Assembly: GCA_963666055.2 (NCBI GenBank) | Contig: CAXWPH010000009.1 | Coordinates: 17,227-81,226, forward strand | Direction of reading: 5' to 3' | DNA length: 64,000 nt | From: Acidobacteriota bacterium | GTDB taxonomy: Bacteria; Acidobacteriota; UBA890; WLXD01 | In this document: positions 1 to 64,000 of the stretch, in pieces | Position numbering within the stretch: position 1 is the stretch's first letter | Layout: each line of letters opens with the position of its first letter | The notes under the pieces: model-generated | What the model was told of the DNA's origin: nothing | The model's input: only the letters and a program-made list of their open reading frames with translations | Database searches by the model: none | Position numbers and translations under genes: made by a program

Positions 1-1942
1 CGGGCTCTGAGGCACCCGAGATCGCCGCGGCGAAACGGCCGCTCTTGGTGATCAAGTAGTTGGTCAGGATTCCGCCATAGGACAAGCCGACGACGCCGAT
101 CCTTTCAGGATCGATCGCATCGCGCTGCTGCAAGTGATCCACCCCGGCCAGCACATCGTCGAAATCGGCGCCTCCCCACTCGGCCCACAGGCTATGTGCG
201 AACGCCTGTCCGTACCCCGATGAGCCTCGCGGGTTCAGAAAGAGCACCGCGTAACCCTGCGCCGCGAGCCATTGACGCTCCCAGGAGAATGCCCAGGTGA
301 ACTGATCCATCGGACCACCGTGCAGGCGCACGATGAGCGGGTGTCGCGCACCCTCGGCGGCATCCAGCGGCCGCATGAGCCAGCCTTCTATGACCTGCTC
401 CTCGGTGCTAGAAAAGCGAAGTGGCTCCGGCTCCGCAAGCCGCACGCTACGACGCCACCGCTGGTTGAGCTCTGTGAGCCGCACCAGATCGACCGCCGGC
501 GGCAACGCGGTGGGCTGCATATGCGCGTTCGGATCGCGCAGTGGCACGGCCGTCCGTTGAGCGTCGGTGGCAACCGCGTAGATCTCCGCTGGCTCGCTTC
601 CCCACGAGAGCTCGGCCAACACCTGGGATCCATCGCCGGTGAGGGTGAACGCGCCGACCACGCGCGGTCCGGCGATAACGGCGCCCGCGGTACCTGCCGG
701 AACGGCTGGCGCAGCGCGACGACGCCCGATGCCCAGGAACCCGCGACGTCGCTCACCGAGACGCGTCAAGCCGGTGGACACTTGTAGCAACGGTACGGTC
801 CCGCGGTCCTGAATCGTCACGTAGATCGTTGCCCGATCGGAGGACCAGGCCGGCGCGGAAGCGATTGGGCGATCGATCTCGGCGGTTAGTTCCTGTGCCT
901 CTCCGATCTGAAGCTCGGCGGGCGGCGGACCATCGTCGTCCTCGCCTTGCGGCGGGTACAGGCCGATCATGCGCAATCGGCTATTGGCGTAGACGGGTGG
1001 GTCGTCGGGAGTATACCGGTAGGCCAGGAACCGGCTGTCGGGCGACCAGGCGGGAACGGCCTCCGTTCCGCTGCTGTTCGTAACCCGAATCGGCTGGCCG
1101 CCCTCCGGGCTCACCAGCCAGATCTCTGACTTGTTGTCAGCGGCGGCGGATTCCTGCGCTCGGTTCGAGACGAACGCAATCCATCGGCCATCAGCCGACC
1201 AGGCGGGCGAGGCGCCGTCCTGGGGACCTTCGGTGAGGCGACGAACCGGCAGCGGGGCCGACGCGTGGTCGGGAACGTCAGCCACGAAGAGATGATATCG
1301 CCGCGCGCCCAGGTACCCGACGCCGTGGGCTCTGGACTGCAACCGCGTTACCACCCAGGGCAGCGTGTGTCGCTCCGCCGGCGTGTGCGGCGCCGGCGCT
1401 AGCAGCCTCGCGCTGGTAGTCGGCTCGGCGATGGCGCCGGCTCCGAGCGTCGGCAACGCCGTAGGAGCCGATACCCGCGACTCCTGGCTCACCAGTACGA
1501 TGCGATCACCATCTGGACCCCAGGCGAAATCGGTCACTCCTTCCGCTAGGCCAGTCAGCCGCCAAGGCGCGCTACCGCTCCATGGCAGCAGCCAGACTTG
1601 AGAATCTCGCAGGTACGCCAGCCACGAACCGTCGGGCGACAGGCGCGGGTGCGACCCCGTCTCTACGAGACGGCGCAAGCCACTACCGCTAGGGCTCATC
1701 TCCCACAGCGAGGTCACACTGGCGTCGGCAGCACGGTCCATCCGCGTGCGCGAGAAGACGACACGTCGACCGTCGAGGCTGGCCTCGATGTCCCCGGTGC
1801 GGACCATCTCGTAATAATCGGCGAGCTCGAGCAGCCGCAACGCTGGCTGCTGCTGCTGAGCGGCGACGGCGGCAGGTTCGGCCAGGAGCAGCCCCACCAA
1901 CAGGAGCCACCTGGTGGCACAAGACGCACGTCGGCTGGGCAT
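1..1942 (-). CDS. S9 family serine peptidase (dipeptidyl/acylaminoacyl peptidase), 3' end runs off the window
   Basis: Not in the ORF track; translated by hand from both ends, which are in frame. Begins MPSRRASCATRWLLLVGLLLAEPAAVAA (signal peptide, GGAGG RBS), has SPDG beta-propeller repeats, HGGP, NPRGSSGYG and the nucleophile motif GLSYGG near base 80. Confidence 0.9.
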   Translation of the reverse strand, partial: MPSRRASCATRWLLLVGLLLAEPAAVAAQQQQPALRLLELADYYEMVRTGDIEASLDGRRVVFSRTRMDRAADASVTSLWEMSPSGSGLRRLVETGSHPRLSPDGSWLAYLRDSQVWLLPWSGSAPWRLTGLAEGVTDFAWGPDGDRIVLVSQESRVSAPTALPTLGAGAIAEPTTSARLLAPAPHTPAERHTLPWVVTRLQSRAHGVGYLGARRYHLFVADVPDHASAPLPVRRLTEGPQDGASPAWSADGRWIAFVSNRAQESAAADNKSEIWLVSPEGGQPIRVTNSSGTEAVPAWSPDSRFLAYRYTPDDPPVYANSRLRMIGLYPPQGEDDDGPPPAELQIGEAQELTAEIDRPIASAPAWSSDRATIYVTIQDRGTVPLLQVSTGLTRLGERRRGFLGIGRRRAAPAVPAGTAGAVIAGPRVVGAFTLTGDGSQVLAELSWGSEPAEIYAVATDAQRTAVPLRDPNAHMQPTALPPAVDLVRLTELNQRWRRSVRLAEPEPLRFSSTEEQVIEGWLMRPLDAAEGARHPLIVRLHGGPMDQFTWAFSWERQWLAAQGYAVLFLNPRGSSGYGQAFAHSLWAEWGGADFDDVLAGVDHLQQRDAIDPERIGVVGLSYGGILTNYLITKSGRFAAAISGASEP

Positions 1943-2018
1943 GGGGCCTCCATCAGCCTGTTCAGTTTTCGGGGAGGCGGAGTTTGCCGTGCTCGTACGG
2001 CCTCGTCCATCCTATGGT

Positions 2019-2759
2019 ATGGCATTTCAACTCCGGCGCGCCGACGCTGTTTTCTTCGATCTCGACGACACCCTGGCCGACACGCTCGGAACGCTGGTCG
2101 GTCCGGCGTTGCAACAAGCTGCGGCGCGCATGGTCGCCGCCGGGCTCGATACCGATGAATCGACGGCCGCAGATTTCATGTGGCGGCTGGCCGAGCGCGG
2201 CGAGGGAGCAGACTACTTTGCTGGCGCGCTGGAACGCTTCGGGGCGATCAGCGGCGGAGATTCGGCAATCGCCGAGCTCGGCCGGCGTACTTACTTCACC
2301 ACCGATGTCTCGGCGCTACGTCTCCTCCCCGGCGGCCGGGCCCTGCTGGAAGCGCTCGCTCCCAAGCACGCGTTGTTCCTGGTAACCGCCGGCGACCCCC
2401 AGACCCAACAACGGAAGCTCGAGCGGCTGGCGATCACCCGCTTCTTCCGCGCCGTACGGCTGGTGTCTTCGATCGCCGGCGAAAGTAAACGCAACGCGTT
2501 CAAGGAGCTGGTTGCAGAGCACGCGCTGGCACCGCAGCATTGTATTTGTGTGGGTGACCGGTTGGTCGGCGAGATCCGCGACGGCAACAAGCTCGGGATG
2601 ACGACGATCTGGATACAGCACGGCGAGTTCCGTCACCTGGGAGCGCAGACCAAAAACGACCAGCCGAGTCACACGGTAGCAAGCCTGAGCGAGCTCGCGG
2701 CGCTGTTCGGTGTGGAACGAGCGACCGCCGGTGGGGGAGATGCTAGAGCCAGTCAGTAG
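2019..2759 (+). CDS. HAD-superfamily hydrolase
   Basis: FFDLDDTL motif I, VT motif II, VGDRLVGEI motif IV; start trimmed to ATG 2019. Confidence 0.85.
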   Translation: MAFQLRRADAVFFDLDDTLADTLGTLVGPALQQAAARMVAAGLDTDESTAADFMWRLAERGEGADYFAGALERFGAISGGDSAIAELGRRTYFTTDVSALRLLPGGRALLEALAPKHALFLVTAGDPQTQQRKLERLAITRFFRAVRLVSSIAGESKRNAFKELVAEHALAPQHCICVGDRLVGEIRDGNKLGMTTIWIQHGEFRHLGAQTKNDQPSHTVASLSELAALFGVERATAGGGDARASQ

Positions 2760-3102
2760 ACGCACGTACGCGCGCATCGAGGAGCTCGTGAACGAGGATG
2801 TGGTGTGCGGTCACACGATTCGCTTTTGTCCTTGCCGCGTTCTGCCCGAGACGGTGCTGAACCTGAAAGGTGTAATCCTGGAGATTCAGCGACTGTGGAT
2901 CGGTAGTCTCGGAACCGTCGTCTGGGACGAGCTGCAATCGCATTCGGACGGCCGACGGTTCTTCGCGGGCCAGGTACGCCTCGTCGATGTGCAGGAGGGG
3001 CGGCCGCAGATGGTGGCCGTGTGGCTGCGCGTCCCGGCCGACTACCCGCGCCGGTTCAAAGTGCAGCTAGTCGATACAATCGAACCGTGGAGCCTACCGT
3101 AG
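2740..3102 (+). CDS. hypothetical protein
   Basis: Overlaps the HAD stop, plausible composition, fills the gap before pyk. Confidence 0.6.
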   Translation: MLEPVSRRTYARIEELVNEDVVCGHTIRFCPCRVLPETVLNLKGVILEIQRLWIGSLGTVVWDELQSHSDGRRFFAGQVRLVDVQEGRPQMVAVWLRVPADYPRRFKVQLVDTIEPWSLP

Positions 3103-3155
3103 GGATCGATGTTGACACCTCGCCCGCGCGGCGAATCGGTACTGGAGCGAACGCG

Positions 3156-4655
3156 ATGAAGCAGAGCGCCGGGCAAACGCGCCGGACCAAGATCGTCTGC
3201 ACGATCGGTCCGGCAACGCAGGAGCGCGACCAGCTCGAAGCTCTCATTGACGCTGGCATGGACGTGGCGCGGTTGAATTTCTCCCACGGGGAGCCGGAAT
3301 GGCATCGCAGTACCGTTGCGCTCATCCGTGCCATCTCGGCCGAGCGGAAGCACCCCATCGGCATCATGCTGGATATTCCCGGCCCCAAGCTTCGGATCGG
3401 CGATATCCCCGATGGACCCATCTTTCTGGTTAGTGGCTCCGTCGTGCGACTCGTACCCGGCGACGCACCAGGAAACGCCGGCGAGATCTCGGTCAACTAC
3501 GCCGCGCTGCCGGACGAGCTGGAGCCCGCCGACCGGATCTTCCTCGGCGACGGCGATGTCGAGCTCGAGGTGGAATCGACCGACAGCAAGACAGTGCACT
3601 GCCGCGTGATCTCCGGTGGACCCGTCTCTAGTCACAAGGGCATGAACTTTCCCACCAGGACGCTGTCGTTGCCCAGCATCACGCTCGCTGACCGAGACGC
3701 GATCGCGCTCGGCGTGGAGGTCAAGGTCGACTTCTTGGCGCTGTCGTTCGTTCGTAGCGGCGCCGACGTCGAGCTCGCACGCGGCGTGATTCTCGAACAC
3801 GGTGGTAATTTGCCGGTGATCGCCAAGATCGAGAAGCACGAGGCGATGCAGAATCTGCAAGGGATCATCGAGCAGTCTGACGGATTGCTCGTGGCGCGTG
3901 GCGATCTGGCCGTAGAGATACCTCTGGAGGAGGTACCGCGAGCACAGAAATACATCATTCGGAGCGCTAACGTCGCCGGGAAGCCGGTGATCACTGCAAC
4001 CCAGATGCTGCAATCGATGCTAACGGCCACACGACCAACACGTGCCGAGGCCACCGATGTAGCGAACGCTCTGTACGACGGGACCGACGCCGTGATGCTG
4101 TCGGAAGAGACGGCGGTCGGGTCCAACCCGGTGGGCGCGGTGAACATTATGCGACGTATCTGCCTCGCCACCGAGCGCGACATGGAGTCACACGAGATCG
4201 AACGGAAACTGCCGTCGGAGCGTCGCGGCTCGGTCCCCGACGTGGTCGCCGCAGCGGCAGCCCTGGTCGCTCGCTTGCTGGAGGCAGCCGCGATTCTGGT
4301 TCCGACCCGCACCGGCAGCACGGCTATCAAGATGGCGGAGTTCCGACCGCGTCAGCCGATCCTGGCGATCAGCACACACCCGGCAACAGTAGGAAAGCTG
4401 ACGTTGACCTGGGGCGTGACCCCGTTGCTGGGGAGCGAGGTTCCAACCCACGAAGCGATGCTAGCGGAGGCCGAGGCGACCGCCCGTGAAGAGGGTTTGT
4501 TGCAAGAAGGTGACCTGGTGGTGATCACCGCCGGATTTCCGGTGGGTGGCCCCGGGACAACGAATACCTTGACGGTAAAGGCCATCGGTGAAGACTTGGC
4601 GGTTGGCAGATGGGATGATCATGCTGCTCTATTGACCGATTCCTATGACTCGTGA
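3156..4655 (+). CDS. pyk: pyruvate kinase
   Basis: RRTKIVCTIGPA, ARLNFSHG, IAKIEK, VARGDL, TATQML, DAVMLSEETAVG. Confidence 0.97.
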   Translation: MKQSAGQTRRTKIVCTIGPATQERDQLEALIDAGMDVARLNFSHGEPEWHRSTVALIRAISAERKHPIGIMLDIPGPKLRIGDIPDGPIFLVSGSVVRLVPGDAPGNAGEISVNYAALPDELEPADRIFLGDGDVELEVESTDSKTVHCRVISGGPVSSHKGMNFPTRTLSLPSITLADRDAIALGVEVKVDFLALSFVRSGADVELARGVILEHGGNLPVIAKIEKHEAMQNLQGIIEQSDGLLVARGDLAVEIPLEEVPRAQKYIIRSANVAGKPVITATQMLQSMLTATRPTRAEATDVANALYDGTDAVMLSEETAVGSNPVGAVNIMRRICLATERDMESHEIERKLPSERRGSVPDVVAAAAALVARLLEAAAILVPTRTGSTAIKMAEFRPRQPILAISTHPATVGKLTLTWGVTPLLGSEVPTHEAMLAEAEATAREEGLLQEGDLVVITAGFPVGGPGTTNTLTVKAIGEDLAVGRWDDHAALLTDSYDS

Positions 4656-4669
4656 GCGAGGGCGCGTCG

Positions 4670-5329
4670 ATGTCGTCCCAGTCGATCGAGGACTACATCA
4701 AGGCGATCTTCGAGCTCGGCAGCGGTAAAGCTCCCGTGCGAACGTCGGCGATCGCTGAACGGCTGGAAGTGCGGCCCGCGTCGGTCAGCAACATGATGCG
4801 CCGGCTCGCAACTCTCGCTTTGGTCGAGCACGAACCCTATCGAGGCGTGACTCTGACCGCCGACGGCGAACGCCTGGCTCGACGGATGATCCGGCGCCAT
4901 CGGCTGATTGAGCGTTTTCTGAGCGAGTACCTCGAGTACCCGTGGGACGAGGTTCACGCTGAAGCCGAACGCCTCGAGCACGCGGTAAGCCAGCGTTTCG
5001 TGGCGGCGCTCGATCGTCTGCTTCAAAATCCGGGCACCGATCCGCACGGAGCACCCATACCGGCCAGCGATGGATCGATGGACGACCCCGAGTATCCGCC
5101 GTTGTCCGAGCTGGAGATCGGAGAGACCGCAATCGTGCGCCGTGTCAACGACGGCGACGCGGACCTCCTGCGCTACCTTGGTGAGATCGGCGTGCGCCCC
5201 GATGTGGACCTGGAAATCGTCGATCGTGGAGCCCAGGGCGACCCCATGACGGTACGGGTCGGCGGCCGCATCTGCCATCTGGGTCATGCGGTCGCGGGCG
5301 GCGTGTTCGTGGAACGGGTCTCGGGATAG
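4670..5329 (+). CDS. DtxR/MntR family metal-dependent regulator with FeoA-like C-terminal domain
   Basis: EDYIKAIF, RRHRLIERFL, VHAEAERLEH, DPHGAPIP. Confidence 0.92.
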   Translation: MSSQSIEDYIKAIFELGSGKAPVRTSAIAERLEVRPASVSNMMRRLATLALVEHEPYRGVTLTADGERLARRMIRRHRLIERFLSEYLEYPWDEVHAEAERLEHAVSQRFVAALDRLLQNPGTDPHGAPIPASDGSMDDPEYPPLSELEIGETAIVRRVNDGDADLLRYLGEIGVRPDVDLEIVDRGAQGDPMTVRVGGRICHLGHAVAGGVFVERVSG

Positions 5330-5381
5330 ACTCTCCACACTGCGGTTTCGAGCACTCCAACGAGCAACAAGGTCTTCTCAG

Positions 5382-5777
5382 ATGCCCGTCCTGCGACAAA
5401 TCAGCGTTTTTCTGGAGAACGTCCCCGGCCGCCTGGCGACCCTCTGCAACACGCTGGAGTCGAGCGGCATCGACCTGCGTGCCATGACAACCTCGGAAGG
5501 CAGCGACTATGGAGTCGTCCGCATACTCGTGGACGACGTCGACGGCGCCGAGGAAGCGCTTCGCAACGCCAGCTTGCCGTTTTCGACCATCGAGGTACTG
5601 GCGTTAGAGGTAACCGACGAGCCGGGCGCGCTGGGCAGGGTTGCGGTGCGTCTGGCAGAGGCCGGTATCAACGTCGAGTATGCGTACGCTACCGCCGTAT
5701 CCGGAATGGCCCGGGCACTCTGTGTGTTCAAGGTAGCCGATCCGAACGGCGCCGAAGCGTCGCTCGGACAGCCCTAG
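5382..5777 (+). CDS. tandem ACT-domain protein
   Basis: QISVFLENVPGRL ... DEPGALGRV ... INVEYAYA. Confidence 0.88.
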   Translation: MPVLRQISVFLENVPGRLATLCNTLESSGIDLRAMTTSEGSDYGVVRILVDDVDGAEEALRNASLPFSTIEVLALEVTDEPGALGRVAVRLAEAGINVEYAYATAVSGMARALCVFKVADPNGAEASLGQP

Positions 5778-5786
5778 CGTCTTGAA

Positions 5787-6212
5787 TTGGTACCGCACAC
5801 GGTTGTTGTGGATTTCGCCGTAGCCCTGTTGGCCACATCGGTGGTATGCGATTTGCTGGCCAGCACGGTGGACGAAGGGGATCTTCGCATTGTCGCGTCC
5901 TGGACGCTGATATTCGGCGCGCTGGCGGCGGCATTCGCGGTGCTCTCTGGCTATGCTGCCCACAGCGCCGCGCTACCGGCCGGCGCCGCGGAGGCGACCG
6001 TGCTGCGCCACCGATTCGGTGGTTGGATCGTACTGTTGACGTTTGCGCCGCTCGCTGCGTGGCGCCTGCTGTCCAGAGGACAGCTTCCAAAACGTGGCCG
6101 CAGCTTGTATTGGTTACTGGCGTTACTCGGTGCGGGGGCGCTTGCGGTCACCGCCTACCTCGGCGGCAGCGCGGTATTCCGGCACGGCGTCGGGGTCGCC
6201 CTGGCACCCTGA
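5787..6212 (+). CDS. DUF2231-like membrane protein
   Basis: About 4 TM segments; HxxxVxFxxALL start and YLGGSAVFRHGVGV end. Confidence 0.7.
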   Translation: MVPHTVVVDFAVALLATSVVCDLLASTVDEGDLRIVASWTLIFGALAAAFAVLSGYAAHSAALPAGAAEATVLRHRFGGWIVLLTFAPLAAWRLLSRGQLPKRGRSLYWLLALLGAGALAVTAYLGGSAVFRHGVGVALAP

Positions 6213-6337
6213 TGCGCAGCGGCGCGCCCCTGAGGGCACAACCTCGGACGTCGGCCGCGCCCGGCCGCGATCCCGTGCCTGTTTGTGATGGGCACGAGGT
6301 TTCCCTGGTTGTTACAATCTAGCGCCGAGGAGGGTTT

Positions 6338-6718
6338 ATGCGCTTCACGGTGTCTGAGATCGCAATGGCAACCCGTCTGCGCGGTGCCGGGCTTCAATGG
6401 GATCCGCAGCCAGGCCACTACATTTTCGACATCGACGGCGTCATGAAAGCCGGATCACCGCTCCAGGCCAGCGTGTACCTGATCGCCAGCCCGAATCAGA
6501 CTGCCTCCGCGGCTGGGGGCCATGAGATTCTGGCAAGCGGCTTCGCGTGGCTACCGACATGGGAAGATGCGCGCGCCTGGCTCGTGGACCGCGGAGTCAG
6601 CCCGAAGCAATTGGCCAGGGCGCTCGAGAACGGGCTGGAGGAAGGCCTCAGCGACCGCGAGTCGCTGTACACGCTGATTATCGAGCACCTCGAGAAGGAC
6701 TCGCAGGAAAGCACATAA
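6338..6718 (+). CDS. hypothetical protein
   Basis: GAGGAGG RBS; GLQWDPQPGHY and WLPTWED motifs; TAATG coupling to the next gene. Confidence 0.7.
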   Translation: MRFTVSEIAMATRLRGAGLQWDPQPGHYIFDIDGVMKAGSPLQASVYLIASPNQTASAAGGHEILASGFAWLPTWEDARAWLVDRGVSPKQLARALENGLEEGLSDRESLYTLIIEHLEKDSQEST

Positions 6719-7644
6719 TGTCCTGGAACCGAATCGGGGCTCTTCGCCTCCTGATCGTAGCCTGCGCTCTGCTGCTACCGGCGTGCAACCAGACGCCGAC
6801 GGAGATCACACCGTTACCCCGAGCTGTCGGAGAGGTCCAGGCGATATTGGTGGACGTGACCTCGTTACAGCCGCTGGACCCTGGAACGGACGGCATCTAC
6901 TACCTGTGGGCGCTGCTCGAGCGTAACGAATCGCAAAGCCTCGGCGCATTCAATATCGGCGCCAGCGGCCAAATGGTCGATACTTCGGGGGCCCCGCTCG
7001 GCGAGTTTCGCTCCGACCAATTCTCTTTGCGCGAAACGCTCAGGATGCTGATCACCATCGAGTCAGATGCCGAGGCGCCGTCGGCCCCTAGCGGTATGCA
7101 GATGCTTTCCGGTACTTTCATCGAGGGGGTGGCGACGCTCACGGTGCCTATCTCGTCGGCGATTATGAGCGCCAGCGGTAGTGTACAAATCTTCACACCG
7201 ACGGACGGTCCGGACACCAACGAGACCTCCGGGTTCTGGATGGTGGATGGCAACGGCGATCCTTCAGTGAGCCTGCCCGACACTACCGCCGCGCTGATCT
7301 ATGAGACATTCATCGACATCAACGGCAGCTCCCTCGGCGTCGGCCGGTTCGACCGCTCGGACCAAGCTGACGACTTGTGTCGATTCTGCGCTGACGATGC
7401 GCCGGCACCGGAGCGCCCCGGGGAAGACTTGCTGGTCAACGCGCCCGACGGCCTGACGTTCCCCGCGAGTCTTGCCGGGGCCCGCATTACCGTGAGTCTC
7501 GAGGGCCGGACGTTTGATTTTTTTCCTCGATCACAGCTGATCGTTCTGGAGGGATTTGTTCCGGTTGGCGTGACACCGAGGACGCTCCTCCCGTTGATCA
7601 ATCGGACCGACTCCTTTCCCTCTGGCACAGCCATCCTCTTCTAG
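6718..7644 (+). CDS. lipoprotein with two internally similar beta-rich domains
   Basis: Lipobox LLPAC; repeated pattern YYLW..SLGAF / YETF..GVGRF and ITIE / VSLE. Confidence 0.75.
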   Translation: MSWNRIGALRLLIVACALLLPACNQTPTEITPLPRAVGEVQAILVDVTSLQPLDPGTDGIYYLWALLERNESQSLGAFNIGASGQMVDTSGAPLGEFRSDQFSLRETLRMLITIESDAEAPSAPSGMQMLSGTFIEGVATLTVPISSAIMSASGSVQIFTPTDGPDTNETSGFWMVDGNGDPSVSLPDTTAALIYETFIDINGSSLGVGRFDRSDQADDLCRFCADDAPAPERPGEDLLVNAPDGLTFPASLAGARITVSLEGRTFDFFPRSQLIVLEGFVPVGVTPRTLLPLINRTDSFPSGTAILF

Positions 7645-7653
7645 GAGCATCGC

Positions 7654-8343
7654 TTGAAGTTGCGCTCGCTTCCCGCCGCTTTGCTGTTGATCGGGCTGGC
7701 GCTTGCGCCGAACGCAGCAAACGCATCGCCGGCAGGAAGCCTGATTCCACCGACGGCGGATGAGGAAAACAATCGACGCGGCGCCGGGACCGTCGGTCTG
7801 TTTGATCTTCAGCAGACCATCCGTCGCAGCGACCGGCCGCCTTCGGACCCGGTCGGTGGGTTCCAGATCAGCCTTATCGGAGCAGTGCAGATGCGTGGTT
7901 CGGCTTCAGGTCAGGCGGGTATCGCCTTCAGCTATTTCAAGCGCTCGACCGGCAACGTGGGCATCGAGTTCGAGGGCGGTATGACGCGCGGTCCCAACGG
8001 CCAGATCAACCACGGGCTGATCAGCTTCATCTTTCAGTCTGGCGGGCGGTCCAGCAAGCTAGCACCTTACCTGGCGGTGGGCGGCGGCATCTTTCATGCC
8101 AACGAGCGGTTGCGGGATCGGGTGGTCGAGGCGCTGCCAACGTTCGGTATCGAGCCGATGGAAGGGCTCGAGACGGGCCCGTTGATCGCCTTCGGGCTCG
8201 GCTTTCGCTTCTATCTTTCGGAGAAGGTATCTTTCCGCGCCGACTATCGGGAGATGAAGGCGATTACCAGTGGCAGCGGGAGTCTGTTCAACCGCCTCTT
8301 CTCGCTACGCCGCATCGGCGGATTCCTGTCGTTCCAGCTCTAG
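7654..8343 (+). CDS. outer-membrane beta-barrel protein (8-stranded OmpA-like)
   Basis: Signal peptide, PYLAVGGG, alternating strands GLGFRFYL and SFRADYR, C-terminal FLSFQL. Confidence 0.75.
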   Translation: MKLRSLPAALLLIGLALAPNAANASPAGSLIPPTADEENNRRGAGTVGLFDLQQTIRRSDRPPSDPVGGFQISLIGAVQMRGSASGQAGIAFSYFKRSTGNVGIEFEGGMTRGPNGQINHGLISFIFQSGGRSSKLAPYLAVGGGIFHANERLRDRVVEALPTFGIEPMEGLETGPLIAFGLGFRFYLSEKVSFRADYREMKAITSGSGSLFNRLFSLRRIGGFLSFQL

Positions 8344-8617
8344 TGGCCTGTAACAGATGATCGTTGCATATCGTGGTGGCGAAATGGGTCCGGATGCCAG
8401 GCGCGACGACGAGACGATGTTTGCCCATCGTGGAGGAGGAGCAACGCCGCAGACGGGCCGATTTCGCCGCCATCCTGCGGACAGATGGGCAGTTGCGGGC
8501 GATCTCGGCGTTGCGCCTCGTCGACGATGCCCATTGCATCGCCTTCCTCGCCGCGCCTTGATCTCACCCGCAAATCCCATCTGCGATATGTAACAATTAT
8601 CTGTTACAGGCCGCTAG
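8340..8617. mobile_element. MITE-like element (270 bp, 8344-8613) with 30-bp terminal inverted repeats and CTAG flanks
   Basis: Left end TGGCCTGTAACAGATGATCGTTGCATATCG vs reverse complement of right end CGGCCTGTAACAGATAATTGTTACATATCG (26/30); CTAG at 8340-8343 and 8614-8617; no transposase inside. Confidence 0.7.
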
Positions 8618-8654
8618 GGCCTGAGTCAGGACAATGGCAGGGTGTCCGCACCCG

Positions 8655-8785
8655 CAAGCGAAAGGCCGCCGGGCACCTGCCGGGCTAGCTCACCGGGTTC
8701 AGAGCGAGGGTCCCCTGTTTCCCCTTCCGTCCGACGTTGTCCCGGTTCCGCGAGCCAGCCCGACTGATGCCCGGCGGCCTCACGA
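8655..8785 (-). ncRNA. candidate sigma54-dependent small RNA (long hairpin, purine/GGA-rich loop)
   Basis: 8780-8750 pairs with 8693-8663 over 31 positions with one mismatch and four G-U pairs that only form on the minus strand; 56-nt loop with six GGA; starts just downstream of a -24/-12 promoter; ends are estimates. Confidence 0.6.
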
Positions 8786-8794
8786 CTCTCAAAG

Positions 8795-8811
8795 TGCAAG
8801 TATGATGCCAA
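8795..8811 (-). promoter_or_regulatory. sigma54 (-24/-12) promoter
   Basis: Minus strand TTGGCATCATACTTGCA vs consensus TGGCAC-N5-TTGCW, correct GG-N10-GC spacing. Confidence 0.8.
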
Positions 8812-8924
8812 TCCAAGGCTGGCGAGAACACAGAGACCGCTCCAGCATCGTCGAGCAACGGTAAGTCCCCTCCTGTCAGCGGCTTCGCCGCAGCAGCGCA
8901 ACCTCGCTGAGGAGCGCGGCGCGT

Positions 8925-8941
8925 TCCGATCACGAGTCGGA
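8925..8941. promoter_or_regulatory. possible upstream activator site
   Basis: TCCGA-N7-TCGGA palindrome about 115-130 bp upstream of the sigma54 promoter; short, could be chance. Confidence 0.25.
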
Positions 8942-8990
8942 CAACGGTGATCTGCGTTGCCTTCGACGGCGGGTCGACGACGCGGTGTGG

Positions 8991-10517
8991 TCAGCGTCGA
9001 TGCGTCGACGCCTCTGCCTCGGGCACGTCGATGCGGTGCCGGCGCAGCTTGTGGTACAGCGAAGTGCGCGGGATCCCCAGCACCTCAGCGGCTCGTGTCT
9101 TGTTGCCCTTCACCGCAGCGAGCACGCGACGAATATGCGCCGCGACAACGCTGTCGAGCTTGGCGTCGCCCAGATCAGCTTCCGACAGCGCCGCATTAGC
9201 GTCGACCATCGGCGCCTCTACTTTGCTCATCGACGCGCTGATCGCCGGCGGTAGATCCTCGACTAGGATCTGCGCCGACTCCGACAGCACCGCTGCACGA
9301 CGGACAGCGTTACGCAGCTCGCGCACGTTGCCCGGCCAATCGTAGCCGATCAGCGCTGCCGAGGCGTCGTCGCTGAACCCGGTCGGGCCGCGGCCATTCT
9401 CTTCCACGAAGTCACGTCGAAAGTGCTCGGCAAGCAGCGGGATGTCCTCGCGACGCTCGCGTAGCGCCGGTACGTGCAATCCGAAAACATTGAAGCGATA
9501 GTAGAGGTCCTCGCGAAAGGAACCCTCGTCGACCAACGTGCGGAGGTCCTGGTTGCTGGCCGCGATGAAACGCACGTCGACGCGTCGCGCACCGCGATCC
9601 TCCCCTACTTTCTGGATCTCCCCGTACTCCAGCGCGCGCAGAAGCATCACTTGCAATCGTGGGCTCATGGCCTCGAGCTCGTCGAGAAACAGTGTGCCGC
9701 CGTCGGCCAGCTCCATCTTGCCGGCCTTGTCCCGGTGTGCACCAGTGAAGGAGCCCCGGACATGCCCGAACAACTCGGATGCGAGGAGGTCGTCGGCGAA
9801 CGCGCCACAATTGACGATCATCAACTCGCGATCACGTCGCGGCGAGAAATAGTGCACCCCGTGGGCAAGGAGCTCCTTGCCCACGCCGCTCTCCCCGGTC
9901 ACAAGTACGGGCTCCTTGGTGGGCGCAACCCGTTTGACCAGCGCTTCGATGTCGCGAATCTGCTTCGAGATCCCGACAATCTCGACGTTGTAACCGCGGC
10001 GGCGAGAGTAACGCGTCAGCCACAAGCGTCCGATGACCATCGAGATGGCCTCGGCGAACTCCTCAAGCCGTTCCCGATGCTCGCGGGTATAGTGGCCGCG
10101 CTCCCGAGACTCGACCGATAACACGCCGATCGCCTCGCCCTGCAGCCGGATTGGAACCACCAGGTCGGCCTGTACATCCTTGAAGGCCGGGAAGTAGTAC
10201 GGGTCCTCGCTAACGTCGTTGGACATGTAGGTCTGGTTGTTGTGGTAGACCCACGTGATGATGCCAGGTGACTGGGTGTCGAGCTCCAGCAGGTTCGGAA
10301 GGTCGGCGAGCAACTCTCCTTTTTCGCGGTGGGCAATCAGCCGAACATCGCCGTCCTCGTTCTCCATCACGAAGATCGAACCGTAGTCGCTCTCGGTCAG
10401 CGTCTTGGCGAAGTCGACAAAATCCGCCAGCACAGGCTCGAGCACCTGGTCGCTGGAATAGACGTCGAGGCATACTTTCTGGAGAATGTCGCGCGACAGC
10501 GTATCGGATGTCGACAT
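8991..10517 (-). CDS. sigma54-dependent enhancer-binding protein (GAF-AAA+-Fis HTH)
   Basis: N-terminal GAF, GESGVGKE, ELFGHVRGSFTGA, FLDE, WPGNVREL, GNKTRAAEVLGI. Confidence 0.95.
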   Translation of the reverse strand: MSTSDTLSRDILQKVCLDVYSSDQVLEPVLADFVDFAKTLTESDYGSIFVMENEDGDVRLIAHREKGELLADLPNLLELDTQSPGIITWVYHNNQTYMSNDVSEDPYYFPAFKDVQADLVVPIRLQGEAIGVLSVESRERGHYTREHRERLEEFAEAISMVIGRLWLTRYSRRRGYNVEIVGISKQIRDIEALVKRVAPTKEPVLVTGESGVGKELLAHGVHYFSPRRDRELMIVNCGAFADDLLASELFGHVRGSFTGAHRDKAGKMELADGGTLFLDELEAMSPRLQVMLLRALEYGEIQKVGEDRGARRVDVRFIAASNQDLRTLVDEGSFREDLYYRFNVFGLHVPALRERREDIPLLAEHFRRDFVEENGRGPTGFSDDASAALIGYDWPGNVRELRNAVRRAAVLSESAQILVEDLPPAISASMSKVEAPMVDANAALSEADLGDAKLDSVVAAHIRRVLAAVKGNKTRAAEVLGIPRTSLYHKLRRHRIDVPEAEASTHRR

Positions 10518-10526
10518 GCGGTCATT

Positions 10527-11993
10527 CTATCTCGACTGCCCGACCGTCTCCGCGTCCGTGACGACAAGCGATAGCTGCTGCAGCTCCGGCGACCATCGCA
10601 AGCCCCAGGCGGCCGCAAAGTCGACACCGAGCACGGCCTGTGGTGCCACCCAGCTCGAGCCAGGAGGTGCACCAAACTGGGACTCGACTCGATAGATGTA
10701 TGGCGCCCCGAAACCACCGAGTCGGGTGGCGAGTATGACGCTCTCTGTGATCCGACGGTCGATCGGCTCGGCATCGTGTACGGTCGCCTGCACCAACCCA
10801 TCGTGGCTGATGCGTGACGGCCCCGACAGGTCGATGCTTGCCGCCACCCGTACCGTCAACAGTCGAGGAAACAACAGCAGCTGCGCCTCCAGCCCATCGA
10901 TGGGCACGCGTACATCGATCCAGTGCATTGCACGAGCCTTGGGCTCGCTCGACCACGGAGCATCGCTGATGGCCGACAAATCGAGGCGCGGCGGCCTGAT
11001 GACCATGCGATCCTCGCTGAGCCACAACTCCCAACCGAGCGTCGAGATAACGTCGAAACCGAGCTCGCCATCGGCGCCGTCCACCGCCTGCAGCACGAAT
11101 GGTACCGCCGCCGAAGTCACCCGGCCCAGCTCGACGGGCGCGACGGCGTGGCCGCCACTTTCCGGGTCGCCGTGGACGACCAGTCCGACCCGGCCGACCA
11201 ACTCGGGCGACAGCGTCGATCGCGGCGACTGAAGCGACAGTCTCAGGCGTGCCGTCGCGCCACCCATGCGGACAACAACGATCGGCGCACCCGCAGCATC
11301 ACGTTCCAACGGCACCGTCCCGGCAACGCCATTCCAAACGATCGCCGCCCCGCCGGAGTGCTGCGGCACGGTTGCCGCCGCCGCCGCCGCGGTCGCCAGT
11401 CGCGAGCGAGCGGCCGCATCTTCCGAAGCTTCGGCGGCGGCGCTCAAGTGCTGGGCCGCCGCGGTCGAATTCCCCTGTCGCCAGGCTAGCGCAGCCAGCA
11501 ACCGCAGCGCCCGGGCTCGCGTCCGTTGGTCGGTTGCGAGCTGCTCGGCCAGCGATCTCGCCTCATCGAGCCGCCCGAGGGCAGCGGCGGCGCGGGCTAG
11601 CCCGAGCATCCCCTCCGATGACCCCGATCCCGCAGCACGACGAAAGAAGCTCTCAGCTTCGAGCAGTTCGCCAGAGCGCCACAGCGCCCGTCCGAGCCAA
11701 CTCCAAGATTCAGGTCCCGGGGCGCGACGTTCGTACAACCTTGCCCTGGTCAGCGCGGCGGTGATCTCGCCGGCGTCCAGAAGCTGACGCATTTCGGACT
11801 GAACCAAGATCGCCGGGCTGTCGATACCGGGTCCGGCTCCCGCACAGCCCCAAGTCCCGACAACAAGCGCCGCCCGTCCGAGCGAGCTCAATGACCACGT
11901 CAGGGGGCGTAAAAGCCGGCCCAGCCCACTTCTGTCGCCTCGGGATCCGATGCTATGATCTGCGCTGGAAGGGAGGCATATGAAGATCGACAA
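10527..11993 (-). CDS. TPR plus degenerate twin retropepsin-like protein, possible lipoprotein (true start probably near 11.9 kb)
   Basis: Ala-rich TPR-like helices, DGELGFD and AVLGVD motifs, possible lipobox TWGC. Confidence 0.55.
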   Translation of the reverse strand: MSIFICLPSSADHSIGSRGDRSGLGRLLRPLTWSLSSLGRAALVVGTWGCAGAGPGIDSPAILVQSEMRQLLDAGEITAALTRARLYERRAPGPESWSWLGRALWRSGELLEAESFFRRAAGSGSSEGMLGLARAAAALGRLDEARSLAEQLATDQRTRARALRLLAALAWRQGNSTAAAQHLSAAAEASEDAAARSRLATAAAAAATVPQHSGGAAIVWNGVAGTVPLERDAAGAPIVVVRMGGATARLRLSLQSPRSTLSPELVGRVGLVVHGDPESGGHAVAPVELGRVTSAAVPFVLQAVDGADGELGFDVISTLGWELWLSEDRMVIRPPRLDLSAISDAPWSSEPKARAMHWIDVRVPIDGLEAQLLLFPRLLTVRVAASIDLSGPSRISHDGLVQATVHDAEPIDRRITESVILATRLGGFGAPYIYRVESQFGAPPGSSWVAPQAVLGVDFAAAWGLRWSPELQQLSLVVTDAETVGQSR

Positions 11994-12225
11994 CTACCTG
12001 TCTCGCTGGCATGAGTTTCGCGAATGGTCAGCGACAAACCGGCCCGATATCGTACCTTCGGTAGAGAATCTCGGCTGCGAACTTCGTGGCGCGATCACCC
12101 AATACCGGCAAGCCACCGACCCCAACCAGCGCCAGATCCGCATGGATCTCATCAAACAGCACTACGATCGCGTGGTCCAGTGGCACATGGAGGAGATCCT
12201 ATCCAAGCTCGATCGCGAGCCCTAG
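11980..12225 (+). CDS. hypothetical protein
   Basis: GGAGG RBS and ATG, 81-aa helical composition. Confidence 0.7.
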   Translation: MKIDNYLSRWHEFREWSATNRPDIVPSVENLGCELRGAITQYRQATDPNQRQIRMDLIKQHYDRVVQWHMEEILSKLDREP

Positions 12226-12551
12226 TAGGCCTCTGCGCGTAGGTAGACTCCTGCGGCGATTCGGGAACGAGTCCGGCCCAACGATTGCACCTCACATTCG
12301 ACCCGCTGGTACAGGCCATTGGCGACGTCCTCGAACTCGTCGAGCCGTTCCATCTCGGCGGCCGCAACCTGGCGGAACAGCAACCCGACGATCTGCTGGC
12401 CGGCCGCCGGGCGCGCCTGATAGTGGCCGGTCGCGGGGTTGATCTCGCGCTGGTGGTCATGCAGGAGGGCCGGGACACAGATCGGCATCCGGCCTAGTAG
12501 GCCGACGATGATCTCCGCCCGGCACAGCTCGCCGTAGACGAACAGGTTCAA
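12222..12551 (-). CDS. gamma-glutamylcyclotransferase (GGCT/AIG2-like) family protein
   Basis: LFVYGEL, RLDEFE, GLYQRV. Confidence 0.85.
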   Translation of the reverse strand: MNLFVYGELCRAEIIVGLLGRMPICVPALLHDHQREINPATGHYQARPAAGQQIVGLLFRQVAAAEMERLDEFEDVANGLYQRVECEVQSLGRTRSRIAAGVYLRAEAY

Positions 12552-12898
12552 CCGTCGGCGTCCGCCGCCGCCTGAAGTCGATGCGCCAGCGTCTTGATTT
12601 CCCGCCGCTGCGGGAAGCTGAGATGCTGTCCCAGATCGGATTCGATGCGCAACATCAGCAGCGCTGCGTCGACAGCGGTGGCCACCAGCTCATCCGAACG
12701 CCCGGCTCCATTGGCCGGTGCATCGGTGCCACCGGCTCCTGGCTGTGACTCGACCCAACGCTCGAGCTCATCGCGATCGAAGCGTACGTTGAAGCCGAGC
12801 TTGCGATGCGGCACTTTGCCGGTCCGGACCCACTCGTACAGTGTCTTGGGCCGGATGCCGAGGAACTCTGCCGCCTGATCGACGCGCCAGAGAGTCAT
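12548..12898 (-). CDS. excisionase/BldC-like HTH DNA-binding protein with C-terminal extension
   Basis: VDQAAEFLGIRPKTLYEWVRTGKVPHRKLGFNVRFDRDELERW. Confidence 0.88.
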   Translation of the reverse strand: MTLWRVDQAAEFLGIRPKTLYEWVRTGKVPHRKLGFNVRFDRDELERWVESQPGAGGTDAPANGAGRSDELVATAVDAALLMLRIESDLGQHLSFPQRREIKTLAHRLQAAADADG

Positions 12899-13062
12899 AG
12901 TTCGCCCCCACCCGGTGTCGGTTGCCCCCCAACCGACACGAGCACGCTATCGTTGTAATCGGCGTTTGGCAACCGGTTGGCGCGACCATTTGCGCCCTTT
13001 CGGCTGCCTCCCTATACTTACTCGCCTATCTTGTCGCTAACGTTTCTTCAGCCCTCGAGACG

Positions 13063-13587
13063 ATGGACTCCGCGCCTACCCAGCGCCCGCGCAAGTTGCG
13101 GCCGACCGACGTGCTCAAGCACGAGCACCGACAGATAGAAGAACGCCTGCAGGTGCTGTCGTCGGCCCTGAAATCGCTCCGTAACCAGGGGTCGGATGCC
13201 GAGATCCTCGACCGGATCGAGGAGGTGGCGCAGTACATCGATCGCGAGATGGCGGTACATCATCGCAAGGAAGAGGAAGGGCTCTTCCCGTTGCTGGCAC
13301 GCTACCTTGACGAGGATCTCCACCTAGACGGCCGCATCGCTGATCACGAAGACCTCAAGATCATGAGCGGCAAGTTCAAGCAAACGCTCGAGGAATGCCG
13401 CAGCACCAACGATCATTTCGCCGCCCAGATGTTGAGGGGTTACGGCCTCTACATCGTCCATCTCGTGCTCGAGCATCTGCTCAAAGAGGATGAGATTCTC
13501 TTCCTGGTTGCCGACCGCTATCTCAGCGACGAGCAAGAGGACGAGATCTTGCGGCGGTTCGGCGAGATCGAAGCGGCCGTTTCCTGA
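13063..13587 (+). CDS. hemerythrin-domain protein
   Basis: LKHEH, HHRKEEEGLFP, DHE, EHLLKEDEILF. Confidence 0.88.
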   Translation: MDSAPTQRPRKLRPTDVLKHEHRQIEERLQVLSSALKSLRNQGSDAEILDRIEEVAQYIDREMAVHHRKEEEGLFPLLARYLDEDLHLDGRIADHEDLKIMSGKFKQTLEECRSTNDHFAAQMLRGYGLYIVHLVLEHLLKEDEILFLVADRYLSDEQEDEILRRFGEIEAAVS

Positions 13588-13652
13588 TCGGAACCGTCAC
13601 CCGTCTCCCCTTCTCTATCGATTCCTCGGACCCCGTGCCTTGTGTCGCGTCG

Positions 13653-13692
13653 TCTCTATGGATACCATACCCCCCTATGGTATCTATAGAGA
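13653..13692. promoter_or_regulatory. CsoR/RcnR-type operator
   Basis: tctctatggATACCATA-CCCCCC-TATGGTATctatagaga: inverted repeat around a C-tract, directly upstream of csoR. Confidence 0.85.
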
Positions 13693-13716
13693 CCTCCCGG
13701 AGCAGCGTGACACACG

Positions 13717-14001
13717 ATGAGTAGTCCTCCCCACGGAGCGCCGCATCACGACGAGATCCGTCGGCTGCGCCGCATCGAAGGGCAGATCCGAGGTCTGCAG
13801 CGAATGATCGACGACGATCGATACTGTATCGACATCCTTACTCAGATACGTTCCGCCCAGCGCGCCCTGCAGCGTGTGAACGATTCGATCCTCGAGCGTC
13901 ATTTGCTCCACTGCGTAGTACAGGCGGCAGAGAGCGGCAGCGAGCGTGTACGCGATGAGCGCGTGCGCGAGGTAATGCAAGTGCTGGAGCGTGGGCGGTG
14001 A
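13717..14001 (+). CDS. csoR: copper-sensing repressor CsoR
   Basis: [25 protein letters not shown] (Cys-His-Cys ligands). Confidence 0.92.
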
Positions 14002-16250
14002 GCGTGGTAGGTGCCACCGTCCGCACTTTGCCGGTACGCGGCATGCACTGTGCCTCCTGCGCCGGTAACGTGGCCCGGGTACTGCAGGCTCTGCCGGGCG
14101 TGAACGATGCGACCGTCAACCTGGCGACCGAAAGAGTTCGCGTGGAATTTGACGCCAGCGACGTTGAGCTGTCCACCCTGGCGGAGGCAGTGTCATCCGC
14201 CGGCTTCGAGCTTGTTACAGAGCCCGCGATCGCGACCTCCTCCGCTGCCGAAGCCAGCACTCCGGCAGCGCTACGCGAGGCCCAGGGACGCGTCTTCTTC
14301 GCCTGGTTGTTCACGCTGCCGATCATGCTGATCATGGCGGGCAGCTGGGCATTCGGCAGCCCCTGGCCCGATCCGTTACTGCACAAGCTGCTGATGCTGG
14401 TGTTGGCGCTTCCGGTACTGTTCGTCGTCGGCATCGAGACGCTGTCTAGTGCGATGGCGGCGGTTCGTCGTCGCAGCCCCAACATGGATGTGCTCATCGC
14501 GCTAGGCACAATGGCGGCCTACGCTACCGGGCTGCTGGCCCTGTTCACGCCGATCGCCAGCTTCTCGGGCATCGCGGCGATGATCATGGCTTTCCACCTG
14601 ACGGGTCGGTACATCGAAACCAAGGCCAGGGGCCGCGCCTCAGACGCGATCCGACGATTGATCGAGCTGGGCGCCAAGAGTGCGCGCATCGAGGTGGACG
14701 GACAGGAGCGGGAGGTGGGCATCGAAGACGTCGGGGTCGGCGACATCATGGTCGTCAGGCCGGGCGAGCGCGTGCCTACGGACGGCGTCGTCGTCGCAGG
14801 AAGCAGCGCCATCGACGAGTCCATGGCAACGGGAGAGCCGCTGCCGGTCGTCAAGCAACCGGGCGATGAGGTCATCGGTGCAACGCTCAACCAGCGTGGC
14901 CGCTTGCGGGTGCGCGCCACGCGCATCGGCGGCGATACTTTTCTGGCGCAGGTGATCCAGCTGGTCGAGCAATGTCAGTCGACGAGGGTTCCGATTCAGC
15001 TACTCGCCGACCGCGTGACTGCCGTGTTCGTCCCCGCGTCGCTGTTGATCGCGTCGCTCACGTTCATCGCCTGGGTGGTCGCACCGGGGCCCCTCGGCAC
15101 CGTGGCGCGCGCCGCAGCAGCCGTATTCCCCTGGGTGAACCCGGATCTGGGTGTCGTCTCGCTGGCCGTGTTCGCCGCCGTCGCCGTGCTAGTCATCGCC
15201 TGCCCCTGCGCTCTCGGCCTCGCCACCCCGACGGCGCTGATGGTGGGAACCGGACGCGCCGCGGAGAACGGTATCCTCTTCCGCTCCGGAGCGGCGCTGC
15301 AAGCCCTGGTGGACGCCGACGTGATCGCCTTCGACAAGACCGGCACGTTGACCGCCGGCAGCACTCAGCTGACCGGCATGACCGTCACGCCGGGCTACGA
15401 TGAGAACGAGGTTCTGAGGCTGGCCGCGGCGGTAGAAGACGCCTCGGAACACCCGCTGGCCGCGGCGGTTGTCGACGCCGCACGCGCACGCGGGCTCGAT
15501 CTCCCGCCCGCCGACCATTTCGAGGCCATTGTCGGCCGCGGCGTGGTAGCTCGAGCGCTCGACAGAGAGATCGTCGTCGGGAGCCCGATCATGATGCTCG
15601 AGCGCGGCATCGCGCTCGGGGCGCTAGAGACCGAGGCGACTCGGGTGGAGAACGCCGCCGAGACCGCCATCGCTGTGGCTATCGACGGGAAGTTAGCCGG
15701 ATTGCTGGCGATCAGTGATCCGCTCAAGGACGATTCCGCGGCGGCGATCGCGCAGTTGCGCCAGCTCGGCCTCGAGCCGTTGATGCTTACCGGTGATAAC
15801 GAGCGCACCGCCCGCGCGATCGCCGCGCGAGTCGGCATTACCGAAGTGGAAGCTGGCTTGCTGCCCGACACCAAGTTGGAATGGATTCGTCGGCGTCAAG
15901 AGGACGGCCAGAAGGTCGTCATGGTGGGCGACGGAATCAACGACGCCCCCGCTCTCACCCAAGCTGACGTCGGCGTCGCCATCGGCACCGGCACCGACAT
16001 CGCCATCGAGGCGGCCGACGTCACCGTGGTGCACGGCGATCTCGATTCTGTCGTTCGCGCCGTGCGAATCGCCCGTCGGACGTTTACGATCATCCGCCAG
16101 AATCTGTTCTGGGCTTTCTTCTACAACATCGTGGCCGTGCCTATCGCCGTGCTCGGATTGCTACATCCGGTCATTGCCGAGATGGCGATGGCGCTGTCGT
16201 CGTTAACGGTCGTTGCCAACGCGCTGCGTCTGCGGCAACAGAGCTTCTGA
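13998..16250 (+). CDS. copA: Cu(I)-translocating P1B-type ATPase
   Basis: GMHCASC HMA domain, [32 protein letters not shown]. Confidence 0.95.
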
Positions 16251-16295
16251 GCACTGCGCCCTCGCATGTGCCCACACCCCTATTTCGATCGGCTG

Positions 16296-17366
16296 CTACA
16301 TATCCAACAGCATCGCCTCGACGGTAAGCCCAGGTCCTAGCCCGATCGCCACGCCAGGCCCAGTGCGCTTCTGGTCGCGTGCGGCCGCGAGAATGAAACC
16401 GATCGTGGCGGAGGACATGTTGCCGTAGCGCTCGAGGACTCTCCGCGACAGGGCCAGCATTCCGGCGTCCAAATCCAGCGCCTCGGCAAACGCGCCGAGA
16501 ACGCGCGGACCACCCGGATGTATGGCCCATGTCTCGACCTCATCAGCACGAATACCCTGCGACGCGAGCCAGCCGAGCAGCCACTGGGCGGCGCCATCTC
16601 GGACCAGTGTGGGTAGGTTGGGCGACAACGTCATCTCGAAGCCGTGATCGCGAATCCGCCAGGTCATGGCGTCGGAGCTGTCCGGTAACAGGATCGACCC
16701 CTGCGCCAACACGCGAATAGCGGACCCCGAGCCTCCGACCACAAGAGCCGCAGCGCCATCAGCGAACAGGGCGTTGGCGACGAGCTTCTCGGAATCCCAC
16801 ACGTAGCTGTAGTGCAGGCTGCACAACTCGACAGCACATACCAGTATGCGGGCCTCCGCGTTACTCCGTGCGATCGGACGTGCCAGCGCCAGCGCGTTGA
16901 ATAGGCCGTGGCACCCCATGAACCCGAGGTGGGCCCGGGTGACCTCGGGGTTGAGCCCGAGCCTCGAGACCAGGCCGGCGTCGAGCCCCGGAGCAAAGAG
17001 ACCCGTGCACGACACCGTCAACAAATGGCTGATCTCGCCCGGCAACACACCGCCATCGGCAAGCGCGCGCCGTGCAGCAACGTCACCCAAGTCCACCGCG
17101 TGCCGCTCGTAGGACTCCATCCGATCACCGGTCGACGGGCCGCGGTAAGCTTCGCCCTGGCGCGGCGGATAGAACCGCTGCCATGGCCTCGTCGCTGATT
17201 CGAGCAAGACGCTATATCGACGTTCGATCCCGGTTCGGCGGAAGAGCGTGCGCAACACACGGCCCTGTCGCGAATCGCGGCACACCAGCTCGGCGCTCAG
17301 CGCCGCAGCGTCGTCCTGAGCGATTGCCAAGCGCGGCAACGCCGTGCCGATGCCGCGGATATTCAC
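16296..17366 (-). CDS. type III polyketide synthase
   Basis: Cys-His-Asn triad FMGCHG, IHPGG, GNMSS; GTGA overlap with the upstream stop. Confidence 0.93.
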   Translation of the reverse strand: MNIRGIGTALPRLAIAQDDAAALSAELVCRDSRQGRVLRTLFRRTGIERRYSVLLESATRPWQRFYPPRQGEAYRGPSTGDRMESYERHAVDLGDVAARRALADGGVLPGEISHLLTVSCTGLFAPGLDAGLVSRLGLNPEVTRAHLGFMGCHGLFNALALARPIARSNAEARILVCAVELCSLHYSYVWDSEKLVANALFADGAAALVVGGSGSAIRVLAQGSILLPDSSDAMTWRIRDHGFEMTLSPNLPTLVRDGAAQWLLGWLASQGIRADEVETWAIHPGGPRVLGAFAEALDLDAGMLALSRRVLERYGNMSSATIGFILAAARDQKRTGPGVAIGLGPGLTVEAMLLDM

Positions 17367-18508
17367 GACAATATCGCCGGAGCCTGCGACCGCGGCGTCA
17401 CGAACCGACCCAGGTTCGGCCGGACACGCAGTGTACGAAGCGCTAGCGCTCCGATTCGAGGCCACTCTGCCAGCAGCCCGACGGCACGGCTAAGCCGCTG
17501 ACGACGGCTGATCCAGCACCGCTGTTCGCGCTCCCAGCTGCTTGCCCGCGTCGGGCTCCAACGACCCGCCAGCTCGGCCGCCGCAGCCCCGGCACGACCA
17601 CCTGCCTCGAGCGCCCAGCCGATGCCCTCCCCGGTGAACGGCTCCCAGAATCCCGCCGCATCGCCCGCCGCGATGACCCGCCGCCGGGTGACGCGCGCCG
17701 GCCGGAACCGTAGTCCCGGGGTGCCGCGCCATGCACCGCGATCCGGCAATCGGGGCATTCCGGCGTCGCCAAACAGCTGGTTCGCCGCGGCGACGAAGTC
17801 GGCCCCGGCCAGGGCTCGGCTTCGCAAGGAGGCGGCGACGTTGACGGTGCCATCGGCGAGACGAACGGCGCCTGCGTAGCCGGCGCCGCCAACTGCCATG
17901 TAGACGGTGCCGGGTTCAAATCCTTCCGCCTCGGCGGCGAAGGTCGCACCCACCCCGACGTACCGCGGCTTGCGCGCCGGCATGCGGCCGAGCGCGGTAC
18001 CTGCCAAGCCGTCCGCCGCGATCACCAGACGCGCCCTTACCTTCCACGAACCATACGCAGACCGCAACGTGACACACCTCCAGTGCACGGCGTCTTCATC
18101 ATCCAGGCGCGCCGCGGCAGGGTGCAGCACCGCGACCCCGGCTGCCACAGCGCGCCGTGCGAGGCTCGCATCGAGCCAGGCGCGTGATACGGCGACCCCA
18201 TCGCACAGCTGTAGCTCGGCTTGCTGCCCCCAGCCACCGATGGTCACTGCCCGAAGTGGCTCACCAACAGCATCGACGGGGATCCCGAGGGAACGCAGCT
18301 GAGCCAGCGACCCGGGCGACAGGCAGCAACCACAAACCTTGTAGCGTGGCAGCTTTGATCGCTCCACGAGCAACACACGCAGGCCGTCGCGTCGCGCGGC
18401 GATCGCCGCCGCGCACCCGGCGGGTCCCGCGCCGATGACCACGACGTCCCAGAGCTCCTCTGATCCGGGCATTGGCGCGGTCGGCACCGTCACGGCCGCG
18501 CTCGTCAT
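17363..18508 (-). CDS. FAD-dependent oxidoreductase (geranylgeranyl-reductase-like)
   Basis: GAGPAG, KVCG, IAADG, GDAAG..PFTGEG. Confidence 0.88.
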   Translation of the reverse strand: MTSAAVTVPTAPMPGSEELWDVVVIGAGPAGCAAAIAARRDGLRVLLVERSKLPRYKVCGCCLSPGSLAQLRSLGIPVDAVGEPLRAVTIGGWGQQAELQLCDGVAVSRAWLDASLARRAVAAGVAVLHPAAARLDDEDAVHWRCVTLRSAYGSWKVRARLVIAADGLAGTALGRMPARKPRYVGVGATFAAEAEGFEPGTVYMAVGGAGYAGAVRLADGTVNVAASLRSRALAGADFVAAANQLFGDAGMPRLPDRGAWRGTPGLRFRPARVTRRRVIAAGDAAGFWEPFTGEGIGWALEAGGRAGAAAAELAGRWSPTRASSWEREQRCWISRRQRLSRAVGLLAEWPRIGALALRTLRVRPNLGRFVTPRSQAPAILS

Positions 18509-19206
18509 CGAGGCTCGGCCAGCAACAGGTATCGGCGCGGCCAGTGTCGGCGGATGCGCACGCGCCGCAGGCCCGCTGCCCGTGCCCGCGCCACAACTTC
18601 GGCCGGTTTGAACGCGGCGCGTACGGAGCGCGGCCCGTCGGTGTGCACGATGCGCGACCGGCTCAGAAGGCGTGTTCCGACGAACGCGAGGAGAACTCCG
18701 GCTGCCCCACGCACGAGATCGTCGACTACCACGAGTCGACCAGCGGCTTGACGCATGCGCGCCAGCAGGCGGACCGCGTCGGCGTCGTCGAGATGGTGGA
18801 TCAGTAAGTTGCTCATGACAACATCGTAGCCACTCGGCAACTCGTCGATAAGGACATCAGCGACGCGAAAGCGGGCCGGAGTGCGCGACCGCGCCGCCGC
18901 TCTTCGTGCTTGATCAATCGCCAACGGGCTCATGTCCCAACCTTCGACTCGAAGTCGAACCCCGGCGGCCAGGGCGCACTGGTACAACCCCAGCGCTACA
19001 TCGCCTGAAGCACAGCCCAGGTCGAGTACGCTGAGCTCGATCGAGCCAGCGAGCGCCTGAGACATCGAGCGCCATATCGTGGATGGGACTCGCGAAAAGC
19101 GATTCACGCGAGCCAGCCCAGCGAGGGCCTGTCGATGGAAATTGGGGTCGAGGCCCGGCTGATCCATGACCTCAGGCACCACGACGCGACGGCGGAGTCC
19201 GAGCAC
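18505..19206 (-). CDS. SAM-dependent methyltransferase
   Basis: EVMDQP, VLDLGCASGD, NLLIHH, DGPRSV. Confidence 0.88.
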   Translation of the reverse strand: MLGLRRRVVVPEVMDQPGLDPNFHRQALAGLARVNRFSRVPSTIWRSMSQALAGSIELSVLDLGCASGDVALGLYQCALAAGVRLRVEGWDMSPLAIDQARRAAARSRTPARFRVADVLIDELPSGYDVVMSNLLIHHLDDADAVRLLARMRQAAGRLVVVDDLVRGAAGVLLAFVGTRLLSRSRIVHTDGPRSVRAAFKPAEVVARARAAGLRRVRIRRHWPRRYLLLAEPR

Positions 19207-19251
19207 GTCATGACTCTACAGCGCACCAGCGTCCCGTGCGGAAGCAGGTTG

Positions 19252-19839
19252 TCACGCGCCATGGCCTGCTAGCAGGCGAACACCCTCGACGCGCTGCCGG
19301 TACCTGTAGAGAACGCGGCGCACGTAGTTCTGGGTTTCGGCGTATGGCGGTATGCCGTCGTAACGACGCACCGCGCCCTCACCGGCGTTGTAGGCCGCCA
19401 GCGAGCGCTCGAGGTCTCCGTCGTATCTCTGCAGCAGCCCGCGGAGGTGGCGCACGCCAGCGTCCAGGTTCTGCCACGGATCGAAGGGCCTGTCGACGCC
19501 GTACTGGCGGGCGACATCCGGCATGAGCTGCATGAGCCCCATGGCGCCCCTCCGGGACACGGCGCGCGGGTTGAACCCCGATTCCATCTCGACCAGCGAC
19601 TCGACGAGCCGGTGGTCTACGCCACCACGCTCAGCGACGTCATGACTCAAGGAGATGAGCTCCGCAACAGCGAACGTAAGGCGCAGGCGACCCGGCGGCC
19701 GGAAGGTCGTAGGCAACCGGCGGTGGCAACTCGAGTCCGTGGCGCTGTCGGTAATCACCATGGCGCCATCGTCGGTGGTATAGACGCAGGGCTCCGACAT
19801 GCCCTGAGCGAGCGCCGCCGTCGAGGCCAAGCAGGCCAT
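19252..19839 (-). CDS. lytic transglycosylase (SLT)
   Basis: MESGFNPRAVS, GAMGLMQLMP, AAYNAGEG, IPPYAETQNYV; start uncertain. Confidence 0.9.
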   Translation of the reverse strand: MACLASTAALAQGMSEPCVYTTDDGAMVITDSATDSSCHRRLPTTFRPPGRLRLTFAVAELISLSHDVAERGGVDHRLVESLVEMESGFNPRAVSRRGAMGLMQLMPDVARQYGVDRPFDPWQNLDAGVRHLRGLLQRYDGDLERSLAAYNAGEGAVRRYDGIPPYAETQNYVRRVLYRYRQRVEGVRLLAGHGA

Positions 19840-19873
19840 GAGCGCCGTCAGACAAGAAAGCCTGCCGACGCCA

Positions 19874-21172
19874 CTAGCGACGCTGGGCACCACCAACCAG
19901 GCGACCCTCGAGCCACGAGAGATGCTGAGTGAGGTAACGGGCAATTTTCGGACGATCGGTTCCGCCCGCCGCGAGGAATCGATAGTAGTGGTCGACGGCG
20001 CGGTCGAAGTCACCGATTTCCTCGTAGACCAGACCCAGGTTGTAGTTGGCCAGCGGATCGTCTGGATTCAGCGCCAGCACCTGCATGAAGGCGCGCTCCG
20101 CGTCCTCGTAGCGTCTCCATCGAGTGAAGATCAAACCCTTGTTGGTATAGGCGTCGAGGCGTTCCGGATCCAGCGACAGGGTGCGGTTGAACTCGATCAG
20201 CGCGCCATCGTAGTTGCCCATGCCGTACAGCACCACGCCCAGGTTGTTATGCACCGACGCATTGTTCGGCTCGACCGAGGCAGCCTGTCGCAAGTGACGC
20301 TCAGCTGCCTCCAAACGCCCTTGTTGCTCATACAGAACACCCATGTTTGCGTTGACCTTGGCGTTGTGCGGATCGTGCCGCAGCGCTCGCTTGTAGGCCT
20401 CCTCGGCGCGGGCCAACGCGCCCTCTTTCTGGGCACGCACACCCGCCGCAAAGGCGTCGCGGACTCCCGGATCGAGGAGCGTCTTACTCGAAGGGGGCAC
20501 GCCACGACCGCGATCGGCAGCCACGTTTCCACCGGCCGACTCCCTGCTGCGGTCGGGCGCCACGCGCCTGGCGCTGGGAGCGGCTGGGCGGTTCGAAGTC
20601 AGGTCGATGTCGCTTCCGCGGCTCGAAGTTGCGGCTCGGTTCTCCACCTCGAGACTGAAGCTGGGCTCGGGTTGACGTTCGCTCGCATTCGCGGACGCCG
20701 CCGGCATCTCGGGCAGGTTGGCCGAAAGGTCGTTCATCTCGTTGTTGGCTGCCGCCGGCGGCAGCGGCTTCGCACCGGCCATCAGAGCGCCCGTGCCGAG
20801 GTCGCCGCCGGATGACTCGAGAGCGCCACCATGGGCCGCGTTCGGCGGCGGGAAGCGCACCGAATCACGCGGGCTCGCAGTGAGATCCGTCAACAGCGCA
20901 CGGCCGTCGTTGGCTCGCGGGCCGGAGAAGCTCGGCTGCATCCACCACAGCACCGTCGCCACGACAGCGACGCCGGTAGCTGCCATTGCGCCGATCCAAA
21001 CAGCCGGTCCAGGCTGGCGACGCATGGACGCCCGCGGGGCCTCGGGAGCGCTCAATCGGCGCAACAGCGCATTCGAGCCGTGCATCGGACCCGGATCCGG
21101 TACCACTGGTGCAGCGCCGCGACGCCGGTTCTCGTCCTGCACTCGCTTCAAGGCATCGAGGATGACACTCAT
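19874..21172 (-). CDS. membrane-anchored TPR protein (ExeB/MshN-like)
   Basis: MSVILDALKR N-terminus typical of ExeB-like proteins, one TM, low-complexity linker, about 5 TPRs. Confidence 0.75.
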   Translation of the reverse strand: MSVILDALKRVQDENRRRGAAPVVPDPGPMHGSNALLRRLSAPEAPRASMRRQPGPAVWIGAMAATGVAVVATVLWWMQPSFSGPRANDGRALLTDLTASPRDSVRFPPPNAAHGGALESSGGDLGTGALMAGAKPLPPAAANNEMNDLSANLPEMPAASANASERQPEPSFSLEVENRAATSSRGSDIDLTSNRPAAPSARRVAPDRSRESAGGNVAADRGRGVPPSSKTLLDPGVRDAFAAGVRAQKEGALARAEEAYKRALRHDPHNAKVNANMGVLYEQQGRLEAAERHLRQAASVEPNNASVHNNLGVVLYGMGNYDGALIEFNRTLSLDPERLDAYTNKGLIFTRWRRYEDAERAFMQVLALNPDDPLANYNLGLVYEEIGDFDRAVDHYYRFLAAGGTDRPKIARYLTQHLSWLEGRLVGGAQRR

Positions 21173-21179
21173 TGGCTTC

Positions 21180-22541
21180 CTAGCTCCCGGTGGCGTCGGC
21201 CACAGCGACCGCCTCGGCGTGGGCAAGCCCCGACTCCTTCAGCTTCGAGGCGGTCTCGCGTGCCGAGGCCTGATCGTCGAATTCACCTACGGTGAGTCGA
21301 TACATCGTGCCCATGCCGGGAACGTCGGCTCCGATCAGGAAGTGGACGTACCCAGCTTCGTGCAGACGTCCGCGCAACTCGAGGAGGTAGTCATCGTCGG
21401 GCTGCCGGAATGAGCTCAGATAAACCGTGAAGGGTTTCTGCGGCATCACCAGATCGACGACTACGTTGCCGCTACCGAAGGTCACGTCGTTCGGTGCCGC
21501 GCTGAGGCTGCCCTCGGCGCGCGGCGTCGGCGGATCGGCGAGCGCTGTGGTCTGGTTGGCGCTCCAGGCAGCGTAGCTGCCGGCACCGAGCGCGGCAGCC
21601 AACACGATTCCGGCGAGCGCCTGTACCGGCTTCGCCGAGCGCGCCTGTGCCGGCGGCTGCGAGACCATGTGGACGGGCTCCGGCCGCTCGATCGGCGCTG
21701 CGCCCGGCTCGGTCAAATCGAGTGTGGCGGCGGCTCGATCGATGATACCGGCATCGATCAGTCGAGTCTGCTGCGCGTAACCGGCAAGCAAAGCGCGGTC
21801 GCCCAGCAGGTTGACCAAGCGTGGCACACCTTCCGTATAACGATACAGACTGTCCAGGGCCGCGTCGTCGAACACCACGTCGCCATCGCTACCGGCGATG
21901 CGAAGTCGATGGTCGATGTAGCGGCCGACCTCGTCACGCCCGAAGGGCTGCAGCGTGTAGCGAACGGAAACCCGCTGTGCCAGCTGGCTGAGCTCGGGGG
22001 AGGCGAGCAACCGCCGCAGGCCGAGCTGCCCGGCGAGGACAATCTGCAGCAGCTTCTGCTTCGAGGTCTCGAGGTTCGACAGCAGACGGATCTGCTCCAT
22101 GACCGGCAGCGGCAAGTTCTGCGCCTCGTCGACGACGAGAACTGCGGCGCGACCCTGCATGCTGAGACCGATCAGATAATCGTTCAGCCGATCGACGAGC
22201 TCCTGTTTGCTCGCTTCCAGACCCTGCCCACCCTCGAACTCGGCCCGCGTGGCAACGCCGAAGTCCTGCAGGATGATGCGCAGCAAGTCCTGCTCGGACA
22301 GGTACGGGTTCAGGACGATCGCCGTAACGATGTCGTCGCCGAAGCCATCGAGCACGGTGCGCAGCAGCGTCGTTTTGCCGGTGCCAGCTGCCCCGACAAA
22401 GCACATGAAGCCCTCGCGCTCACGCACACCGTAGCGCAGCAAATCGCGTGCCTCCGCGTGGCACCCCGAGGCAAAGAAGTACTTCGGGTCGGGGGTCAGG
22501 CTGAAGGGCTTCTCGATGAGCCCGTGGAAGTCTAGATACAT
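21180..22541 (-). CDS. ExeA/MshM-family AAA ATPase with C-terminal SPOR-like domain
   Basis: MYLDFHGLIEKPFSLTPDP, GAAGTGKT, DEAQNL, IRLLSNLET, GVPRLVN. Confidence 0.9.
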   Translation of the reverse strand: MYLDFHGLIEKPFSLTPDPKYFFASGCHAEARDLLRYGVREREGFMCFVGAAGTGKTTLLRTVLDGFGDDIVTAIVLNPYLSEQDLLRIILQDFGVATRAEFEGGQGLEASKQELVDRLNDYLIGLSMQGRAAVLVVDEAQNLPLPVMEQIRLLSNLETSKQKLLQIVLAGQLGLRRLLASPELSQLAQRVSVRYTLQPFGRDEVGRYIDHRLRIAGSDGDVVFDDAALDSLYRYTEGVPRLVNLLGDRALLAGYAQQTRLIDAGIIDRAAATLDLTEPGAAPIERPEPVHMVSQPPAQARSAKPVQALAGIVLAAALGAGSYAAWSANQTTALADPPTPRAEGSLSAAPNDVTFGSGNVVVDLVMPQKPFTVYLSSFRQPDDDYLLELRGRLHEAGYVHFLIGADVPGMGTMYRLTVGEFDDQASARETASKLKESGLAHAEAVAVADATGS

Positions 22542-22560
22542 TGCTGGCCTCCGAAATCCA

Positions 22561-24303
22561 TCACTGGCCGTAACGCGCACCCGCGGCTGAGCGACGGCGC
22601 ATCTCGAGGCGCTGTAGCTGGTCGCGCATGATCTCGCGTATGCGGTCGCCGTTGAGTATCGTCGGGGTGATCATCACGATGAGGTCTGACTTGCGGGTGC
22701 TGCGATCCTGGCGCCTGAACAACGCGCCCAGGATCGGGATGTCCCCGAGTATCGGGGTCTTGGACACGGTCTCGCGCGTGACGTCCTCGAGGAGACCGCC
22801 GATAAAGATGGTCTCGCCCTCCCGAACACGGATGACGTTGTCGGTCACACGTACGTCCATGATCGGGAAGCGATCGCCGTTGGGCGAAATCGCCTCGCCG
22901 GCGAGGCCGGTAATCGCCGGCTGGATGCTCATCGTGATCCAACCATCGGCCGATATCTGCGGCGTAACCGAAAGGATGACGCCGTTGGTGACGGTGCCGG
23001 GGTTGGTCACCGTCTGAGCCAGTCCCCCATGTTCGTTGAACACGATCTGCGTGGTAAAGAACACCTCCTGCGTACCGACGGTCAGCAGCGCAACCTGGTT
23101 GTTCATGGTCACAACGGACGGCGACGACAGCACGTCGACATCGCCCTGATTCGACATCGCGCCGAGGATGGCGTTGAAGTTCTGGCGCTGGATACCGGCC
23201 TGGAAGATGTTCAGGCCGCTGGCGCCAACCGTTTGGGCAGCGGTCAGACCGAGATCGGTGAACACGGCGCTCCAATCGACGCCGGCGGCAAATTCCTGGT
23301 GCATCAGCACCTCGACGATCTTCGCCTCGATCAACACCTGCCGTTGAGCGATTTCCTCGACCGACGCCAGGTACTCACCGATCTCATCGAGCACGTCCGG
23401 ATAATGACGCACCATGACGCTGCCGGCGCTGCGATTGACGTGCAACGCGGGGCCATCGCCGCCGCCGAAGCCGCCGCCGCTGCCGAAGCCACCGAGCCCG
23501 CCGCGCAGCCGCTGGCGGTTGGGATCAAGCGGATCGAACCCGCCGCCGGCGAAACCGCCGCCGTATCCGGAGCCCATGAGAAAAAGAGTTCCCTCAGTGA
23601 TGTCGTCCCAGATGAAGCTCGGATCGCTCGACTGCACGGAGGCGGAGCCGCCGCCGCTGCCAGCGCGTCCACCACCGCCAATACCACCGCCAATACCACC
23701 GGCGCCCCCGTTGAAGCCACCATTGTTACCCTGGACACCGGTGCTTACGCCGATCGTACGCGAGCCGTTCCGGTCGGTCTGCACGATGTCGAGAAAGAAG
23801 AAGCGCGTCTCCATCTGCCGAAGCCCGATCTTCAGCACCCGGTTCTCGACTCGGTATTGGAGCCCGAGCGGGGTCAGCAAGCTGTCCAGCAGAACCGGCA
23901 GCGTCACGCCGACGATGTCCTGTGTCACTACGCCGGACACATCCGGCTCGATGACTATCGACAGATCAGACTCGCGCGCCACCGCCAGCAGGACGGCGCG
24001 GACGTCAGTCTCGCGCACCCTGAGGCTGTACGAGCGGCCGGGATCGTAGCCGGTGTCGTCGAGCGACTCCTCGATCGACGTGGCCGGTGCTTCGGCGATG
24101 CGGGCCTGCGGACCGAAGTCATCGATCGACGGGCGCCCGGGCTCGTCCCAACTGGGCAGCGAGGGCGCTGCGGCTGTCGATGTGGTCGGCGCTGCCTGGG
24201 CGTTGTTGTACCCACGCGACACGCAACCCGGAATCACGGCAACGGCAAGTAGCAGTGCCGCGGCCGTCTTCCAACGGGACGTTCGTACGCTTCGGTTTGT
24301 CAT
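22561..24303 (-). CDS. lipoprotein secretin, MshL-like
   Basis: Lipobox IPGC, QVLIEAKIVEV, LSSPSVVTMNNQ, VTPQI, PILGDIPILGALF; Gly-rich inserts. Confidence 0.9.
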   Translation of the reverse strand: MTNRSVRTSRWKTAAALLLAVAVIPGCVSRGYNNAQAAPTTSTAAAPSLPSWDEPGRPSIDDFGPQARIAEAPATSIEESLDDTGYDPGRSYSLRVRETDVRAVLLAVARESDLSIVIEPDVSGVVTQDIVGVTLPVLLDSLLTPLGLQYRVENRVLKIGLRQMETRFFFLDIVQTDRNGSRTIGVSTGVQGNNGGFNGGAGGIGGGIGGGGRAGSGGGSASVQSSDPSFIWDDITEGTLFLMGSGYGGGFAGGGFDPLDPNRQRLRGGLGGFGSGGGFGGGDGPALHVNRSAGSVMVRHYPDVLDEIGEYLASVEEIAQRQVLIEAKIVEVLMHQEFAAGVDWSAVFTDLGLTAAQTVGASGLNIFQAGIQRQNFNAILGAMSNQGDVDVLSSPSVVTMNNQVALLTVGTQEVFFTTQIVFNEHGGLAQTVTNPGTVTNGVILSVTPQISADGWITMSIQPAITGLAGEAISPNGDRFPIMDVRVTDNVIRVREGETIFIGGLLEDVTRETVSKTPILGDIPILGALFRRQDRSTRKSDLIVMITPTILNGDRIREIMRDQLQRLEMRRRSAAGARYGQ

Positions 24304-24338
24304 CCCAGATCTCCTCAATCCAGCTCTCAGCGGGCTCA

Positions 24339-24926
24339 TCAGTACCTCCCGACGGTGCCGCTGCGCGAGCTCAGACCGATCGCGGCGTCAGCCATTCTCA
24401 AGACATGCCGTTGTCCTCCAGAGGCGAAGACCACGGTCTCATCGGTTACATCGACTACCTGCATGCCGGCGACGTTGTCGCCGACGGTCACGACTTCGTT
24501 GTTGATCACCGCTACGCGGCGCCCAGTGCTATCGGTCACGATCGCTGACAAGTACAGGTCCTCATCCATCGTGACGCCAGCATCGACATAGACCGGGGCA
24601 AAGTTGTCGAGCGCCCAGATCTCGCGCGGTGTGAAAAATGGATTGCGACCCCAGTTCGAGTCGATCGTCAGATCGGCGGCGGTCAGCTCGCCGCGGCGCT
24701 GCGTCGCTTGGGTCGGCGTTCGCGGTGAGCTCGGCACCGGCCGTTGACCGGGCGTAGCCCCCGGCTGCTCAAAGCCCGGTGGGCTCAGGTTGGGATCCTG
24801 GGGCAGGGGTCCGGTCTGCGTGTCGCCGCCGAAACTTCCCCCCACGCCGGTGAAGTAGAGCGCGTTGTACAGCAGCACGGCCACAAAGACGATGATCAGC
24901 ACGGTCAGGACGTTTCGGCTACCCAT
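24339..24926 (-). CDS. MshK/PilP-like assembly protein
   Basis: N-terminal TM, GRNPFF, LSAI..RRVAVINNEVVTVGD; position before the secretin. Confidence 0.65.
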   Translation of the reverse strand: MGSRNVLTVLIIVFVAVLLYNALYFTGVGGSFGGDTQTGPLPQDPNLSPPGFEQPGATPGQRPVPSSPRTPTQATQRRGELTAADLTIDSNWGRNPFFTPREIWALDNFAPVYVDAGVTMDEDLYLSAIVTDSTGRRVAVINNEVVTVGDNVAGMQVVDVTDETVVFASGGQRHVLRMADAAIGLSSRSGTVGRY

Positions 24927-25584
24927 TGCCGCCTCCCTGAGCTCCGACGGGTCCGCGAGAGCGACTTGGATTCGCGTCGCCAGACGACGTATCCGAGGCG
25001 CTGGGACGGAAGTAGACGAGCAAACGTAGATCGGTAACTACTTCAGGGAAGGCGCGCTGGATCTCCAGACCCGCCACCTCGGCAACCCAACCCAAACGTC
25101 CGACCTGAGCAATGAAGCGGCTCGTGGCGACGAAATCTCCGAACACACGGCAGTTGAGTGGCACGTAGCTGGCACCCGGCACGGCACCGATCACGCGGAC
25201 AGACTCCGGCGGTGCACCACCGGTCCCAGCCACCGGCGCGGCGCTCTCACTGGTGATGAACAGCTCTATCCCCTCGGCCTCCCCCATCCGTACGAGCGAC
25301 TCGATCAGCAGGGTGAGCTCCGACTCCGGGCTGAGGCGGCTCATCAACTCGTCGTTAGAGCTCTGCCAGGCGGCGCTCTCGGCCGGTGAAGTGGGCGGAA
25401 TGCTCTCGATCTGGCGCTCTATCTGGTCGAGCTGTGATTCGGCAGCCTCGATGTTGCTGGTGGCGGCTGCCTCGCGCGCTCGCATCGGCTGTACGAACCA
25501 CAGCCAAAGCAAGAGCGCCACGAACAGCACCGCCATGCCGAGAATGGCAGCGCGAACCTGGGGTTGCAGATCCGACCAACTCAT
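24919..25584 (-). CDS. PilO/MshJ/GspM-like assembly protein
   Basis: TM plus coiled coil plus ferredoxin-like GDF..FI..V domain; gene order. Confidence 0.65.
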   Translation of the reverse strand: MSWSDLQPQVRAAILGMAVLFVALLLWLWFVQPMRAREAAATSNIEAAESQLDQIERQIESIPPTSPAESAAWQSSNDELMSRLSPESELTLLIESLVRMGEAEGIELFITSESAAPVAGTGGAPPESVRVIGAVPGASYVPLNCRVFGDFVATSRFIAQVGRLGWVAEVAGLEIQRAFPEVVTDLRLLVYFRPSASDTSSGDANPSRSRGPVGAQGGGNG

Positions 25585-27416
25585 TGTCCGCCTCCGGCGA
25601 TCGACCTGAGCTGAAGGGCGACCTTGAACCCGACCGACGTCGCCGTCGGTCCGAAGGCCGGCAGTTCATCCAGCGTGGTACGTAAAGGTTGCTGATCTCG
25701 GGGACCGCTCGTTACCGCGCCACGGCCGACCCACATCGGATCAAACAGCCACAGGCTGCTAGTGCGATCGTCGCGCGTCACCGCGGGTCGCCCGTTGCTG
25801 AACGATCTGTTGTTGAACGACCGGGGCCGCGATTCAGCGAAGGCGCCGCGTTGGAGGCTTCTATCACGGTCATTGCGCGTCACCGCTGATCGCCTGCCCT
25901 TGAACGAGGTTCCCCCTGGAGCGAAGCGGCCGCGCTGAGCGCCCAACTGTCGGGCCTGCTGCAACACCGCCGGGCCGCTGCGGGCGCCCTCCCACCCGAT
26001 CACCAACGGTTCGATCAGATGCACGTCGTGGACGATCGGATCGCTCACCATAGTGCTGTAGAAGCGGTTGAAGATAGCCTGCGAGCCTGAGCGCGAGTCG
26101 CCCAGCACCAGGCCCTGGACGACGGCATCCCAGTACCGCTGACCGCGTGGGCCGGCGACCGGTTGCCAGGTGACGTTCTCGATGACGAGCTCTTCCGGGG
26201 CCCGCTGGCTGAGACGTTGCAGAACTGCGCCCATCAGCGTTGTCTCGAGCGAGCGCTGCTCCAGCAGGGCTCGCCGTGCGGCGTGATTCGAACGCTCCTG
26301 CGCTGTGGCGCGAACCTCCCATAGCTCCAGCTGCCGCTGCGAGATCTGCTCCTGCACCTGCGCCATGCGATTGTTCTTGACTGCGGAGTTCAGCAGAGCC
26401 AGCACCCCCCAGCCCACCAGGAATAGCAACAAGGCCGCGGCGGCCACACGGCCGATCGACATCGCCTGACGGGTGCGGTCCTCGTTGACCTGCTCGGGAG
26501 ACACCAGGTTGCCGCTGTCTTTCCGGGCCATCGACGCCGCCCCGAAAGCCACCGCAAGCGCCGGCTGCTCGATCGGGTCAATGGCGTCGTTCAGGTCGAC
26601 GTGGTCGCTGACATCGAACAGCTCGACGTTTACGCCAAGGGACTCGCGCAGATGGGACGCCAGATCGGTGAGATCCTCCATGGGCCCAGCGAGCACCAGC
26701 CGCTGCACCGTAGCGCCTTGGGCACGCTGCCCGAAGTAAAGAAACGAGCGACGCAGCTCGGTGGCTACCAGATCGGCCATCGAGTCGGAGTCGCCGCGGA
26801 GGACGAAATCGTGCACCAGCTCGAGGTTCCCGTCCTGGAACACCAACAGGTAGGAGCGGCTGCCCGACAGGTAGGCAATCGCGGTACCGCCAGCGATCGG
26901 CGGCAACAGCTCCATCGCCTGCGCCAGCGCTGCAGGAACCGTGGTCACCGCATCGGCGCTGAGGCCGGCAGCCTCGACAGCGTCGATGGCATTGCGCATC
27001 GTCGATTTGTCGATCGCCGAGATCAGCACTTTCTGCTTGGCGACCCCGCCCTCGTGCACATAGCCAACTGCCATGTGTGAGTACACGAGCTGGCTCTCCG
27101 GAACTGGCGCCAGCTTGCGCACCTCGGCACCGGCGGCCAAATGGCGCTCGCTATCCGACATCTCGGGCATGTTGACCAGGTAGTGGTAGATATCACCGTC
27201 GATCACCACGGCGCGCGCCGATCGGCCGCCAATGCCCACGGTCTCGAACCAACGGCGAATCCACTGGCCCAGCTCGCGACCGCTAAAGCCGGCGTGGGCG
27301 GCATGGCCGGCACCGACCACACGCGGTGGGTCGCCGCGCAGCTCAGCGGCAGCCACGCTGCGCCCGAGCTCGATACCGACGCGACCGCCGCCGCGCAACT
27401 TATCCATGAAACCCAT
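25581..27416 (-). CDS. PilM-PilN fusion (MshI/GspL-like)
   Basis: Actin-like N-terminal domain (VGIELG, ELRRSFLYF, LVLAG), NL motif, TM, coiled coil, PilN-like domain. Confidence 0.75.
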   Translation of the reverse strand: MGFMDKLRGGGRVGIELGRSVAAAELRGDPPRVVGAGHAAHAGFSGRELGQWIRRWFETVGIGGRSARAVVIDGDIYHYLVNMPEMSDSERHLAAGAEVRKLAPVPESQLVYSHMAVGYVHEGGVAKQKVLISAIDKSTMRNAIDAVEAAGLSADAVTTVPAALAQAMELLPPIAGGTAIAYLSGSRSYLLVFQDGNLELVHDFVLRGDSDSMADLVATELRRSFLYFGQRAQGATVQRLVLAGPMEDLTDLASHLRESLGVNVELFDVSDHVDLNDAIDPIEQPALAVAFGAASMARKDSGNLVSPEQVNEDRTRQAMSIGRVAAAALLLFLVGWGVLALLNSAVKNNRMAQVQEQISQRQLELWEVRATAQERSNHAARRALLEQRSLETTLMGAVLQRLSQRAPEELVIENVTWQPVAGPRGQRYWDAVVQGLVLGDSRSGSQAIFNRFYSTMVSDPIVHDVHLIEPLVIGWEGARSGPAVLQQARQLGAQRGRFAPGGTSFKGRRSAVTRNDRDRSLQRGAFAESRPRSFNNRSFSNGRPAVTRDDRTSSLWLFDPMWVGRGAVTSGPRDQQPLRTTLDELPAFGPTATSVGFKVALQLRSIAGGGQ

Positions 27417-27418
27417 GA

Positions 27419-27550
27419 TCACCTCTGGCCGTTGACCGGCCGCTGTCGGTTGAGTTCAGCGTTGAGTTCAGACGCGTCGTCCGCAGGTTCGGCGTCGTCG
27501 ATGATCGTGGCGCCGGCCTCGTTCTTGGCGACGTAGTTGAACCTCGGCAT
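27419..27550 (-). pseudogene. N-terminal stub of the PilC/GspF/MshG platform gene (43 codons)
   Basis: MPRFNYVAKNEAG..IDDAEP matches the MPxFxYxAxxxxG start of GspF/PilC; lies 4 bp after the ATPase gene, where gspF is expected. Confidence 0.7.
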
Positions 27551-27554
27551 GTGC

Positions 27555-29309
27555 TTACTCGCGCCCGACGCGCCCGAGCTCCTCCAAAGTAGTCTGGCCA
27601 CGCCGCACGACCTCGAGGCCGTGCTGCATGAGCGTGCGCATTCCTTCCCGCATCGCGACCTCGCGAATCGCCCGCGTATCTGCCTGGTGCTTGATCGTTT
27701 CGCGAATCGCGTCGCTGACCATCAGGATCTCGAAGATGCCGGTGCGACCGACGTAGCCACTATCTCCGCAGAGGTGGCAGCCGGCGCCGCGCAACCATTC
27801 GCCATCCAGTGGCTCACCCTCGAGGCCAAGCCGCACGAGCATCCCCATGTCGGGCTGTACAACCTCGGCGCAGTGCTTGCACACCTTGCGTACCAGCCGC
27901 TCGGCAACGGTGGAAATCATCGTGGAGCCGATCAGATAGGGCTCGAGCCCCATGTCGATGAGGCGCGGGAACGTGCCCGCCGCCTCGTTGGTGTGCAGCG
28001 TCGAGAGCACCAGGATGCCGGTCAACGCGGCTCGCATGGCCAGCCCTGCGGTCTCCGGATCGCGAATCTCACCGAGCAGAATGACGTCGGGATCCTGCCG
28101 CAGCACCGAACGCATACCGGTCGCAAAAGTGAAGCCGGCACGGTTGTTGATCTGGCTCTGGCGGATCTCCGGAATGCGATACTCGACCGGATCCTCGAGC
28201 GTCACGATGTTGTTAGCGAGCATGTCGAGGTGCGACAGCATCGTGTAGAGGGTCGTCGTCTTACCCGAGCCAGTCGGCCCGGTGAGCAGCACGATTCCCT
28301 TGGTTCGCTTCACGGAGTCCTCGAGCATCTCCAGCGTGGAGCCCTCGAGGCCGAGCTCGCCCAGCCCGCGGAACAGCATCTGCCGCTCGAGCAGACGCAG
28401 GGCAACCTTCTCGCCGAACACCGTCGGGAAGCAGGAGACACGAAGATCGACCTCTTTGGAGGCAACGTGGTAGGTAAGATGGCCTTCCTGCGGCAGTCGC
28501 TGCTCGGCGATATCGAGGCCGGCGATGATCTTGATGCGCGACATCAGCGAGTGCTGGATCTGCTTCGGAAGCAACGGTCCTTGCTGCAGGAGCCCATCAA
28601 CGCGATAGCGCACCCGTACGATCTCTTCCTCAGGGTCGATGTGAACATCGGTGGCGCGCAGGCGTAGCCCCTGGTTGAGGATCTCGTCGACCAGGCGCAC
28701 CATCGGCTCATCGGCGGAGGCGCCGGGGTCGGAAACGAAGATGCCGCCGCGCGCCACGTTCTGGCGCTCGGCGTCCTGTCGCTGCACCGTCTCGCTGACC
28801 GGGCCCTCCAGCACGCCGGCACCGCCGTAATACCGGTCGATGGCGCGGCGAACGTCGCCCTCGGTGGCGCAGAACTGCTTCACCTGGAAGTTTGTACGAC
28901 GCTCGATCTCGTCAATGGCGAGGATGTCGAACGGATCCGTACAGGCGACCAGCAGGCTACTGCCGGAAACGGCCACGGGCATGACCTGAAAGCGTGGTGG
29001 TACGTCGCGCGGTACCGCCTGCACGGCGGCGTTCTCGACCTCATCCGGCCGGAACTCGCGGAAAGCAACGCCGGCCATGTCAGCGAGGGCACGCGCCAGC
29101 GTCTCCTCGGTGAGCAGGCCCTGATTGACCAGTACCTGTCCGAGATGCGCACCATCGCCGGCATTCTGCCGCGCCAGCACATCATCGAGCTGCTGGCGCG
29201 TCAGCTGGCGGCGATCGACAAGATAGTCGCCAAGACGCACCGACACAGGGCCACTGGGCGAATGCCCATTGGAGCCACCGTAGGCGTTCTGGTTGTCTCC
29301 GTGCTGCAT
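27555..29309 (-). CDS. GspE/PilB/MshE assembly ATPase with MshEN-like N-terminal domain
   Basis: RLGDYLV..Q..HLGQVLV, TDVHIDP, GPTGSGKTTT, EDPVEY, RQDPD, STLHTN, two CxxC. Confidence 0.93.
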   Translation of the reverse strand: MQHGDNQNAYGGSNGHSPSGPVSVRLGDYLVDRRQLTRQQLDDVLARQNAGDGAHLGQVLVNQGLLTEETLARALADMAGVAFREFRPDEVENAAVQAVPRDVPPRFQVMPVAVSGSSLLVACTDPFDILAIDEIERRTNFQVKQFCATEGDVRRAIDRYYGGAGVLEGPVSETVQRQDAERQNVARGGIFVSDPGASADEPMVRLVDEILNQGLRLRATDVHIDPEEEIVRVRYRVDGLLQQGPLLPKQIQHSLMSRIKIIAGLDIAEQRLPQEGHLTYHVASKEVDLRVSCFPTVFGEKVALRLLERQMLFRGLGELGLEGSTLEMLEDSVKRTKGIVLLTGPTGSGKTTTLYTMLSHLDMLANNIVTLEDPVEYRIPEIRQSQINNRAGFTFATGMRSVLRQDPDVILLGEIRDPETAGLAMRAALTGILVLSTLHTNEAAGTFPRLIDMGLEPYLIGSTMISTVAERLVRKVCKHCAEVVQPDMGMLVRLGLEGEPLDGEWLRGAGCHLCGDSGYVGRTGIFEILMVSDAIRETIKHQADTRAIREVAMREGMRTLMQHGLEVVRRGQTTLEELGRVGRE

Positions 29310-29399
29310 GTTCGGACCTCTGAGAGGCTATTTTGGCCTCTAATGATCTGGATTAGTTAATATTTCATAGAATACCATCTCAAAACATTCTAAAAAGCC

Positions 29400-30839
29400 T
29401 TATTTAACCCTTTTGACCATCATGACGACGCCGGCAACGGCAGGCACGGCGGGGAGCAGGATCACCAGCAGTGCGAAGGTGACCGCCTTTTGCCCTTCGG
29501 TCAGCAGGACGCGCTTGTTTGATACCTCCTTCGGAAGGATCGAGATGAGCTCCTGCTGCCCGGCCAACCAGCTCACCGAGTTCACGAACAGGTCGCCGTT
29601 GCCCTGCCAATTGAAGAAGGCGTTGGTGGCGAACTCGACGTCGCCGATGGCGACCAGGATCGGCTCACCCACCGGTACCGGCTCACCGGTACGCTGACGC
29701 TCACGGAACGCTCGGGGCGTCTCGTCGAGCAACTCCGACACCGCCACGACGAGCGGCAGCGGACCCTGACGATCAACTCCCTCGTCCCAGCGCGCCATCA
29801 ACGCGCGCTCGAAATCGGTCTCGCCCCACGACGACGGGGTGCTGCTGGCCAGGGCGCGGGCGTCGATGCCTTCGGGCAATGTGTCGATGGTGATCGATCG
29901 CGGCATGCTGAACAGCGTCATGGCGCCGAAGCCGTCGGTAATCGGGTGGGGCTCGTACCGATCGACCATCGGCACCTGTACGCCGAGGCCGAAGGCCTGC
30001 CCGTTGCGCCCGGTATCGATGATGAAATCGGCGTTGACCTGAAGGCCATAGCCGGCAACCAAGGCCTCGATCTCGGGCAGGTCGGTGTTGCTCTCGAGCA
30101 TCGCCATCAGCCGGCCGCCGTTCTGTAGATAGGATTCCAGGGCGGCGCGCTCCTCCGACAGCAGGTCGGTGCTCGGCCCGGCGATGAGGATGACGCGGCA
30201 GTCGTCGGCCGCCTGACCCGCGGCCAGGTTGAGCTGCAGTGGCTCGTAGTTGACCTGCCTCAACGCGGTGACGGCGGCCGAGAAGCCACCGCGACCCTTG
30301 TCCACAGGTAGCCGCTCGCCGTGCCCTGACAGGAAGCAGACCGGCACCGCATCGCCCCGCGTCGCCGCCAGGATGGCGTTGGTGATCGCCGGCTCACTCG
30401 GACCGTCGGCGCGGCGAACGGAGTCGCCGGCCTCGATGATCAATGTCCCATACGTGCGTACCTGGTGCGCCTGGGCAAGCGCCGGCTCAGCCTCAGGGTC
30501 GACCAGCCGATACTCGATGAACGAAGAACCGTCGGCGTAGCCTTTCAACAGACGCTCGACACTCGGATCCTTGGCGCCCTGGACAAACGCCGTCAGGGTC
30601 ACCGGCTGATCGAGCGTGTTCAGCGCCGCTCGGCTGGAAGCCGACAGACTGAACAGCTGTGCTTCGGTGAAGTCCCAGGTCAGCGGGTTGTAGGTGACCA
30701 CCCAGCTCACTAGGAACGCACAGGCCAGAAACAGCACAAGGCGCAGGCCAGCGAACGTCCACTCGGTCACTCGCAGGCTGGTAGCGAACAGCTGCCGAAG
30801 CCGTTGCAGGCGCGGCTCGGGGTTGACGGCGGCGCTCAT
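29400..30839 (-). CDS. GldG-like ABC transporter auxiliary protein
   Basis: WDFTEAQLFSLS, VDP, GHGE, IAGP, GD.EF..N, NGDLFVNSVSWL, C-terminal TM. Confidence 0.85.
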   Translation of the reverse strand: MSAAVNPEPRLQRLRQLFATSLRVTEWTFAGLRLVLFLACAFLVSWVVTYNPLTWDFTEAQLFSLSASSRAALNTLDQPVTLTAFVQGAKDPSVERLLKGYADGSSFIEYRLVDPEAEPALAQAHQVRTYGTLIIEAGDSVRRADGPSEPAITNAILAATRGDAVPVCFLSGHGERLPVDKGRGGFSAAVTALRQVNYEPLQLNLAAGQAADDCRVILIAGPSTDLLSEERAALESYLQNGGRLMAMLESNTDLPEIEALVAGYGLQVNADFIIDTGRNGQAFGLGVQVPMVDRYEPHPITDGFGAMTLFSMPRSITIDTLPEGIDARALASSTPSSWGETDFERALMARWDEGVDRQGPLPLVVAVSELLDETPRAFRERQRTGEPVPVGEPILVAIGDVEFATNAFFNWQGNGDLFVNSVSWLAGQQELISILPKEVSNKRVLLTEGQKAVTFALLVILLPAVPAVAGVVMMVKRVK

Positions 30840-31630
30840 GAGCTGCGCACTCCTCGCCACCGCAAGCTCTCGAGAGCCAGGTGGGTCATGAACAAGAAGA
30901 AGGCGGTGAACCAGAGCAAGTAGTTGGCGTCGGGCAGGCTGATCACACCGACGCGGAAGTCGCCGAAGTGGTGATGCAATGACAGCCAGCGAACACCGTC
31001 CTGCCAGATGCTGGGCAGCAGGTTCGCGGGCGCGTCGACGAACCAGAAGATCAGCAGCAGGCCATAGCCGCCGAACGCCGCCACAACCTGGCTCTCGGTT
31101 AGCGCCGATACCCACAGCGTCGCGGCCAGCATGGCCGCGGACAGCAGCAGCAGCCCGAGGTAACCGGTAATCCAGACCGCCGGCTCGTTGGCGCCGAAGT
31201 ACGCGAGCACGTATTGGAAACAGAAGGTCGGTGCCAGCAACACCACCAAGAACAGAAAGGCGCCGGAGAACTTGCCCCACATGATGCCGGCATTGGTGAC
31301 CGGTGAGGTGAGCAGTAGCTCCATGGTGCGGCGTCGCTTCTCTTCCGCCAGCAGCGCCATCGCCACGATCGGCAGTATGAACACCAGCAGCCACGCCGTG
31401 ATATCGAGGAAGCTGGTGCCGATCATTGCCGGTACGTTGAGCAAGTTGCCTTGCGGCCCGAGCTGCTCGGCCCGAACGTCGGCGCTGCGTCCTTGCACCA
31501 CCCAATAGTTCAGAATGGAAATGAAGAACACTGACTCGGCGAGCCAGAAGACCGCCATGAGCGCGTACGCTACCGGCGACACGAAATAGCTGTGTAGCTC
31601 ACGCTTGCAGATTGCCCAGGCTCCGCGCAT
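30836..31630 (-). CDS. GldF-like ABC-2 permease
   Basis: RELHSYFVSPVAY, AEEKRRRTMELLLTSP, GKF. Confidence 0.9.
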   Translation of the reverse strand: MRGAWAICKRELHSYFVSPVAYALMAVFWLAESVFFISILNYWVVQGRSADVRAEQLGPQGNLLNVPAMIGTSFLDITAWLLVFILPIVAMALLAEEKRRRTMELLLTSPVTNAGIMWGKFSGAFLFLVVLLAPTFCFQYVLAYFGANEPAVWITGYLGLLLLSAAMLAATLWVSALTESQVVAAFGGYGLLLIFWFVDAPANLLPSIWQDGVRWLSLHHHFGDFRVGVISLPDANYLLWFTAFFLFMTHLALESLRWRGVRSS

Positions 31631-31648
31631 CAACCCTCTCCTTTTCCG

Positions 31649-32620
31649 TCAGGCCACACGCGGCTGTTGGTCGACGTCATCAGAATCCGGCTCCTCTGTA
31701 AGTCGTAGGAAGATTTGCTCGAGGCTGAGCTCGATACGGCTTATGCCGACAAGCTCCCAGCCACCGTTAACAATCGCCGCAGCAAGTTGCGGGCGGAGGT
31801 CTCTGTCGGCCGACGTCGCAACCTCGCAGCGCCAACAACCTGGCTCGGTGTCGTCGACCAGGGCGACGTTGTCGGCGCCGGCGACAGCCTGAAGCGCGCG
31901 ACGCATCGCGTCGACGTCGCCGCGAGCCTGTAACACGATCTTATGGCCACCGCTGAATCGCTTGGTCAGCGCCGCCACCGTATCGGTGGCAACGACTGCT
32001 CCCCGGTGCAGCACGACGAGCCGCTCGCAGGACGCGGCGATCTCGTTGAGGATGTGGCTCGACAGAATCACCGTGTGCTCGCCAGCGAGCTCACGAATGA
32101 GCTGGCGTACCTCGATGATCTGACGTGGGTCGAGCCCAGAGGTCAGCTCGTCGAGAACCAGCAGGTCAGGCGAGTGCAGGATCGCCTGCGCCAGCCCGAC
32201 GCGTTGCCTGTAGCCTTTGGAAAGCTGCTCGATTGGCTGCCCGGCTCGATCCTCGAGCCAGCACAGGGTGAGGGCGCGCTCGACAGCGGCGGCGCGCTCC
32301 GACCTGCGCATACCCTTGAGCTCGGCCACGAACATCAGGTACGCGCGGACGCGCATCTCCGGATAGAGCGGCGGAACCTCGGGCAGATAGCCGACGTGCC
32401 GCTTCACCGCCAGAGGCTGGCGCGCGACGTCGTGCCCGGCAACCTGGACTACGCCCGAGGTGGGGGGCATCGCACCCGTCAGGATACGCATGGTTGTGGT
32501 CTTGCCAGCGCCGTTCGGACCTAGCAGCCCAACAACCTCGCCGGCGGCGACGTCGAACGAGATGCCGTCCAGGGCGGCGACCGAACCGAAGCACTTGGTC
32601 AGATTCTCGATGTGGATCAT
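31649..32620 (-). CDS. GldA-like ABC ATP-binding protein
   Basis: GPNGAGKTT, LSKGYRQR, LVLDELTSGLDP, SSHIL. Confidence 0.92.
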   Translation of the reverse strand: MIHIENLTKCFGSVAALDGISFDVAAGEVVGLLGPNGAGKTTTMRILTGAMPPTSGVVQVAGHDVARQPLAVKRHVGYLPEVPPLYPEMRVRAYLMFVAELKGMRRSERAAAVERALTLCWLEDRAGQPIEQLSKGYRQRVGLAQAILHSPDLLVLDELTSGLDPRQIIEVRQLIRELAGEHTVILSSHILNEIAASCERLVVLHRGAVVATDTVAALTKRFSGGHKIVLQARGDVDAMRRALQAVAGADNVALVDDTEPGCWRCEVATSADRDLRPQLAAAIVNGGWELVGISRIELSLEQIFLRLTEEPDSDDVDQQPRVA

Positions 32621-32750
32621 CGAACGTCCGGCGTGGAAGGCAGACAAGAAAAGCCGCCGGGAGGTTATTCGCAGCCTCCCGACGGCCAAATCTTCGCTAA
32701 TCCGGACAGATCGATGCTAGCTCATAATGACATAAGAAATTTTTTCATTC

Positions 32751-32800
32751 CCATGACAGTACTTGTCCGTCCATGGCCGTCCTTGTCATATCTTGAGAGG
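32751..32800. repeat. degenerate 10-bp tandem direct repeats
   Basis: ccatgacagt/acttgtccgt/ccatggccgt/ccttgtcata/tcttgagagg upstream of the ABC genes. Confidence 0.6.
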
Positions 32801-32842
32801 TCAAAAATGGCCAAGAATAGCTTGGGGTGACTAATTGCTGGA

Positions 32843-33694
32843 TTACCGAATCCCGCCTACCCCTGCCAGCACGGCGGTTTGATCGTCGCCACCCGTGTAC
32901 CAGCCCCAGGGCTGGTCGAAGGCGGTCTCGATCTGCTCGTTCGGCCCCGCCGAGTAACAGACCACGGCCGAGCTGAAGAACGGCTGATGGCGGCGCCAGT
33001 ACGCATGGGTGTTGTATAGCGTAGCCGGCGGCAGGTGCAGGGCGAAGACATTTGCCATGTAGCGGTTGCCCCACGGATCGGCATTGATGCGGTCGGCGAT
33101 GTACGGACCACGCCATGGTGAATGCTGGTCCGCGAATCCGTCGACCAGGAAGCTCAGGCCAACCTGATAGTACGCGTCGGTGTCGGCGATGAACGTGGCG
33201 CCGCGCTGCAGCTGCCAATGGGTGGCGCCGATCGCCGAGGCTGGAATATCGCCGTTGCCGACCAGCAACCCGGCCGCCTGGTAGGAGCCGCCGGTGTTGT
33301 AGCTCACGCCGGTCGAATAGGCATTGACCGCACCCGGGCTCGACTGCCCGCCGGTAAACGAGTACGTCTGCGTCGTCACCCCGGTCTGTCGCGTGGTGGG
33401 CTCACCGCACCACTCACCGCAGTCATCCACACAAGCGCCGCAATCGCCTGGCGCCAGGTCGCAGCCTTCGCACCACTCCATGCTGGTGGTGTGGGTCTGC
33501 TGCTGGACGAGCAGCTGCCCGCCGCTCGTCGCGCCGTAGCCGGAGGCCGCGTAGCCGGTCTGATAGCTGCGGTCGTAGCTTCCCCAGAAGGCGCTCTCGC
33601 CGACATCGTCGAGCATCATCTTGAGGGCCGTGCACAGCACGCCAAGGTCATCGCTCAGGCGAATCTTACGCGCCAGAGAGTTGAACTGGCCGAT
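32843..33694 (-). pseudogene. GspG-like large pilin lacking leader and hydrophobic helix; Cys-rich insert
   Basis: Open frame IGQFNSLARKIRLSDDLGVLCTALKMMLDDVGE ... WRGPY..DPWGNRY..SAGPN..GDD; no G|FTLxE upstream. Confidence 0.7.
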
Positions 33695-33813
33695 GCGTCC
33701 TCGAAGATAGCGCCTTCGCCGACGTCATCGAGCATCGCTTTGATCACCGAGCATATGGCGCCGAGATCCTCCTTGACGCGAACGAATCGGGCGAGCCGCT
33801 TATACCGGGCGAC
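33695..33813 (-). pseudogene. isolated alpha1-C fragment of another pilin paralogue
   Basis: VARYKRLARFVRVKEDLGAICSVIKAMLDDVGEGAIF aligns with the same segment of neighbouring pilins; out of frame with the downstream copy. Confidence 0.65.
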
Positions 33814-34144
33814 CGCGTTGTGCACCGGATATGCCGAGAGCTGGCGACGTGAGCCACGTCGTTTGCGTGGTCCCCAATGTAGAGCCAACAGGAAGGCTTG
33901 ACCAAACCATCGCGCCCAGCGGCCGCGTTTGGCCCGCCGGTCGTGCCCTGGCGTCGTCGACCCTGGCAGCAGCAGCCAGCTCATGCCAGCACCCGCAGGC
34001 AAGCGGCTCAACGCGCGTCTGCGGAGTCCCAGCCTGGCGGTACATCGCCAGGGCCGCCCACGATTAGCAGATCGGGACATCGGCGGCCATGACCGCGCAC
34101 CGGTGCTCCGGCGGGCGCGCATGTGCGCGGCACTCTGGCGAGCA

Positions 34145-34594
34145 TCAACCGGAATCGTGTTCGCCTACGAGCTTGAGACCGGCATCGCCACCATGGTTCT
34201 TCTGCCAGTACGCGATGTCCATTTCGCGGAACCGCCAGTGGCCACCGACGCTAACGTACGGCAGTCGACCCTCGACGACCTCGCGCACCAGGGCATCGCG
34301 AGTCATCTCGAGGCGCAAGGCCAGGGTCGCAACCGTCTCTACGCGAATGCTGCTTTCCACGTGAGATCCCCAACTGGTCCAGGCTTGGTCAACAATTGGG
34401 TGGAGCGTATGCAGCCTAGGCAATCCGCCGGCACGTTCCAGCCAGAGCTCGATGTCGCGTTCGCGAAAGCGCAAGTTGCCCGCAATGCTGACGTAGGGAA
34501 GCCGACAACGCTTGACTTCGCGCTCGATGGTGCGGCGCGGCAGGCCGAAGCGTTCTGCCAGAGTTTCGACGGTCTCGAGGCGCTGCCGCTTCAT
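34145..34594 (-). CDS. tandem double excisionase/BldC-like HTH protein
   Basis: Two repeats of ETVxTLAxR....RLPYVSxxGxxRFRExDI. Confidence 0.8.
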   Translation of the reverse strand: MKRQRLETVETLAERFGLPRRTIEREVKRCRLPYVSIAGNLRFRERDIELWLERAGGLPRLHTLHPIVDQAWTSWGSHVESSIRVETVATLALRLEMTRDALVREVVEGRLPYVSVGGHWRFREMDIAYWQKNHGGDAGLKLVGEHDSG

Positions 34595-34814
34595 TGCTCA
34601 CAACCGGGGGGTTCAAGGACTTGCCTTGTCTGGTGGAGAGCATGAAGCGAGCGCTGCGCACGCGCAACAGATCGAGTCCAGCCTTGGCCGCACGGGTCCA
34701 CCGACCTCTGCCCCAACCGCAAAGACGGGTAGCAAAGGGACGGGTGGGAAAGCGCCAGATACCGCCGAACGTTCGGAGCCGTGGTTGGCTACGAGTCGCC
34801 GGCCACTGCGAACC

Positions 34815-35045
34815 TCAGAGTGAGGAGGACGCGTGGCGGCCTCGGCCGCCCTGAATCACGCGGAAGCGCGAGCGCTGCAGGCGGGAGCGCAAGTAGGACT
34901 CGACGTCGACCTTTCGATAGCGCCGGCGTCCTCCCACCATGACGAACGGGAGACGGCCGCGAGCCACCTCGCGCTGCACCGTCCTGGGGCTGACCTGTAG
35001 GTACTCGGCCAGCGAGAAGGTGGTGAACAGGGTTGTATCGGCCAT
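34815..35045 (-). CDS. excisionase/BldC-like HTH protein
   Basis: TTFSLAEYLQVSPRTVQREVARGRLPFVMVGGRRRYRKVDVESYL. Confidence 0.85.
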   Translation of the reverse strand: MADTTLFTTFSLAEYLQVSPRTVQREVARGRLPFVMVGGRRRYRKVDVESYLRSRLQRSRFRVIQGGRGRHASSSL

Positions 35046-35068
35046 CTGCGTCGACCTGTTTGTGGGGC

Positions 35069-35260
35069 TCATTCGCTCGATCTCTGTACGCTGGAATCGA
35101 CCCTACCGTTCGTCAACAAAGTACGCAAACGGCGCCGCAGCGCGGTGGCCCGCCATGTCCGGTGAAAACGCGCGATTCGATCAGAGGATCGACAGTGGTG
35201 GCCCTGGTCGCGTCGATCATGCCGGCTAGGCTGCAGTATGGCGAGCGACCCTCGACTCAT
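35069..35260 (-). CDS. questionable 63-aa ORF
   Basis: ATGA overlaps at both ends but Arg/Ser-rich with no motif. Confidence 0.2.
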   Translation of the reverse strand: MSRGSLAILQPSRHDRRDQGHHCRSSDRIARFHRTWRATALRRRLRTLLTNGRVDSSVQRSSE

Positions 35261-35928
35261 TGGATCCGGGCGCTGATGTCGAGGGGGCTGGCAGCGGCGT
35301 TGCCCAGCAGCTGCGCGTCGGCCGACGGGTACAGGGTGTCGAAGACACCATCAGGGCCCGCCGACAGGGCCCATACGGCCCGCTTCTGCTGCGCGCCACC
35401 GGCCTCGAAGGCGCCGGGATTCACCGACAGGTACTCCACGTTGATAGCGTAGCGGTTGCCCCATGGATCGCTCTGCATGTGCGCGTTGAGGTAGGGGCCG
35501 TTCCAACCCGATCCGCTGAGTGCGGTCTTCAACGGATAGCCGATGTCCCCTGACGAGGGACGATTATTGACCAACTGGTTGGAGATGAAATCGACCATCG
35601 TGGGGTCTGTGTTCAGCCAGGGCTCTGCACCAAGGCGCGCCTCGCCAACGGCGCCGGGCGAGACCAGCAGGGCGATGCGGCTCTGCCGCTGGCCGTCGGC
35701 GAACTGGGCGTGAAATCCGTTGTCCCGAAAGAACTCGAAGACCGAGTCGGCCAGGATCCGCACGTCGTTCTGCGCTCGTGCGAGCCGCGATTGGTGCAAG
35801 AAATTGAAGACCGACGGAGCAAGGATCAGACCGAGAATGGCGATCACCGCGAGGATGATGGTGATCTCCAACAGCGTGAAACCGCGCGCCCGCGCGCCGC
35901 TGCCGTCGGCTTCCGGCACTGGATTCAT
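35257..35928 (-). CDS. GspG-like pilin/pseudopilin, intact
   Basis: RG|FTLLEITIILAVIAILGLILAP, WNGPY, DPWGNRY, SAGPDG. Confidence 0.9.
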   Translation of the reverse strand: MNPVPEADGSGARARGFTLLEITIILAVIAILGLILAPSVFNFLHQSRLARAQNDVRILADSVFEFFRDNGFHAQFADGQRQSRIALLVSPGAVGEARLGAEPWLNTDPTMVDFISNQLVNNRPSSGDIGYPLKTALSGSGWNGPYLNAHMQSDPWGNRYAINVEYLSVNPGAFEAGGAQQKRAVWALSAGPDGVFDTLYPSADAQLLGNAAASPLDISARIQ

Positions 35929-36515
35929 CTGCTGCCCCCGGACACCACGCGGATCAAGTCGTCGTCGCCAGGTACCACGCCGTCGATCTCGAACGGCGTA
36001 TCGACCTCCTCGTCCGGGCCGGCAGACATCACGAAGATATCGAAGCGGTAGCCGGCGTTGTCCTCGGTGGCGCTGTCGGCGATCGGGTCCAGGTACAGAA
36101 CGTTCACCGCATAGCGGTTTCCCCAGGGGTCGGATCGCACCGGCGCCGACACGTAGGGGCCGCGCCAAGCGAACCGCGCGCCGAACCCTTGCTGGTTGGC
36201 GAACGGAGCGTTCCTAGACGGTACGGCGGCGATCCTGTCCTCGGGGGTCCGGTAACCGGCCGACGGTTCGTTGCCCGGCGTGTTCTGCACGAGATGGTTG
36301 GCAAGAGTATCGACCACGTGCCCATCGTACGGGCGCCGCCAGAGCCAGAGGTCGTCGCCGTTGCCCTCGTCAGGAGTGTCGCCGTCGCTGACGAGGCTCA
36401 GCACGGTCAGCACCACGAGGATGATCGTGTCCTCCACCAAGGTGAAGCCGCGGGCGCTCGCCTGGAACGATCGCATCCGTGCGGTGCGCGTCGTCTTGAG
36501 GTGAGTGCGGGTCAT
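35925..36515 (-). CDS. GspG-like pilin with in-frame deletion of most of alpha1
   Basis: RG|FTLVEDTIILVVLTVLS joins directly to LVSDGDTPD, skipping roughly 45-60 aa present in the intact paralogues; WRGPY, DPWGNRY, SAGPD, GDDD retained. Confidence 0.75.
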   Translation of the reverse strand: MTRTHLKTTRTARMRSFQASARGFTLVEDTIILVVLTVLSLVSDGDTPDEGNGDDLWLWRRPYDGHVVDTLANHLVQNTPGNEPSAGYRTPEDRIAAVPSRNAPFANQQGFGARFAWRGPYVSAPVRSDPWGNRYAVNVLYLDPIADSATEDNAGYRFDIFVMSAGPDEEVDTPFEIDGVVPGDDDLIRVVSGGSR

Positions 36516-36525
36516 CGAAGTCTCT

Positions 36526-37380
36526 TCAGCGCAAGGAACCGTAGGAAACCGGGTAGGCGATGTCGTCGTCGCCGAGAACGAAGCCGCCGACGGAACCGAA
36601 CGGCGTATCGAGCTCCTCGTCCGGACCTGCCGAGAGCACGATCACAGGCCGGATAAAGCCGACCGAGTCGCCGCCCTGAGGCACCGTCAGCCAAGCGACG
36701 TTGGCCATGTAGCGATTGCCCCACGGATCCGGACGGATTGCATCCAGATAGGGGCCGCGCCAGGCGAACTCCGAGTTGAAGCCCTGGCCACTGCTGCCGT
36801 CAAAGTGTAATCCGCCAGGCACACCCGAGCTGTGATCGCCCGAGACCATATCGGCGGGTGTCCGATAACCCTTCCAGTCGGGGCCAGTGCCGCCATCGCC
36901 AAAGTCGCCCGGGTAGTTCTGGATCAGGTGATTGGCGAAGGTGTCGACAATTCCGCCGTTCAGCCATACATCGGGAAAGTCGGTGCCGGCATCGCCCACC
37001 GTCGAGCCCAGCGGCTCGCGCCACTCATAGAACTGACTGCCACCATCCGGCGTATCGCCATCGCCGATGAGCAGGCCGACCGGCGGAGCGTCACCGTCCT
37101 CGGAGTAGCGCTCGGGCGAGCGCCAGCTGGAGCCGCCCATGGGTTTGGAGTGGAACGAGCTCTCGCCGGTGTCCTTCAGCATGTGCATCATTGCAGCGCC
37201 GATCGCGGCAACATCCTCGCGAACGCGCGCGTCGCGCGCGTCGCGCAAGAACACCCCAACCTGCGGCAGCAGAATGGCCGACAAGATCGCCAGGGCCATC
37301 ACGATGATCGACACCTCGATCAGCGTGAATCCGCGATCACCGACGTTATTCTGGTGCCGTCCCTGGCCCAGTTTCGTCAT
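36526..37380 (-). CDS. GspG-like large pilin/pseudopilin, intact
   Basis: GGGAG RBS, RG|FTLIEVSIIVMALAILSAILLP, DGDTPD, WRGPY, DPWGNRY, SAGPDEE, GDDDI. Confidence 0.9.
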   Translation of the reverse strand: MTKLGQGRHQNNVGDRGFTLIEVSIIVMALAILSAILLPQVGVFLRDARDARVREDVAAIGAAMMHMLKDTGESSFHSKPMGGSSWRSPERYSEDGDAPPVGLLIGDGDTPDGGSQFYEWREPLGSTVGDAGTDFPDVWLNGGIVDTFANHLIQNYPGDFGDGGTGPDWKGYRTPADMVSGDHSSGVPGGLHFDGSSGQGFNSEFAWRGPYLDAIRPDPWGNRYMANVAWLTVPQGGDSVGFIRPVIVLSAGPDEELDTPFGSVGGFVLGDDDIAYPVSYGSLR

Positions 37381-37424
37381 GGCTTTCTCCCTGCGTTTTC
37401 GGGCGTGGCAGGCTCGACGCATCG

Positions 37425-37909
37425 TCATCGTCCCGGCACGCTGTCGGGCCCGGTCGAGAACAACACCGCAATGTCGTCGTCCCCGGGGACGAACCCGTCC
37501 ATTTCGAAGATCGAATCGATTTCCTGATCCGGACCCGCCGACAGCACCACCACATCGATGCCGTCCGTCTGGCTCAGGAAGTAAACGTTGGCGGCGTAGC
37601 GGTTGCCCCACGGGTCGCCGTGGCCGAGGTTTAGGTAGGCGCCGCCCCAGGCGTGCAACTGCGAGAGCGTGCCGGCGATCGGATCGCCGCACTCGGCCAG
37701 GCTCGCGAAAGCGCGGCCGGGGTCGTTTCCGGGTACGTTGGAGATCAGGTAATACTCGAAGAAGTCCACCCATGTGCCATCGACGGGCTCTGCCCAGCGC
37801 TCTCCGCCTTCGGGTCCCAAAGCCGGGATGTCGCCGGCGGTAACTAGAATCTCGACAGCGTCGCCGTAGCCGTGATCTCGATCATCGTCATGCCATCGTT
37901 ACGGCTCAA
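37425..37909 (-). pseudogene. GspG-like pilin with out-of-frame deletion of alpha1
   Basis: GGGGAG RBS, TTG start, LSRNDG|MTMIEI, then a frame change near 37872 into GYGDAVEILVTAGDIP...WGGAY..DPWGNRY..SAGPD..GDDDI. Confidence 0.75.
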
Positions 37910-37985
37910 GGAATTCTCCCCTGGCGAGGGCACGGCTGCCGTAAATCTCCGGCGTCTGCGCCTCGGCGCAAACCGCAGACCATTT

Positions 37986-38204
37986 TCAGCGAATCGCCGC
38001 AACACGCTCTCCGAACAACGGTGTCGCGTCGTAGCGATCCTGCGATTGGCTCTGCAAGTACGTCTCCACGTCCTCCGGGCGATACCGGATGAGGTCGCGG
38101 ATGCGGATGTACGGCAGTCGGCCGGCCTCACGCTCTCGACGCACGGTATGCGGCGAAACCTGCAAGTACTCGGCCAGAGATTCTGTCGTGTGAAGACCCA
38201 ACAT
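37986..38204 (-). CDS. excisionase/BldC-like HTH protein
   Basis: GGAGG RBS; TTESLAEYLQVSPHTVRREREAGRLPYIRIRDLIRYRPEDVETYL. Confidence 0.85.
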   Translation of the reverse strand: MLGLHTTESLAEYLQVSPHTVRREREAGRLPYIRIRDLIRYRPEDVETYLQSQSQDRYDATPLFGERVAAIR

Positions 38205-38277
38205 TGACTGCCTCCGTGTTTCCCCGCCCTTGCGGGGGTTCGGTCAACTGCGGTGCGAGTACAGGACCCGGTAGGAC

Positions 38278-38496
38278 CTAGCGCTCGCCCCAGTTGGCCT
38301 GCGAAGCAAACGTATCGGTGTCCAGCGACATGCTGGCGTTACGCTCGAGATATGACCGCACGTCGCTTTCGCGATAGCGGATCTGCCCGCGAACGCGGCC
38401 AAACGGCAAGCGGCCCTCCTTGCGCTCGCGACGGATCGTCCGCGGCGAGACCTGGAGCAGCTCTGCGAGCGTCTCGGTGGTGTAAAGCTTCTGCAC
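38278..38496 (-). CDS. excisionase/BldC-like HTH protein (first gene after the sigma54 promoter)
   Basis: GGGGAG RBS, GTG start; YTTETLAELLQVSPRTIRRERKEGRLPFGRVRGQIRYRESDV. Confidence 0.85.
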   Translation of the reverse strand: MQKLYTTETLAELLQVSPRTIRRERKEGRLPFGRVRGQIRYRESDVRSYLERNASMSLDTDTFASQANWGER

Positions 38497-38571
38497 GGTT
38501 GCGTACTCCCCTGTTGGCGGGTTTCGCCTCGTTTCGGTAGGCGCCGAGCCGAACTCGACACCCGAGGAGGG

Positions 38572-38588
38572 AGCAATCGCCGTGCCAA
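38572..38588 (-). promoter_or_regulatory. sigma54 (-24/-12) promoter of the HTH/pilin operon
   Basis: Minus strand TTGGCACGGCGATTGCT, a full match to TGGCAC-N5-TTGCW. Confidence 0.9.
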
Positions 38589-38773
38589 ACTCGGCCGCGC
38601 CTCGTACGAGGCCACCGAACGCAGTCCGCTGTTTCTTCATAAGTCACTGCAACAAAAGCGTTTATCGAATACTAGCGGTGCTCTACAGTGCTGGTAGCGT
38701 CTCCCCCGTCCGCCCGTACATTACGTCGATCGGAACTGACTGGGACACCGTAACTCACTGATATCAAAAGGTT

Positions 38774-38812
38774 TGCCGTCTCACCTACAAGACATGTAGG
38801 AACTCCTACATG
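38774..38812. promoter_or_regulatory. tandem enhancer (UAS) sites
   Basis: Perfect palindrome CATGTAGG-aact-CCTACATG (TGT-N10-ACA core) at 38793-38812 and a weaker TGC-N10-ACA copy sharing CCTACA 21 bp away; about 200 bp upstream of the promoter; IHF-like TATCAAaaggTTT adjacent. Confidence 0.65.
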
Positions 38813-38964
38813 CTGCGGGGGGATCGTCGATGCCAGGTGGGGACGCCGCCAGACAAGCCGGTACTCTCGCGGCCAGACATGGCCCCCAACGGCCAGGGGG
38901 AGCTTCGACCGTTTGCGTGGGCGGGTGAGAGGGCCCCGAAGAGATGCGCGGAGGGGCCGCCTAC

Positions 38965-40359
38965 TCAGCCTTTCAGTCGCTCCACGTCGATGCCGTGTTT
39001 CTTGACCTTGTGCCACATCGAGCGCTCGGAGATGCCCAGCCGTCGAGCCGCCGTCGTCTGGACGCCGCTGCTGCTACGTAGCGCGTCGATCAGAATCTGG
39101 CGTTCGATGCGGTACATCGTGATCGGCAGGCTATCATCGGTCCCGGTACGTGCCGCGCGCTCGGCGACAAGCGATCCCTGCACGACTTCTAGCGGTAGGT
39201 CTTGTCGCCGCAACTCGTTGCCTTCGCTCCAGATCACCGCACGCTCGACCGCATGGCGCAGCTGCCGTACGTTCCCCGGCCAGGCATAACCAACCAAGGC
39301 GTCGAGGGCCGCAGGTGAGATGCGCTCCAGGCGCTTGCCGTGCACCTCGTTGGCTTCGTGGATGAAGTGTTCGGTGAGCAACGGAATGTCCTGCAAGCGC
39401 TCGCGCAGGGGCGGCAGATCAACGGTGACGACGTTGAGACGGAAGTAGAGGTCTTCGCGAAAGCGGCCCTCGCGGACCTCGAGTGCAAGATTGCGGTTGG
39501 TAGCTGCCACCACCCGAACGTCAACCCGCACGGGCGCCACTCCGCCAACCCGATCGAACTCACGCTCCTGCAACACGCGCAAGATCTTGGCCTGCGACTC
39601 CAGGCTCATGTCGCCGATCTCGTCGAGCAAGATCGTGCCGCGGTCGGCGAGCTCGAATTTTCCGATCTTGCGCTGGTGTGCGCCAGTGAACGCGCCCCGC
39701 TCGTGACCAAACAGCTCACTTTCCAGAAGCGTCTGGGGGATCGCCACGCAGTTCAGCTTCACGAACGGGCCGTCGGCCCGCTTGCTCTTGAAGTGAATGG
39801 CCGCCGCCACGAGCTCCTTGCCAGTGCCACTCTCGCCAAGCACCAGGACGGTGGTGTCCGACCGCACGACCTTCCCCAGGGTCTCGAAGACTTGTTTCAT
39901 GGCCCGCGACTTGCCGATCATGTTGCCGAAACCGCTGACCCCTCCGGCCTGGGCGCGTAGCCTGCTGCCCTCACGCGCCAAGGTGCGCCGCTCTAGCGCG
40001 CGTCCGATGACGACGCGCAGCTCGTCGATCTGTATCGGCTTGGTGAAGAAGTCGTACGCTCCGCGGTCAACCGCAAGCGCAGCGGTACGCCGGCTGCCAT
40101 AGGCGGTCATCATCGCCACCAGAACGGCTGGCTGAAGTCGCCGCACCTCCTCGAGTATGTCCAGTCCGGCGGCATCAGGGAGGCGCTGATCTAGCAATAC
40201 GAAGTCGTATCCTCCGTCGGGCTCTGCCAGCAGCTCGAGGCCCTCGGCAGCGGTCTCGGCCTCATCGATCACGAGACCTTCGCGAGCCAACGCTGCATGG
40301 AGCGTATAGCGCAACTCGGGATCATCATCGATGATGAGCAGTCGCTTCGTATCTACCAT
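38965..40359 (-). CDS. NtrC/PilR-like sigma54-dependent response regulator
   Basis: Receiver domain (IIDDD, LLDQRLP, TKP), GESGTGKE, GAFTGA, WPGNVRQL, HTH. Confidence 0.95.
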   Translation of the reverse strand: MVDTKRLLIIDDDPELRYTLHAALAREGLVIDEAETAAEGLELLAEPDGGYDFVLLDQRLPDAAGLDILEEVRRLQPAVLVAMMTAYGSRRTAALAVDRGAYDFFTKPIQIDELRVVIGRALERRTLAREGSRLRAQAGGVSGFGNMIGKSRAMKQVFETLGKVVRSDTTVLVLGESGTGKELVAAAIHFKSKRADGPFVKLNCVAIPQTLLESELFGHERGAFTGAHQRKIGKFELADRGTILLDEIGDMSLESQAKILRVLQEREFDRVGGVAPVRVDVRVVAATNRNLALEVREGRFREDLYFRLNVVTVDLPPLRERLQDIPLLTEHFIHEANEVHGKRLERISPAALDALVGYAWPGNVRQLRHAVERAVIWSEGNELRRQDLPLEVVQGSLVAERAARTGTDDSLPITMYRIERQILIDALRSSSGVQTTAARRLGISERSMWHKVKKHGIDVERLKG

Positions 40360-41862
40360 CTACGCTGCTCCTGCCGTTAGCTGCTCGCCGGCAGGGAACT
40401 GGGCCGGGCCCACAAAGTTGGCGGCGCAAGGTGGCAGTCGCAGCATGAATTCGGTGCCGCGCTCGAGCGTGCTATCGACATCGATCGATCCACCATGGGC
40501 ATAGACGATCTGCTGTGCAATGGCCAAACCCAGGCCAGTACCGCCGCGCCCCGAAACGAACGGTTGGAAGATGCGCTCGCGGTCTTCTGAGGCGACGAAC
40601 GACCCCGTGTTCGCAACCCGCACCTCCACCTGCGCATCGCGGACTCGGGTCGCTACCTCGATGCGCCCGCCGGCCGGAGTGTGGGCGTAGGCGTTGCGCA
40701 ACAGGTTCTCGATGGCGCGGCTGAGTCGCGCTGGGTCAACCATGCAAGGGGGGAGCCCGGGCTCGAAGCCCTCGGAGAGCACAATGTCATCGTCCTCGGT
40801 CTGACCCATTTTCACGAACTCGACGGTTTCGTGGACCAACGAGCTGATATCGCGTTGCTCGAGATCGTGGATCTCGGTGGGCACCAGATCGAGGAGCTGC
40901 CCCACTAGTCGCTCGATGCGCTGAGACGCGCGCGACAGGACATCCAGGTGACGATGTCCCTCATCGCCTGGAGGTAGGCGCTCGTGCAGCACCTGGATGA
41001 GGCCGAGCACCGAGCTCAACGGGTTGCGGATCTCGTGCGCCAACTCGGCGGCGAATCCGCCAATGACCATCAGGCGATGCGCACGGCTTACTTGGCGCTG
41101 CACTTTCTCGGTGTCGGCGGCGCGCTCGAACACCACCAATACTGAGATGATCGACTCCTCGCCAGCAAGCACTGTGCCTTGGAGATCGACCATGAGCCGC
41201 TGTCCGCGCCGATTGACCCAAGCCAAGCCGTGTAAGTCGAACGGCTCACTGCGCTCCAGAGCCCCGACGAGCGCCCGGGTCAGCTCGACGTTATCGGGCA
41301 CGTCCGGGATCAGCTCGGAGAATTCGCGGCCGATCATCAGATCGGCGTCTACACCCAGCGCCACGGCGGCGCGCGGATTGATCGACAACACGCGTCCGTC
41401 GCGCGCGAACGAGATCAGGCCCTCGACAACCGAGCTACGGGCATATCCGCGTATCGATTCCAACAGATCATTGATCGCACTCACCAGCGGCGCGACCTCG
41501 CCATCGGCCTCCAACTCCACTGGGAAGCTGAAGTTCCGGCGCGCCAGAAACTCGGTCCGTCTGGCAAGTGTGCGTAGCTGATTAGTAAACGCCAGCGCGA
41601 TCGACAGGCCTATGCAAGCACCGAAGACAGTCAGGCCCAGGAGCCAAAGCCACGACGCCGGCAGGGTCGCCCAGACAAGAGCGGCATCGCGCGGCGACAT
41701 CAGGTTCGTAGCATCGGTGCGCCCGACTTCGAACGCATAGAGCCCGACACCGAACGCCAGCAGCGCCATTACGAACGGTAGCGCTACTGCGAGCCGCAGG
41801 TGCAGCTTCCAGCTAATACGGCGCCTGACGCCGCTGAGCGCACCAAACCAACGATCGAGCAT
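40360..41862 (-). CDS. sensor histidine kinase (2 TM, HAMP, PAS; PilS/AtoS-like)
   Basis: LAHEIRNPL H-box, NLLRNA, IFQPFVS, GTGLGL. Confidence 0.93.
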   Translation of the reverse strand: MLDRWFGALSGVRRRISWKLHLRLAVALPFVMALLAFGVGLYAFEVGRTDATNLMSPRDAALVWATLPASWLWLLGLTVFGACIGLSIALAFTNQLRTLARRTEFLARRNFSFPVELEADGEVAPLVSAINDLLESIRGYARSSVVEGLISFARDGRVLSINPRAAVALGVDADLMIGREFSELIPDVPDNVELTRALVGALERSEPFDLHGLAWVNRRGQRLMVDLQGTVLAGEESIISVLVVFERAADTEKVQRQVSRAHRLMVIGGFAAELAHEIRNPLSSVLGLIQVLHERLPPGDEGHRHLDVLSRASQRIERLVGQLLDLVPTEIHDLEQRDISSLVHETVEFVKMGQTEDDDIVLSEGFEPGLPPCMVDPARLSRAIENLLRNAYAHTPAGGRIEVATRVRDAQVEVRVANTGSFVASEDRERIFQPFVSGRGGTGLGLAIAQQIVYAHGGSIDVDSTLERGTEFMLRLPPCAANFVGPAQFPAGEQLTAGAA

Positions 41863-42004
41863 TCCCTGCTCCAGGGCAACGGGAAGGCGAAACCCAGAAT
41901 TGAACAAGCTCGATTCTAGCGAGGCACGCGTCACTGTCGAAGCGAAAACGCTTTTAACCGTCGCTGTAGCACTTCTCAGGCCATATTTGACCATGTTTTC
42001 ATCT

Positions 42005-42028
42005 TAAAACACACAGAACGATGTTTTA
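42005..42028. promoter_or_regulatory. inverted repeat in the divergent promoter region
   Basis: TAAAACA-N10-TGTTTTA in an AT-rich spacer. Confidence 0.35.
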
Positions 42029-42098
42029 GGGCTGACTTGACCTATTCGCACTGACTACCATCGCGCCAGACACGACTCCTCCGACTCCCGTTCGAGAG

Positions 42099-42995
42099 AT
42101 GATGATGCGAAAGAACGCTGCCTTGACCCTTTGTTGCACCGTCATGCTGATGGCCGCAATAGGGGCCTGCGGGTCCGCACGCAACGCCAATGGCGGTATC
42201 GTCGGTAGTGCACCCGAGGCGCAGTCCCAGCCGCTACCGAGCGCCGTTCGTGGCTCGCAACCCAGCGGGTCCGTGCAGGCGGGGACATTCGGGGTGAATG
42301 ATCCTCAGGTAAGCGTCACGACCCCGGCGATCAACTGGGGAGAAACCGTGAATGGCAGCGTTCCGTACGACTGGAGCACGCGAGTATCCAACCCGAACTC
42401 GCGCGCCGTCGTCGTGAAGGTAAAACTCGATTTCGTTGACTTGCAAGGACAGACTGTCCACGAGGACTGGGTCAGCGGTCAGATCGGTCCGTCCTCGGAC
42501 GCGCTGCTGCAACAGACCGGCTATATCGATAACGCCCAGCTCGACCTGGTCGCCGAGGCTCGCGGGGCGCCGTCGGCCTGGTGGGCCGATGAGCCCTACA
42601 AGTTTCGCACCGTCGCCGCTTTCGTCGACGGGCTGCAGCGGCTCGAGGTGTTCTTCGTTCTCGAGGACTGGGAGGGTCGTCCCGTAACTGCCTCCGGCAT
42701 CGTCGATCTCTACATTATCGAGCGCGAACGGCCGCGCGCCGGCTTCGCGGGCGGCGCCATGGCGCGCCCCCTCAACACTCTTTATGCGCGACGCTTCGAC
42801 GTCGGCGGACGCGATTATTCGAATCGCCGGATCGGTTTCAAGAACACCGACTACACGCCGCCGGCGGTAACGCTCGGCCCGATCCACTATTCGATCTTCG
42901 ATCAGGAGCCCATCGGCGATGAAGGCATAGTGCGTCTGGTGTTTCGTACTGCCAGCGGCACGGAGATCATCGGCGAGGACCGCGTCTATTTCTAG
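42099..42995 (+). CDS. hypothetical lipoprotein
   Basis: Lipobox IGAC, beta-rich mature part. Confidence 0.75.
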   Translation: MMMRKNAALTLCCTVMLMAAIGACGSARNANGGIVGSAPEAQSQPLPSAVRGSQPSGSVQAGTFGVNDPQVSVTTPAINWGETVNGSVPYDWSTRVSNPNSRAVVVKVKLDFVDLQGQTVHEDWVSGQIGPSSDALLQQTGYIDNAQLDLVAEARGAPSAWWADEPYKFRTVAAFVDGLQRLEVFFVLEDWEGRPVTASGIVDLYIIERERPRAGFAGGAMARPLNTLYARRFDVGGRDYSNRRIGFKNTDYTPPAVTLGPIHYSIFDQEPIGDEGIVRLVFRTASGTEIIGEDRVYF

Positions 42996-43173
42996 CAGGC
43001 CGTGGCGGCGAAACACATCATGGTTGAGCTGGCGCGAAGTCACGCCGCTATGGCGACGCTACGATAGCGACTGTAGCGGAGCCGAAAGGTAGCAGCTGCA
43101 CCCGAGACGTCAAGACAACAACTGCCCCGGGGATGCCAAGGCAGCAGCGCACAGAATTGCACAGCGTACCGCC

Positions 43174-43202
43174 TTGACAGTCTGTCTCGCAGCGCGTAAA
43201 GT
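43174..43202 (+). promoter_or_regulatory. sigma70-type promoter
   Basis: TTGACA-N17-TAAAGT. Confidence 0.7.
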
Positions 43203-43325
43203 GATCAACGTTGACTATGCTGAATCAGGGTTCGCTAGTTCTGGCGACACTTGGTCGGCGCTGACCGCGACGCTACTCCGGTTCGATAGCCCGGAGCTAC
43301 CTTGCGGCATTCGAGGAGGGACACG

Positions 43326-43532
43326 ATGGCCGAACGCGAAACGCGTCCGACGATCATGACGCTGGATGAGGTCGCCCGGTACCTCCGCCTGCACAAGTCG
43401 ACGGTCTACCGGATGGCGCGCGAGGGGAAGCTCCCGGGCAACAAAGTTGCCGGCCAGTGGCGGTTCAAGAAGGAACGCCTGGTGGACTGGTTCGAGGATC
43501 AGCAGCGCGAGCTCGAGGACTCGCTCGAGTAA
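43326..43532 (+). CDS. excisionase/BldC-like HTH protein
   Basis: GAGGAGG RBS; MTLDEVARYLRLHKSTVYRMAREGKLPGNKVAGQWRF. Confidence 0.92.
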   Translation: MAERETRPTIMTLDEVARYLRLHKSTVYRMAREGKLPGNKVAGQWRFKKERLVDWFEDQQRELEDSLE

Positions 43533-43550
43533 GCGGGCAGCCGGCTCCGA

Positions 43551-44987
43551 TTAGCGGCGGTACCCGGCTCGCACTCGCTTGATCAGTGTGCCGCGCTCTA
43601 TGCGCGCGTCGGCGTCCACGCCGTTAAGCAGCGACAGTGTGTCGAGGCTGGCCGCAGGCCCCGCGTCTACGAGCGCGGCGAGTGGGCCGGCTCGCGGCGC
43701 CGCGAACACCTCCAGCCGATCGGGGTTGTAGCGGTCTGCCTCGGCACGTGGCAGGCGTCGAAAGCTCCGCTGCCAGCGATCAATGGTGCCCGCATGGCGC
43801 TCGAAGACCGTTGCGCGGCTGTAGCCGATGAGGTCGTATACCAAATCGCCATAGTGAACGAAGACATCGCTAGCACGGACCGCGATTTCGTTGCTGGTGG
43901 CGTCATAGCGCGCTCGGTACGCCGGCAGCCCCCCCACAGACGTGGAAGCTCCGACCACCGAGGTGGCAGACCGCGCTCGTATGGCCGCCCTGGCGTGTGC
44001 CTCCAGGCTTTCCCCTTGCATAGCTCCGATAGTCAGACCGACGACCACATCGCCGCTGTCGGGAGCCGAGACAACCGCCTGCTTACCGTTCTGCAGCTGC
44101 CATCCGTCAGGAAAGTCGACCTGGAACAGAAGGTCGGGATGCTTGAACGTCCCGTCGACGACCAGACCTTGACGCGGATTCGGACCGAACACGATGCCGT
44201 CGACACGGCGTAAGTACGCGTCTCGACCGATGCGAAGATCGGCACGTCCCGCAACCAGAGGCTCGGAGCTCGCAAGAACCCGCTCAACCCGATTCGCGGG
44301 CGCCGGGTGCGTCGACAGCCAGGTGGGAAGACGCCCACCGCCAGCTTCGGACATCAGCGAGATCGTCCGAAAGAACGCCGCCAGACGGCGCGGGTCATAC
44401 CCCGCGCCGACCGCATAGCGGATACCCAGCTGATCGGATTGAAGTTCGTCATCGCGGCCGAACTTGAGAAATAGTACGCCTACACCCGCCTGCAGGATGC
44501 CGCCGAGCGCGCGCACCTCGGACGACAGAACACTGCCCGCTCCCAGCCCGATCTGCGCCAGCGAAGCACCCGTGTAGCGCTGTGCGCCATGGCGCGCCGT
44601 CACATGGCCGATCTCGTGCCCGAGCACCCCCACAACCTCCGCCTCCGAGTTCATGTAGGCGAGGATGCCCCGCGTCATGTAGATATAACCGCCTGGCAGC
44701 GCAAAGGCGTTGACGATGGTGTCGTCGACAACGCGAAACGTCCAAGGCAGCTGTGGGCGCTCACTTGCGGCAGCCATCGTGTGCCCGGTCTGCTCGATCC
44801 ACTCGGCCAGCTCGCGGTCGTCGTACAGGCCATATTCGGCCACTACGAGCTCGTCGTTCTGGCGACCGAGCTGGATCTCCTGCTCCTCGGACAGGAGCAT
44901 CAGCTCGCGCCTGCCGGTCACCGGATTGACAGCGCAGGCCACGGCGGCCAGGAGCGCCACCACAGCGAGGCCGGCGGTACTCCTCAT
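43551..44987 (-). CDS. M48 family zinc metalloprotease lipoprotein
   Basis: CAVNPVTG, NAFALPGG, HEIGH, RDDELQSD, LSTHP. Confidence 0.92.
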   Translation of the reverse strand: MRSTAGLAVVALLAAVACAVNPVTGRRELMLLSEEQEIQLGRQNDELVVAEYGLYDDRELAEWIEQTGHTMAAASERPQLPWTFRVVDDTIVNAFALPGGYIYMTRGILAYMNSEAEVVGVLGHEIGHVTARHGAQRYTGASLAQIGLGAGSVLSSEVRALGGILQAGVGVLFLKFGRDDELQSDQLGIRYAVGAGYDPRRLAAFFRTISLMSEAGGGRLPTWLSTHPAPANRVERVLASSEPLVAGRADLRIGRDAYLRRVDGIVFGPNPRQGLVVDGTFKHPDLLFQVDFPDGWQLQNGKQAVVSAPDSGDVVVGLTIGAMQGESLEAHARAAIRARSATSVVGASTSVGGLPAYRARYDATSNEIAVRASDVFVHYGDLVYDLIGYSRATVFERHAGTIDRWQRSFRRLPRAEADRYNPDRLEVFAAPRAGPLAALVDAGPAASLDTLSLLNGVDADARIERGTLIKRVRAGYRR

Positions 44988-45586
44988 GGCGATCCGCCGG
45001 TCACCGCCGGATCGGGCCGCGCTTCGCCCCAGATCGCCTCGCACAGCTCGGGGTCGGTCTCCGCCAGCCGTTCCGACGCCAGGGCGGTCAGCTGGTGGGG
45101 AAAGACGGGCCTTTCCGCCACGCTATGAAGGTAGTAGTGCGGGCCGATCAGAAACGCCCGGCGCTCCGGGCGAAAGTACACCGTGGCAACACGAATTTCC
45201 GGCATATTGCGTCGCGCATGCCGCCGCAGGTATTCGATCACCTCGTATATGGTTCGTCCGGTATCGAATAAATCGTCGACGATCAACATCTGGTGTACGG
45301 ACTCCACCTCGTCGGTCACATGCTTGAGGCCACGAATATCGAAACCGTTGCCTTGCGAGATCCCTTCCAACGATTGCGTACGAATCGCGGTGTGGTAGAA
45401 ATCGTGCCCCTTGCAACGGAACAACTCGTGGATGGCGATGCCAGGTGGGGCGCCGCCGCGCCAAAGCGCGACGAGGAAATCGGGCCGATAGCCATCGTCC
45501 CAGATCTTCTTGGCGAGACGAAAACAATCGGCCAGATATTCGTCCGGATCCAGACTCATGGACGTCCTGGCGTCGGCCATCGTCAC
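44984..45586 (-). CDS. type I phosphoribosyltransferase (xanthine/hypoxanthine PRT-like)
   Basis: LWRGG, LIVDDLFDTGRT. Confidence 0.88.
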   Translation of the reverse strand: MTMADARTSMSLDPDEYLADCFRLAKKIWDDGYRPDFLVALWRGGAPPGIAIHELFRCKGHDFYHTAIRTQSLEGISQGNGFDIRGLKHVTDEVESVHQMLIVDDLFDTGRTIYEVIEYLRRHARRNMPEIRVATVYFRPERRAFLIGPHYYLHSVAERPVFPHQLTALASERLAETDPELCEAIWGEARPDPAVTGGSP

Positions 45587-46323
45587 ATCGCCGAGGGCGG
45601 CGGTGGCAGCCTGGGCGGACGAAGCTTGTGGGCATTGGCCAGTCGGCGAGATTCCACCCGCTGGCGCAGCTCCTGATCCTCGAGCCCACCGAGCAAGTAC
45701 TCTTCTAGCTGCTCATAGCTAAACGCGAGCTCTTTCTCGTCGGTCTGGCCGCGCCAAATTCCCGCCGAGGGCGGCTTGTCGACGATCTCGCGGGGAACCT
45801 GCAGGTATTCGGCCAGCGTCACGACCTCGCTTTTCACCAGGTGTCCCAGGGGCAGCAAATCAACCCCCCCGTCACCGTACTTGGTGAAATAGCCGAGGGA
45901 CATCTCCGAGCGATTTCCCGTCCCGACCACCAGATAGCGGAACTTGTTGGCGTGATAGTAGAGAGCCGTCATCCACAATCGCGCCTTGAGGTTCGCGAGG
46001 GGCAAATCGGGCGGCTCATCAGGTTCGGGATCGGCGCCCAGCAAACGGGCAAAGCCCTCGTAGACAGAGTCCAAGCTCATCAGCTTGGAGTTGAGTTGGA
46101 ATTCGTTGACCACCAGCCGCGCGTGGTCGATATCTCGATGGTCCGAGTGTACCGGCAGGATCAACGCCAGGTGCGTGTCGGGGAACGCCCGTCGCGCCAG
46201 CTGCGACAGCACAGCCGAGTCGACGCCTCCGGAAAGACCGAACACGACGCCGCGTGCGCCGGCGGATTCGGCTTCCGCCCGCAGCCAGACGACCAACTGA
46301 CCCGCTATCTGCTCAGCGTTCAT
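45583..46323 (-). CDS. nadE: NH3-dependent NAD+ synthetase
   Basis: GLSGGVDS, GTGNRSE, GYFTKYGD, PPSAG..GQTDE. Confidence 0.95.
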   Translation of the reverse strand: MNAEQIAGQLVVWLRAEAESAGARGVVFGLSGGVDSAVLSQLARRAFPDTHLALILPVHSDHRDIDHARLVVNEFQLNSKLMSLDSVYEGFARLLGADPEPDEPPDLPLANLKARLWMTALYYHANKFRYLVVGTGNRSEMSLGYFTKYGDGGVDLLPLGHLVKSEVVTLAEYLQVPREIVDKPPSAGIWRGQTDEKELAFSYEQLEEYLLGGLEDQELRQRVESRRLANAHKLRPPRLPPPPSAM

Positions 46324-46380
46324 GCCCGAATGTTAGGGAGTCACTGTGAGCGGGTCAAAAACAGCGCCGAACAAAGGGGA

Positions 46381-48288
46381 TCAGCTGACGATGGTATCGA
46401 TGACCGCCTGATCGACGGTCACCGAGTAGCTGTCGCGTAGGGACTGCAGGTAGGCCTCGAAGAGCCGGTTGCGGCGTTGCGCCACCTCCTGCTCGCGCAG
46501 CTGCTCCTTCTGCTCGGCGAACAACGCCCAGTCAGGCTGAACGTGCTCCACGACTCGAAACACGACGAATCGACCATCGAGCTTTACCGGGCCACCGGTA
46601 TCGCCCGCAGCGAGTTGGAAAGCCGCCTGCATCAGCGCCGGGGCGCTACCCAATACCGGGACGATCTCCTCACGCGCCAAAAGCTGGCTGGATTCGACTG
46701 TGGCGCCCGCCTCCGGCGCAATGATCGCCAACTGTTCGCCGGCCGCCAGCCGCCCAGCGTATTCGCGGGCACGCTCGGCGGCACGCTCGGCGGCGCGGCG
46801 CTCGACCACATCGGAGCGAACCTCGTTGACCACAGTGTCGAACTCGGGCACATGGGGAGCGGCGATTTCGTCGACTCGGAACACCAGATAGCCGCGGCGC
46901 ACCCGGACAGGCTCGGCGACTCGACCAGCGCCGAGCGTGAATATCCGGTTGGTGAGGTCAGTGGTCGTGAACTCGCCGAATCCGGTCTCCTGCGCGAAGA
47001 GCGGGCTGACCTCGATCGTCAGGCCGTACAGTTGCGCCACTTCCTCCAGCGCTTCGCCGCGCAACACGTCACGACGGATCTGCTCCGACGTAGTCTCGGC
47101 CTGCGCCTCGGCCCGGTCCCAGGCGAGCCGCTGCTCGAGCTGGCCACGCACCTCTTCGAAGGGCTGCGCGTGCTCGTCGCGACGTTCGTCGACGCGAACG
47201 ATGTGAAAACCGAACGCGGTTTCGAAGACCGCCGATGTCTCGCCAGGCTGCAGCACGAACGCCGCTTCATCGAAACCCTCGACCTGCCGGCCGCGCGTCA
47301 CCCAGCCGAGATCGCCACCCGTCTCGGACGTAGGATCATCCGAGACTTCTTTGGCTAGCTCGCTGAAGTCCGCCCCCGCGTTCAGGCGTTGCAGCACTTC
47401 CTCGGCGCTGCCTCGAACGCCGGCCTTTTCCTCGTCGCTGGCCGTCGGGGGCACGCGTAACATAATCTGCCGCGCCTTCACCTGTTCCTCGACGGTGAAC
47501 TCGGCAAGGCTGGCCTGGTACTCGGCCAAGAGCGCATCGGCCGAAATCTCGACGCTGTTGCGCAATCCCTCGGTATCGACCAGCGCGTAGGAGACGCGCC
47601 GCTGTTCCGGAAGTCGATAGGTGTCCGGGTCGGCATCGTAGGCGGCGCGAATGTCCGCGTCGGTAATCTCTCCGTCGACCTCGAGACGATACGCGGTGGG
47701 GCGAATCTGCACGAAATCGAAGCGTACCTTCTCGCTTTGACGTTGGTAGGCGTCTTCGACCTCGCGATCGCTCACCGTAACGCTCTCGGTGATCAGCCCG
47801 GTGACGCGCTCAACGAGGAGGTCGTCCATAATTGACGCCTCGAAGGCGACGACATCCAGCCCGTTGCGTTGCAGGATCGTGCGGTACTCCTCGTCGCCAA
47901 TCCAACGTCCGTCCTCGCGGCGAAACGCCGGGTACTGCATCGTCCGGTCTTTGAGCTCCTGGCGAGCGATCGCGAATCCCTGATCTTCGGCCGACTCCAC
48001 GATCAGACGTCGTCGGATGAGCTGCTCCAAGACGACGCTCTGGAGCTGCATTTGCTGGATGAAATTGTCTGGCAGCTGGCCCTGGTTCAGGCCGCGGTAG
48101 TACTGCATTTGCTCGTTCATGGCGCGTTGAAACTCAGCTGCTTCGATCGGCTCGCCGTTGACCCGTGCAACGACATTCGCTGCGCCGCTGGTGAACAAGG
48201 CAGGTAGGTACAAGGCGATGAAAGCAATGATGACGAGCCAGAGCGTCCACGACAGGCGCCGCACGTTCCGGCGCAGGGTATGCAGCAC
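46381..48288 (-). CDS. ppiD: PpiD-like periplasmic chaperone/parvulin PPIase
   Basis: N-terminal TM, VARVNGEPI SurA-N domain, FSELAKEVSDD..GGDLGW, TAFGFHIV. Confidence 0.85.
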   Translation of the reverse strand: MLHTLRRNVRRLSWTLWLVIIAFIALYLPALFTSGAANVVARVNGEPIEAAEFQRAMNEQMQYYRGLNQGQLPDNFIQQMQLQSVVLEQLIRRRLIVESAEDQGFAIARQELKDRTMQYPAFRREDGRWIGDEEYRTILQRNGLDVVAFEASIMDDLLVERVTGLITESVTVSDREVEDAYQRQSEKVRFDFVQIRPTAYRLEVDGEITDADIRAAYDADPDTYRLPEQRRVSYALVDTEGLRNSVEISADALLAEYQASLAEFTVEEQVKARQIMLRVPPTASDEEKAGVRGSAEEVLQRLNAGADFSELAKEVSDDPTSETGGDLGWVTRGRQVEGFDEAAFVLQPGETSAVFETAFGFHIVRVDERRDEHAQPFEEVRGQLEQRLAWDRAEAQAETTSEQIRRDVLRGEALEEVAQLYGLTIEVSPLFAQETGFGEFTTTDLTNRIFTLGAGRVAEPVRVRRGYLVFRVDEIAAPHVPEFDTVVNEVRSDVVERRAAERAAERAREYAGRLAAGEQLAIIAPEAGATVESSQLLAREEIVPVLGSAPALMQAAFQLAAGDTGGPVKLDGRFVVFRVVEHVQPDWALFAEQKEQLREQEVAQRRNRLFEAYLQSLRDSYSVTVDQAVIDTIVS

Positions 48289-48609
48289 GATGACTTACTC
48301 CGAGCGGGGTCGCCGCAGCTCATGACAGCGGAGTGCAGGCGGCGACAGGCGACGGTGAACGATTTCTAATCCGTTCGTCGTTGACGGGAGAAGATATGGT
48401 ACCTGTCTGCGGCTTGCTCCGACAAGGTTGGACCCCGTGGTACCATGGCTGCGCGCTGCGCTCCGGCAAGTGGCGACGGCCTGCCGCTGGCCCCGGCCTC
48501 CTCCGTGGCGCGTTTGGTTCGTTTCAAGTTCACCTCCCGTCTGTCCTGCCGCGCGCCGTCGCGACAACGGCTTCCACTGTCGCGGCCCAGCCATCGGCAC
48601 TGAAAGCGC

Positions 48610-49626
<1,017 letters not shown>

Positions 49627-49693
49627 CTCTGTCAGTACCCGTCGTGAGTGCGGCGAGCGCATTCGGAACACATCAGGGAGCAACGAAGAGGCG

Positions 49694-50554
49694 ATGACGC
49701 GAACTGCGCGCAGCGCGGCGCTCGTTTTCGGCCTGTTGGCCTTCTTCTTTCTCCTGATGTCGTATCAAGTCAATCGCACGCGCACGCTGGCGACGGTGCG
49801 AAGCGCCGTGACCGGTGCGGTATCGCCGTTCCAACGACTCGCGAGCTCCGCTGTCGGTGGGGTGCGCGCCGCTTGGAGTCGATACGTAGCGCTCCTCGGT
49901 TCCGCCGACGAGTTCGAGCGCCTGCGCCGGGAGAACGTGCAGCTACAGCGCCAGCTGGCATCCACGGCGGCGGCACGCCACGAGAATAGGCGCTTGCGAG
50001 CACTGCTGCGTATCACCAAGACCGCGCCAGGGTCTTGGACTGCTGCTAGGGTCGTTGGTCGAGACCTGGCGCATCGCTATCAGTCACTTCAGCTCGATCG
50101 CGGCTCGGCGGACGGCATCAGCGTGGACGACGCCGTCATCTCGCCCGAAGGGGGCCTTGTCGGGCGCGTCATCCAAGTCTCGCGCTGGACGTGCGCTGTG
50201 CAACTGCTTACCGATGCCTTGAGCGGCGTCGGGGCTCGGCTCAGCGAGTCGCGGGCGAGCGGCCTGCTGGCGGGTGCAGACGGCCCGTCGCTCGAGTTGC
50301 GCTTCATTCAAACGCTCGATGACGTGACCGTAGGAGAGATCGTCGAGACCTCGGGCGAGGATGGTATCTACCCGCCCGGGATCCCGATCGGAGAGGTGAC
50401 CCGAGCCGGTGTGGGCCCGGCGTTGCCGGGAACGCCTCCGGTACCTCTCTGGCGCGACGAGACGGCGCTGTTCATGCAGATCGAGGTTCAGCCACGCGTC
50501 GATATGATGCGCCTCGAGGATGTGTTGGTGCTGCGCCACGAGCCCGAATCCTGA
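49694..50554 (+). CDS. mreC: rod shape-determining protein MreC
   Basis: TM, ENRRLRALL, LDRGSADGI, GLVGRV, TSG.DGIYPPGIPIG. Confidence 0.93.
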   Translation: MTRTARSAALVFGLLAFFFLLMSYQVNRTRTLATVRSAVTGAVSPFQRLASSAVGGVRAAWSRYVALLGSADEFERLRRENVQLQRQLASTAAARHENRRLRALLRITKTAPGSWTAARVVGRDLAHRYQSLQLDRGSADGISVDDAVISPEGGLVGRVIQVSRWTCAVQLLTDALSGVGARLSESRASGLLAGADGPSLELRFIQTLDDVTVGEIVETSGEDGIYPPGIPIGEVTRAGVGPALPGTPPVPLWRDETALFMQIEVQPRVDMMRLEDVLVLRHEPES

Positions 50555-50569
50555 TCCCCGGCGGAACCG

Positions 50570-51082
50570 ATGAGATCAGTTTTCCAAATCGTCGTCCTGA
50601 TGCTCGTGGTCGGCACGTTCCAGACAACCCTGACGCAAATGGTGCCGCCTCTGGGCCTGGTCGACGGGCTGATGGTAGCAGCCGGACTGCTAGCGCTGCG
50701 ACGAACCTTCGCCGCTTCCGTGGTCATCGGCGCGCTGGCGGGGTTCGTCCAGGACAGCCTGTCCGGCGGCATCGTCGGGCTGCACGCTTTTGCGAAGACC
50801 GTCGTGGCGGCTCTGATCACTTCGCTGGGGAACGTCATCGTCGTTCGCGGACCACTCGCGGAGGCGATTGTCATTGGAGCCGCTGCGATGATCGAGAGCA
50901 TGATCATCAGGAGTCTGCTCGACTTCTTCGCCTGGCCGGGCATGGAGCCCCTTGCAACGGTTGCTGCCCGCGGCGGCGCCACGGCAATGGCCTGTGGCGT
51001 AATCACCGTGGGCGGCCCGCGCCTCGTAGTAGGCTGGCACGGTAGACGAAAGCGATCTCGTCTGTCGCTAAGACGACGATGA
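50570..51082 (+). CDS. mreD: rod shape-determining protein MreD
   Basis: Hydrophobic, GFVQDSLSG..GLHA; synteny. Confidence 0.85.
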   Translation: MRSVFQIVVLMLVVGTFQTTLTQMVPPLGLVDGLMVAAGLLALRRTFAASVVIGALAGFVQDSLSGGIVGLHAFAKTVVAALITSLGNVIVVRGPLAEAIVIGAAAMIESMIIRSLLDFFAWPGMEPLATVAARGGATAMACGVITVGGPRLVVGWHGRRKRSRLSLRRR

Positions 51083-51125
51083 CCAACCGAGCGCTTATGC
51101 AACGAACTGACCGCAAGACTCGCTC

Positions 51126-53099
51126 ATGACGGGCCGCTGGCGTCCCAACGACGAGGGTCGCGCCGAGCTGAACCCGCCTCCGGGACGGTCTATCCGTCGG
51201 GCTCCGTTACTTGGCCCGCGAGCGCTGGAAACCGCGGCCGATCGTCGGCGCATCACCAACCGCGTGCACGTGCTCGAGGGACTCGCCGTCGTGCTCGTGC
51301 TGACGCTACTGCTCGGCTTCTGGCAAACGCAGGTAATCCATGGTTCGGAGTACGCCAGTCTGGCGGAGAACAATGTTTGGCAGCGCTCGCGCGTACGCCC
51401 GAGTCGTGGGCTCATCCTCGATCGGAACGGCGAGATCCTGGCGACCAATCGACCCTCGTACGAGGTTGCCCTCATTCGCGAGTTGGTGGTGGACGAGGCG
51501 AACACCCTCCGCTGGCTGAGCTCGGTGCTGGAGGAGCCGTACGAGGTTCTTCGCCAGCGGCTCGATCGACAACGAAGCACGGCGCGATTCAGACCCGTCG
51601 TCGTGGCCCCGGGGGTTTCCACGGAGCACGTCGTACGTATAGAGGCACGACGGCTGGAACATCCGGGGGTCGCTGTTCAGATTCACGCGCAACGCTTCTA
51701 TCCGCGCGGCACGACCGCCGCTCACGTGCTGGGCTACGTAGGCGAGATCTCGCCGCAACAACTCGAGACCCGTGGCGAACGGTTCAGCCCGGGCGACATC
51801 GTGGGGCAGCTCGGCGTGGAGTCGGTCTACAACAGCGACCTCGCCGGACAGGCTGGGAGTCGTTTGGCGGTGGTGAACTCCGTGGGGCGCGAGATCCGGC
51901 TGGAAAGCGTGGAGGCTCCCCAACCAGGCGAGACTGTGATTCTCGAGCTCGATATCAAGCTACAGGAGCGCGTCGAGGAACTCCTCGGCGACCGCCGTGG
52001 CGCGGCCGTGGTACTCGACGCTACGAGCGGCGGTGTGCTGGCGCTGGCGAGTTCGCCGGCTTTCGACCCGAACGCGTTCGCCGACCGTTTCTCGGTAGAG
52101 CAGTGGGAGTCTCTGCTGCGCGACCCGGCCAAACCGCTACACAACCGCAGCGTTCGAGCCGGTCAGCCTCCAGGCTCGGTTTTCAAGCTCGTACTCGCCA
52201 CTGCGGGGCTCGAGGAAGGCGTCATCTCGCCGCGCACGACCTATTTCTGCCCGGGCGGGAAGACCTTCTATGGCCGCTTCTTCAGTTGTGAAGGGAAACA
52301 CGGGAACGTCAATGTGGTAGAAGCCCTGGCACGTTCCTGTAACAGCTTCTTCTACGAGCTTGGCGTCAAGCTGGGACGCGAACGTATCGTGCGCTGGGCG
52401 CAGATGTTCGGCCTCGGCACGACCTCCGGTATCGACCTTACCGAAGAGCAGGGCGGCATCGTTCCGAGCGACGAATGGCTGGCGGCCAACGGGCGCCGCT
52501 ATTACCCCGGTGAGACGGTTTCGCTGTCGATCGGCCAAGGGCCGTTGGCGGTCAGCCCACTGCAGCTTGCCAACGTTGCCGCTATCATCGCCGCGGGCGT
52601 CATCCGCCAGCCGCGGCTACTGATGCGCATCGAGGGCGCTAGCAGCGGTGGGACGCGCTCGTACTCGGGCGATCAGCGGCCGGCGCCGTTTAGCAGAGCC
52701 ACCCGCGAGCTGGTGACGCGAGGTATGGCGGGGTCGGTGGCTTACGGCTCGTCGTGGCGCGCCCGGCTGCCCACGGTCACCGTCGGTGGCAAGACCGGCA
52801 CCGCGCAAGTGGCGTCCGCGGCCCGTGTGGCCGCAAACGATGCGGATCGCCCCGAGCACCTCCGCAACCACGCCTGGTTCGTTGCCGCGGCACCCGTCGA
52901 CAACCCCGAGGTGGTGGTGGCCATATATCTGGAGCATGGCGGCTCCGGCGGCAGGGATGCGGCACCCATCGGCGGCAAGATCCTGGCCAGCTACTTCGGA
53001 AAGCCAGTGGAAGAGGATGAATACCGGCAACTGCCGATCGACGAACCGGGGAAGGAGACAGAGACAACACCCGGCGTCGATCCCGAGGGTGAACGATGA
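51126..53099 (+). CDS. mrdA: penicillin-binding protein 2
   Basis: RGLILDRNG, PGSVFK, SCN, KTGT; start uncertain. Confidence 0.93.
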   Translation: MTGRWRPNDEGRAELNPPPGRSIRRAPLLGPRALETAADRRRITNRVHVLEGLAVVLVLTLLLGFWQTQVIHGSEYASLAENNVWQRSRVRPSRGLILDRNGEILATNRPSYEVALIRELVVDEANTLRWLSSVLEEPYEVLRQRLDRQRSTARFRPVVVAPGVSTEHVVRIEARRLEHPGVAVQIHAQRFYPRGTTAAHVLGYVGEISPQQLETRGERFSPGDIVGQLGVESVYNSDLAGQAGSRLAVVNSVGREIRLESVEAPQPGETVILELDIKLQERVEELLGDRRGAAVVLDATSGGVLALASSPAFDPNAFADRFSVEQWESLLRDPAKPLHNRSVRAGQPPGSVFKLVLATAGLEEGVISPRTTYFCPGGKTFYGRFFSCEGKHGNVNVVEALARSCNSFFYELGVKLGRERIVRWAQMFGLGTTSGIDLTEEQGGIVPSDEWLAANGRRYYPGETVSLSIGQGPLAVSPLQLANVAAIIAAGVIRQPRLLMRIEGASSGGTRSYSGDQRPAPFSRATRELVTRGMAGSVAYGSSWRARLPTVTVGGKTGTAQVASAARVAANDADRPEHLRNHAWFVAAAPVDNPEVVVAIYLEHGGSGGRDAAPIGGKILASYFGKPVEEDEYRQLPIDEPGKETETTPGVDPEGER

Positions 53100-54187
53100 C
53101 CCTGTTCGATCGCCGTCTGGTGCGCTGGTTCGATGTCGTTACCCTGCTGATCCTCGCCGCACTCCTGGGCATCGGGATGTTGCTGGTTGCCTCCGCCTCG
53201 GCCGGCGGGGAGCTCGATCTGGCAAAACGCCAGGGCGTCTGGGTGGCGGTCGGCCTGCTACTGACCATAGGGCTGGGGTTCCTCAACTACCGCCACCTCA
53301 CCGACAACGCCTATGTGCTCTGGGGAGTATGTGTCGCGATGCTGGGTCTGGTGCTCGTGCTAGGGCCGCAGATCTCCGGCGCGAGGTCGTGGCTTCGGGT
53401 CGGGAGCGTCGGTATCCAGCCGTCAGAGCTCGCCAAGGTAGCGATCATCTTGGCACTGGCGCGGCTGTTCGCTGACCGTGAGCCACGTCCCTTCGGGCCC
53501 CGTGGCCTCATCATGCCGATGATGATCGTGGCAGTTCCTTTCGTGCTGACGGCAATGCAACCAGACCAGGGTACAGCGATTACGTATCTTCCCATCCTCG
53601 CCGCAACAGCCTGGGCCGCCGGGTTGCAGCTTCGGACGATCGGCGTTCTCACTGGGGTCACGCTGGCGGCAGCGCCGCTATGGTACTTGAGCCTGCAGCC
53701 TTATCAGCGGGCCCGGATCACCAGCTTCTTGGCCCCTGAGGCCGACCCCCTGGGGGCAGGCTATCAACTGGTGCAGAGCAAGATCGCTGTGGGCTCTGGA
53801 GGGCTCTTGGGCAAGGGCTTGTTCTCGGGTACCCAGAGCCAGCTGAATTTTCTGCCCGAGCAGGAGAACGATTTCATCGTCGCTCTGCTCGGTGAGGAGA
53901 TCGGCTTCTTGGGCGTCGCCGCCGTGCTGCTGCTTTACCTGGCGTTGATCCTGCGGCTGTTGCGCGGCGCGCATGTGGCCCGGGATCGCGCCGGAGCCTA
54001 CATCTGCGCCGGCGTGGCGGGGTTACTCACGTTCCACCTGGCGGTTAACGCTGGCATGGTCATCGGGTATCTGCCGATCACCGGAATCCCTCTCCCATTG
54101 CTGTCGTATGGGGGTTCGTCAGCAGTGGCAACGTGCATCGCGATCGGACTGGTGATCTCGGTGCGCAGTCGACGCTTCGTCGGCTAG
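53096..54187 (+). CDS. rodA: SEDS glycosyltransferase RodA
   Basis: QPSELAK, QPDQGT, IAVGSGG, SYGGSS. Confidence 0.95.
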   Translation: MTLFDRRLVRWFDVVTLLILAALLGIGMLLVASASAGGELDLAKRQGVWVAVGLLLTIGLGFLNYRHLTDNAYVLWGVCVAMLGLVLVLGPQISGARSWLRVGSVGIQPSELAKVAIILALARLFADREPRPFGPRGLIMPMMIVAVPFVLTAMQPDQGTAITYLPILAATAWAAGLQLRTIGVLTGVTLAAAPLWYLSLQPYQRARITSFLAPEADPLGAGYQLVQSKIAVGSGGLLGKGLFSGTQSQLNFLPEQENDFIVALLGEEIGFLGVAAVLLLYLALILRLLRGAHVARDRAGAYICAGVAGLLTFHLAVNAGMVIGYLPITGIPLPLLSYGGSSAVATCIAIGLVISVRSRRFVG

Positions 54188-54266
54188 CCTCTGGCGCGCC
54201 GCGAAGGCCCCCGTCTACCGCGACGCCCTCCGCACAAAAAACGAGGCTCGGGCCGGTTCGTGACCC

Positions 54267-54275
54267 TGGTACAAT
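54267..54275 (+). promoter_or_regulatory. extended -10 element upstream of the RNase E/G gene
   Basis: TGgTACAAT about 420 bp upstream of the ATG. Confidence 0.45.
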
Positions 54276-54696
54276 TCCGGTAGGATACAGAGCGTCCTGA
54301 TTTCGGGACACATAGGATCCGAGCCCGTTCCGGGGAATCGATCAAATGTCGTGCGGCCGGCCGTTCTCGCCGGCGCGGATGCGACCTGTACGGGGTCGAC
54401 GATTCTCCGGTGGGTAAAGAGGTCGACTGAGCGGCGACGAAAGTGCCGCCAACCGGCACGGGGCACAAGGTTTTTTTTGGAGAGTTCGGTATCACGATAT
54501 TCCGGCGCCGCTGTCTACGGCGGCGTCGTCAGGAAACCGTCGATGGGCGCCCAGCTAACAGCACAACAACCGGAGATGCGGTGGACCGGGCCTGGCTCGA
54601 TCCACACGGCTGCTCCGCGTGCGCCCATCCCGCCGCAGCGTCCGTACGACCCCTGGTCGGCTCCTCGGAGCCCGGGCGCGCGCAGGGGAGTACTAC

Positions 54697-56226
54697 ATGG
54701 CACGCAAAGAGATCATCGCCAACTGCGGGGACAGCGAGACCCGCGTGGCGATACTCGAAGACGGACAGCTTCAGGAAGTATTCATCGAGCGGGAGAGCAC
54801 CCGCGGAACCGCCGGCAACATCTATAAGGGGCGCGTAAACCGGGTCCTTCCCGGTATGCAGTCGGCCTTCGTCAACATCGGGCTGACGCGCGACGGCTTC
54901 CTGTACGTCTCCGATGTCCTGCCGGACATCGATGCCTATACTTCGTGGCTCGATGACGACGACAGCAACGACGACGGCACCCCCAAGCCACAACGCCGCC
55001 AGAGCCGCCGGTCGCGCGAATCGCAAAAGATCGACAAGCTGCTGAGCCGCGGCGACGAGATCTTGGTGCAGATCTCCAAGGCGCCCCTGGGTACGAAGGG
55101 TGCGCGCGTCACTACCAACGTTTCATTGCCCGGCCGCTATCTCGTGTATATGCCCTCGGTCGATCACGTCGGGGTGTCGCGCAAGATCGAGAACCGCGCC
55201 GAGCGCCACCGATTGAAGCGCATCACCCAGAAGGCGCGCCAGAAGGGGATGGGCGGCTTCATCGTTCGTACTGCAGGGGTCGGACGTAGCCAGCAGGAGT
55301 TCGCCGATGACATGCGGTTCCTGCACGAGCTATGGGAAGAGCTCAAGCGTCGCAGCGAGCAGGCGGAGGCGCCCGCCATCATCCACCGCGACCTATCGGT
55401 GCTGCTGCGGCTGCTGCGCGATCTGTTCACCACGGAATACAGCCGCGTTGTGATCGACGACCAGACGGAGTACGAGCGTGCCAAGCGCTTCCTCGAGGCG
55501 ATCAACCCAGACGTGGCGGATCGTGTTCAGCATCATCGCTCGGACCGCCCGATCTTCGACCAGTTCGAAATCGAGCCGCAGATCCACAAGGCGCTCGAGT
55601 CGAAAGTATGGCTCAAGTCGGGCGCCTATCTGGTCATCAACCAGACCGAGGCGCTGGTGGCGATCGACATCAACACCGGCAAGTACGTCGGCAAGCGACG
55701 CCTGGAAGACACCGTGCTGCAAACCAATCTCGAGGCAGTGCGCGAGATCGTGCGCCAGATCCGCCTCCGCGACCTTGGCGGCATTATCGTCATCGACTTC
55801 ATCGACATGGAGGAGCCGGCGAACCGACGCCAGGTGGTCGAGGTGCTCCAAGAGGAGCTCGAGAAGGACCGCGCCAAGACGCAACTGTTGCAAATTTCCG
55901 AGTTCGGTCTCGTGGAGCTGACGCGCCAGCGCGTCAAGCAAAGCCTCGAGAACACCCTCACGCAGGCGTGCCCCTATTGCCACTCGAGCGGCCGGGTGAA
56001 ATCCGTCGACACCGTCTGTTTGGAGATACTGCGCGAGGTGAACCGTTTGCGGAAACAGCTACGCGGGCGCGATGTGGTTGTGCGAGCCAACCCGGTGATC
56101 GACCGTGCCCTCCGCGGTGACCACCGCTCGGTGCTACAGGGCATGCGCGAGATCGTGCAGGCGCCGGTGAACGTGGTGGCCGACCAGATGCTGCACCAGG
56201 AGCAGTTCGAGGTCGCAAACCTCTGA
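54697..56226 (+). CDS. ribonuclease E/G family (RNase G-sized)
   Basis: GNIYKGRV..PGMQSAFV, IDINTG, RLRDLGGIIVIDFIDM, CPYC. Confidence 0.95.
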   Translation: MARKEIIANCGDSETRVAILEDGQLQEVFIERESTRGTAGNIYKGRVNRVLPGMQSAFVNIGLTRDGFLYVSDVLPDIDAYTSWLDDDDSNDDGTPKPQRRQSRRSRESQKIDKLLSRGDEILVQISKAPLGTKGARVTTNVSLPGRYLVYMPSVDHVGVSRKIENRAERHRLKRITQKARQKGMGGFIVRTAGVGRSQQEFADDMRFLHELWEELKRRSEQAEAPAIIHRDLSVLLRLLRDLFTTEYSRVVIDDQTEYERAKRFLEAINPDVADRVQHHRSDRPIFDQFEIEPQIHKALESKVWLKSGAYLVINQTEALVAIDINTGKYVGKRRLEDTVLQTNLEAVREIVRQIRLRDLGGIIVIDFIDMEEPANRRQVVEVLQEELEKDRAKTQLLQISEFGLVELTRQRVKQSLENTLTQACPYCHSSGRVKSVDTVCLEILREVNRLRKQLRGRDVVVRANPVIDRALRGDHRSVLQGMREIVQAPVNVVADQMLHQEQFEVANL

Positions 56227-56356
56227 CCGACGCAGCTCGCTCGTCGAGCGCTACCCACTGCGCAGGCGAGCGTACCCAGCAGGCTCCTAGCGCGCCTCGG
56301 CGGAGCGTAGGTAGGTACCTGCTAGGATTCAGCTCTAACTCGTCGTATTCGACCTC

Positions 56357-59025
56357 GTGGAGGAGTTCCCGACGACCCGGACCCGCTGTCACCTCGGCGC
56401 CGCCAGCACGGGCATCGCGCTGCTCCTCGGGCTCTGCCCCGCGACGCTGTGGGCGCAGGATTCGCCACCGCAACCCAGCAAGCAAACACGGACCATGGTC
56501 GCTGGCGCAAACTACTCTGCCGGGGCCTTCAAGAAGCTCGTCTTCGGCAACGCGTACCGCGACATCTGGACTCTGCCGATCGAGGTCGAGCTGCTCGACC
56601 TGGCTCGGGAGGCCGGCGGGCTCGAGCCCCTACGACGGGTCGGCGGATTGCAAACTGCCGGCTTGGCTCTGCGCGGAGCCGACGGACACAGCTACACGTT
56701 TCGAGGCGTCGCCAAGGACCCGACGCTGATCCTGCCCGCTGAGCTCCAGGACACGCCGATCGCCGACATCGCCCAGGACCAGATCTCGGCAAGCTTCCCC
56801 GCGGGCTCGCTGGTCGCCGCGCCGTTGACGCGCGCCGGCGGCGTCTTGCAGCCGCTACCGCGGCTCGTCGTCATGCCCGACGATCCGCGCCTCGGTGAGT
56901 TTCGGGAGGAGTTTGCAGGGTTGCTCGGCACGATCGAGGAGTTTCCCACCGCTGCAACCGAGGGCGGCACCTTCGGTGCCACCGAGATCATCGGCGGACG
57001 CGAGATCTTCGACCACCTCACCCGTAGCTCCGCCGTGGTCGTCGATGCCGATGCGTTCTTGCGGGCCCGCCTGGTTGATCTGCTGATCGGCGACTGGGAT
57101 CGCCATGTCGAGCAATGGCGCTGGGCGCGCATACCCGGTATGGCCAAGCTGCAGCCGATCGCGGAAGACCGCGACCAGGCGTTCTCACGCTACGAAGGCT
57201 TTGCCCTCTCGGTGGCCCGTGATCGCGAACCCAAGTTCGACTCTTTCCAGAGCAGTTATCAGGGTCTCGAAGGGTTGACGTGGAACGCACGGTCGCTGGA
57301 TCGGCGATTACTCTATCGGGCCTCGGCTGGCAGGCCTGGGAGCAAGCTGCAGCCGATCTCCAGATGCGGCTCACGGATACCGTCATCGAGACCGCCGTAC
57401 GTCACATGCCGGCGGAGTACTACGAGCTGCATGGCAGGGAGCTCACCGCCAAGCTCCGCGCGCGCCGTGACGCTCTGCTCGACCAGGCGCGGCGCTTTTA
57501 TCTGTTCCTGTCCGAGCTGGTCAACATCTACACAACCGACAGCGCCGAAGTAATCACCATCGAGCGACACCAAGGCGGTTCCGTCTCGGTTGTCGTGGCG
57601 CCGGGAAGCGGCGCATGCGATGCACCGACGACAACCGGTGAACCGTTCTTCACGCGGCGCTTCGAGCCGGCGGAGACGGAGCAACTTCGCGTGTATACCG
57701 GTGGCGGCGACGATCGTGTTGCGGTGTCGGGTCCACCGACCGACGCGATCTCCATCGTGATCGTCGGCGGGGCGGGGAACAACACGCTGTGCGACTCTGC
57801 CGCCGGCCGGCAAGTGAGGTTCGACAGCTCCACCGAGGGCCGGCGGGGCCGAGGCGTTACGATCTCCGATGGACTGCGCATTGCACCGTCGGAGCCGATC
57901 GGGGCCACCGGTACGCCTGAAGAGGGCCAGGGCGCTGCTGCCGATGCGCGCCGTGATTGGGGCAGCACCAGCTATCGGACTCCCTGGTTCGGCTACGGGC
58001 CCGACTTGGGGGTCTTCATCGGATCTGGCATCGCCATCGAGAGCTTCGGCTTCCGCAAGCGCCCCTATGCATCACGCCATCAGATCCGTCTCGGGTTCAG
58101 CACCGGCGCGCTGCGCCCGCGGCTCGACTACAGTGCCGAGTTTCGATCCGAGAACCGTAGCCATTACTGGACCGTGCGCGCTCTGATCTCCGGAATCGAG
58201 ACACTCAACTTCTACGGCTTTGGCAACGAATCGCCGAACGTGGAGGCCAGCGCGCTGCGCCGCGTGCAGCAGGCCGCCGCCATGGTCGAGTCGCGGCTAG
58301 TCCTTCGCCTGGGCGACAACGCGTCCATATCGACCGGGCCGGTGGCTCGGTACACCACCACCGATCTGAGCGATGATCGCGTGATCTCGCGCCAACGGCC
58401 CTATGGCGTCGAGAACATCGCTCAAATCGGCTGGGTCAGTGGGCTCAGCATCAACACCCGGCGCTATCCGGGAACCCGCACCGTCGATGCGACCGACGAC
58501 ACCTTGCGGTGGGGCCCGGCGCCGGTAGGCCCAGGCTACACGCTCGACGTCGACGCGACCTACTACTCGCGCCTCGGAGATCTTATCGACGATTACACCG
58601 TGATTCGCGGCGCCGCGACTGCGTCGTACTGGTTGCCGAGCCAGGGCCTCGGAATCGGCTTCCGCGTCGGCGGGCAACAGAACTTCGGCACCTTTCCTTA
58701 CTACGACGCGGCGTTCATCGGCGGCAGCACCGTGCGCGGCCTGCGCGCCAACCGCTTCGCCGGCGAATCTTCCGCCTACGGCAACGTCGAACTGCTGGCG
58801 CGCGTCGGTCGCTTTTCGATCGTGGTGCCCGGACGCTGGGGCGTCTTCGTACGTGCCGACAGCGGCCGCGTCTGGCTCGACGGCGAGGACTCCGACACCT
58901 GGCACGCCGGCTACGGTGGCGGGCTCTGGTGGGCACCCTGGAATCTCACCAACGCGATACGGATCTACGTCGCCAAGAGCGACGAGCAAACAGCCTTGTA
59001 CCTGTTGGCGGGGTTCGGTTTCTAG
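56357..59025 (+). pseudogene. kinase-like domain fused to an Omp85/BamA-type barrel, split by a frameshift near 57311
   Basis: Signal peptide, GGLQT, GDWDRH, DRDQAF in ORF 56357-57553; continuation in ORF 57280-59025 with VRGLRANRFAG and C-terminal GFGF; removing one CT from CTCT at 57311-57314 gives DRRLLSGL. Confidence 0.7.
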
Positions 59026-59074
59026 CCCGCCGCAGATGTGCCCTTGGCGGCGCTACCCTCCGGGTAAGTGGGAG

Positions 59075-60511
59075 TTACGGGCGACGGTCGTCGTCGCCAC
59101 GCCCCGCCTGCTCGACTTCTAGCGCCTGGCGCAGGGCGGCGTCGATTCGCTCCTCGTCGCCTGCAAGCAACGTGCGCACGTCGAGGACGAGGCGGTCGTT
59201 GACGACGCGGCCCACCAGGGCGGGCTCGGTACCCCGCAGGCGGCGCACCAACTGGTCGGCGGTCAGCGGCGTGGCCACGGCAATTCCCCACGATGGCAGC
59301 GCGGTGTCCGGGGCTGCTCCGCCACCGACGCGCGATTCGAGCTGCAATACCTTGGTGCTGACGCCGTCGATCGCATCGACCAGCGCCGCCAGGGACTCGG
59401 CGCGCGTCCGCAACCGTGCGGGTTGCTGGCGCAGCATCGCCAAGGTCGGTATGGCGTCGGATCTGCCCGCCAGGTATTCGATCAGCGTTGCCTCGAGGGC
59501 CAGGAGTGTCACCTTGTCGAGTCGCAGGGCCCGGTACAGTGGGTTCTGCCGGACACGCTCGACAGCTTCAGGCCGGCCGGCAATGAGGCCCGCTTGCGGA
59601 CCACCGAGCAGCTTGTCGCCTGAGAAAGTCACCAGATCGACGCCGGTAGCGAGGCGCTGAGCGACGGTCGGATCGTCGGCGATTCCGACCACCCCGAGGT
59701 CGACGAGGTTGCCGCTCCCGAGATCCTCGACCACCGGCACGCCGGTCTCGTGTCCCAGCACGACCAACTGCTCGAGCGGTACGCTCTCGGTAAAGCCCAC
59801 CACACGATAGTTACTCGGATGCACCGCCAACAGCAGCCCGGTCTCGGAGCCGATCGCCTGGCGGAAATCCTCGATACGCGTACGGTTCGTCGTACCCACC
59901 TCGCGCAGACGGCAAAAACCCTTCTCCATTACCTCCGGGATGCGAAACGAACCGCCGATCTCGACTAACTGGCCCCGCGATACCACTACCTCGCGCCCCT
60001 GCGCGAAAGTGTTGAGGACGAGCAGCACGGCGGCGGCGTTGTTGTTCACCACCGCCACGTCGACACCAGGCAGCAAGCGCTCGAGCAAGCTGGCCACGGG
60101 GCGATCGCGCCCGCCGCGCGAACCGCCCGAGAGGTCGTACTCGAGGTTCAGGTAGGCGGTCGCCAGGTCTGCGACACGTGCGGCAGCAGCTGTGCTCCAG
60201 GGCGATCGACCCAGGTTGGTGTGCACGACGACGCCGGTACCATTCACCACCCGCCGCAAGCGCGTTCGCAGCATTGCCGCGCCCGTTTGCATCACGTTGT
60301 CGGCGACCGAGCCCAGCAGTACACCGAGCTCACCGCCGTCGAGGTCTCCGGCCAAGATCTCGTTTCTCAGGCGATCGAGCAAAGCGGCAGCGGCCTGTCG
60401 GGCGAATCCCCGGCTCCAACCCTCTGCGGCGATCCGACGTCGTACCTCCTCGTCCTCCAGAACCGCGTTCATGCTCGGCAGACGACGAAGCAGCGCTTCA
60501 ATGAGGCTCAT
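59075..60511 (-). CDS. selA: L-seryl-tRNA(Sec) selenium transferase
   Basis: NGTGVVVHTNLGR, NNNAAA, EIGGSFRIP, EVGTTNRT, FSGDKLLGGPQAG. Confidence 0.96.
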   Translation of the reverse strand: MSLIEALLRRLPSMNAVLEDEEVRRRIAAEGWSRGFARQAAAALLDRLRNEILAGDLDGGELGVLLGSVADNVMQTGAAMLRTRLRRVVNGTGVVVHTNLGRSPWSTAAAARVADLATAYLNLEYDLSGGSRGGRDRPVASLLERLLPGVDVAVVNNNAAAVLLVLNTFAQGREVVVSRGQLVEIGGSFRIPEVMEKGFCRLREVGTTNRTRIEDFRQAIGSETGLLLAVHPSNYRVVGFTESVPLEQLVVLGHETGVPVVEDLGSGNLVDLGVVGIADDPTVAQRLATGVDLVTFSGDKLLGGPQAGLIAGRPEAVERVRQNPLYRALRLDKVTLLALEATLIEYLAGRSDAIPTLAMLRQQPARLRTRAESLAALVDAIDGVSTKVLQLESRVGGGAAPDTALPSWGIAVATPLTADQLVRRLRGTEPALVGRVVNDRLVLDVRTLLAGDEERIDAALRQALEVEQAGRGDDDRRP

Positions 60512-60671
60512 TGGATCCGCTCGAACTACGCTTGGAGCTCGCAGGCCCGGCACCGTGCCGGAGACTCAAGTTCAGCTCGCTGCATTCCATCTACCAATCT
60601 GCTCGCGGGCTGGTAGCATCGTAGCGTGCGGCGTCGGCGCGATGGGATTGAGTCCCGGCTCAGGGTGACGA

Positions 60672-61046
60672 ATGTCGGAGGAAATCAGAGAACTGCTGCT
60701 CGAGAGCCTCGATGAAGAGAACCTGCGGCTGCTTTTCCCGGATCGATTCAGCGAGCGTACCCGAATCAGCCTCATGTACGCGCCACTACAGGGCGAGGAG
60801 GCGGAGCGCGAGCGCGAGTTGACCGCGCAAGCAGCCGAATTCGAAGTAACTACCGACGTGGGCGACGTGCACGACGAACCTCGCCACCGGGCCACCTTTA
60901 CTCTCGATCAGATCGAGCCGTTGTTTCAGCTCTTTCAGCTGATTTCCGGGGACCCGTCAAGAGAGTCCGACGCGCAGTTCAACGGGCGCCGACTGCCGAT
61001 GACGATGGAGCTCTGGCTACCGCTCCTATGGGCATTGCGTTTCTAG
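60672..61046 (+). CDS. hypothetical protein
   Basis: Acidic 124-aa ORF ending ELWLPLLW, divergent from selA. Confidence 0.7.
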   Translation: MSEEIRELLLESLDEENLRLLFPDRFSERTRISLMYAPLQGEEAERERELTAQAAEFEVTTDVGDVHDEPRHRATFTLDQIEPLFQLFQLISGDPSRESDAQFNGRRLPMTMELWLPLLWALRF

Positions 61047-61110
61047 CAGGGTGCGACTCCTGTAACTCGCGGGGCCACGGCCGACGCGACCGGCATGACG
61101 CTACCGCAGT

Positions 61111-61139
61111 TTGACAGCCCACTAGGCAACGGATAGAAA
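61111..61139 (+). promoter_or_regulatory. sigma70-type promoter of the nuo operon
   Basis: TTGACA-N17-TAGAAA. Confidence 0.5.
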
Positions 61140-61193
61140 TGACCTCGCCTGCGCATCGGCGGGCACCGCGACACAACCCCGGATCAGGGCTGC

Positions 61194-61550
61194 ATGGTCG
61201 TCTACCTTCCGATAGCGATTTTTCTGGTGATCGCGATCGTTTTCGCGGTGATCCCGCTCATCGTGGGTCGCCTCGTGCGACCGACTCCGCCGGCAAGCGA
61301 GGGAAAGCTGGCTCCCTACGAATGCGGCGTCGAGCCCATCCGTGATGCGCACAAGCGCTTCCCGATCCGCTTCTACATCGTCGCGATGCTGTTCCTCGTC
61401 TTCGACGTGGAGACCGTCTTCATGTTCCCGTGGGCCATACGATATCGAGCCTTGGCGCTGTTCGGGTTCATCGAAATGCTCATCTTCATAGGGATCTTGA
61501 TCTTGGGCTACGTTTACGCCTGGAAACGCGGGGCACTCGAATGGGTCTAG
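61194..61550 (+). CDS. nuoA: NADH-quinone oxidoreductase subunit A
   Basis: PYECG, FDVETVF, KRGALEW. Confidence 0.97.
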
Positions 61551-62020
61551 TCGAGCACAAGCTCCCGGAGAACGTTCTGACCACGACCGTTGATAGCATC
61601 ATCAACTGGGGTCGCAAGTCGGCGATCTGGCCGCTTACTTTCGGCCTCGCGTGCTGCGCCATCGAAATGATCGTCACCACTTGCTCGCGTTTCGACATGG
61701 CGCGTTTCGGCGCGGAGGTATTCCGCGCCACCCCGCGCCAAGCCGACCTCATGATCGTCGCCGGCACGGTGACGTTGAAGATGGCTCCAGTCATCAAGCG
61801 ACTCTACGATCAGATGCCGGACCCGAAATGGGTGATATCGATGGGATCGTGTGCCACTTGCGGCGGCCCCTACCCGACCTACAGCGTGCTCCAGGGTGTT
61901 GATCGGATTGTTCCGGTTGACGTGTACGTACCCGGCTGCCCGCCGCGTCCGGAAGCGCTGCTCTACGGCCTGTTGCGGCTGCAGGACAAGATCGACGAAA
62001 TGAAGGTGGTGCGGAAGTAA
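61541..62020 (+). CDS. nuoB: NADH-quinone oxidoreductase subunit B
   Basis: [21 protein letters not shown]. Confidence 0.97.
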
Positions 62021-62052
62021 GCGGCAACCCGCCGACCCGAGACCCCACTCCG

Positions 62053-62877
62053 ATGGCAGACGAACCGCTCGACACCGACGACGCCGGCAAGACCGACGAG
62101 CCGCAGGCTCAGCCGGCCGAAGACGTGTCCGCTGGGGCCCAGCCAGCGGAGCCGGCGAACGCGGTCGAGGCAACTGAGCCAAAGCCCGCGTCGGCAGAGA
62201 CAGAAACGGCAGAGCTGGAACCCGAGCCCGAGCCACATCCGGTGGTAGCAGCGCTCACCGCACGCTTCGGCGAAAAAATCACCGACGAGGGCACCGACCA
62301 GCTCGAAACACCGATCGTGCGCGTCGACACCAGCGACCTCAGCGAGGTGTTGAACTGGCTGCGCGACGACGAGGCGATGAACTTCAACTACCTGTCGAGC
62401 GTCACGGCGATCGACTGGACCGATCGCTCTCCGCGCTTCGACGTGGTGCTCCATGTCTACTCCATACCGAAGAATCACCGGCTGACCGTGAAGACGGCCT
62501 GCGCGGACGGCGAGGGAGTACCCAGCGCGGTCGACGTGTGGCCGGCGGCCAATTGGTTGGAGCGCGAGACGTACGACCTTTACGGCATCGAGTTTCTCGG
62601 CCACCCGGACCTGCGCCGTATCTTCATGCCAGAGGACTGGGAGGGCTTCCCGCTACGCAAGGACTATCCCCTCGAGGGGCCCAACCTCGAACTACTGACC
62701 CGCCAGCAAGCGGCGTTTCGTGGGGGTCGCTTCGACCGCATCCGGGGCGAGTACGAGATCAACGAGCAGGAGCGCGAGATGGCTGGTCCCGGCATCGTCG
62801 GGGCCCTGTGGACACCGCAACCCGACGAACCCGCCGAGCCGGAAGCAGCGCCAGGCGACGAACCCGAGCCACACTGA
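62053..62877 (+). CDS. nuoC: NADH-quinone oxidoreductase subunit C with acidic extensions
   Basis: ERETYDLYGI.F.GHPDLRRI, PLRKDYP. Confidence 0.95.
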   Translation: MADEPLDTDDAGKTDEPQAQPAEDVSAGAQPAEPANAVEATEPKPASAETETAELEPEPEPHPVVAALTARFGEKITDEGTDQLETPIVRVDTSDLSEVLNWLRDDEAMNFNYLSSVTAIDWTDRSPRFDVVLHVYSIPKNHRLTVKTACADGEGVPSAVDVWPAANWLERETYDLYGIEFLGHPDLRRIFMPEDWEGFPLRKDYPLEGPNLELLTRQQAAFRGGRFDRIRGEYEINEQEREMAGPGIVGALWTPQPDEPAEPEAAPGDEPEPH

Positions 62878-62880
62878 GCC

Positions 62881-63981
62881 ATGCTGCAGACGAAGGAGTT
62901 CGAGCTCAACATGGGTCCCCAGCACCCGTCCACGCACGGCGTGTTGCGGCTGGTGCTGTATCTCGATGGAGAGACCATCGTCGACATCGAGACCGTCATG
63001 GGATACCTGCATCGCGGCACCGAGAAGCTCTGCGAGACACGCAACTACTACAAGAACGTGCCGTTCACCGACCGCACCGACTACCTGGCAGCGCCCTACA
63101 ACAACCTGGGGTACGTCGAAACCGTGGAGCGCCTCGGAGGCTGGGATGTATCGGAACGCGCTCTGTACGCCCGTCTCGCGATTGTCGAGCTGAGTCGCAT
63201 CGCCAGCCATCTCTTTTGGCTGGCGACGCACGCCCTCGATATCGGCGCCCAAACGATGCTGTTCTGGTGTACGCGCGAGCGCGAGGTGATTCTCGACTTC
63301 TTCGAGGCTGCCCTGGGAGACCGCCTGACCACTTCGGCGTTCCGCCCCGGCGGGCTGCGCCGCGACCTCCCCGAAGGTTGGACCGATGCGGTGCTCAACT
63401 TCTGCAGCAGCTTCCCGCAGCGCATCGAGGAGTACGAAACGCTGCTGAGCGCCAACCGGATCTGGCTCGAACGCACCGTCGGTGTCGGCGTGATCAGCGG
63501 CGAAGACGCCGCCGCGCTCGGTCTCTCGGGGCCAATGATTCGTGGCTCCGGAGTCGACTACGACATCCGCAAGGCGCTGCCCTACGGAGGCTACGACCAG
63601 GTGGACTTTGATGTCCCGGTGTTCCCCGACGGCGACTCCTACGCCCGCTATCTCGTGCGCATGGAAGAGATGCGGCAGTCCGTACGGATCGTCCAGCAGG
63701 CGCTCGCGAAGTTGCCCGAAGGACCGATCACCGCGAAGGTGCCCAAGTCGATCCGGATCAAGGAACCGGTAGAGGCGTACCACATCGTCGAGAGCCCACG
63801 TGGCGAGCTCGGTTACTACATCATCGGTGGCAACGGCGACACGCCCTACAAGTGCAAGATCCGGGCACCGAGCTTCTGTAACCTGCAGGCGATCGCCCCT
63901 CTGAGCAAGGGCCACCTGATCGCCGATGTCGTCACCATCATCGGAAGCGTCGATATCGTGCTCGGAGACGTCGACCGATGA
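62881..63981 (+). CDS. nuoD: NADH-quinone oxidoreductase subunit D
   Basis: NMGPQHPSTHGVLR, GYLHRG, ESPRGE, GDVDR. Confidence 0.97.
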   Translation: MLQTKEFELNMGPQHPSTHGVLRLVLYLDGETIVDIETVMGYLHRGTEKLCETRNYYKNVPFTDRTDYLAAPYNNLGYVETVERLGGWDVSERALYARLAIVELSRIASHLFWLATHALDIGAQTMLFWCTREREVILDFFEAALGDRLTTSAFRPGGLRRDLPEGWTDAVLNFCSSFPQRIEEYETLLSANRIWLERTVGVGVISGEDAAALGLSGPMIRGSGVDYDIRKALPYGGYDQVDFDVPVFPDGDSYARYLVRMEEMRQSVRIVQQALAKLPEGPITAKVPKSIRIKEPVEAYHIVESPRGELGYYIIGGNGDTPYKCKIRAPSFCNLQAIAPLSKGHLIADVVTIIGSVDIVLGDVDR

Positions 63982-64000
63982 GCGACTTCATGATCGTCAA
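63978..64000 (+). CDS. start of the next nuo-operon gene (partial)
   Basis: ATGA overlap with the nuoD stop; only MSDFMIV visible. Confidence 0.45.

Follow-up and report, generated by a model that had tools for sequence, protein, structure and literature searches.

A conserved hairpin behind a sigma54 promoter and its sister elements: a predicted small RNA family with a G-rich loop in one Acidobacteriota-labelled order

What is made from a sigma54 promoter that lies 180 bp past the stop codon of an enhancer-binding protein gene and points at no credible open reading frame? The question is posed by a locus in a 64-kb window (the whole stretch of DNA that was analysed, 64,000 nucleotides) of an Acidobacteriota genome, at which the initial annotation had placed a candidate sigma54-dependent small RNA. 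The promoter is as described there, with the sequence TTGGCA-N6-TTGCA and the activator stop at 8991. The features of the locus, in window coordinates, are as follows.

7654-8343, plus strand: convergent gene with a weak outer-membrane beta-barrel match (PF13505, E 0.0025, below cut-off)
8337-8620, no strand: MITE bounded by terminal inverted repeats of 37 nt, inserted at the CTAG where the convergent gene stops
8655-8784, minus strand: predicted small RNA gene of about 125-130 nt (class A), with predicted ends
8662-8691, minus strand: 3' arm of the outer stem P1, pairing with 8781-8752
8702-8732, minus strand: nearly invariant apex (GGACG helix strand, GAAGGGG, loop, CCCU, CGCUC)
8711-8721, minus strand: apical loop of 11 nt, predicted unpaired, ending in GGGGA (8715-8711)
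8752-8781, minus strand: 5' arm of P1, from alignment and covariation
8795-8811, minus strand: sigma54 -24/-12 promoter TTGGCA-N6-TTGCA, kept in 35/35 homologues
8965-9009, no strand: three tandem dyads GWCS-N6-SGWC (9009-8996, 8992-8979 and 8978-8965), candidate activator sites
8991-10517, minus strand: GAF-AAA+-HTH sigma54 enhancer-binding protein of 508 aa, of an order-restricted subfamily
10527-11993, minus strand: gene with TPRs, upstream of the activator and in conserved synteny throughout the order; its start codon is uncertain

The predicted +1 (8784/8783) was placed from the -12 C of the promoter at 8796, and the 3' end from the end of the stem and a short U-rich tail.

The conserved hairpin spans 8662-8781 on the minus strand and is single-copy in the 5.7-Mb genome. 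P1 has 30 positions, rather than the 31 first counted, with the one mismatch (A-A) and the four G-U pairs initially described. Likewise, the supposed purine-rich loop does carry six GGA triplets, but it is an interior of 60 nt rather than 56 nt and is folded into a 6-bp helix, an irregular helix and a 4-bp helix, followed by the 11-nt apical loop, with a single GGA-bearing loop exposed. This loop reads A(n)CAGGGGA and has a predicted unpaired probability of 0.82-1.0. For the predicted minus-strand transcript of 129 nt the folding energy is -84.9 kcal/mol (z -6.66; 0/200 shuffles as good) and for the plus strand -66.6 (z -4.38); the sense strand folds better than the antisense in 32/35 class A homologues. 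The conserved core has indels of 3, 4 and 5 nt in its linkers, which exclude a reading frame, and there is no common start codon, so that a small ORF was rejected and the promoter indeed points at no credible ORF.

Of 25 order relatives, 18 have an orthologue of the GAF-AAA+ activator, and these are also the ones with the hairpin; the seven with neither are 55-88% complete. A metagenome scan gave 23 matches, which after removal of five duplicates and two chance matches in coding regions (L058 and L062, without promoter or stem) left 16 distinct class A copies and brought the total to 35; 12 further contig matches are duplicates of loci already counted. On the 35-row alignment 98.1% of cells are paired; for P1, with 22 pairs, the figure is 97.5%, and 11 of these pairs have changed on both sides. 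The class A alignment contains 91 double changes compared with 30.8 in shuffles (0/500 reach 91), a test that is inflated by relatedness; the slide control is free of that flaw, and in it pairing falls to 30-48%. The apex of ~30 nt is nearly invariant among homologues. A class A model recognised 11/12 order genomes and, with strict filters, 0/139 other genomes of the phylum. The promoter is kept before the hairpin in 35/35 homologues and the stem covaries, which the initial annotation had suggested testing in the regions behind orthologous activators. Its view that the family is an unrecognised one is borne out by Rfam, which gave no gathering match in the 64-kb window; at the locus there were only miRNA-precursor matches far below threshold. 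Neither the class A nor the class B core (class B is described below) matched viral contigs, and plasmids and phages gave no match. In 401 phylum genomes a loose core pattern matched about as often as its control did, and is uninformative. One outgroup, G047, contributes a single row to the activator search, the loose-core scan and the TCCCC comparison below, and no claim hangs on it alone.

Thus, the covariation, invariant apex and promoter establish, at the level of sequence, class A as a real conserved structured non-coding element. Contigs assembled from sequencing runs bear on transcription. A relative's contig from RNA run X2 covers 8659-8773 at depth 3.7, and one from RNA run X3 covers 8682-8762 at depth 2 and extends beyond the predicted start; both are insufficient to establish transcription. 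A relative's contig from run X4, whose RNA status is a guess, covers the element, whilst no contig covered it in run X1, labelled as the same species, or on mapping onto an f2 homologue. We regard class A as very probably a transcribed, trans-acting RNA, of a kind that is known but of a family and motif that are new, and confined to one Acidobacteriota-labelled order.

The control region is also conserved. TGGCA-N6-TTGC sits 73-90 nt before the core in 35/35 distinct class A homologues, and the strict form TGGCAY-N5-TTGC has only 14 matches in the 5.7-Mb genome, in which rpoN is present. Tandem dyads of the form GWCS-N6-SGWC lie 100-250 bp upstream in 33/33 homologues (2/35 were left out as having too little upstream DNA). 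There are 91 matches in the 33/33 upstream regions against 8.1 ± 3.0 in 300 shuffles, and six downstream, for a motif derived from the same related sequences that were scored. The motif scores with spacers of 9 (66) and 12 (41) as well, probably as a result of the tandem arrangement. The first dyad lies within the last codons of the activator gene, and the DNA dyad is kept despite residue changes. The activator is a likely ligand of the dyads and, from established sigma54 biology, would drive the class A promoter. Its subfamily comprises 65 proteins at E<=1e-100, all at least 63% identical; the best matches outside the order are ~50% identical over part of the length. Identity with NorR or NifA was rejected, every NCBIfam score being far below cut-off, and its GAF domain gives weak GAF matches only.

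The succession of activator, promoter and RNA noted initially holds as a linkage of promoter and activator, but the same-strand order is not invariant. Three of 19 genomes (genus g3) and three metagenome copies have the activator gene flipped where it stands, with the TPR gene on one side and the RNA promoter on the other, yet promoter and dyads remain with the hairpin (L008-L010, L049, L054, L055). What is invariant is the promoter with its upstream dyads, not an activator followed by an RNA on one strand. In the inverted form the first dyad falls just before the activator's start codon, a possible autoregulation. Among 56 dyad clusters in a regulon scan, only the class A locus has a strict sigma54 promoter. 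Two other places are possible further activator sites: a single dyad before a sigma54-like motif (C5:3030) and a 17-spaced dyad pair without strict promoter (C10:161367).

The surroundings are less constant. The convergent gene adjoins class A in family f1 and is ~1 kb away in most f2 genomes; in f1 the next same-strand gene downstream of class A is 6.9 kb away. The genome has nine nearly complete copies of the MITE at >=90%, besides many diverged relatives, and in G002 the corresponding site is empty; an origin of the RNA from the MITE was rejected, the two having no common core. Further upstream in the window (12922-16250) are a hemerythrin-domain gene, syntenic with the activator in 5/7 relatives examined, a CsoR/RicR-like repressor and a copper P-type ATPase. 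A near-identical duplicated sigma54-type promoter with a small helix-turn-helix gene, excisionase-like by appearance, occurs at window ~38300-38590 (C9:55813, minus strand) and at C15:535926.

The same genome carries three sister modules with the core GGACGUAAAGGGGAGCGG at two other loci (two in tandem at C7, one at C10), found via other intergenic sigma54 promoters; the initial annotation had missed that the element is one of a multi-copy family. A strict apex descriptor has 23 matches in the genome, seven of them in long hairpins, and the four that are intergenic are class A and the three sisters. When 1504 intergenic GGGGA sites and several thousand related G-rich sites were put through a long-hairpin test, the only ones to pass were these modules and one unrelated repeat. 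The sister loci, and those of a further class, D, are listed below.

C7:88938-88700, minus strand: sigma54 promoter and two tandem class B modules (B2), by an ABC ATPase gene (L101/L119)
C10:160683-160792, plus strand: class B1 module behind an ECF-like element, then a gene for a 113-aa protein (L118/L120)
L170:1694-1999, L173, L182, L187, L189 and L196: class D loci of family f2

Class B is order-wide (95% paired, 102 double changes against 40.9), and its model, which recognised 12/12 order genomes and 0/139 others, led to classes C and D in family f2. Three of the 34 matches of the class B pattern search (L097, L098, L115) have no hairpin and were dropped. The distinct copies number 35 for class A, 30 for B, four for B2 in f2, 10 for C and 6+2 for D. 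Rfam gave no match for B2, which is tandem in several f1 genomes and single in others and in f2, and which comes after the ABC gene in f1 and before it in f2. Class C lies before a membrane-fusion-protein gene on the same strand. At the class D loci the hairpin that bears GGGGAGCGG precedes a small one whose loop is C-rich (CCCUCCCUC), and a second module often lies ~230 nt downstream. The gene always found behind B1 is order-restricted, has four more paralogues in the genome and in some genomes its own sigma54 promoter; the all-helical 113-aa product has no Pfam match and no Foldseek match at E<=0.001 (best VIA, Z 6.0; model pLDDT 80.5).

The inputs to these elements differ. Twelve of the 30 class B copies stand behind a sigma54 promoter and 13 behind an AAACT...CGTC element, which we take to be ECF-like, whilst class C has neither. 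The main text of PMC7826278 does not give such an ECF-like motif. The one motif common to all classes is GGGGA at the 3' end of the loop, predicted unpaired with a mean of 0.58-1.0. All classes also have a GCYRGC-type duplex in the outer stem; the outer stems of C and D are much shorter, and the 5' side of their apical helix differs. The linear GGGGAGCGG persists throughout classes B-D even though the strand that pairs with it on the 5' side changes; class A is without the GCGG that comes after GGGGA in B-D. Classes A and B have a GGACG/CGSYC helix in common, including a mismatch that never varies. The class B model scores 19.3 and 16.4 bits on class A, on the sense strand only, and the class A model scores 31.8 bits sense against 21.8 antisense on B1, over the outer stem only. 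From these weak cross-matches, the architecture, the common helix and the A-rich-then-GGGGA loop, A and B appear likely to be related.

Which known system might the family belong to? The initial annotation favoured a sponge for CsrA/RsmA proteins, and this is not supported. Among the 26 order genomes we found no csrA (PF02599; 0/26, and 0/12 at >=90% complete, with positive controls detected), no hfq (0/26) and no Ro60/TROVE (PF05731; 0/26). CsrA-sponge, CrcZ and Y-RNA models therefore fail; a likeness of the class A stem to bacterial Y RNA had been a lead only. Like class A, CsrB/CsrC and RsmY/Z have purine-rich GGA loops and several paralogues, but they carry many ANGGA hairpins, whereas the class A family has one G-rich loop per module in a host without csrA; ANGGA is single in 27/35 class A homologues and missing in 3/35. 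The exposed loop also misfits the CsrA consensus given in PMC7652899, an ANGGAN hexaloop and RUACARGGAUGU. As described for Pseudomonas CrcZ/CrcY, an activator gene is followed by an RpoN promoter and an sRNA with paralogous copies (PMC5113210); CrcZ sequesters Hfq/Crc, whereas no hfq was found in the class A order, structure and motif differ and there is no Rfam match.

Myxococcus Pxr, too, has a sigma54 promoter that immediately follows the gene of an enhancer-binding protein, and the RNA occurs as long and short forms (PMC5684412); like class A it is clade-restricted in a host without Hfq (PMC5684412; 10.1101/2025.09.11.675593). It differs in having three stem-loops and an NtrC-like two-component regulator (pxrR/nla19), where class A has one long hairpin and a GAF one-component activator. 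The Pxr covariance model gave no match at class A, where only miRNA-precursor noise far below gathering was seen; we take the Pxr family to be RF01812. The gene glmY is under sigma54 control. GlmY and GlmZ are homologous structured sRNAs, one of which may be a decoy (PMC13501541); class A has no sequence or Rfam match to them. In Listeria, LhrC1-5, Rli22 and Rli33-1 are siblings of 105-121 nt that occur in tandem arrays and pair independently of Hfq through a loop motif (PMC8079631). Multiple copies, tandem arrangement, a loop-exposed motif, variable flanks and control by several regulators are features that they have in common with classes A-D (PMC8079631). The motif displayed by LhrC is UCCC, which pairs with AG-rich Shine-Dalgarno regions, whereas the class A-D loop is GGGGA on one long 5'/3' stem; there is no sequence similarity (no Rfam match).

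Class A has no central bubble and no RF00013 match, and identity with 6S RNA was rejected; RF00013 has no match anywhere in the genome. The usual position of 6S RNA is after zapA, and the gap after zapA here (L121, C1) contains a hairpin with a central bubble, with a z of only -0.87 for the window folded. Identity with SRP RNA was also rejected, the SRP RNA of the genome (RF00169) being elsewhere, on C15.

Our preferred reading, to which we give a probability of about 0.45, is that class A works by Hfq-independent pairing of its G-loop with C-rich RNA sites, as a mirror of LhrC. The neighbouring GAF activator, once switched on, would bind the dyads and drive the class A promoter; the long 5'/3' stem would protect both RNA ends and present the loop. 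The GGGGA loop would contact UCCCC-type elements, whether in C-rich leader hairpins, anti-Shine-Dalgarno arms or C-rich sRNAs, and the loop-loop contact would then extend into flanking bases, which are class-specific and might set the choice of target. The sisters would feed different signals into the one motif, through two or three sigma54 inputs, the ECF-like promoter and another upstream motif. We favour pairing because the linear motif is kept while its cis partner drifts, because the flanks are class-specific and because LhrC is a precedent without Hfq: retention of GGGGAGCGG in B-D with a changing 5' partner is as expected of a seed read as sequence, and the absence of hfq, csrA and Ro60 removes the known sponge partners.

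Targets were sought in several ways. The class A apex scanned against 4891 predicted 5' regions gave no clear outlier (best -50.1, mean -30.8, SD 4.2) and no clean contiguous site, and apex complements were not enriched in 3466 leaders. The single GGTCCCCTG leader site of the genome itself is kept in 1/7 homologues examined; for class B, 0/6 of the G012 leader sites of CCGCTCCCC are kept in the source genome. TCCCC is the top 5-mer 20-45 nt before start codons (93 compared with 50.9, duplicates removed), and was rejected as specific evidence: a dinucleotide shuffle gives 97.7, it is equally common in outgroups and the excess is due to local C-richness. The TCCCC:CCCCT ratio is 1.2-1.6 in three order genomes and 1.3-2.2 in three others. 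A gene for a PQQ-type beta-propeller has TCCCC before its start in the source genome and in 4/5 orthologues, which we treat as a lead only.

The best target lead is a kinase leader, and it applies to class B. Dozens of paralogous kinase genes have leader hairpins of the form GGCGCUC / C-rich loop / (G/U)AGCGCC-AUG that bury a Shine-Dalgarno-like arm, and the 5' arm and C-rich loop are complementary to the class B motif GGGGAGCG. Many pair with class B at -13 to -16 kcal/mol against a background of -10.1 ± 2.6, a post hoc comparison on paralogous copies in one lineage that amounts to about one observation. Class A does not match this lead, its loop being near background (-13.3 versus -12.1 ± 3.3), and one of two G012 kinase starts examined has such a site. 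The Ser/Thr kinase-like family is itself expanded, with 83 tblastn matches including internal starts (e.g. C13:51259, C14:403158, C15:2110172); its true starts have a common TAGGCT element and a short C-rich-loop leader hairpin ending right at the AUG.

The paired residues of the class A apex are invariant as well, which pairing alone would not require. This is where a protein decoy, a possibility that we consider somewhat doubtful, does better: an AGGGGA loop resembling a Shine-Dalgarno sequence, held on a defined helix, would titrate a non-CsrA RNA-binding repressor or a nuclease adaptor, and sisters and tandem modules would sum signals as in CsrB/CsrC, CrcZ/CrcY and GlmY. It accounts better than pairing for invariant paired residues (both strands of the apical helices never vary, including the mismatch in the helix of A and B, and the GCYRGC-type duplex recurs in every class) and for the two tandem B2 modules of several f1 genomes. 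GGGGA and GGGGAG occupy the ribosome-binding position of 126 and 67 of 4891 predicted genes, the duplex and leader scans found no conserved RNA target and the layout is like that described for cbrB-crcZ (PMC5113210). It lacks, however, a candidate protein: csrA, hfq and Ro60 are absent (0/26), there is only one RRM gene and the 113-aa protein beside B1 is without recognisable fold. One loop per module makes for few sponge sites, the 108 genes with N-GGGGA near the start have no common operator hairpin, and C and D depart from the other classes on the 5' side of the apical helix.

Another reading makes the RNA a precursor whose stem is an RNase III substrate and whose active product is shorter, either the apex once cut free or a C-rich 3' strand such as CCCUCGCUC, which would serve as an anti-Shine-Dalgarno seed. 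This is improbable: B1, B2 and C have no C-rich element and the outer stems of C and D are much shorter, to be set against a near-perfect stem of ~30 bp, an RNase III gene in the genome, the invariance of CCCUCGCUC in class A, the downstream C-rich-loop hairpin of class D and the long and short forms reported for Pxr behind its sigma54 activator (PMC5684412). Least probable is that the hairpins do not act in trans at all but are cis leaders, terminators or DNA-level palindromes. B1 and C do precede genes on the same strand (those for the 113-aa protein and the membrane-fusion protein), some stems are followed by a short U-rich tail and the class A transcript is only predicted, but class A in f1 has no near same-strand gene downstream (the next is at 6.9 kb), B2 changes sides of the ABC gene between f1 and f2 and each hairpin has its own promoter. 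The G-U-rich strand bias, and for class A the single copy, unlike a MITE, also speak against it.

We found no description of this hairpin family in the literature covered, which excludes subscription journals, and no trans-acting regulatory small RNA of Acidobacteriota; a search for Acidobacteria noncoding RNA gave nadA only. The main text of 10.64898/2026.10.21.760802 mentions neither Acidobacteria nor sigma54, and its supplements could list class A as an unnamed cluster.

Read from sequence, the class A locus offers a complete testable circuit: an activator, dyads, a sigma54 promoter and a structured RNA, along with sisters that respond to other inputs. The lineage is one in which the searches for Hfq and CsrA were negative. 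Whereas the usual anti-Shine-Dalgarno seed is C-rich, the loop of this family is G-rich, the reverse. Tentatively, and with more doubt than assurance, the at least five sibling hairpin loci, under different sigma54 activators and an ECF-like promoter, might form an order-wide post-transcriptional network of undescribed type, in which a Shine-Dalgarno mimic opens C-rich leader hairpins and so turns translation on, or else sequesters some global repressor, so far undiscovered, that stands in for CsrA and Hfq. Either partner, a C-rich RNA or a novel protein, would be a new regulatory part.

Follow-up and report, generated by a model that had tools for sequence, protein, structure and literature searches.

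What kind of system is encoded by a locus that joins large GspG-like pilins to an MSHA-like machine, and does the copy in this genome still work? The locus lies at positions 19252..41862 of a 64,000-nt window, the whole stretch of DNA analyzed, from an Acidobacteriota bacterium (WLXD01; assembly GCA_963666055.2, contig CAXWPH010000009.1, forward-strand positions 17,227 to 81,226). A preliminary description listed its genes and read them as a hybrid type IV filament system under PilSR control. Every listed gene was found, on the minus strand and in the order given (Table 1). The linkage of the parts, the GspG-like diversified pilins, and the kinship with MSHA hold; an intact locus and the term "hybrid" do not, and the PilSR identity is not supported. 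On balance, the window appears to hold a type IV filament locus that occurs across the family and has here been broken by deletions. Its platform and secretin belong to a lineage sister to that of the MSHA pilus, and intact relatives likely build a surface filament of large pilins with a predicted GspG fold. Judged from its sequence, the locus appears to be a previously undescribed variant of the MSH branch, and its function is predicted.

Organization of the locus

Table 1. Features of the filament locus, in order from the kinase gene; positions are those of the window.
Feature	Position	Strand	Basis or remark
Sensor histidine kinase (PAS, HAMP, HisKA, HATPase)	40360..41994	-	profile; syntenic in relatives
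sigma54-dependent response regulator	38965..40359	-	profile
Predicted enhancer, palindrome (TGT-N10-ACA type)	38795..38810	-	kept in 8/8 family genomes aligned
Second enhancer half-site	38782-38790	-	near the palindrome
sigma54 -24/-12 promoter	38573..38587	-	kept in 8/8 family genomes aligned
HTH1, 72 aa, Xis/BldC-like (HTH_17)	38278..38496	-	profile
HTH2, 72 aa	37986..38204	-	synteny
5' end of pilin A1 joined to 3' end of pilin A2 (remnant)	37425..37950	-	out-of-frame fusion; 984-bp deletion at 37870
Pilin A3, intact, 284 aa (267 mature)	36526..37380	-	ORF, model
Pilin A4, broken	35925..36515	-	213-bp in-frame deletion of helix end at ~36392
Pilin A5, intact, 223 aa (207 mature)	35257..35928	-	ORF
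10-bp direct repeats with -35/-10-like boxes upstream of HTH3	35100..35160	-	best genome-wide match
HTH3	34815..35045	-	profile, synteny
Direct-repeat promoter upstream of HTH4a	34639..34699	-	motif model
HTH4a/HTH4b fusion	34145..34594	-	138-bp deletion at 34410; HTH4b promoter lost too
Direct-repeat promoter of variable pilin B1	33876..33934	-	located in window; orthologous sites scored
Pilin B1 remnant, 108 bp	33695..33802	-	flanked by 198-bp and 1276-bp deletions
Last variable pilin	32843..33696	-	5' end missing; also a 108-bp deletion at ~33110
Four 10-bp direct repeats upstream of ABC operon	32754..32788	-	motif
ABC ATPase, permease, GldG-like accessory protein	29400..32620	-	profile
Assembly ATPase (T2SSE, MshEN domain)	27555..29309	-	profile; c-di-GMP motif match over cut-off
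Stub, 43 aa: platform-gene start and pilin C end	27419..27550	-	~1.94 kb deleted at 27502-27515
PilM-PilN-like fusion (MshI position)	25581..27416	-	profile
PilO/GspM-like (MshJ position)	24919..25584	-	profile
Small membrane protein in MshK position, weakly T2SSB/GspC-like	24339..24926	-	profile
MshL-like secretin with lipobox-like Cys	22561..24339	-	profile, tree
ExeA/MshM-type AAA ATPase with SPOR domain	21180..22580	-	profile; adjoins secretin
TPR protein (MshN position)	19874..21172	-	profile
Lytic transglycosylase (SLT), start uncertain	19252..19872	-	profile

The complete layout in relatives begins with a kinase, a sigma54 activator, two HTH genes, five conserved pilins (A1-A5), and three further HTH genes. 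These are followed by 2-6 variable (B) pilins, the ABC trio, the ATPase, the platform gene, and pilin C, which carries an Ig-like domain, and then by PilMN/O/P, the MshL-like secretin, ExeA, and the TPR protein. That the parts are linked beyond the window is confirmed by synteny in 9/10 family genomes, traced by their secretin, and by gene maps of nine relatives. The machine is whole in four of the ten family genomes examined (G002, G003, G004, and G010) and broken in another four, with lesions that differ between genomes; besides the window's genome, three family genomes have lost it through other lesions. As had been stated, neither PilT nor a prepilin peptidase is present at the locus, and both are encoded elsewhere in the genome. 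The proteins of the ABC trio all score below the curated cut-offs for GldA, GldF, and GldG (286/403, 119/289, and 42/390 bits, respectively), and ABC genes also adjoin a related secretin in a second family.

Decay of the window copy

Seven deletions separate 10.4 kb of the locus from that of a congener; the remaining ~427 kb of the comparison has 14. These seven deletions explain the loss of the platform gene and one pilin, as well as several features of the preliminary description. The "platform stub" consists of the first ~16 platform codons and the last ~31 codons of a pilin gene, joined by a ~1.94-kb deletion; the "double HTH" is two HTH genes joined by a 138-bp deletion; and comparison with the congener identifies the two "pilin fragments" as deletion remnants of variable pilins. 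The "four pilins" comprise two whole genes, an out-of-frame fusion of two genes, and one gene with a 71-codon in-frame deletion. A cognate platform gene was not found elsewhere in the window's genome. The window copy, now lacking the platform gene, pilin C, and all B pilins of the locus, is probably non-functional. The ATPase, PilMN/O/P, secretin, ExeA, TPR, and ABC genes are nonetheless full length. The window's branch shows no excess of amino-acid change in the remaining genes (93N/168S vs 83N/123S, p 0.34), and the loss is therefore recent, or some selection still acts. Relaxed amino-acid selection on this branch, considered as a candidate, is not seen in that comparison; genome-wide decay was likewise rejected, as the locus is where deletions concentrate.

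Two alternative readings of the window copy were considered. Several deletion junctions carry short microhomologies, as assembly errors might; every junction, however, is bridged with 0-1 differences by contigs of runs X2 and X3 from two studies, one possibly the window's source and the other separate, which refutes assembly error for practical purposes. At the platform gene, X8 retains the 1,936 bp that are missing here. The copy might also still work, with a platform borrowed from the T4aP or T2SS-like cluster and with A3, A5, and an orphan pilin, as the full-length machine and ABC genes and the lack of excess amino-acid change would allow. This is most unlikely, given that the genome's other platforms are just 27-28% identical to the cognate one, that the machine has been lost in three further family genomes through other lesions, and that extension ATPases are generally system-specific (PMC11656802).

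Phylogeny of the assembly machine

Phylogeny places the machine among MSHA relatives, yet outside canonical gammaproteobacterial MSHA and outside T2SS. Since the platform gene is deleted in the window, the intact gene of relatives was used; it belongs to a 17-row clade (99/95) that is sister to, and outside, MshG (100/98) and apart from T2SS and T4aP. The best family for the secretin is TIGR02519 MshL (200 bits vs a cut-off of 250), and in agreement with the platform it falls within a wide MshL clade (97/94) but outside gammaproteobacterial MshL (100/99). Profile scores and trees separate the secretin and platform from GspD and GspF, and both also lie outside PilQ/PilC. The ATPase scores below the PilB cut-off and falls outside the PilB clade. 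Its grouping with canonical gammaproteobacterial MshE alone is rejected (p-AU 0.006), and a single clade of all MshL-linked ATPases is not (p 0.11). A sister clade of the ATPase has an SH-aLRT of 94 in a quick mixture tree and is collapsed in the LG+G4 tree, which was built from 37 of 49 rows, 12 having been dropped for speed. The label "hybrid" is too strong: the platform and the secretin follow a single MSH-related lineage.

The locus shares with MSHA an MshL-like secretin with an ExeA/MshM ATPase beside it, a TPR protein, an MshEN-bearing ATPase, an mshI-N-like order, and a platform related to MshG. Like MSHA, it has no prepilin peptidase or PilT of its own; MSH loci lack their own prepilin peptidase (PMC6668835). 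In contrast to MSHA, with its short MshA, the locus has large GspG-like pilins in 8-12 paralogues, an ABC trio, a sigma54 pair, five HTH genes, and an ATPase outside the canonical MshE clade; an MshQ-sized adhesin gene was not seen in the locus maps. Myxococcus-type T4aP loci also have a kinase and sigma54 regulator upstream of the pilins, ABC genes downstream, and large pilins. Such a locus is present separately in this genome, whereas here HTH genes come first under the sigma54 promoter, and PilT, a PilQ-type secretin, and PilD are absent.

Pilins and their predicted fold

A GspG fold with an acidic loop is treated as a mark of the T2SS endopilus. The sizes first given for the two intact pilins are correct, and the model of A3 (pLDDT 92.6), a GspG-like core carrying a large insertion, agrees with the claim of GspG-like pilins. 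Its best structural matches are EpsG (Z 6.6, with 101 aligned at rmsd 2.5) and PulG (Z 6.2), where Z 6-7 is the tool's range for possibly a common arrangement; the match to MshA (Z 2.1) is weak and leaves kinship possible. Foldseek with the A3 model returned nothing under E 0.001, and T2SSG/TIGR01710 profile matches of the pilins are weak and below cut-off.

The pilins have in common with GspG, PulG, and EpsG of T2SS the core fold, P22, the DPWG motif, and a C-terminal acidic loop, which has a conserved S-x-G-x-[DN]...DD motif and may be stabilized by Ca2+. They differ in mature length (198-367 aa vs 131 aa for GspG of reference loci) and in the loop, which, measured against the D117/D124-D125 spacing of the Ca2+ site, spans 15-28 residues in A and B pilins vs 6 in PulG, a spacing seen only in pilin C. 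B pilins carry paired cysteines. Of 114 homologues, 49 have C44 together with C231, 65 have neither, and none has just one of the two. B pilin helices are 77% identical and the heads 43%. The pilin C model (pLDDT 81.8, 13 rows) has weak Foldseek matches to prealbumin/Ig-like folds and to EHEC GspG. A complete locus holds 8-12 pilins. For several platform-clade members, the 20-40 kb read contains no pilin of this kind. Every pilin found has E5, which the search pattern itself demanded, and GspG-like motifs; GspH, I, J, or K-like minor pseudopilins were not seen in the locus maps and motif scan. Two relatives have one inverted B pilin each, and between the B genes lie ORFs that look transposase-like by inspection, along with an RVT_1 gene and cargo of other kinds. 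DNA rearrangement or a shufflon among the pilins was rejected on repeat content: the window has no long exact or inverted repeats.

Predicted regulation and filament assembly

The name PilSR for the kinase-regulator pair is analogy only: the regulator is equally close (341-344 bits) to three paralogues, one of them the PilR-position gene of a canonical pilBTC-pilSR-pilA-ABC-pilD locus on another contig of the genome. Boxes comparable to the -24/-12 promoter of the locus number only 10 in the 5.7-Mb genome. An IHF-like box lies at 38751..38763 (minus strand), with a weaker second one near 38650-38664. HTH1 is 82-97% identical across 10/10 family genomes; BldC profile scores of the HTH proteins fall below cut-off.

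A conserved predicted promoter with 10-bp direct repeats stands ahead of HTH3, HTH4a, and HTH4b, of most of the variable pilins, and of orphan pilins far from the locus. A model trained on three other genera, for a motif first noticed partly in the test genus, matches the upstream regions of HTH3/4a/4b (14/14), B1 (4/5), other B pilins (5/8), and orphan pilins (9/12), as compared with 2/19 for A/C pilins and 0/8 for machine or kinase genes; the window's B1 was entered as the miss (p 0.50), its test region having been mis-set. Genome-wide, the motif is not commoner than in a reversed control (3 matches at 20 bits in each). Repeat promoters ahead of HTH and pilin genes point to a BldC-like cascade, although some other regulator could bind the repeats. 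BldC binds direct repeats head to tail (PMC5859096). As with BldC/Xis/RdfS regulators, the wHTH proteins here are stand-alone and 72 aa long, and the repeats next to them are arranged head to tail at intervals of one DNA turn; the repeat sequence differs, five paralogues lie in a pilus locus, and binding is putative.

In intact relatives, the kinase would activate the sigma54 regulator, which would drive transcription of HTH1-HTH2 and pilins A1-A5. The BldC/Xis-like HTH proteins would then bind the repeats head-to-tail and turn on sigma70-type promoters of further HTH genes, single B pilins, orphan B pilins, and the ABC-machine operon. Prepilins would be processed by the genome's shared PilD and polymerized by the c-di-GMP-gated ATPase and the platform, with pilin C, which has an extra Ig-like domain, as a candidate tip or primer and the B pilins as interchangeable shaft subunits. 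The filament would exit via the MshL-like secretin and may serve adhesion or cell contact.

Alternative functions

The GspG fold and its acidic motif, the ExeA-type ATPase, the weak T2SSB/GspC-like protein, and the absence of PilT from the locus would also suit a non-canonical secretion system, in which a periplasmic endopilus of GspG-like pilins pushes folded substrates through the secretin, with pilins differing by substrate; major pseudopilin loops do influence secretion specificity (PMC13081927). Such a system is unlikely, however, as the platform and secretin cluster with MSH rather than GspF/GspD, the pilins found all carry E5, which the search pattern demanded, and GspG-like motifs, with no GspH/I/J/K-like set seen in the locus maps or motif scan, and the genome has a separate T2SS-like cluster elsewhere. 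A reading that differs mostly in naming would make this an ordinary divergent MSH member by the MacSyFinder definition, with enlarged MshA paralogues. Four of five mandatory roles (ATPase, platform, MshL-like secretin, MshM-like ATPase) are filled where three suffice by the definition in PMC6668835, and both the platform's sister relationship to MshG and the unrejected clade of MshL-linked ATPases agree with it. This reading is likewise judged unlikely: the pilin model fits EpsG/PulG rather than MshA, sampled canonical MSH pilins measure 112-168 aa, with a few minor ones reaching 281 aa, and have none of the motifs, the ATPase and platform lie upstream of the mshI-N homologues, no MshQ-sized adhesin was seen, and the secretin scores under the MshL cut-off.

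A further candidate is a DNA-uptake pilus like the Campylobacter Cts system, whose gene order may resemble mshL-M-N-E-G. C. jejuni takes up DNA via a T2SS/T4P-like system with CtsD, CtsE, CtsP, and CtsX (PMC10046745). This use is very unlikely here, since the locus maps showed no competence gene, the genome encodes a canonical T4aP with PilT elsewhere, and 8-12 acidic variable pilins would seem better suited to adhesion. An MSHA-related surface filament is the reading retained.

Implications

In the literature searched, drawn mostly from outside subscription papers, no description of such a system in Acidobacteria was found; related calls may be present in S6 Table of PMC6668835, which covers all detected systems, and the names searched gave no Acidobacteria row in its S2 Table. 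A broader proposal, put forward tentatively, is that an unnamed type IV filament branch makes extracellular pili of pseudopilin-fold subunits. This branch would be the sister of MSHA and would extend over several Acidobacteriota families as well as Poribacteria and further phyla. In the present family it might have grown to a repertoire of 10-15 pilin genes, with the shaft subunit picked gene by gene via the sigma54-to-BldC-like cascade, giving surface variation without DNA rearrangement.

Repeated independent loss (4/10 genomes) shows that some niches do not require the system. The window copy is unsuited to study, and the four genomes with whole machines are suited. The locus family gives BldC-like proteins a concrete, testable role outside Streptomyces, with a predicted operator, and its pilins form a natural series of 200-370 aa in which insertions, cysteine pairs, and an Ig-like domain occur. 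The coupling of a GspG fold to an MSH-type machine bears on the origin of T2SS and MSH from type IVa pili and on whether the pseudopilin fold predates secretion.

Decay of the window copy

The predicted type IV filament gene cluster in the window is a broken, recently decayed remnant. All genes listed in the preliminary description are present on the minus strand of a 22.6-kb stretch; however, the "double HTH," pilin fragments, and platform stub proved to be deletion products on comparison with the congener G002. Deletions relative to G002 (see table) account for these two fragments, the 43-aa stub, and the double HTH, as well as for an A1/A2 pilin fusion and a shortened A4, whereas the rest of the 440 kb aligned to G002 holds just 14 more window-side gaps of 50 bp or more. 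Contigs from sequencing runs X2 and X3, belonging to two studies, match the window almost exactly, and a related strain in run X8 carries 1,936 additional bases at the platform gene. A search of the rest of the window's genome (G000) for the cognate platform gene found none. The surviving locus genes on the window's branch lack excess amino-acid change. The high identity of one block to G002 suggests recombination or a recent sweep.

Coordinates of features in and around the locus (window positions unless a contig or other stretch is named)
Feature	Position	Strand	Detail
Filament gene cluster	19252-41862	-	
Deletion vs G002	37870		984 bp
Deletion vs G002	36392		213 bp
Deletion vs G002	34410		138 bp
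Deletion vs G002	33803		198 bp
Deletion vs G002	33695		1276 bp
Deletion vs G002	33110		108 bp
Deletion vs G002	27508		~1940 bp
Coverage by X2 and X3 contigs	26000-33083 and 33055-38314		0-1 differences
Block similar to G002	27502-33115		5.6 kb; 97% identity vs 89-93% in flanks
Cysteine-rich insert, last B pilin	33353-33515		up to 10 Cys in G006/G010; absent in G002
Type III polyketide synthase, FAD-dependent oxidoreductase, methyltransferase operon	16296-19206		immediately downstream of locus
Predicted lipoprotein, divergent from kinase	42099-42995	+	conserved and syntenic in the six family genomes mapped there; no match in NCBIfam search
Orphan B-type pilin	G000:C15:1,681,240-1,681,960 (L042)		234 aa mature; repeat promoter
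Second enhancer, sigma54 promoter, and HTH1	G000:C15:535,600-536,300 (L044)		94% identical; no kinase, regulator, or pilins alongside
Perfect four-unit 10-bp repeat array	G000:C12:273,677-273,716		no -35/-10 boxes
Insertion hot spot, B pilin region	L033 9300-17500 (G006)		also L038, L030

Complete layout in relatives

Nine of the ten other family genomes, but none of 15 sister-family genomes, encode a close match to the secretin. The parts are linked in other genomes: according to maps of nine relatives, the complete layout comprises a kinase, a sigma54 activator, the HTH genes HTH1 and HTH2, conserved pilins A1-A5, HTH3, HTH4a, HTH4b, two to six variable B pilins, an ABC trio, ATPase, platform, pilin C (with a predicted extra Ig-like domain), PilMN, PilO, a PilP-like protein, secretin, ExeA, and a TPR protein. 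Among the ten genomes scored for machine state (G000 included, G008 outside the set), four have an intact machine (G002, G003, G004, and G010); it is complete as far as the contig end in G009, interrupted by a single ATPase frameshift in G006, and broken by differing lesions in G000, G001, G005, and G007. In relatives, the B pilin region is a hot spot for insertions and contains transposase-like ORFs and RVT_1, radical SAM, SpoIIE, and MacB/FtsX genes. G006, G007, and G010 each have one B pilin in inverted orientation. The two nearest named records to pilin A5 are titled Acidobacteriota (88-91% identity).

Further filament systems are encoded in the G000 genome (5.7 Mb, 95.7% complete): contig C15 has both a pilB-pilT-pilC-kinase-regulator-pilA-ABC-pilD locus and a cluster resembling a T2SS, and C14 has PilQ and a Tad-like cluster. 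PilT and PilD can thus be supplied in trans. Of the proposed PilSR control, a kinase and a sigma54 regulator are present, but the canonical pilSR position is already occupied on C15, and the window's regulator scores alike against three paralogues (341-344 bits).

Pilin structure

The pilins are large and diversified, as first described: once mature, A1-A5 and C measure 198-275 aa and the B pilins 233-367 aa (reference GspG, 131 aa). A1-A5 are one-to-one orthologues between genera (44-74% identity), and B pilins share 77% identity over the first 53 residues versus 43% in the head. Each family genome also has one to three orphan B-type pilins. A structure model of A3 (pLDDT 92.6, from a 114-row alignment) lies nearest EpsG and PulG at modest Z values (6.6 and 6.2; MshA 2.1), in keeping with the GspG-like assignment. 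Among the ESM Atlas neighbours, which are unnamed or generically named, five of six rows have T2SSG on 32-96% of their members.

PulG uses D117 and D124/D125 to bind Ca2+ (PMC13081927). The equivalent motif is near-invariant in these pilins, with the six-residue PulG spacing kept by pilin C only. Two cysteines in B-type pilins co-occur perfectly (both in 49, neither in 65, one in none of 114 related, nonindependent sequences), and a disulfide is therefore predicted. The pilin C model has an added beta-sandwich with weak Ig/prealbumin-like matches, which would fit a tip or primer role; CarboxypepD_reg exceeds its cut-off in a distant homologue. Large major pilins make the Myxococcus T4aP stiffer (10.1101/2023.07.22.550172).

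Predicted regulation

Upstream of HTH1 (82-97% identity in all ten family genomes), a predicted enhancer-like palindrome, IHF-like boxes, and sigma54 promoter are conserved in 8/8 genomes. An extra HTH1 copy occurs in G004 as well as in G000. HTH3, HTH4a, HTH4b, and B pilins are preceded by two to four head-to-tail 10-bp repeats, then -35/-10-like boxes 17 bp apart. A model of this repeat promoter, built from 12 sites in three other genera, was compared with 4,227 control upstream regions. Scores exceeded 98% of controls in 14/14 HTH, 4/5 B1 (first B pilin), and 9/12 orphan-pilin regions (best sites at -124 to -157), and 99% in 5/8 other B and 4/4 ABC regions; A/C pilin regions reached only 2/19, and machine or kinase regions 0/8. 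The genomes are kin, and the initial recognition of the motif came in part from the test genus. Two of the three top-scoring matches in the 5.7-Mb genome fall within the window, although the genome-wide count equals that of the reversed control and support is thus positional. BldC, a stand-alone wHTH, binds to such repeats cooperatively (PMC5859096). The locus HTH proteins are likewise stand-alone wHTH, and their co-location with the 10-bp repeats suggests that they may bind them.

Phylogenetic place and distribution

Reference MSHA-type (MSH) loci came from 61 genomes in the class of a named Oceanimonas record, chosen by MshL score over cut-off plus neighbourhood, a set without Vibrio and Campylobacterota. 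A 34-row LG+G4 tree of platform proteins groups the family's own (99/95) with 13 others from Acidobacteriota, a Poribacteria record, two gammaproteobacterial loci, and two more records, as sister to MshG (100/98) and separate from GspF and PilC. The secretin falls within an MshL-wide clade (97/94), yet outside gammaproteobacterial MshL (100/99); its nearest relatives are in two other acidobacterial families (98/95). The ATPase scores under PilB and GspE cut-offs, and its c-di-GMP motif match exceeds the cut-off. Sisterhood of the ATPase to canonical MshE alone was rejected (p-AU 0.006); membership in a wider MshL-linked clade was not rejected (p 0.11), its deep position varying with the tree.

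Beyond the family, a phylum sample of 401 genomes includes 14 with an MshL-like secretin (E 1e-57 or better) and six with a hit to the pilin profile (E 1e-15). Many of these loci have a simpler core, with one or two GspG-like pilins of ~200 aa, ATPase, platform, a gene resembling pilin C, PilM, and secretin; in some, pilins are located elsewhere or none lies within the stretch examined. One other family (G209) also has the ABC trio next to the related secretin. A related system in G076 (L134/L226) has four tandem ~386-aa pilin-C-like genes with Ig-like domains and a sigma54 regulator adjoining two GspG-like pilins.

Because the intact system lacked a defining feature tested for each of MSH, T2SS, and T4aP, it is assigned to none of the three. 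No description of this filament system was found in the literature accessible to search. The intact system is most likely an MSHA-like surface pilus of pseudopilin-fold, individually regulated subunits.

Follow-up and report, generated by a model that had tools for sequence, protein, structure and literature searches.

Deletions in a tandem array of GspG-like pilin genes at an MSH-like type IV filament locus of an Acidobacteriota bacterium

The 64,000-nucleotide stretch of DNA analyzed here, referred to as the window, comes from the genome of an Acidobacteriota bacterium (G000; assembly completeness 95.7%) and carries the locus of an MSH-like type IV filament with GspG-like pilins (Table 1).

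Table 1. Features of the filament locus, given by position in the window.
Feature	Position	Strand	Basis or remark
Sensor kinase	40360-41994	-	PilS-like by position; syntenic in relatives
Sigma-54 response regulator	38965-40359	-	PilR-like by position; syntenic in relatives
Sigma-54-type -24/-12 promoter motif, intact, upstream of operon	38573..38587	-	Pattern scan; putative promoter
H1, small HTH_17 (Xis/BldC-like) gene	38278-38496	-	Pfam HTH_17 above cut-off; conserved in relatives
H2, small HTH_17 (Xis/BldC-like) gene	37986-38204	-	Pfam HTH_17 above cut-off; conserved in relatives
P1 5' stub: leader and mature residues 1-7; left side of D1 (984 bp)	37871..37909	-	
P2 C-half remnant, residues ~127-276, out of frame with P1 stub	37425..37870	-	Groups with P2 orthologues
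P3, intact GspG-like pilin	36526..37380	-	93% identical to G002 orthologue
P4, pilin shortened in frame by D2 (213 bp; loss of residues 19-89; junction at ~36393)	35925..36515	-	
P5, intact GspG-like pilin	35257..35928	-	
H3, HTH_17 gene	34815..35072	-	
H4 and H5, HTH_17 genes fused in frame by D3 (138 bp, junction ~34411)	34145..34594	-	
P6 remnant (mature residues 27-62), cut by D4 and D5	33696..33804	-	
PL, last pilin, remnant from residue 23/24; right side of D5	32843..33696	-	
GldA/GldF/GldG-like ABC transporter trio, intact	29400..32620	-	NCBIfam matches below cut-off
PilB/GspE/MshE-type assembly ATPase with MshEN domain, intact	27555..29309	-	
First ~16 codons of cognate pilC and tail of pilin PX, joined by D8 (1949 bp, junction ~27503)	27419..27550	-	
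pilM/N-like, pilO/gspM-like, pilP-like, MshL-like secretin, ExeA/MshM-like ATPase and TPR genes	19874..27422	-	Frames open

The locus resembles that of the MSH (MSHA) pilus, in whose model mshA, mshE, mshG, mshL as well as mshM are mandatory (PMC6668835). Both unite an MshEN-type ATPase, a platform gene, an MshL-like secretin, an ExeA/MshM-like ATPase and a TPR protein in a single locus, in which, as in that of MSH, no prepilin peptidase gene was found; the genome of G000 does contain one. The gene for the MshG/PilC platform is deleted in the window, but whole in 6 of the 11 family genomes compared. TIGR02519 (MshL) was the best family for the secretin, at 200.2 bits against a cut-off of 250.2, with Secretin_N_2 likewise below cut-off, and a T2SSE+MshEN protein and an AAA_22+SPOR protein are the candidates for the two ATPases. 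The locus differs from MSH in its pilins, which are GspG-like, 200-310 residues long and arrayed in numbers of up to about ten, and in its five HTH_17 genes, its PilS/PilR-like pair and its GldAFG-like ABC trio. With the type II secretion pseudopilin GspG/PulG/EpsG, the pilins share a class III signal, DPWG and SAGPD motifs, and weak matches to T2SSG and TIGR01710 (34.2 and 43.4 bits for the latter, under the curated cut-off of 88.85), but they are about twice as long and contain large insertions. In a VIA-align search, the best fold for P3 was EpsG (Z 5.2, rmsd 3.0, 101 aligned residues), and PulG reached Z 5.0 (rmsd 3.8, 122 aligned), both middling values; MshA gave a fold Z of 2.2, and the pilin profile matched it over alpha1 alone (E 0.0012). 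The literature searched contained no report of a long GspG-like pilin array that includes five HTH_17 genes, and the intact locus of the relatives may deserve description.

Within the array, a first-pass annotation made from the letters alone had counted six pilin copies, four of them damaged in alpha1. There are instead remnants of seven genes, and the frame at 37425-37909 consists of the first 7 codons of P1 fused to P2; it reads ...G/MTMIEIT and then runs out of frame, as had been noticed. The in-frame loss after mature residue 18 of P4 was likewise confirmed, and leaves the P4 domain without alpha1-C and the following loop (in the intact paralogue P3, the helix is modeled as spanning residues 5-56). 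In addition, position 6 of the hydrophobic helix of P4 is occupied by an Asp, where relatives carry a Val. P6 lost its start and alpha1-N to D4 (~197 bp), while D5 measures 1276 bp against G002 and 8238 bp against G003. The two downstream fragments had appeared to start at the same position; their starts are near each other, but P6 begins at residue 27 (window ~33804) and PL at residue 23/24, and 33805-33813 is upstream intergenic DNA rather than P6 coding sequence. D7 lies inside PL at ~33111 and takes out 109 bp and a further 2 bp, which together preserve the frame. Three damaged frames are indeed stop-free, yet the globular domains described as open are only partial, since P2 retains only its C-half and PL carries the internal loss. 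All five 21-bp blocks (33059, 35449, 36111, 36709 and 37596) encode DPWGNRY; the copies differ there at synonymous sites, and what they have in common is conserved at the level of the protein and is not a DNA repeat.

The lesions in the pilin genes are real. In each of three runs (X1, X2 and X3, from two studies, one of which may be the source sample), a single contig (5260-5262 nt) runs across 33055-38314 free of gaps and of differing letters, and the pilC junction is spanned by contigs covering 22840-33083 or 19521-33083, with one difference. Every junction is spanned gap-free by single contigs from three runs. Contigs of four runs showed no alternative joints and no sequence variants in the pilin genes, at a depth of ~6 at which contigs drop rare variants, and the deleted form alone is present in them. 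The deleted segments were not found in the rest of the assembly (95.7% complete).

The locus was compared across 11 family genomes, G000 and 10 relatives, five of the genomes belonging to the genus of G000. Same-genus relatives have the same array with whole genes, in which P1-P5 are whole and in unchanged order, and H4 and H5 are separate genes in G002-G004. None of the truncations of G000 occurs in the 10 relatives, whose orthologues are full length or broken elsewhere. The first-pass annotation had named intact genes in relatives and an absence of mosaicism as the mark of simple decay, and this is essentially what we found. The five HTH_17 genes inside the array are conserved family-wide. 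The loss of pilC, also noticed earlier, is the 1949-bp deletion; cognate pilC deletions with a visible junction occur in G000, G001 and G005, the gene is broken in G007, and it was not found in G008 (71% complete). Where pilC is deleted or broken (four genomes), 9 of the 20 P1-P5 genes are damaged, vs 1 of the 28 where it is whole (six genomes), all of these genomes being kin and not independent samples. In three other family genomes, the same system has been lost or broken by different lesions. G002-G004 have kept pilC and have damaged distal pilins; G001 and G005 have lost pilB and the ABC genes altogether, and G005 retains whole P1-P5 though its machinery is lost. At least one array lesion is present in all five genus members. 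Lesions in relatives include nonsense codons and insertion sequences (IS), and the frameshifts of G007 and G006 could be assembly errors. An unlinked pilin of the same family is also missing from its syntenic site in G000.

Polarization with three relatives identified seven deletions specific to the G000 lineage, 109-1949 bp or more in size and all within 27502-37870, and no other G000-specific deletion of at least 100 bp in the window. In a three-way alignment of 245,963 sites, all 6 callable G000-specific deletions of at least 100 bp lie in the locus, D5 not being callable because of an IS at that place in G004. Six of the seven are in the array (P 0.003-0.03). The ~16 kb of machinery, regulator pair and promoter motif carry no lesions. 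One small frameshift was found in the coding DNA of the system, vs seven large deletions; intergenic DNA has 0.072 small indels per substitution. The deletion ends have 0-6 bases in common, a modest microhomology (sum 12 vs 5.3 at random, P 0.028). No join is in register, and an origin by homologous recombination between paralogues was discarded for that reason. A gap near 19272 was dropped because it is not a G000-specific deletion, and a deletion-defined recombination tract was discarded as the cause of a low-divergence block with diffuse borders.

Divergence indicates that the losses are very recent. On the G000 branch, dN/dS of the remnants is 0.156 (N 10, S 20, 466 codons); the G002 branch gave 0.163 and the controls about 0.2. 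Three other controls lacked three-way orthologues, and the 5' part of PL, which G004 lacks, was scored at 32 of 189 codons. As the remnants show the same ratio as in the sister lineage, stop-free frames are expected. By the dN/dS values, evolution was neutral for at most about 13% of the branch, over which the probability of no stop in the remnants is 0.58-0.89; the open frames are no more than would be expected by chance. The lesions are genome-specific, the orthologues are intact in relatives and divergence is not accelerated, as in recent pseudogenes. In Salmonella, the accessible text of PMC2916853 describes young pseudogenes removed by positive selection, and the remnants resemble them in very recent, genome-specific inactivation without accelerated divergence and in a removal that is possibly favored by selection. 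They differ in that 346 of 378 Salmonella pseudogenes carry one inactivating mutation and short deletions predominate, according to the same text, whereas the window packs seven deletions of at least 100 bp into one operon.

The array most likely represents a filament system that was abandoned and has recently been decaying in the ordinary way, and not a cassette store for antigenic variation; we consider this reading probable. The seven deletions struck a tandem operon of old, divergent, GspG-like pilin genes and took away parts of five array pilin genes, a sixth pilin gene and the cognate pilC. Each presumably arose in an illegitimate recombination event of its own. The filament can likely no longer be built, and the system is likely being lost. 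Single pilins could probably be spared while the machine still worked, as G002-G004 suggest; loss of pilC may then have freed the proximal pilins, and their loss was probably sped by selection, as making pilins of no use is costly. Seven large deletions vs one small frameshift, together with a weak, post-hoc bias toward alpha1, suggest selection for loss, and the lopsided pattern argues against purely neutral decay. The intact P3 and P5, and the whole P1-P5 of G005, stand against the main reading. If that reading holds, the locus clearly shows a type IV filament operon caught at the very start of its loss.

A more specific form of selection had been proposed from the alpha1 damage. Unassembled inner-membrane pilins may become harmful once pilC is lost, so that lesions removing the hydrophobic alpha1 anchor are specifically selected. 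The anchor is lost or spoiled in all five damaged array genes, in P4 by the cut at +18 plus the Asp at +6; when deletions of the observed sizes were placed at random, alpha1 was struck in at least 5 of 7 genes with P 0.027, and was struck with the last 90 codons spared in at least 3 genes with P 0.042. These tests are post hoc and marginal, and the pattern is partly geometry, because a boundary-crossing deletion of two tandem genes always takes the 5' end of the downstream one (D1, D5 and D8). Full anchors persist in P3, P5 and the unlinked pilin on C15, and the promoter motif is unharmed even though a single hit in it would shut down every gene. Nor is the bias repeated in relatives: in G001, the cuts in P1 and P6 lie at +90 and +119 and leave the anchors in place despite the loss of pilC, and the lesions of G002-G004 mostly spare alpha1. 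Harm by prepilins is known from a Synechocystis pilD mutant, as the accessible text of PMC8546353 reports, but G000, unlike that mutant, has a prepilin peptidase gene, and nothing on point was found in the literature on toxicity of unassembled pilin in platform mutants. We therefore regard anchor-directed selection as unlikely.

Somewhat less credit still is due to the possibility that the pruned system works, with the intact ATPase, the alignment complex and the secretin assembling P3 and P5 by means of a platform protein on loan from another type IV filament locus. All machinery frames except pilC are open, with a dN/dS of 0.23 on the G000 branch, and D2, D3 and D7 keep the frame and would not be polar. 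Intact frames are, however, expected after so short a time. The genome contains two further pilC/gspF genes that could lend a platform, but these platform proteins are only 27-28% identical, and G001 and G005 have removed pilB and the ABC genes. We think continued function quite improbable.

A locus-directed process, in which, for example, repeated breaks at a strongly transcribed array or at DNA bound by its five Xis/BldC-like proteins would cause deletions far above background and prune the pilins, appears highly unlikely. It would account for the excess of large deletions over small frameshifts in a very short time, for the array lesions throughout the genus and for the conservation of the HTH_17 genes inside the array, but the junctions have no common motif or register, the four runs contain no alternative joints, and nonsense codons and IS insertions contribute to the lesions of relatives. 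The background is, moreover, mostly selected DNA, and clustering is also expected from selection. That the family has an undescribed MSH-like locus with up to ~ten long GspG-like pilins and five interleaved BldC/Xis-like genes, whose array is pruned by bursts of large deletions, directed or strongly selected against membrane anchors, and not by gene conversion, so that lineages reduce or shut off their set of filaments, is an idea we entertain with considerable doubt. If the excess of large deletions does reflect selection or a directed process, the family would provide repeated natural tests of selection-driven gene loss.

That the truncated copies serve as silent donor cassettes for gene conversion into P3 or P5 is very improbable. 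Partial, stop-free pilin frames without a 5' region adjoin intact genes, much as the accessible text of PMC4023411 describes for Neisseria pilS, in which partial pilin sequences lacking a promoter and the conserved 5' part feed gene conversion of pilE and lie near complete pilin genes. The 5' region is absent from the P2, P6 and PL remnants, but the start and signal peptide of P4 are still there, and no two breakpoints are alike. As far as that text describes pilS, the window differs in having neither donor-recipient DNA identity, nor mosaic tracts, nor a G4-type pattern upstream of an intact gene, and in that the partial state is not conserved, the orthologues being full genes. Of 112 windows of 45 nt, 111 match their own positional orthologue best, the exception lying in a leader outside the comparison library; P3 and P5 account for 49 of these, all best matched by their own orthologues. 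Exact matches between copies in the window reach 18 nt at most, and those between a remnant and P3 or P5 17 nt or less; as proteins the copies are about 30-42% identical, and array positions form separate old clades across the family. A scan of 27001-42000 for a generic G4 pattern gave one match, at 34727 between H3 and H4, and none upstream of P3 or P5. Pilin variants were likewise absent from the contigs of four runs, which at a depth of ~6 drop rare ones. With genes whole in relatives, no mosaicism, low DNA identity between copies and truncations private to G000, the reservoir suggested by the first-pass annotation is unsupported, which serves as a caution that 5'-truncated, stop-free pilin frames in tandem arrays arise through simple deletion and are not necessarily cassettes. 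Assembly collapse among paralogues, a natural suspicion for a metagenome-type assembly with tandem paralogous genes, is refuted at contig level and has next to no likelihood: long repeats common to the paralogues are lacking, the joins do not fall in register from one paralogue to the next, and independent contigs bridge all of the junctions.

The pilin array sits in a type IV filament locus on the minus strand. Along the locus, genes for a sensor kinase and a sigma-54 response regulator come first, then a promoter motif of the sigma-54 type and two HTH_17 genes. Next is the array itself, interspersed with three further HTH_17 units, and after it the ABC trio (GldA/F/G-like), an ATPase of the PilB/MshE type, genes resembling pilM/N, pilO and pilP, and those for an MshL-like secretin, an ExeA-like ATPase, and a TPR protein. 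Class III signals and DPWG/SAGPD motifs are present in the pilins; their closest named relatives are records labelled Acidobacteriota, and they are present in all ten other genomes of the family (G001–G010). The array order is constant in the family: H1-H2-P1-P2-P3-P4-P5-H3-H4-H5-P6-P7-(variable)-PL-ABC-pilB-pilC-PX-pilMN onward, where H denotes HTH_17 and P pilin genes. The five small Xis/BldC-like HTH_17 genes inside the pilin operon keep their order in family members whose loci cover them, and two of them are fused in frame in the genome of the window (G000; 5.73 Mb in 15 contigs, the window being C9:17227-81226). PL, the last pilin, runs opposite to the array in G006 and G009 (loci L022-L023 and L030), and P6 and P7 are ~8 kb apart in G006. 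A duplicate of H1 and its upstream region (82% identical) lies elsewhere in G000, with no pilin of the array family adjoining. A description of such a pilin array was not found in the literature searched.

Among 48,161 chains, the predicted model of the intact P3 (mean pLDDT 74.8, helix 5-56) best matches EpsG (Z 5.2, rmsd 3.0 over 101 aligned positions) and PulG (Z 5.0, rmsd 3.8 over 122); these middling scores are consistent with a GspG-like fold. In the way it works, the locus resembles a single-locus filament system of the MSH type (mandatory gene set as in PMC6668835), but it fails or is unable to pass the membership tests for that system, and its pilins are GspG-like.

Relative to the same-genus genomes G002, G003, and G004, the window contains seven deletions (Table). 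The joins therefore show that the six pilin copies counted in the first-pass annotation are seven genes, two intact and five damaged; the lesions themselves stood, so that the first-pass observation is confirmed in part.

Table. Deletions and other features of the G000 genome (positions in the window unless prefixed).
Feature	Position	Size	Description
D1	37870	984 bp	P1 codon 7 joined out of frame to P2 residue ~127
D2	36393	213 bp	P4 residues 19-89 gone, in frame
D3	34411	138 bp	two HTH genes fused in frame
D4	33804	~197 bp	P6 without start and residues 1-26
D5	33696	1276 bp vs G002, 8238 vs G003	P6 residue 62 fused to PL residue 23/24, frame not kept
D7	33111	109 bp + 2-bp loss 13 bases upstream	PL shortened in frame
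D8	27503	1949 bp	first ~16 codons of pilC joined to tail of pilin PX
Frame-restoring 2-bp loss	~33107-33125		upstream of D7
Promoter motif	38587		sigma-54-type
HTH_17 genes	34145-35072, 37986-38496		five genes
Low-divergence stretch	~27500-33300		G000 versus G002
Polyketide synthase-like block	16250-19272		in G000 and G002
Repeat element	~8340-8623	~280 bp	one copy
H1 duplicate	G000:C15:535626-536265		
Unlinked pilin	G000:C15:1681239-1681964		intact
Peptidase_A24 match	G000:C14:36060-36358		split over two frames

No junction is in register between paralogues, and the junction ends share 0–6 exact bases (sum 12 versus 5.3 at random, P 0.028), or 7–8 at D7 and D8 if one mismatch is allowed. The deleted segments are absent elsewhere in the assembly (95.7% complete), and the only pilC/gspF paralogues left are two distant ones (27–28% identity). 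The 2-bp loss beside D7 restores the PL reading frame, either by chance (about 1 in 3), as part of one complex event, or as compensation while PL was still translated.

The best explanation, a likely one, is recent decay of the filament system through independent deletions that removed parts of the pilin genes and pilC, with selection probably aiding the loss. Over 466 codons, the remnants gained 20 synonymous and 10 non-synonymous changes on the G000 branch (dN/dS 0.156); on the G002 branch, the corresponding genes have a dN/dS of 0.163. P3 and P5 give 0.106, the machinery 0.231, and control genes ~0.2. Neutrality along the whole branch would give a computed ~68 non-synonymous changes, and the upper bound on neutral time is 13% of the branch, or 0.008 substitutions per site. 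At this bound, the three remnant frames have a probability of 0.58 of being stop-free, and at 0.002 one of 0.89; the open frames, which had attracted attention at first pass, date the loss as recent and are not evidence of selection on the remnants. On this branch, small indels of the frameshift type arose in intergenic DNA at 0.072 per substitution, and ~21 kb of system coding DNA shows one or no frameshift, which limits whole-system neutrality to at most ~0.003 substitutions per site, with gene calls being rough. All six callable G000-specific deletions of at least 100 bp, over 245,963 three-way sites, fall in the filament locus, and six of the seven deletions lie in the array (P 0.003–0.03, depending on ancestral size). 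Seven large deletions in a short time suggest either selection for loss or that the pilins were lost at a stage when the machine was still being retained. For young pseudogenes, PMC2916853 reports positive selection for removal, likely owing to expression cost or anomalous proteins.

The filament system has been lost repeatedly in the family. The cognate platform gene pilC is whole in six of the 11 genomes (G002, G003, G004, G006, G009, and G010), broken in G007, and went undetected in G000, G001, G005, and G008 (71% complete). The deletions in G001 are its own and run from P1 to P4 and from P6 to pilMN; G005 lacks P6 through the TPR gene, and a frame resembling a transposase lies where the ends join. 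Lesions affect 9/20 P1–P5 genes in G000, G001, G005, and G007 (0/5 in G005) versus 1/28 in the six genomes with whole pilC, all these genomes being kin; frameshifts in G007 and in G006 pilB may be assembly errors. Distal pilins are damaged even in machinery-whole genomes: G002 has a stop in P6 and P7 cut at +5, G003 has several breaks, and PL of G004 has an IS in place of its 5' half. G003 and G004 carry an unlinked pilin island, of which G002 has a truncated form and G000 none at the syntenic site, and a second unlinked pilin of the same family is single and intact in G000 and syntenic in G002 and G004. From the 3' end of PL through the ABC trio and pilB, G000–G002 divergence falls from ~8% to 1–4%, with no drop versus G003 or G004, possibly reflecting recent allele exchange between the G000 and G002 lineages.

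The deletions show a weak bias toward alpha1, the N-terminal hydrophobic anchor (P 0.027–0.042, post-hoc simulation), which could reflect selection directed against anchored pilins. Prepilin is harmful in a peptidase mutant (PMC8546353), and PilS senses membrane pilin in Pseudomonas (PMC6058289). However, G000 has a peptidase gene, two of its pilins retain their anchors, the promoter motif is preserved, and no such bias recurs in the relatives; selection of that kind is improbable.

The proposal that the damaged copies form a reservoir of silent cassettes was rejected. In Neisseria, segments of non-expressed partial pilS copies move into pilE by unidirectional gene conversion, which needs a G4 motif and leaves donors identifiable in the expressed gene (PMC4023411). 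In contrast, no G4-type pattern was found upstream of P3 or P5, and no two window copies match exactly over more than 18 nt, a length close to those in the intact-gene arrays of G002 (18), G004 (21), and G010 (20 nt); G003 and G006 reach 33 and 59 nt. Among 45-nt windows, 111/112 best match their own positional orthologue, the exception being leader DNA that the comparison set does not cover. A tree of 79 C-terminal cores, with few columns and some forks open, places P1, P2, P3, P5, and P6 in separate starred clades that extend across genomes. The P4 orthologues fall with the nested P2 clade, and each of the G000 remnants clusters with its own orthologues. The 21-bp block reported as shared encodes a common motif, DPWGNRY, but synonymous differences between copies show that it is not a shared DNA repeat.

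The lesions are real, and assembly collapse was discarded: in each of the runs X1, X2, and X3, one contig of 5260–5262 nt spans 33055-38314 free of gaps and of other letters, X7 gives shorter exact pieces across four junctions, and contigs covering 22840-33083 (X1) or 19521-33083 (X2, X3) cross the pilC junction, each differing at a single point. These runs come from two studies, and one of them may be the source of the assembly; their contigs showed no alternative joints, a depth of ~6 being unable to reveal rare alleles.

Elsewhere in the window, a block that from its sequence comprises putative type III polyketide synthase-like, oxidoreductase, and methyltransferase genes is present in G000 and G002 and absent from G003 and G004. 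The repeat element is MITE-like by size, and elements of such size are many-copy across G000. The split Peptidase_A24 match lies near a Tad-like locus, which may also be decaying.
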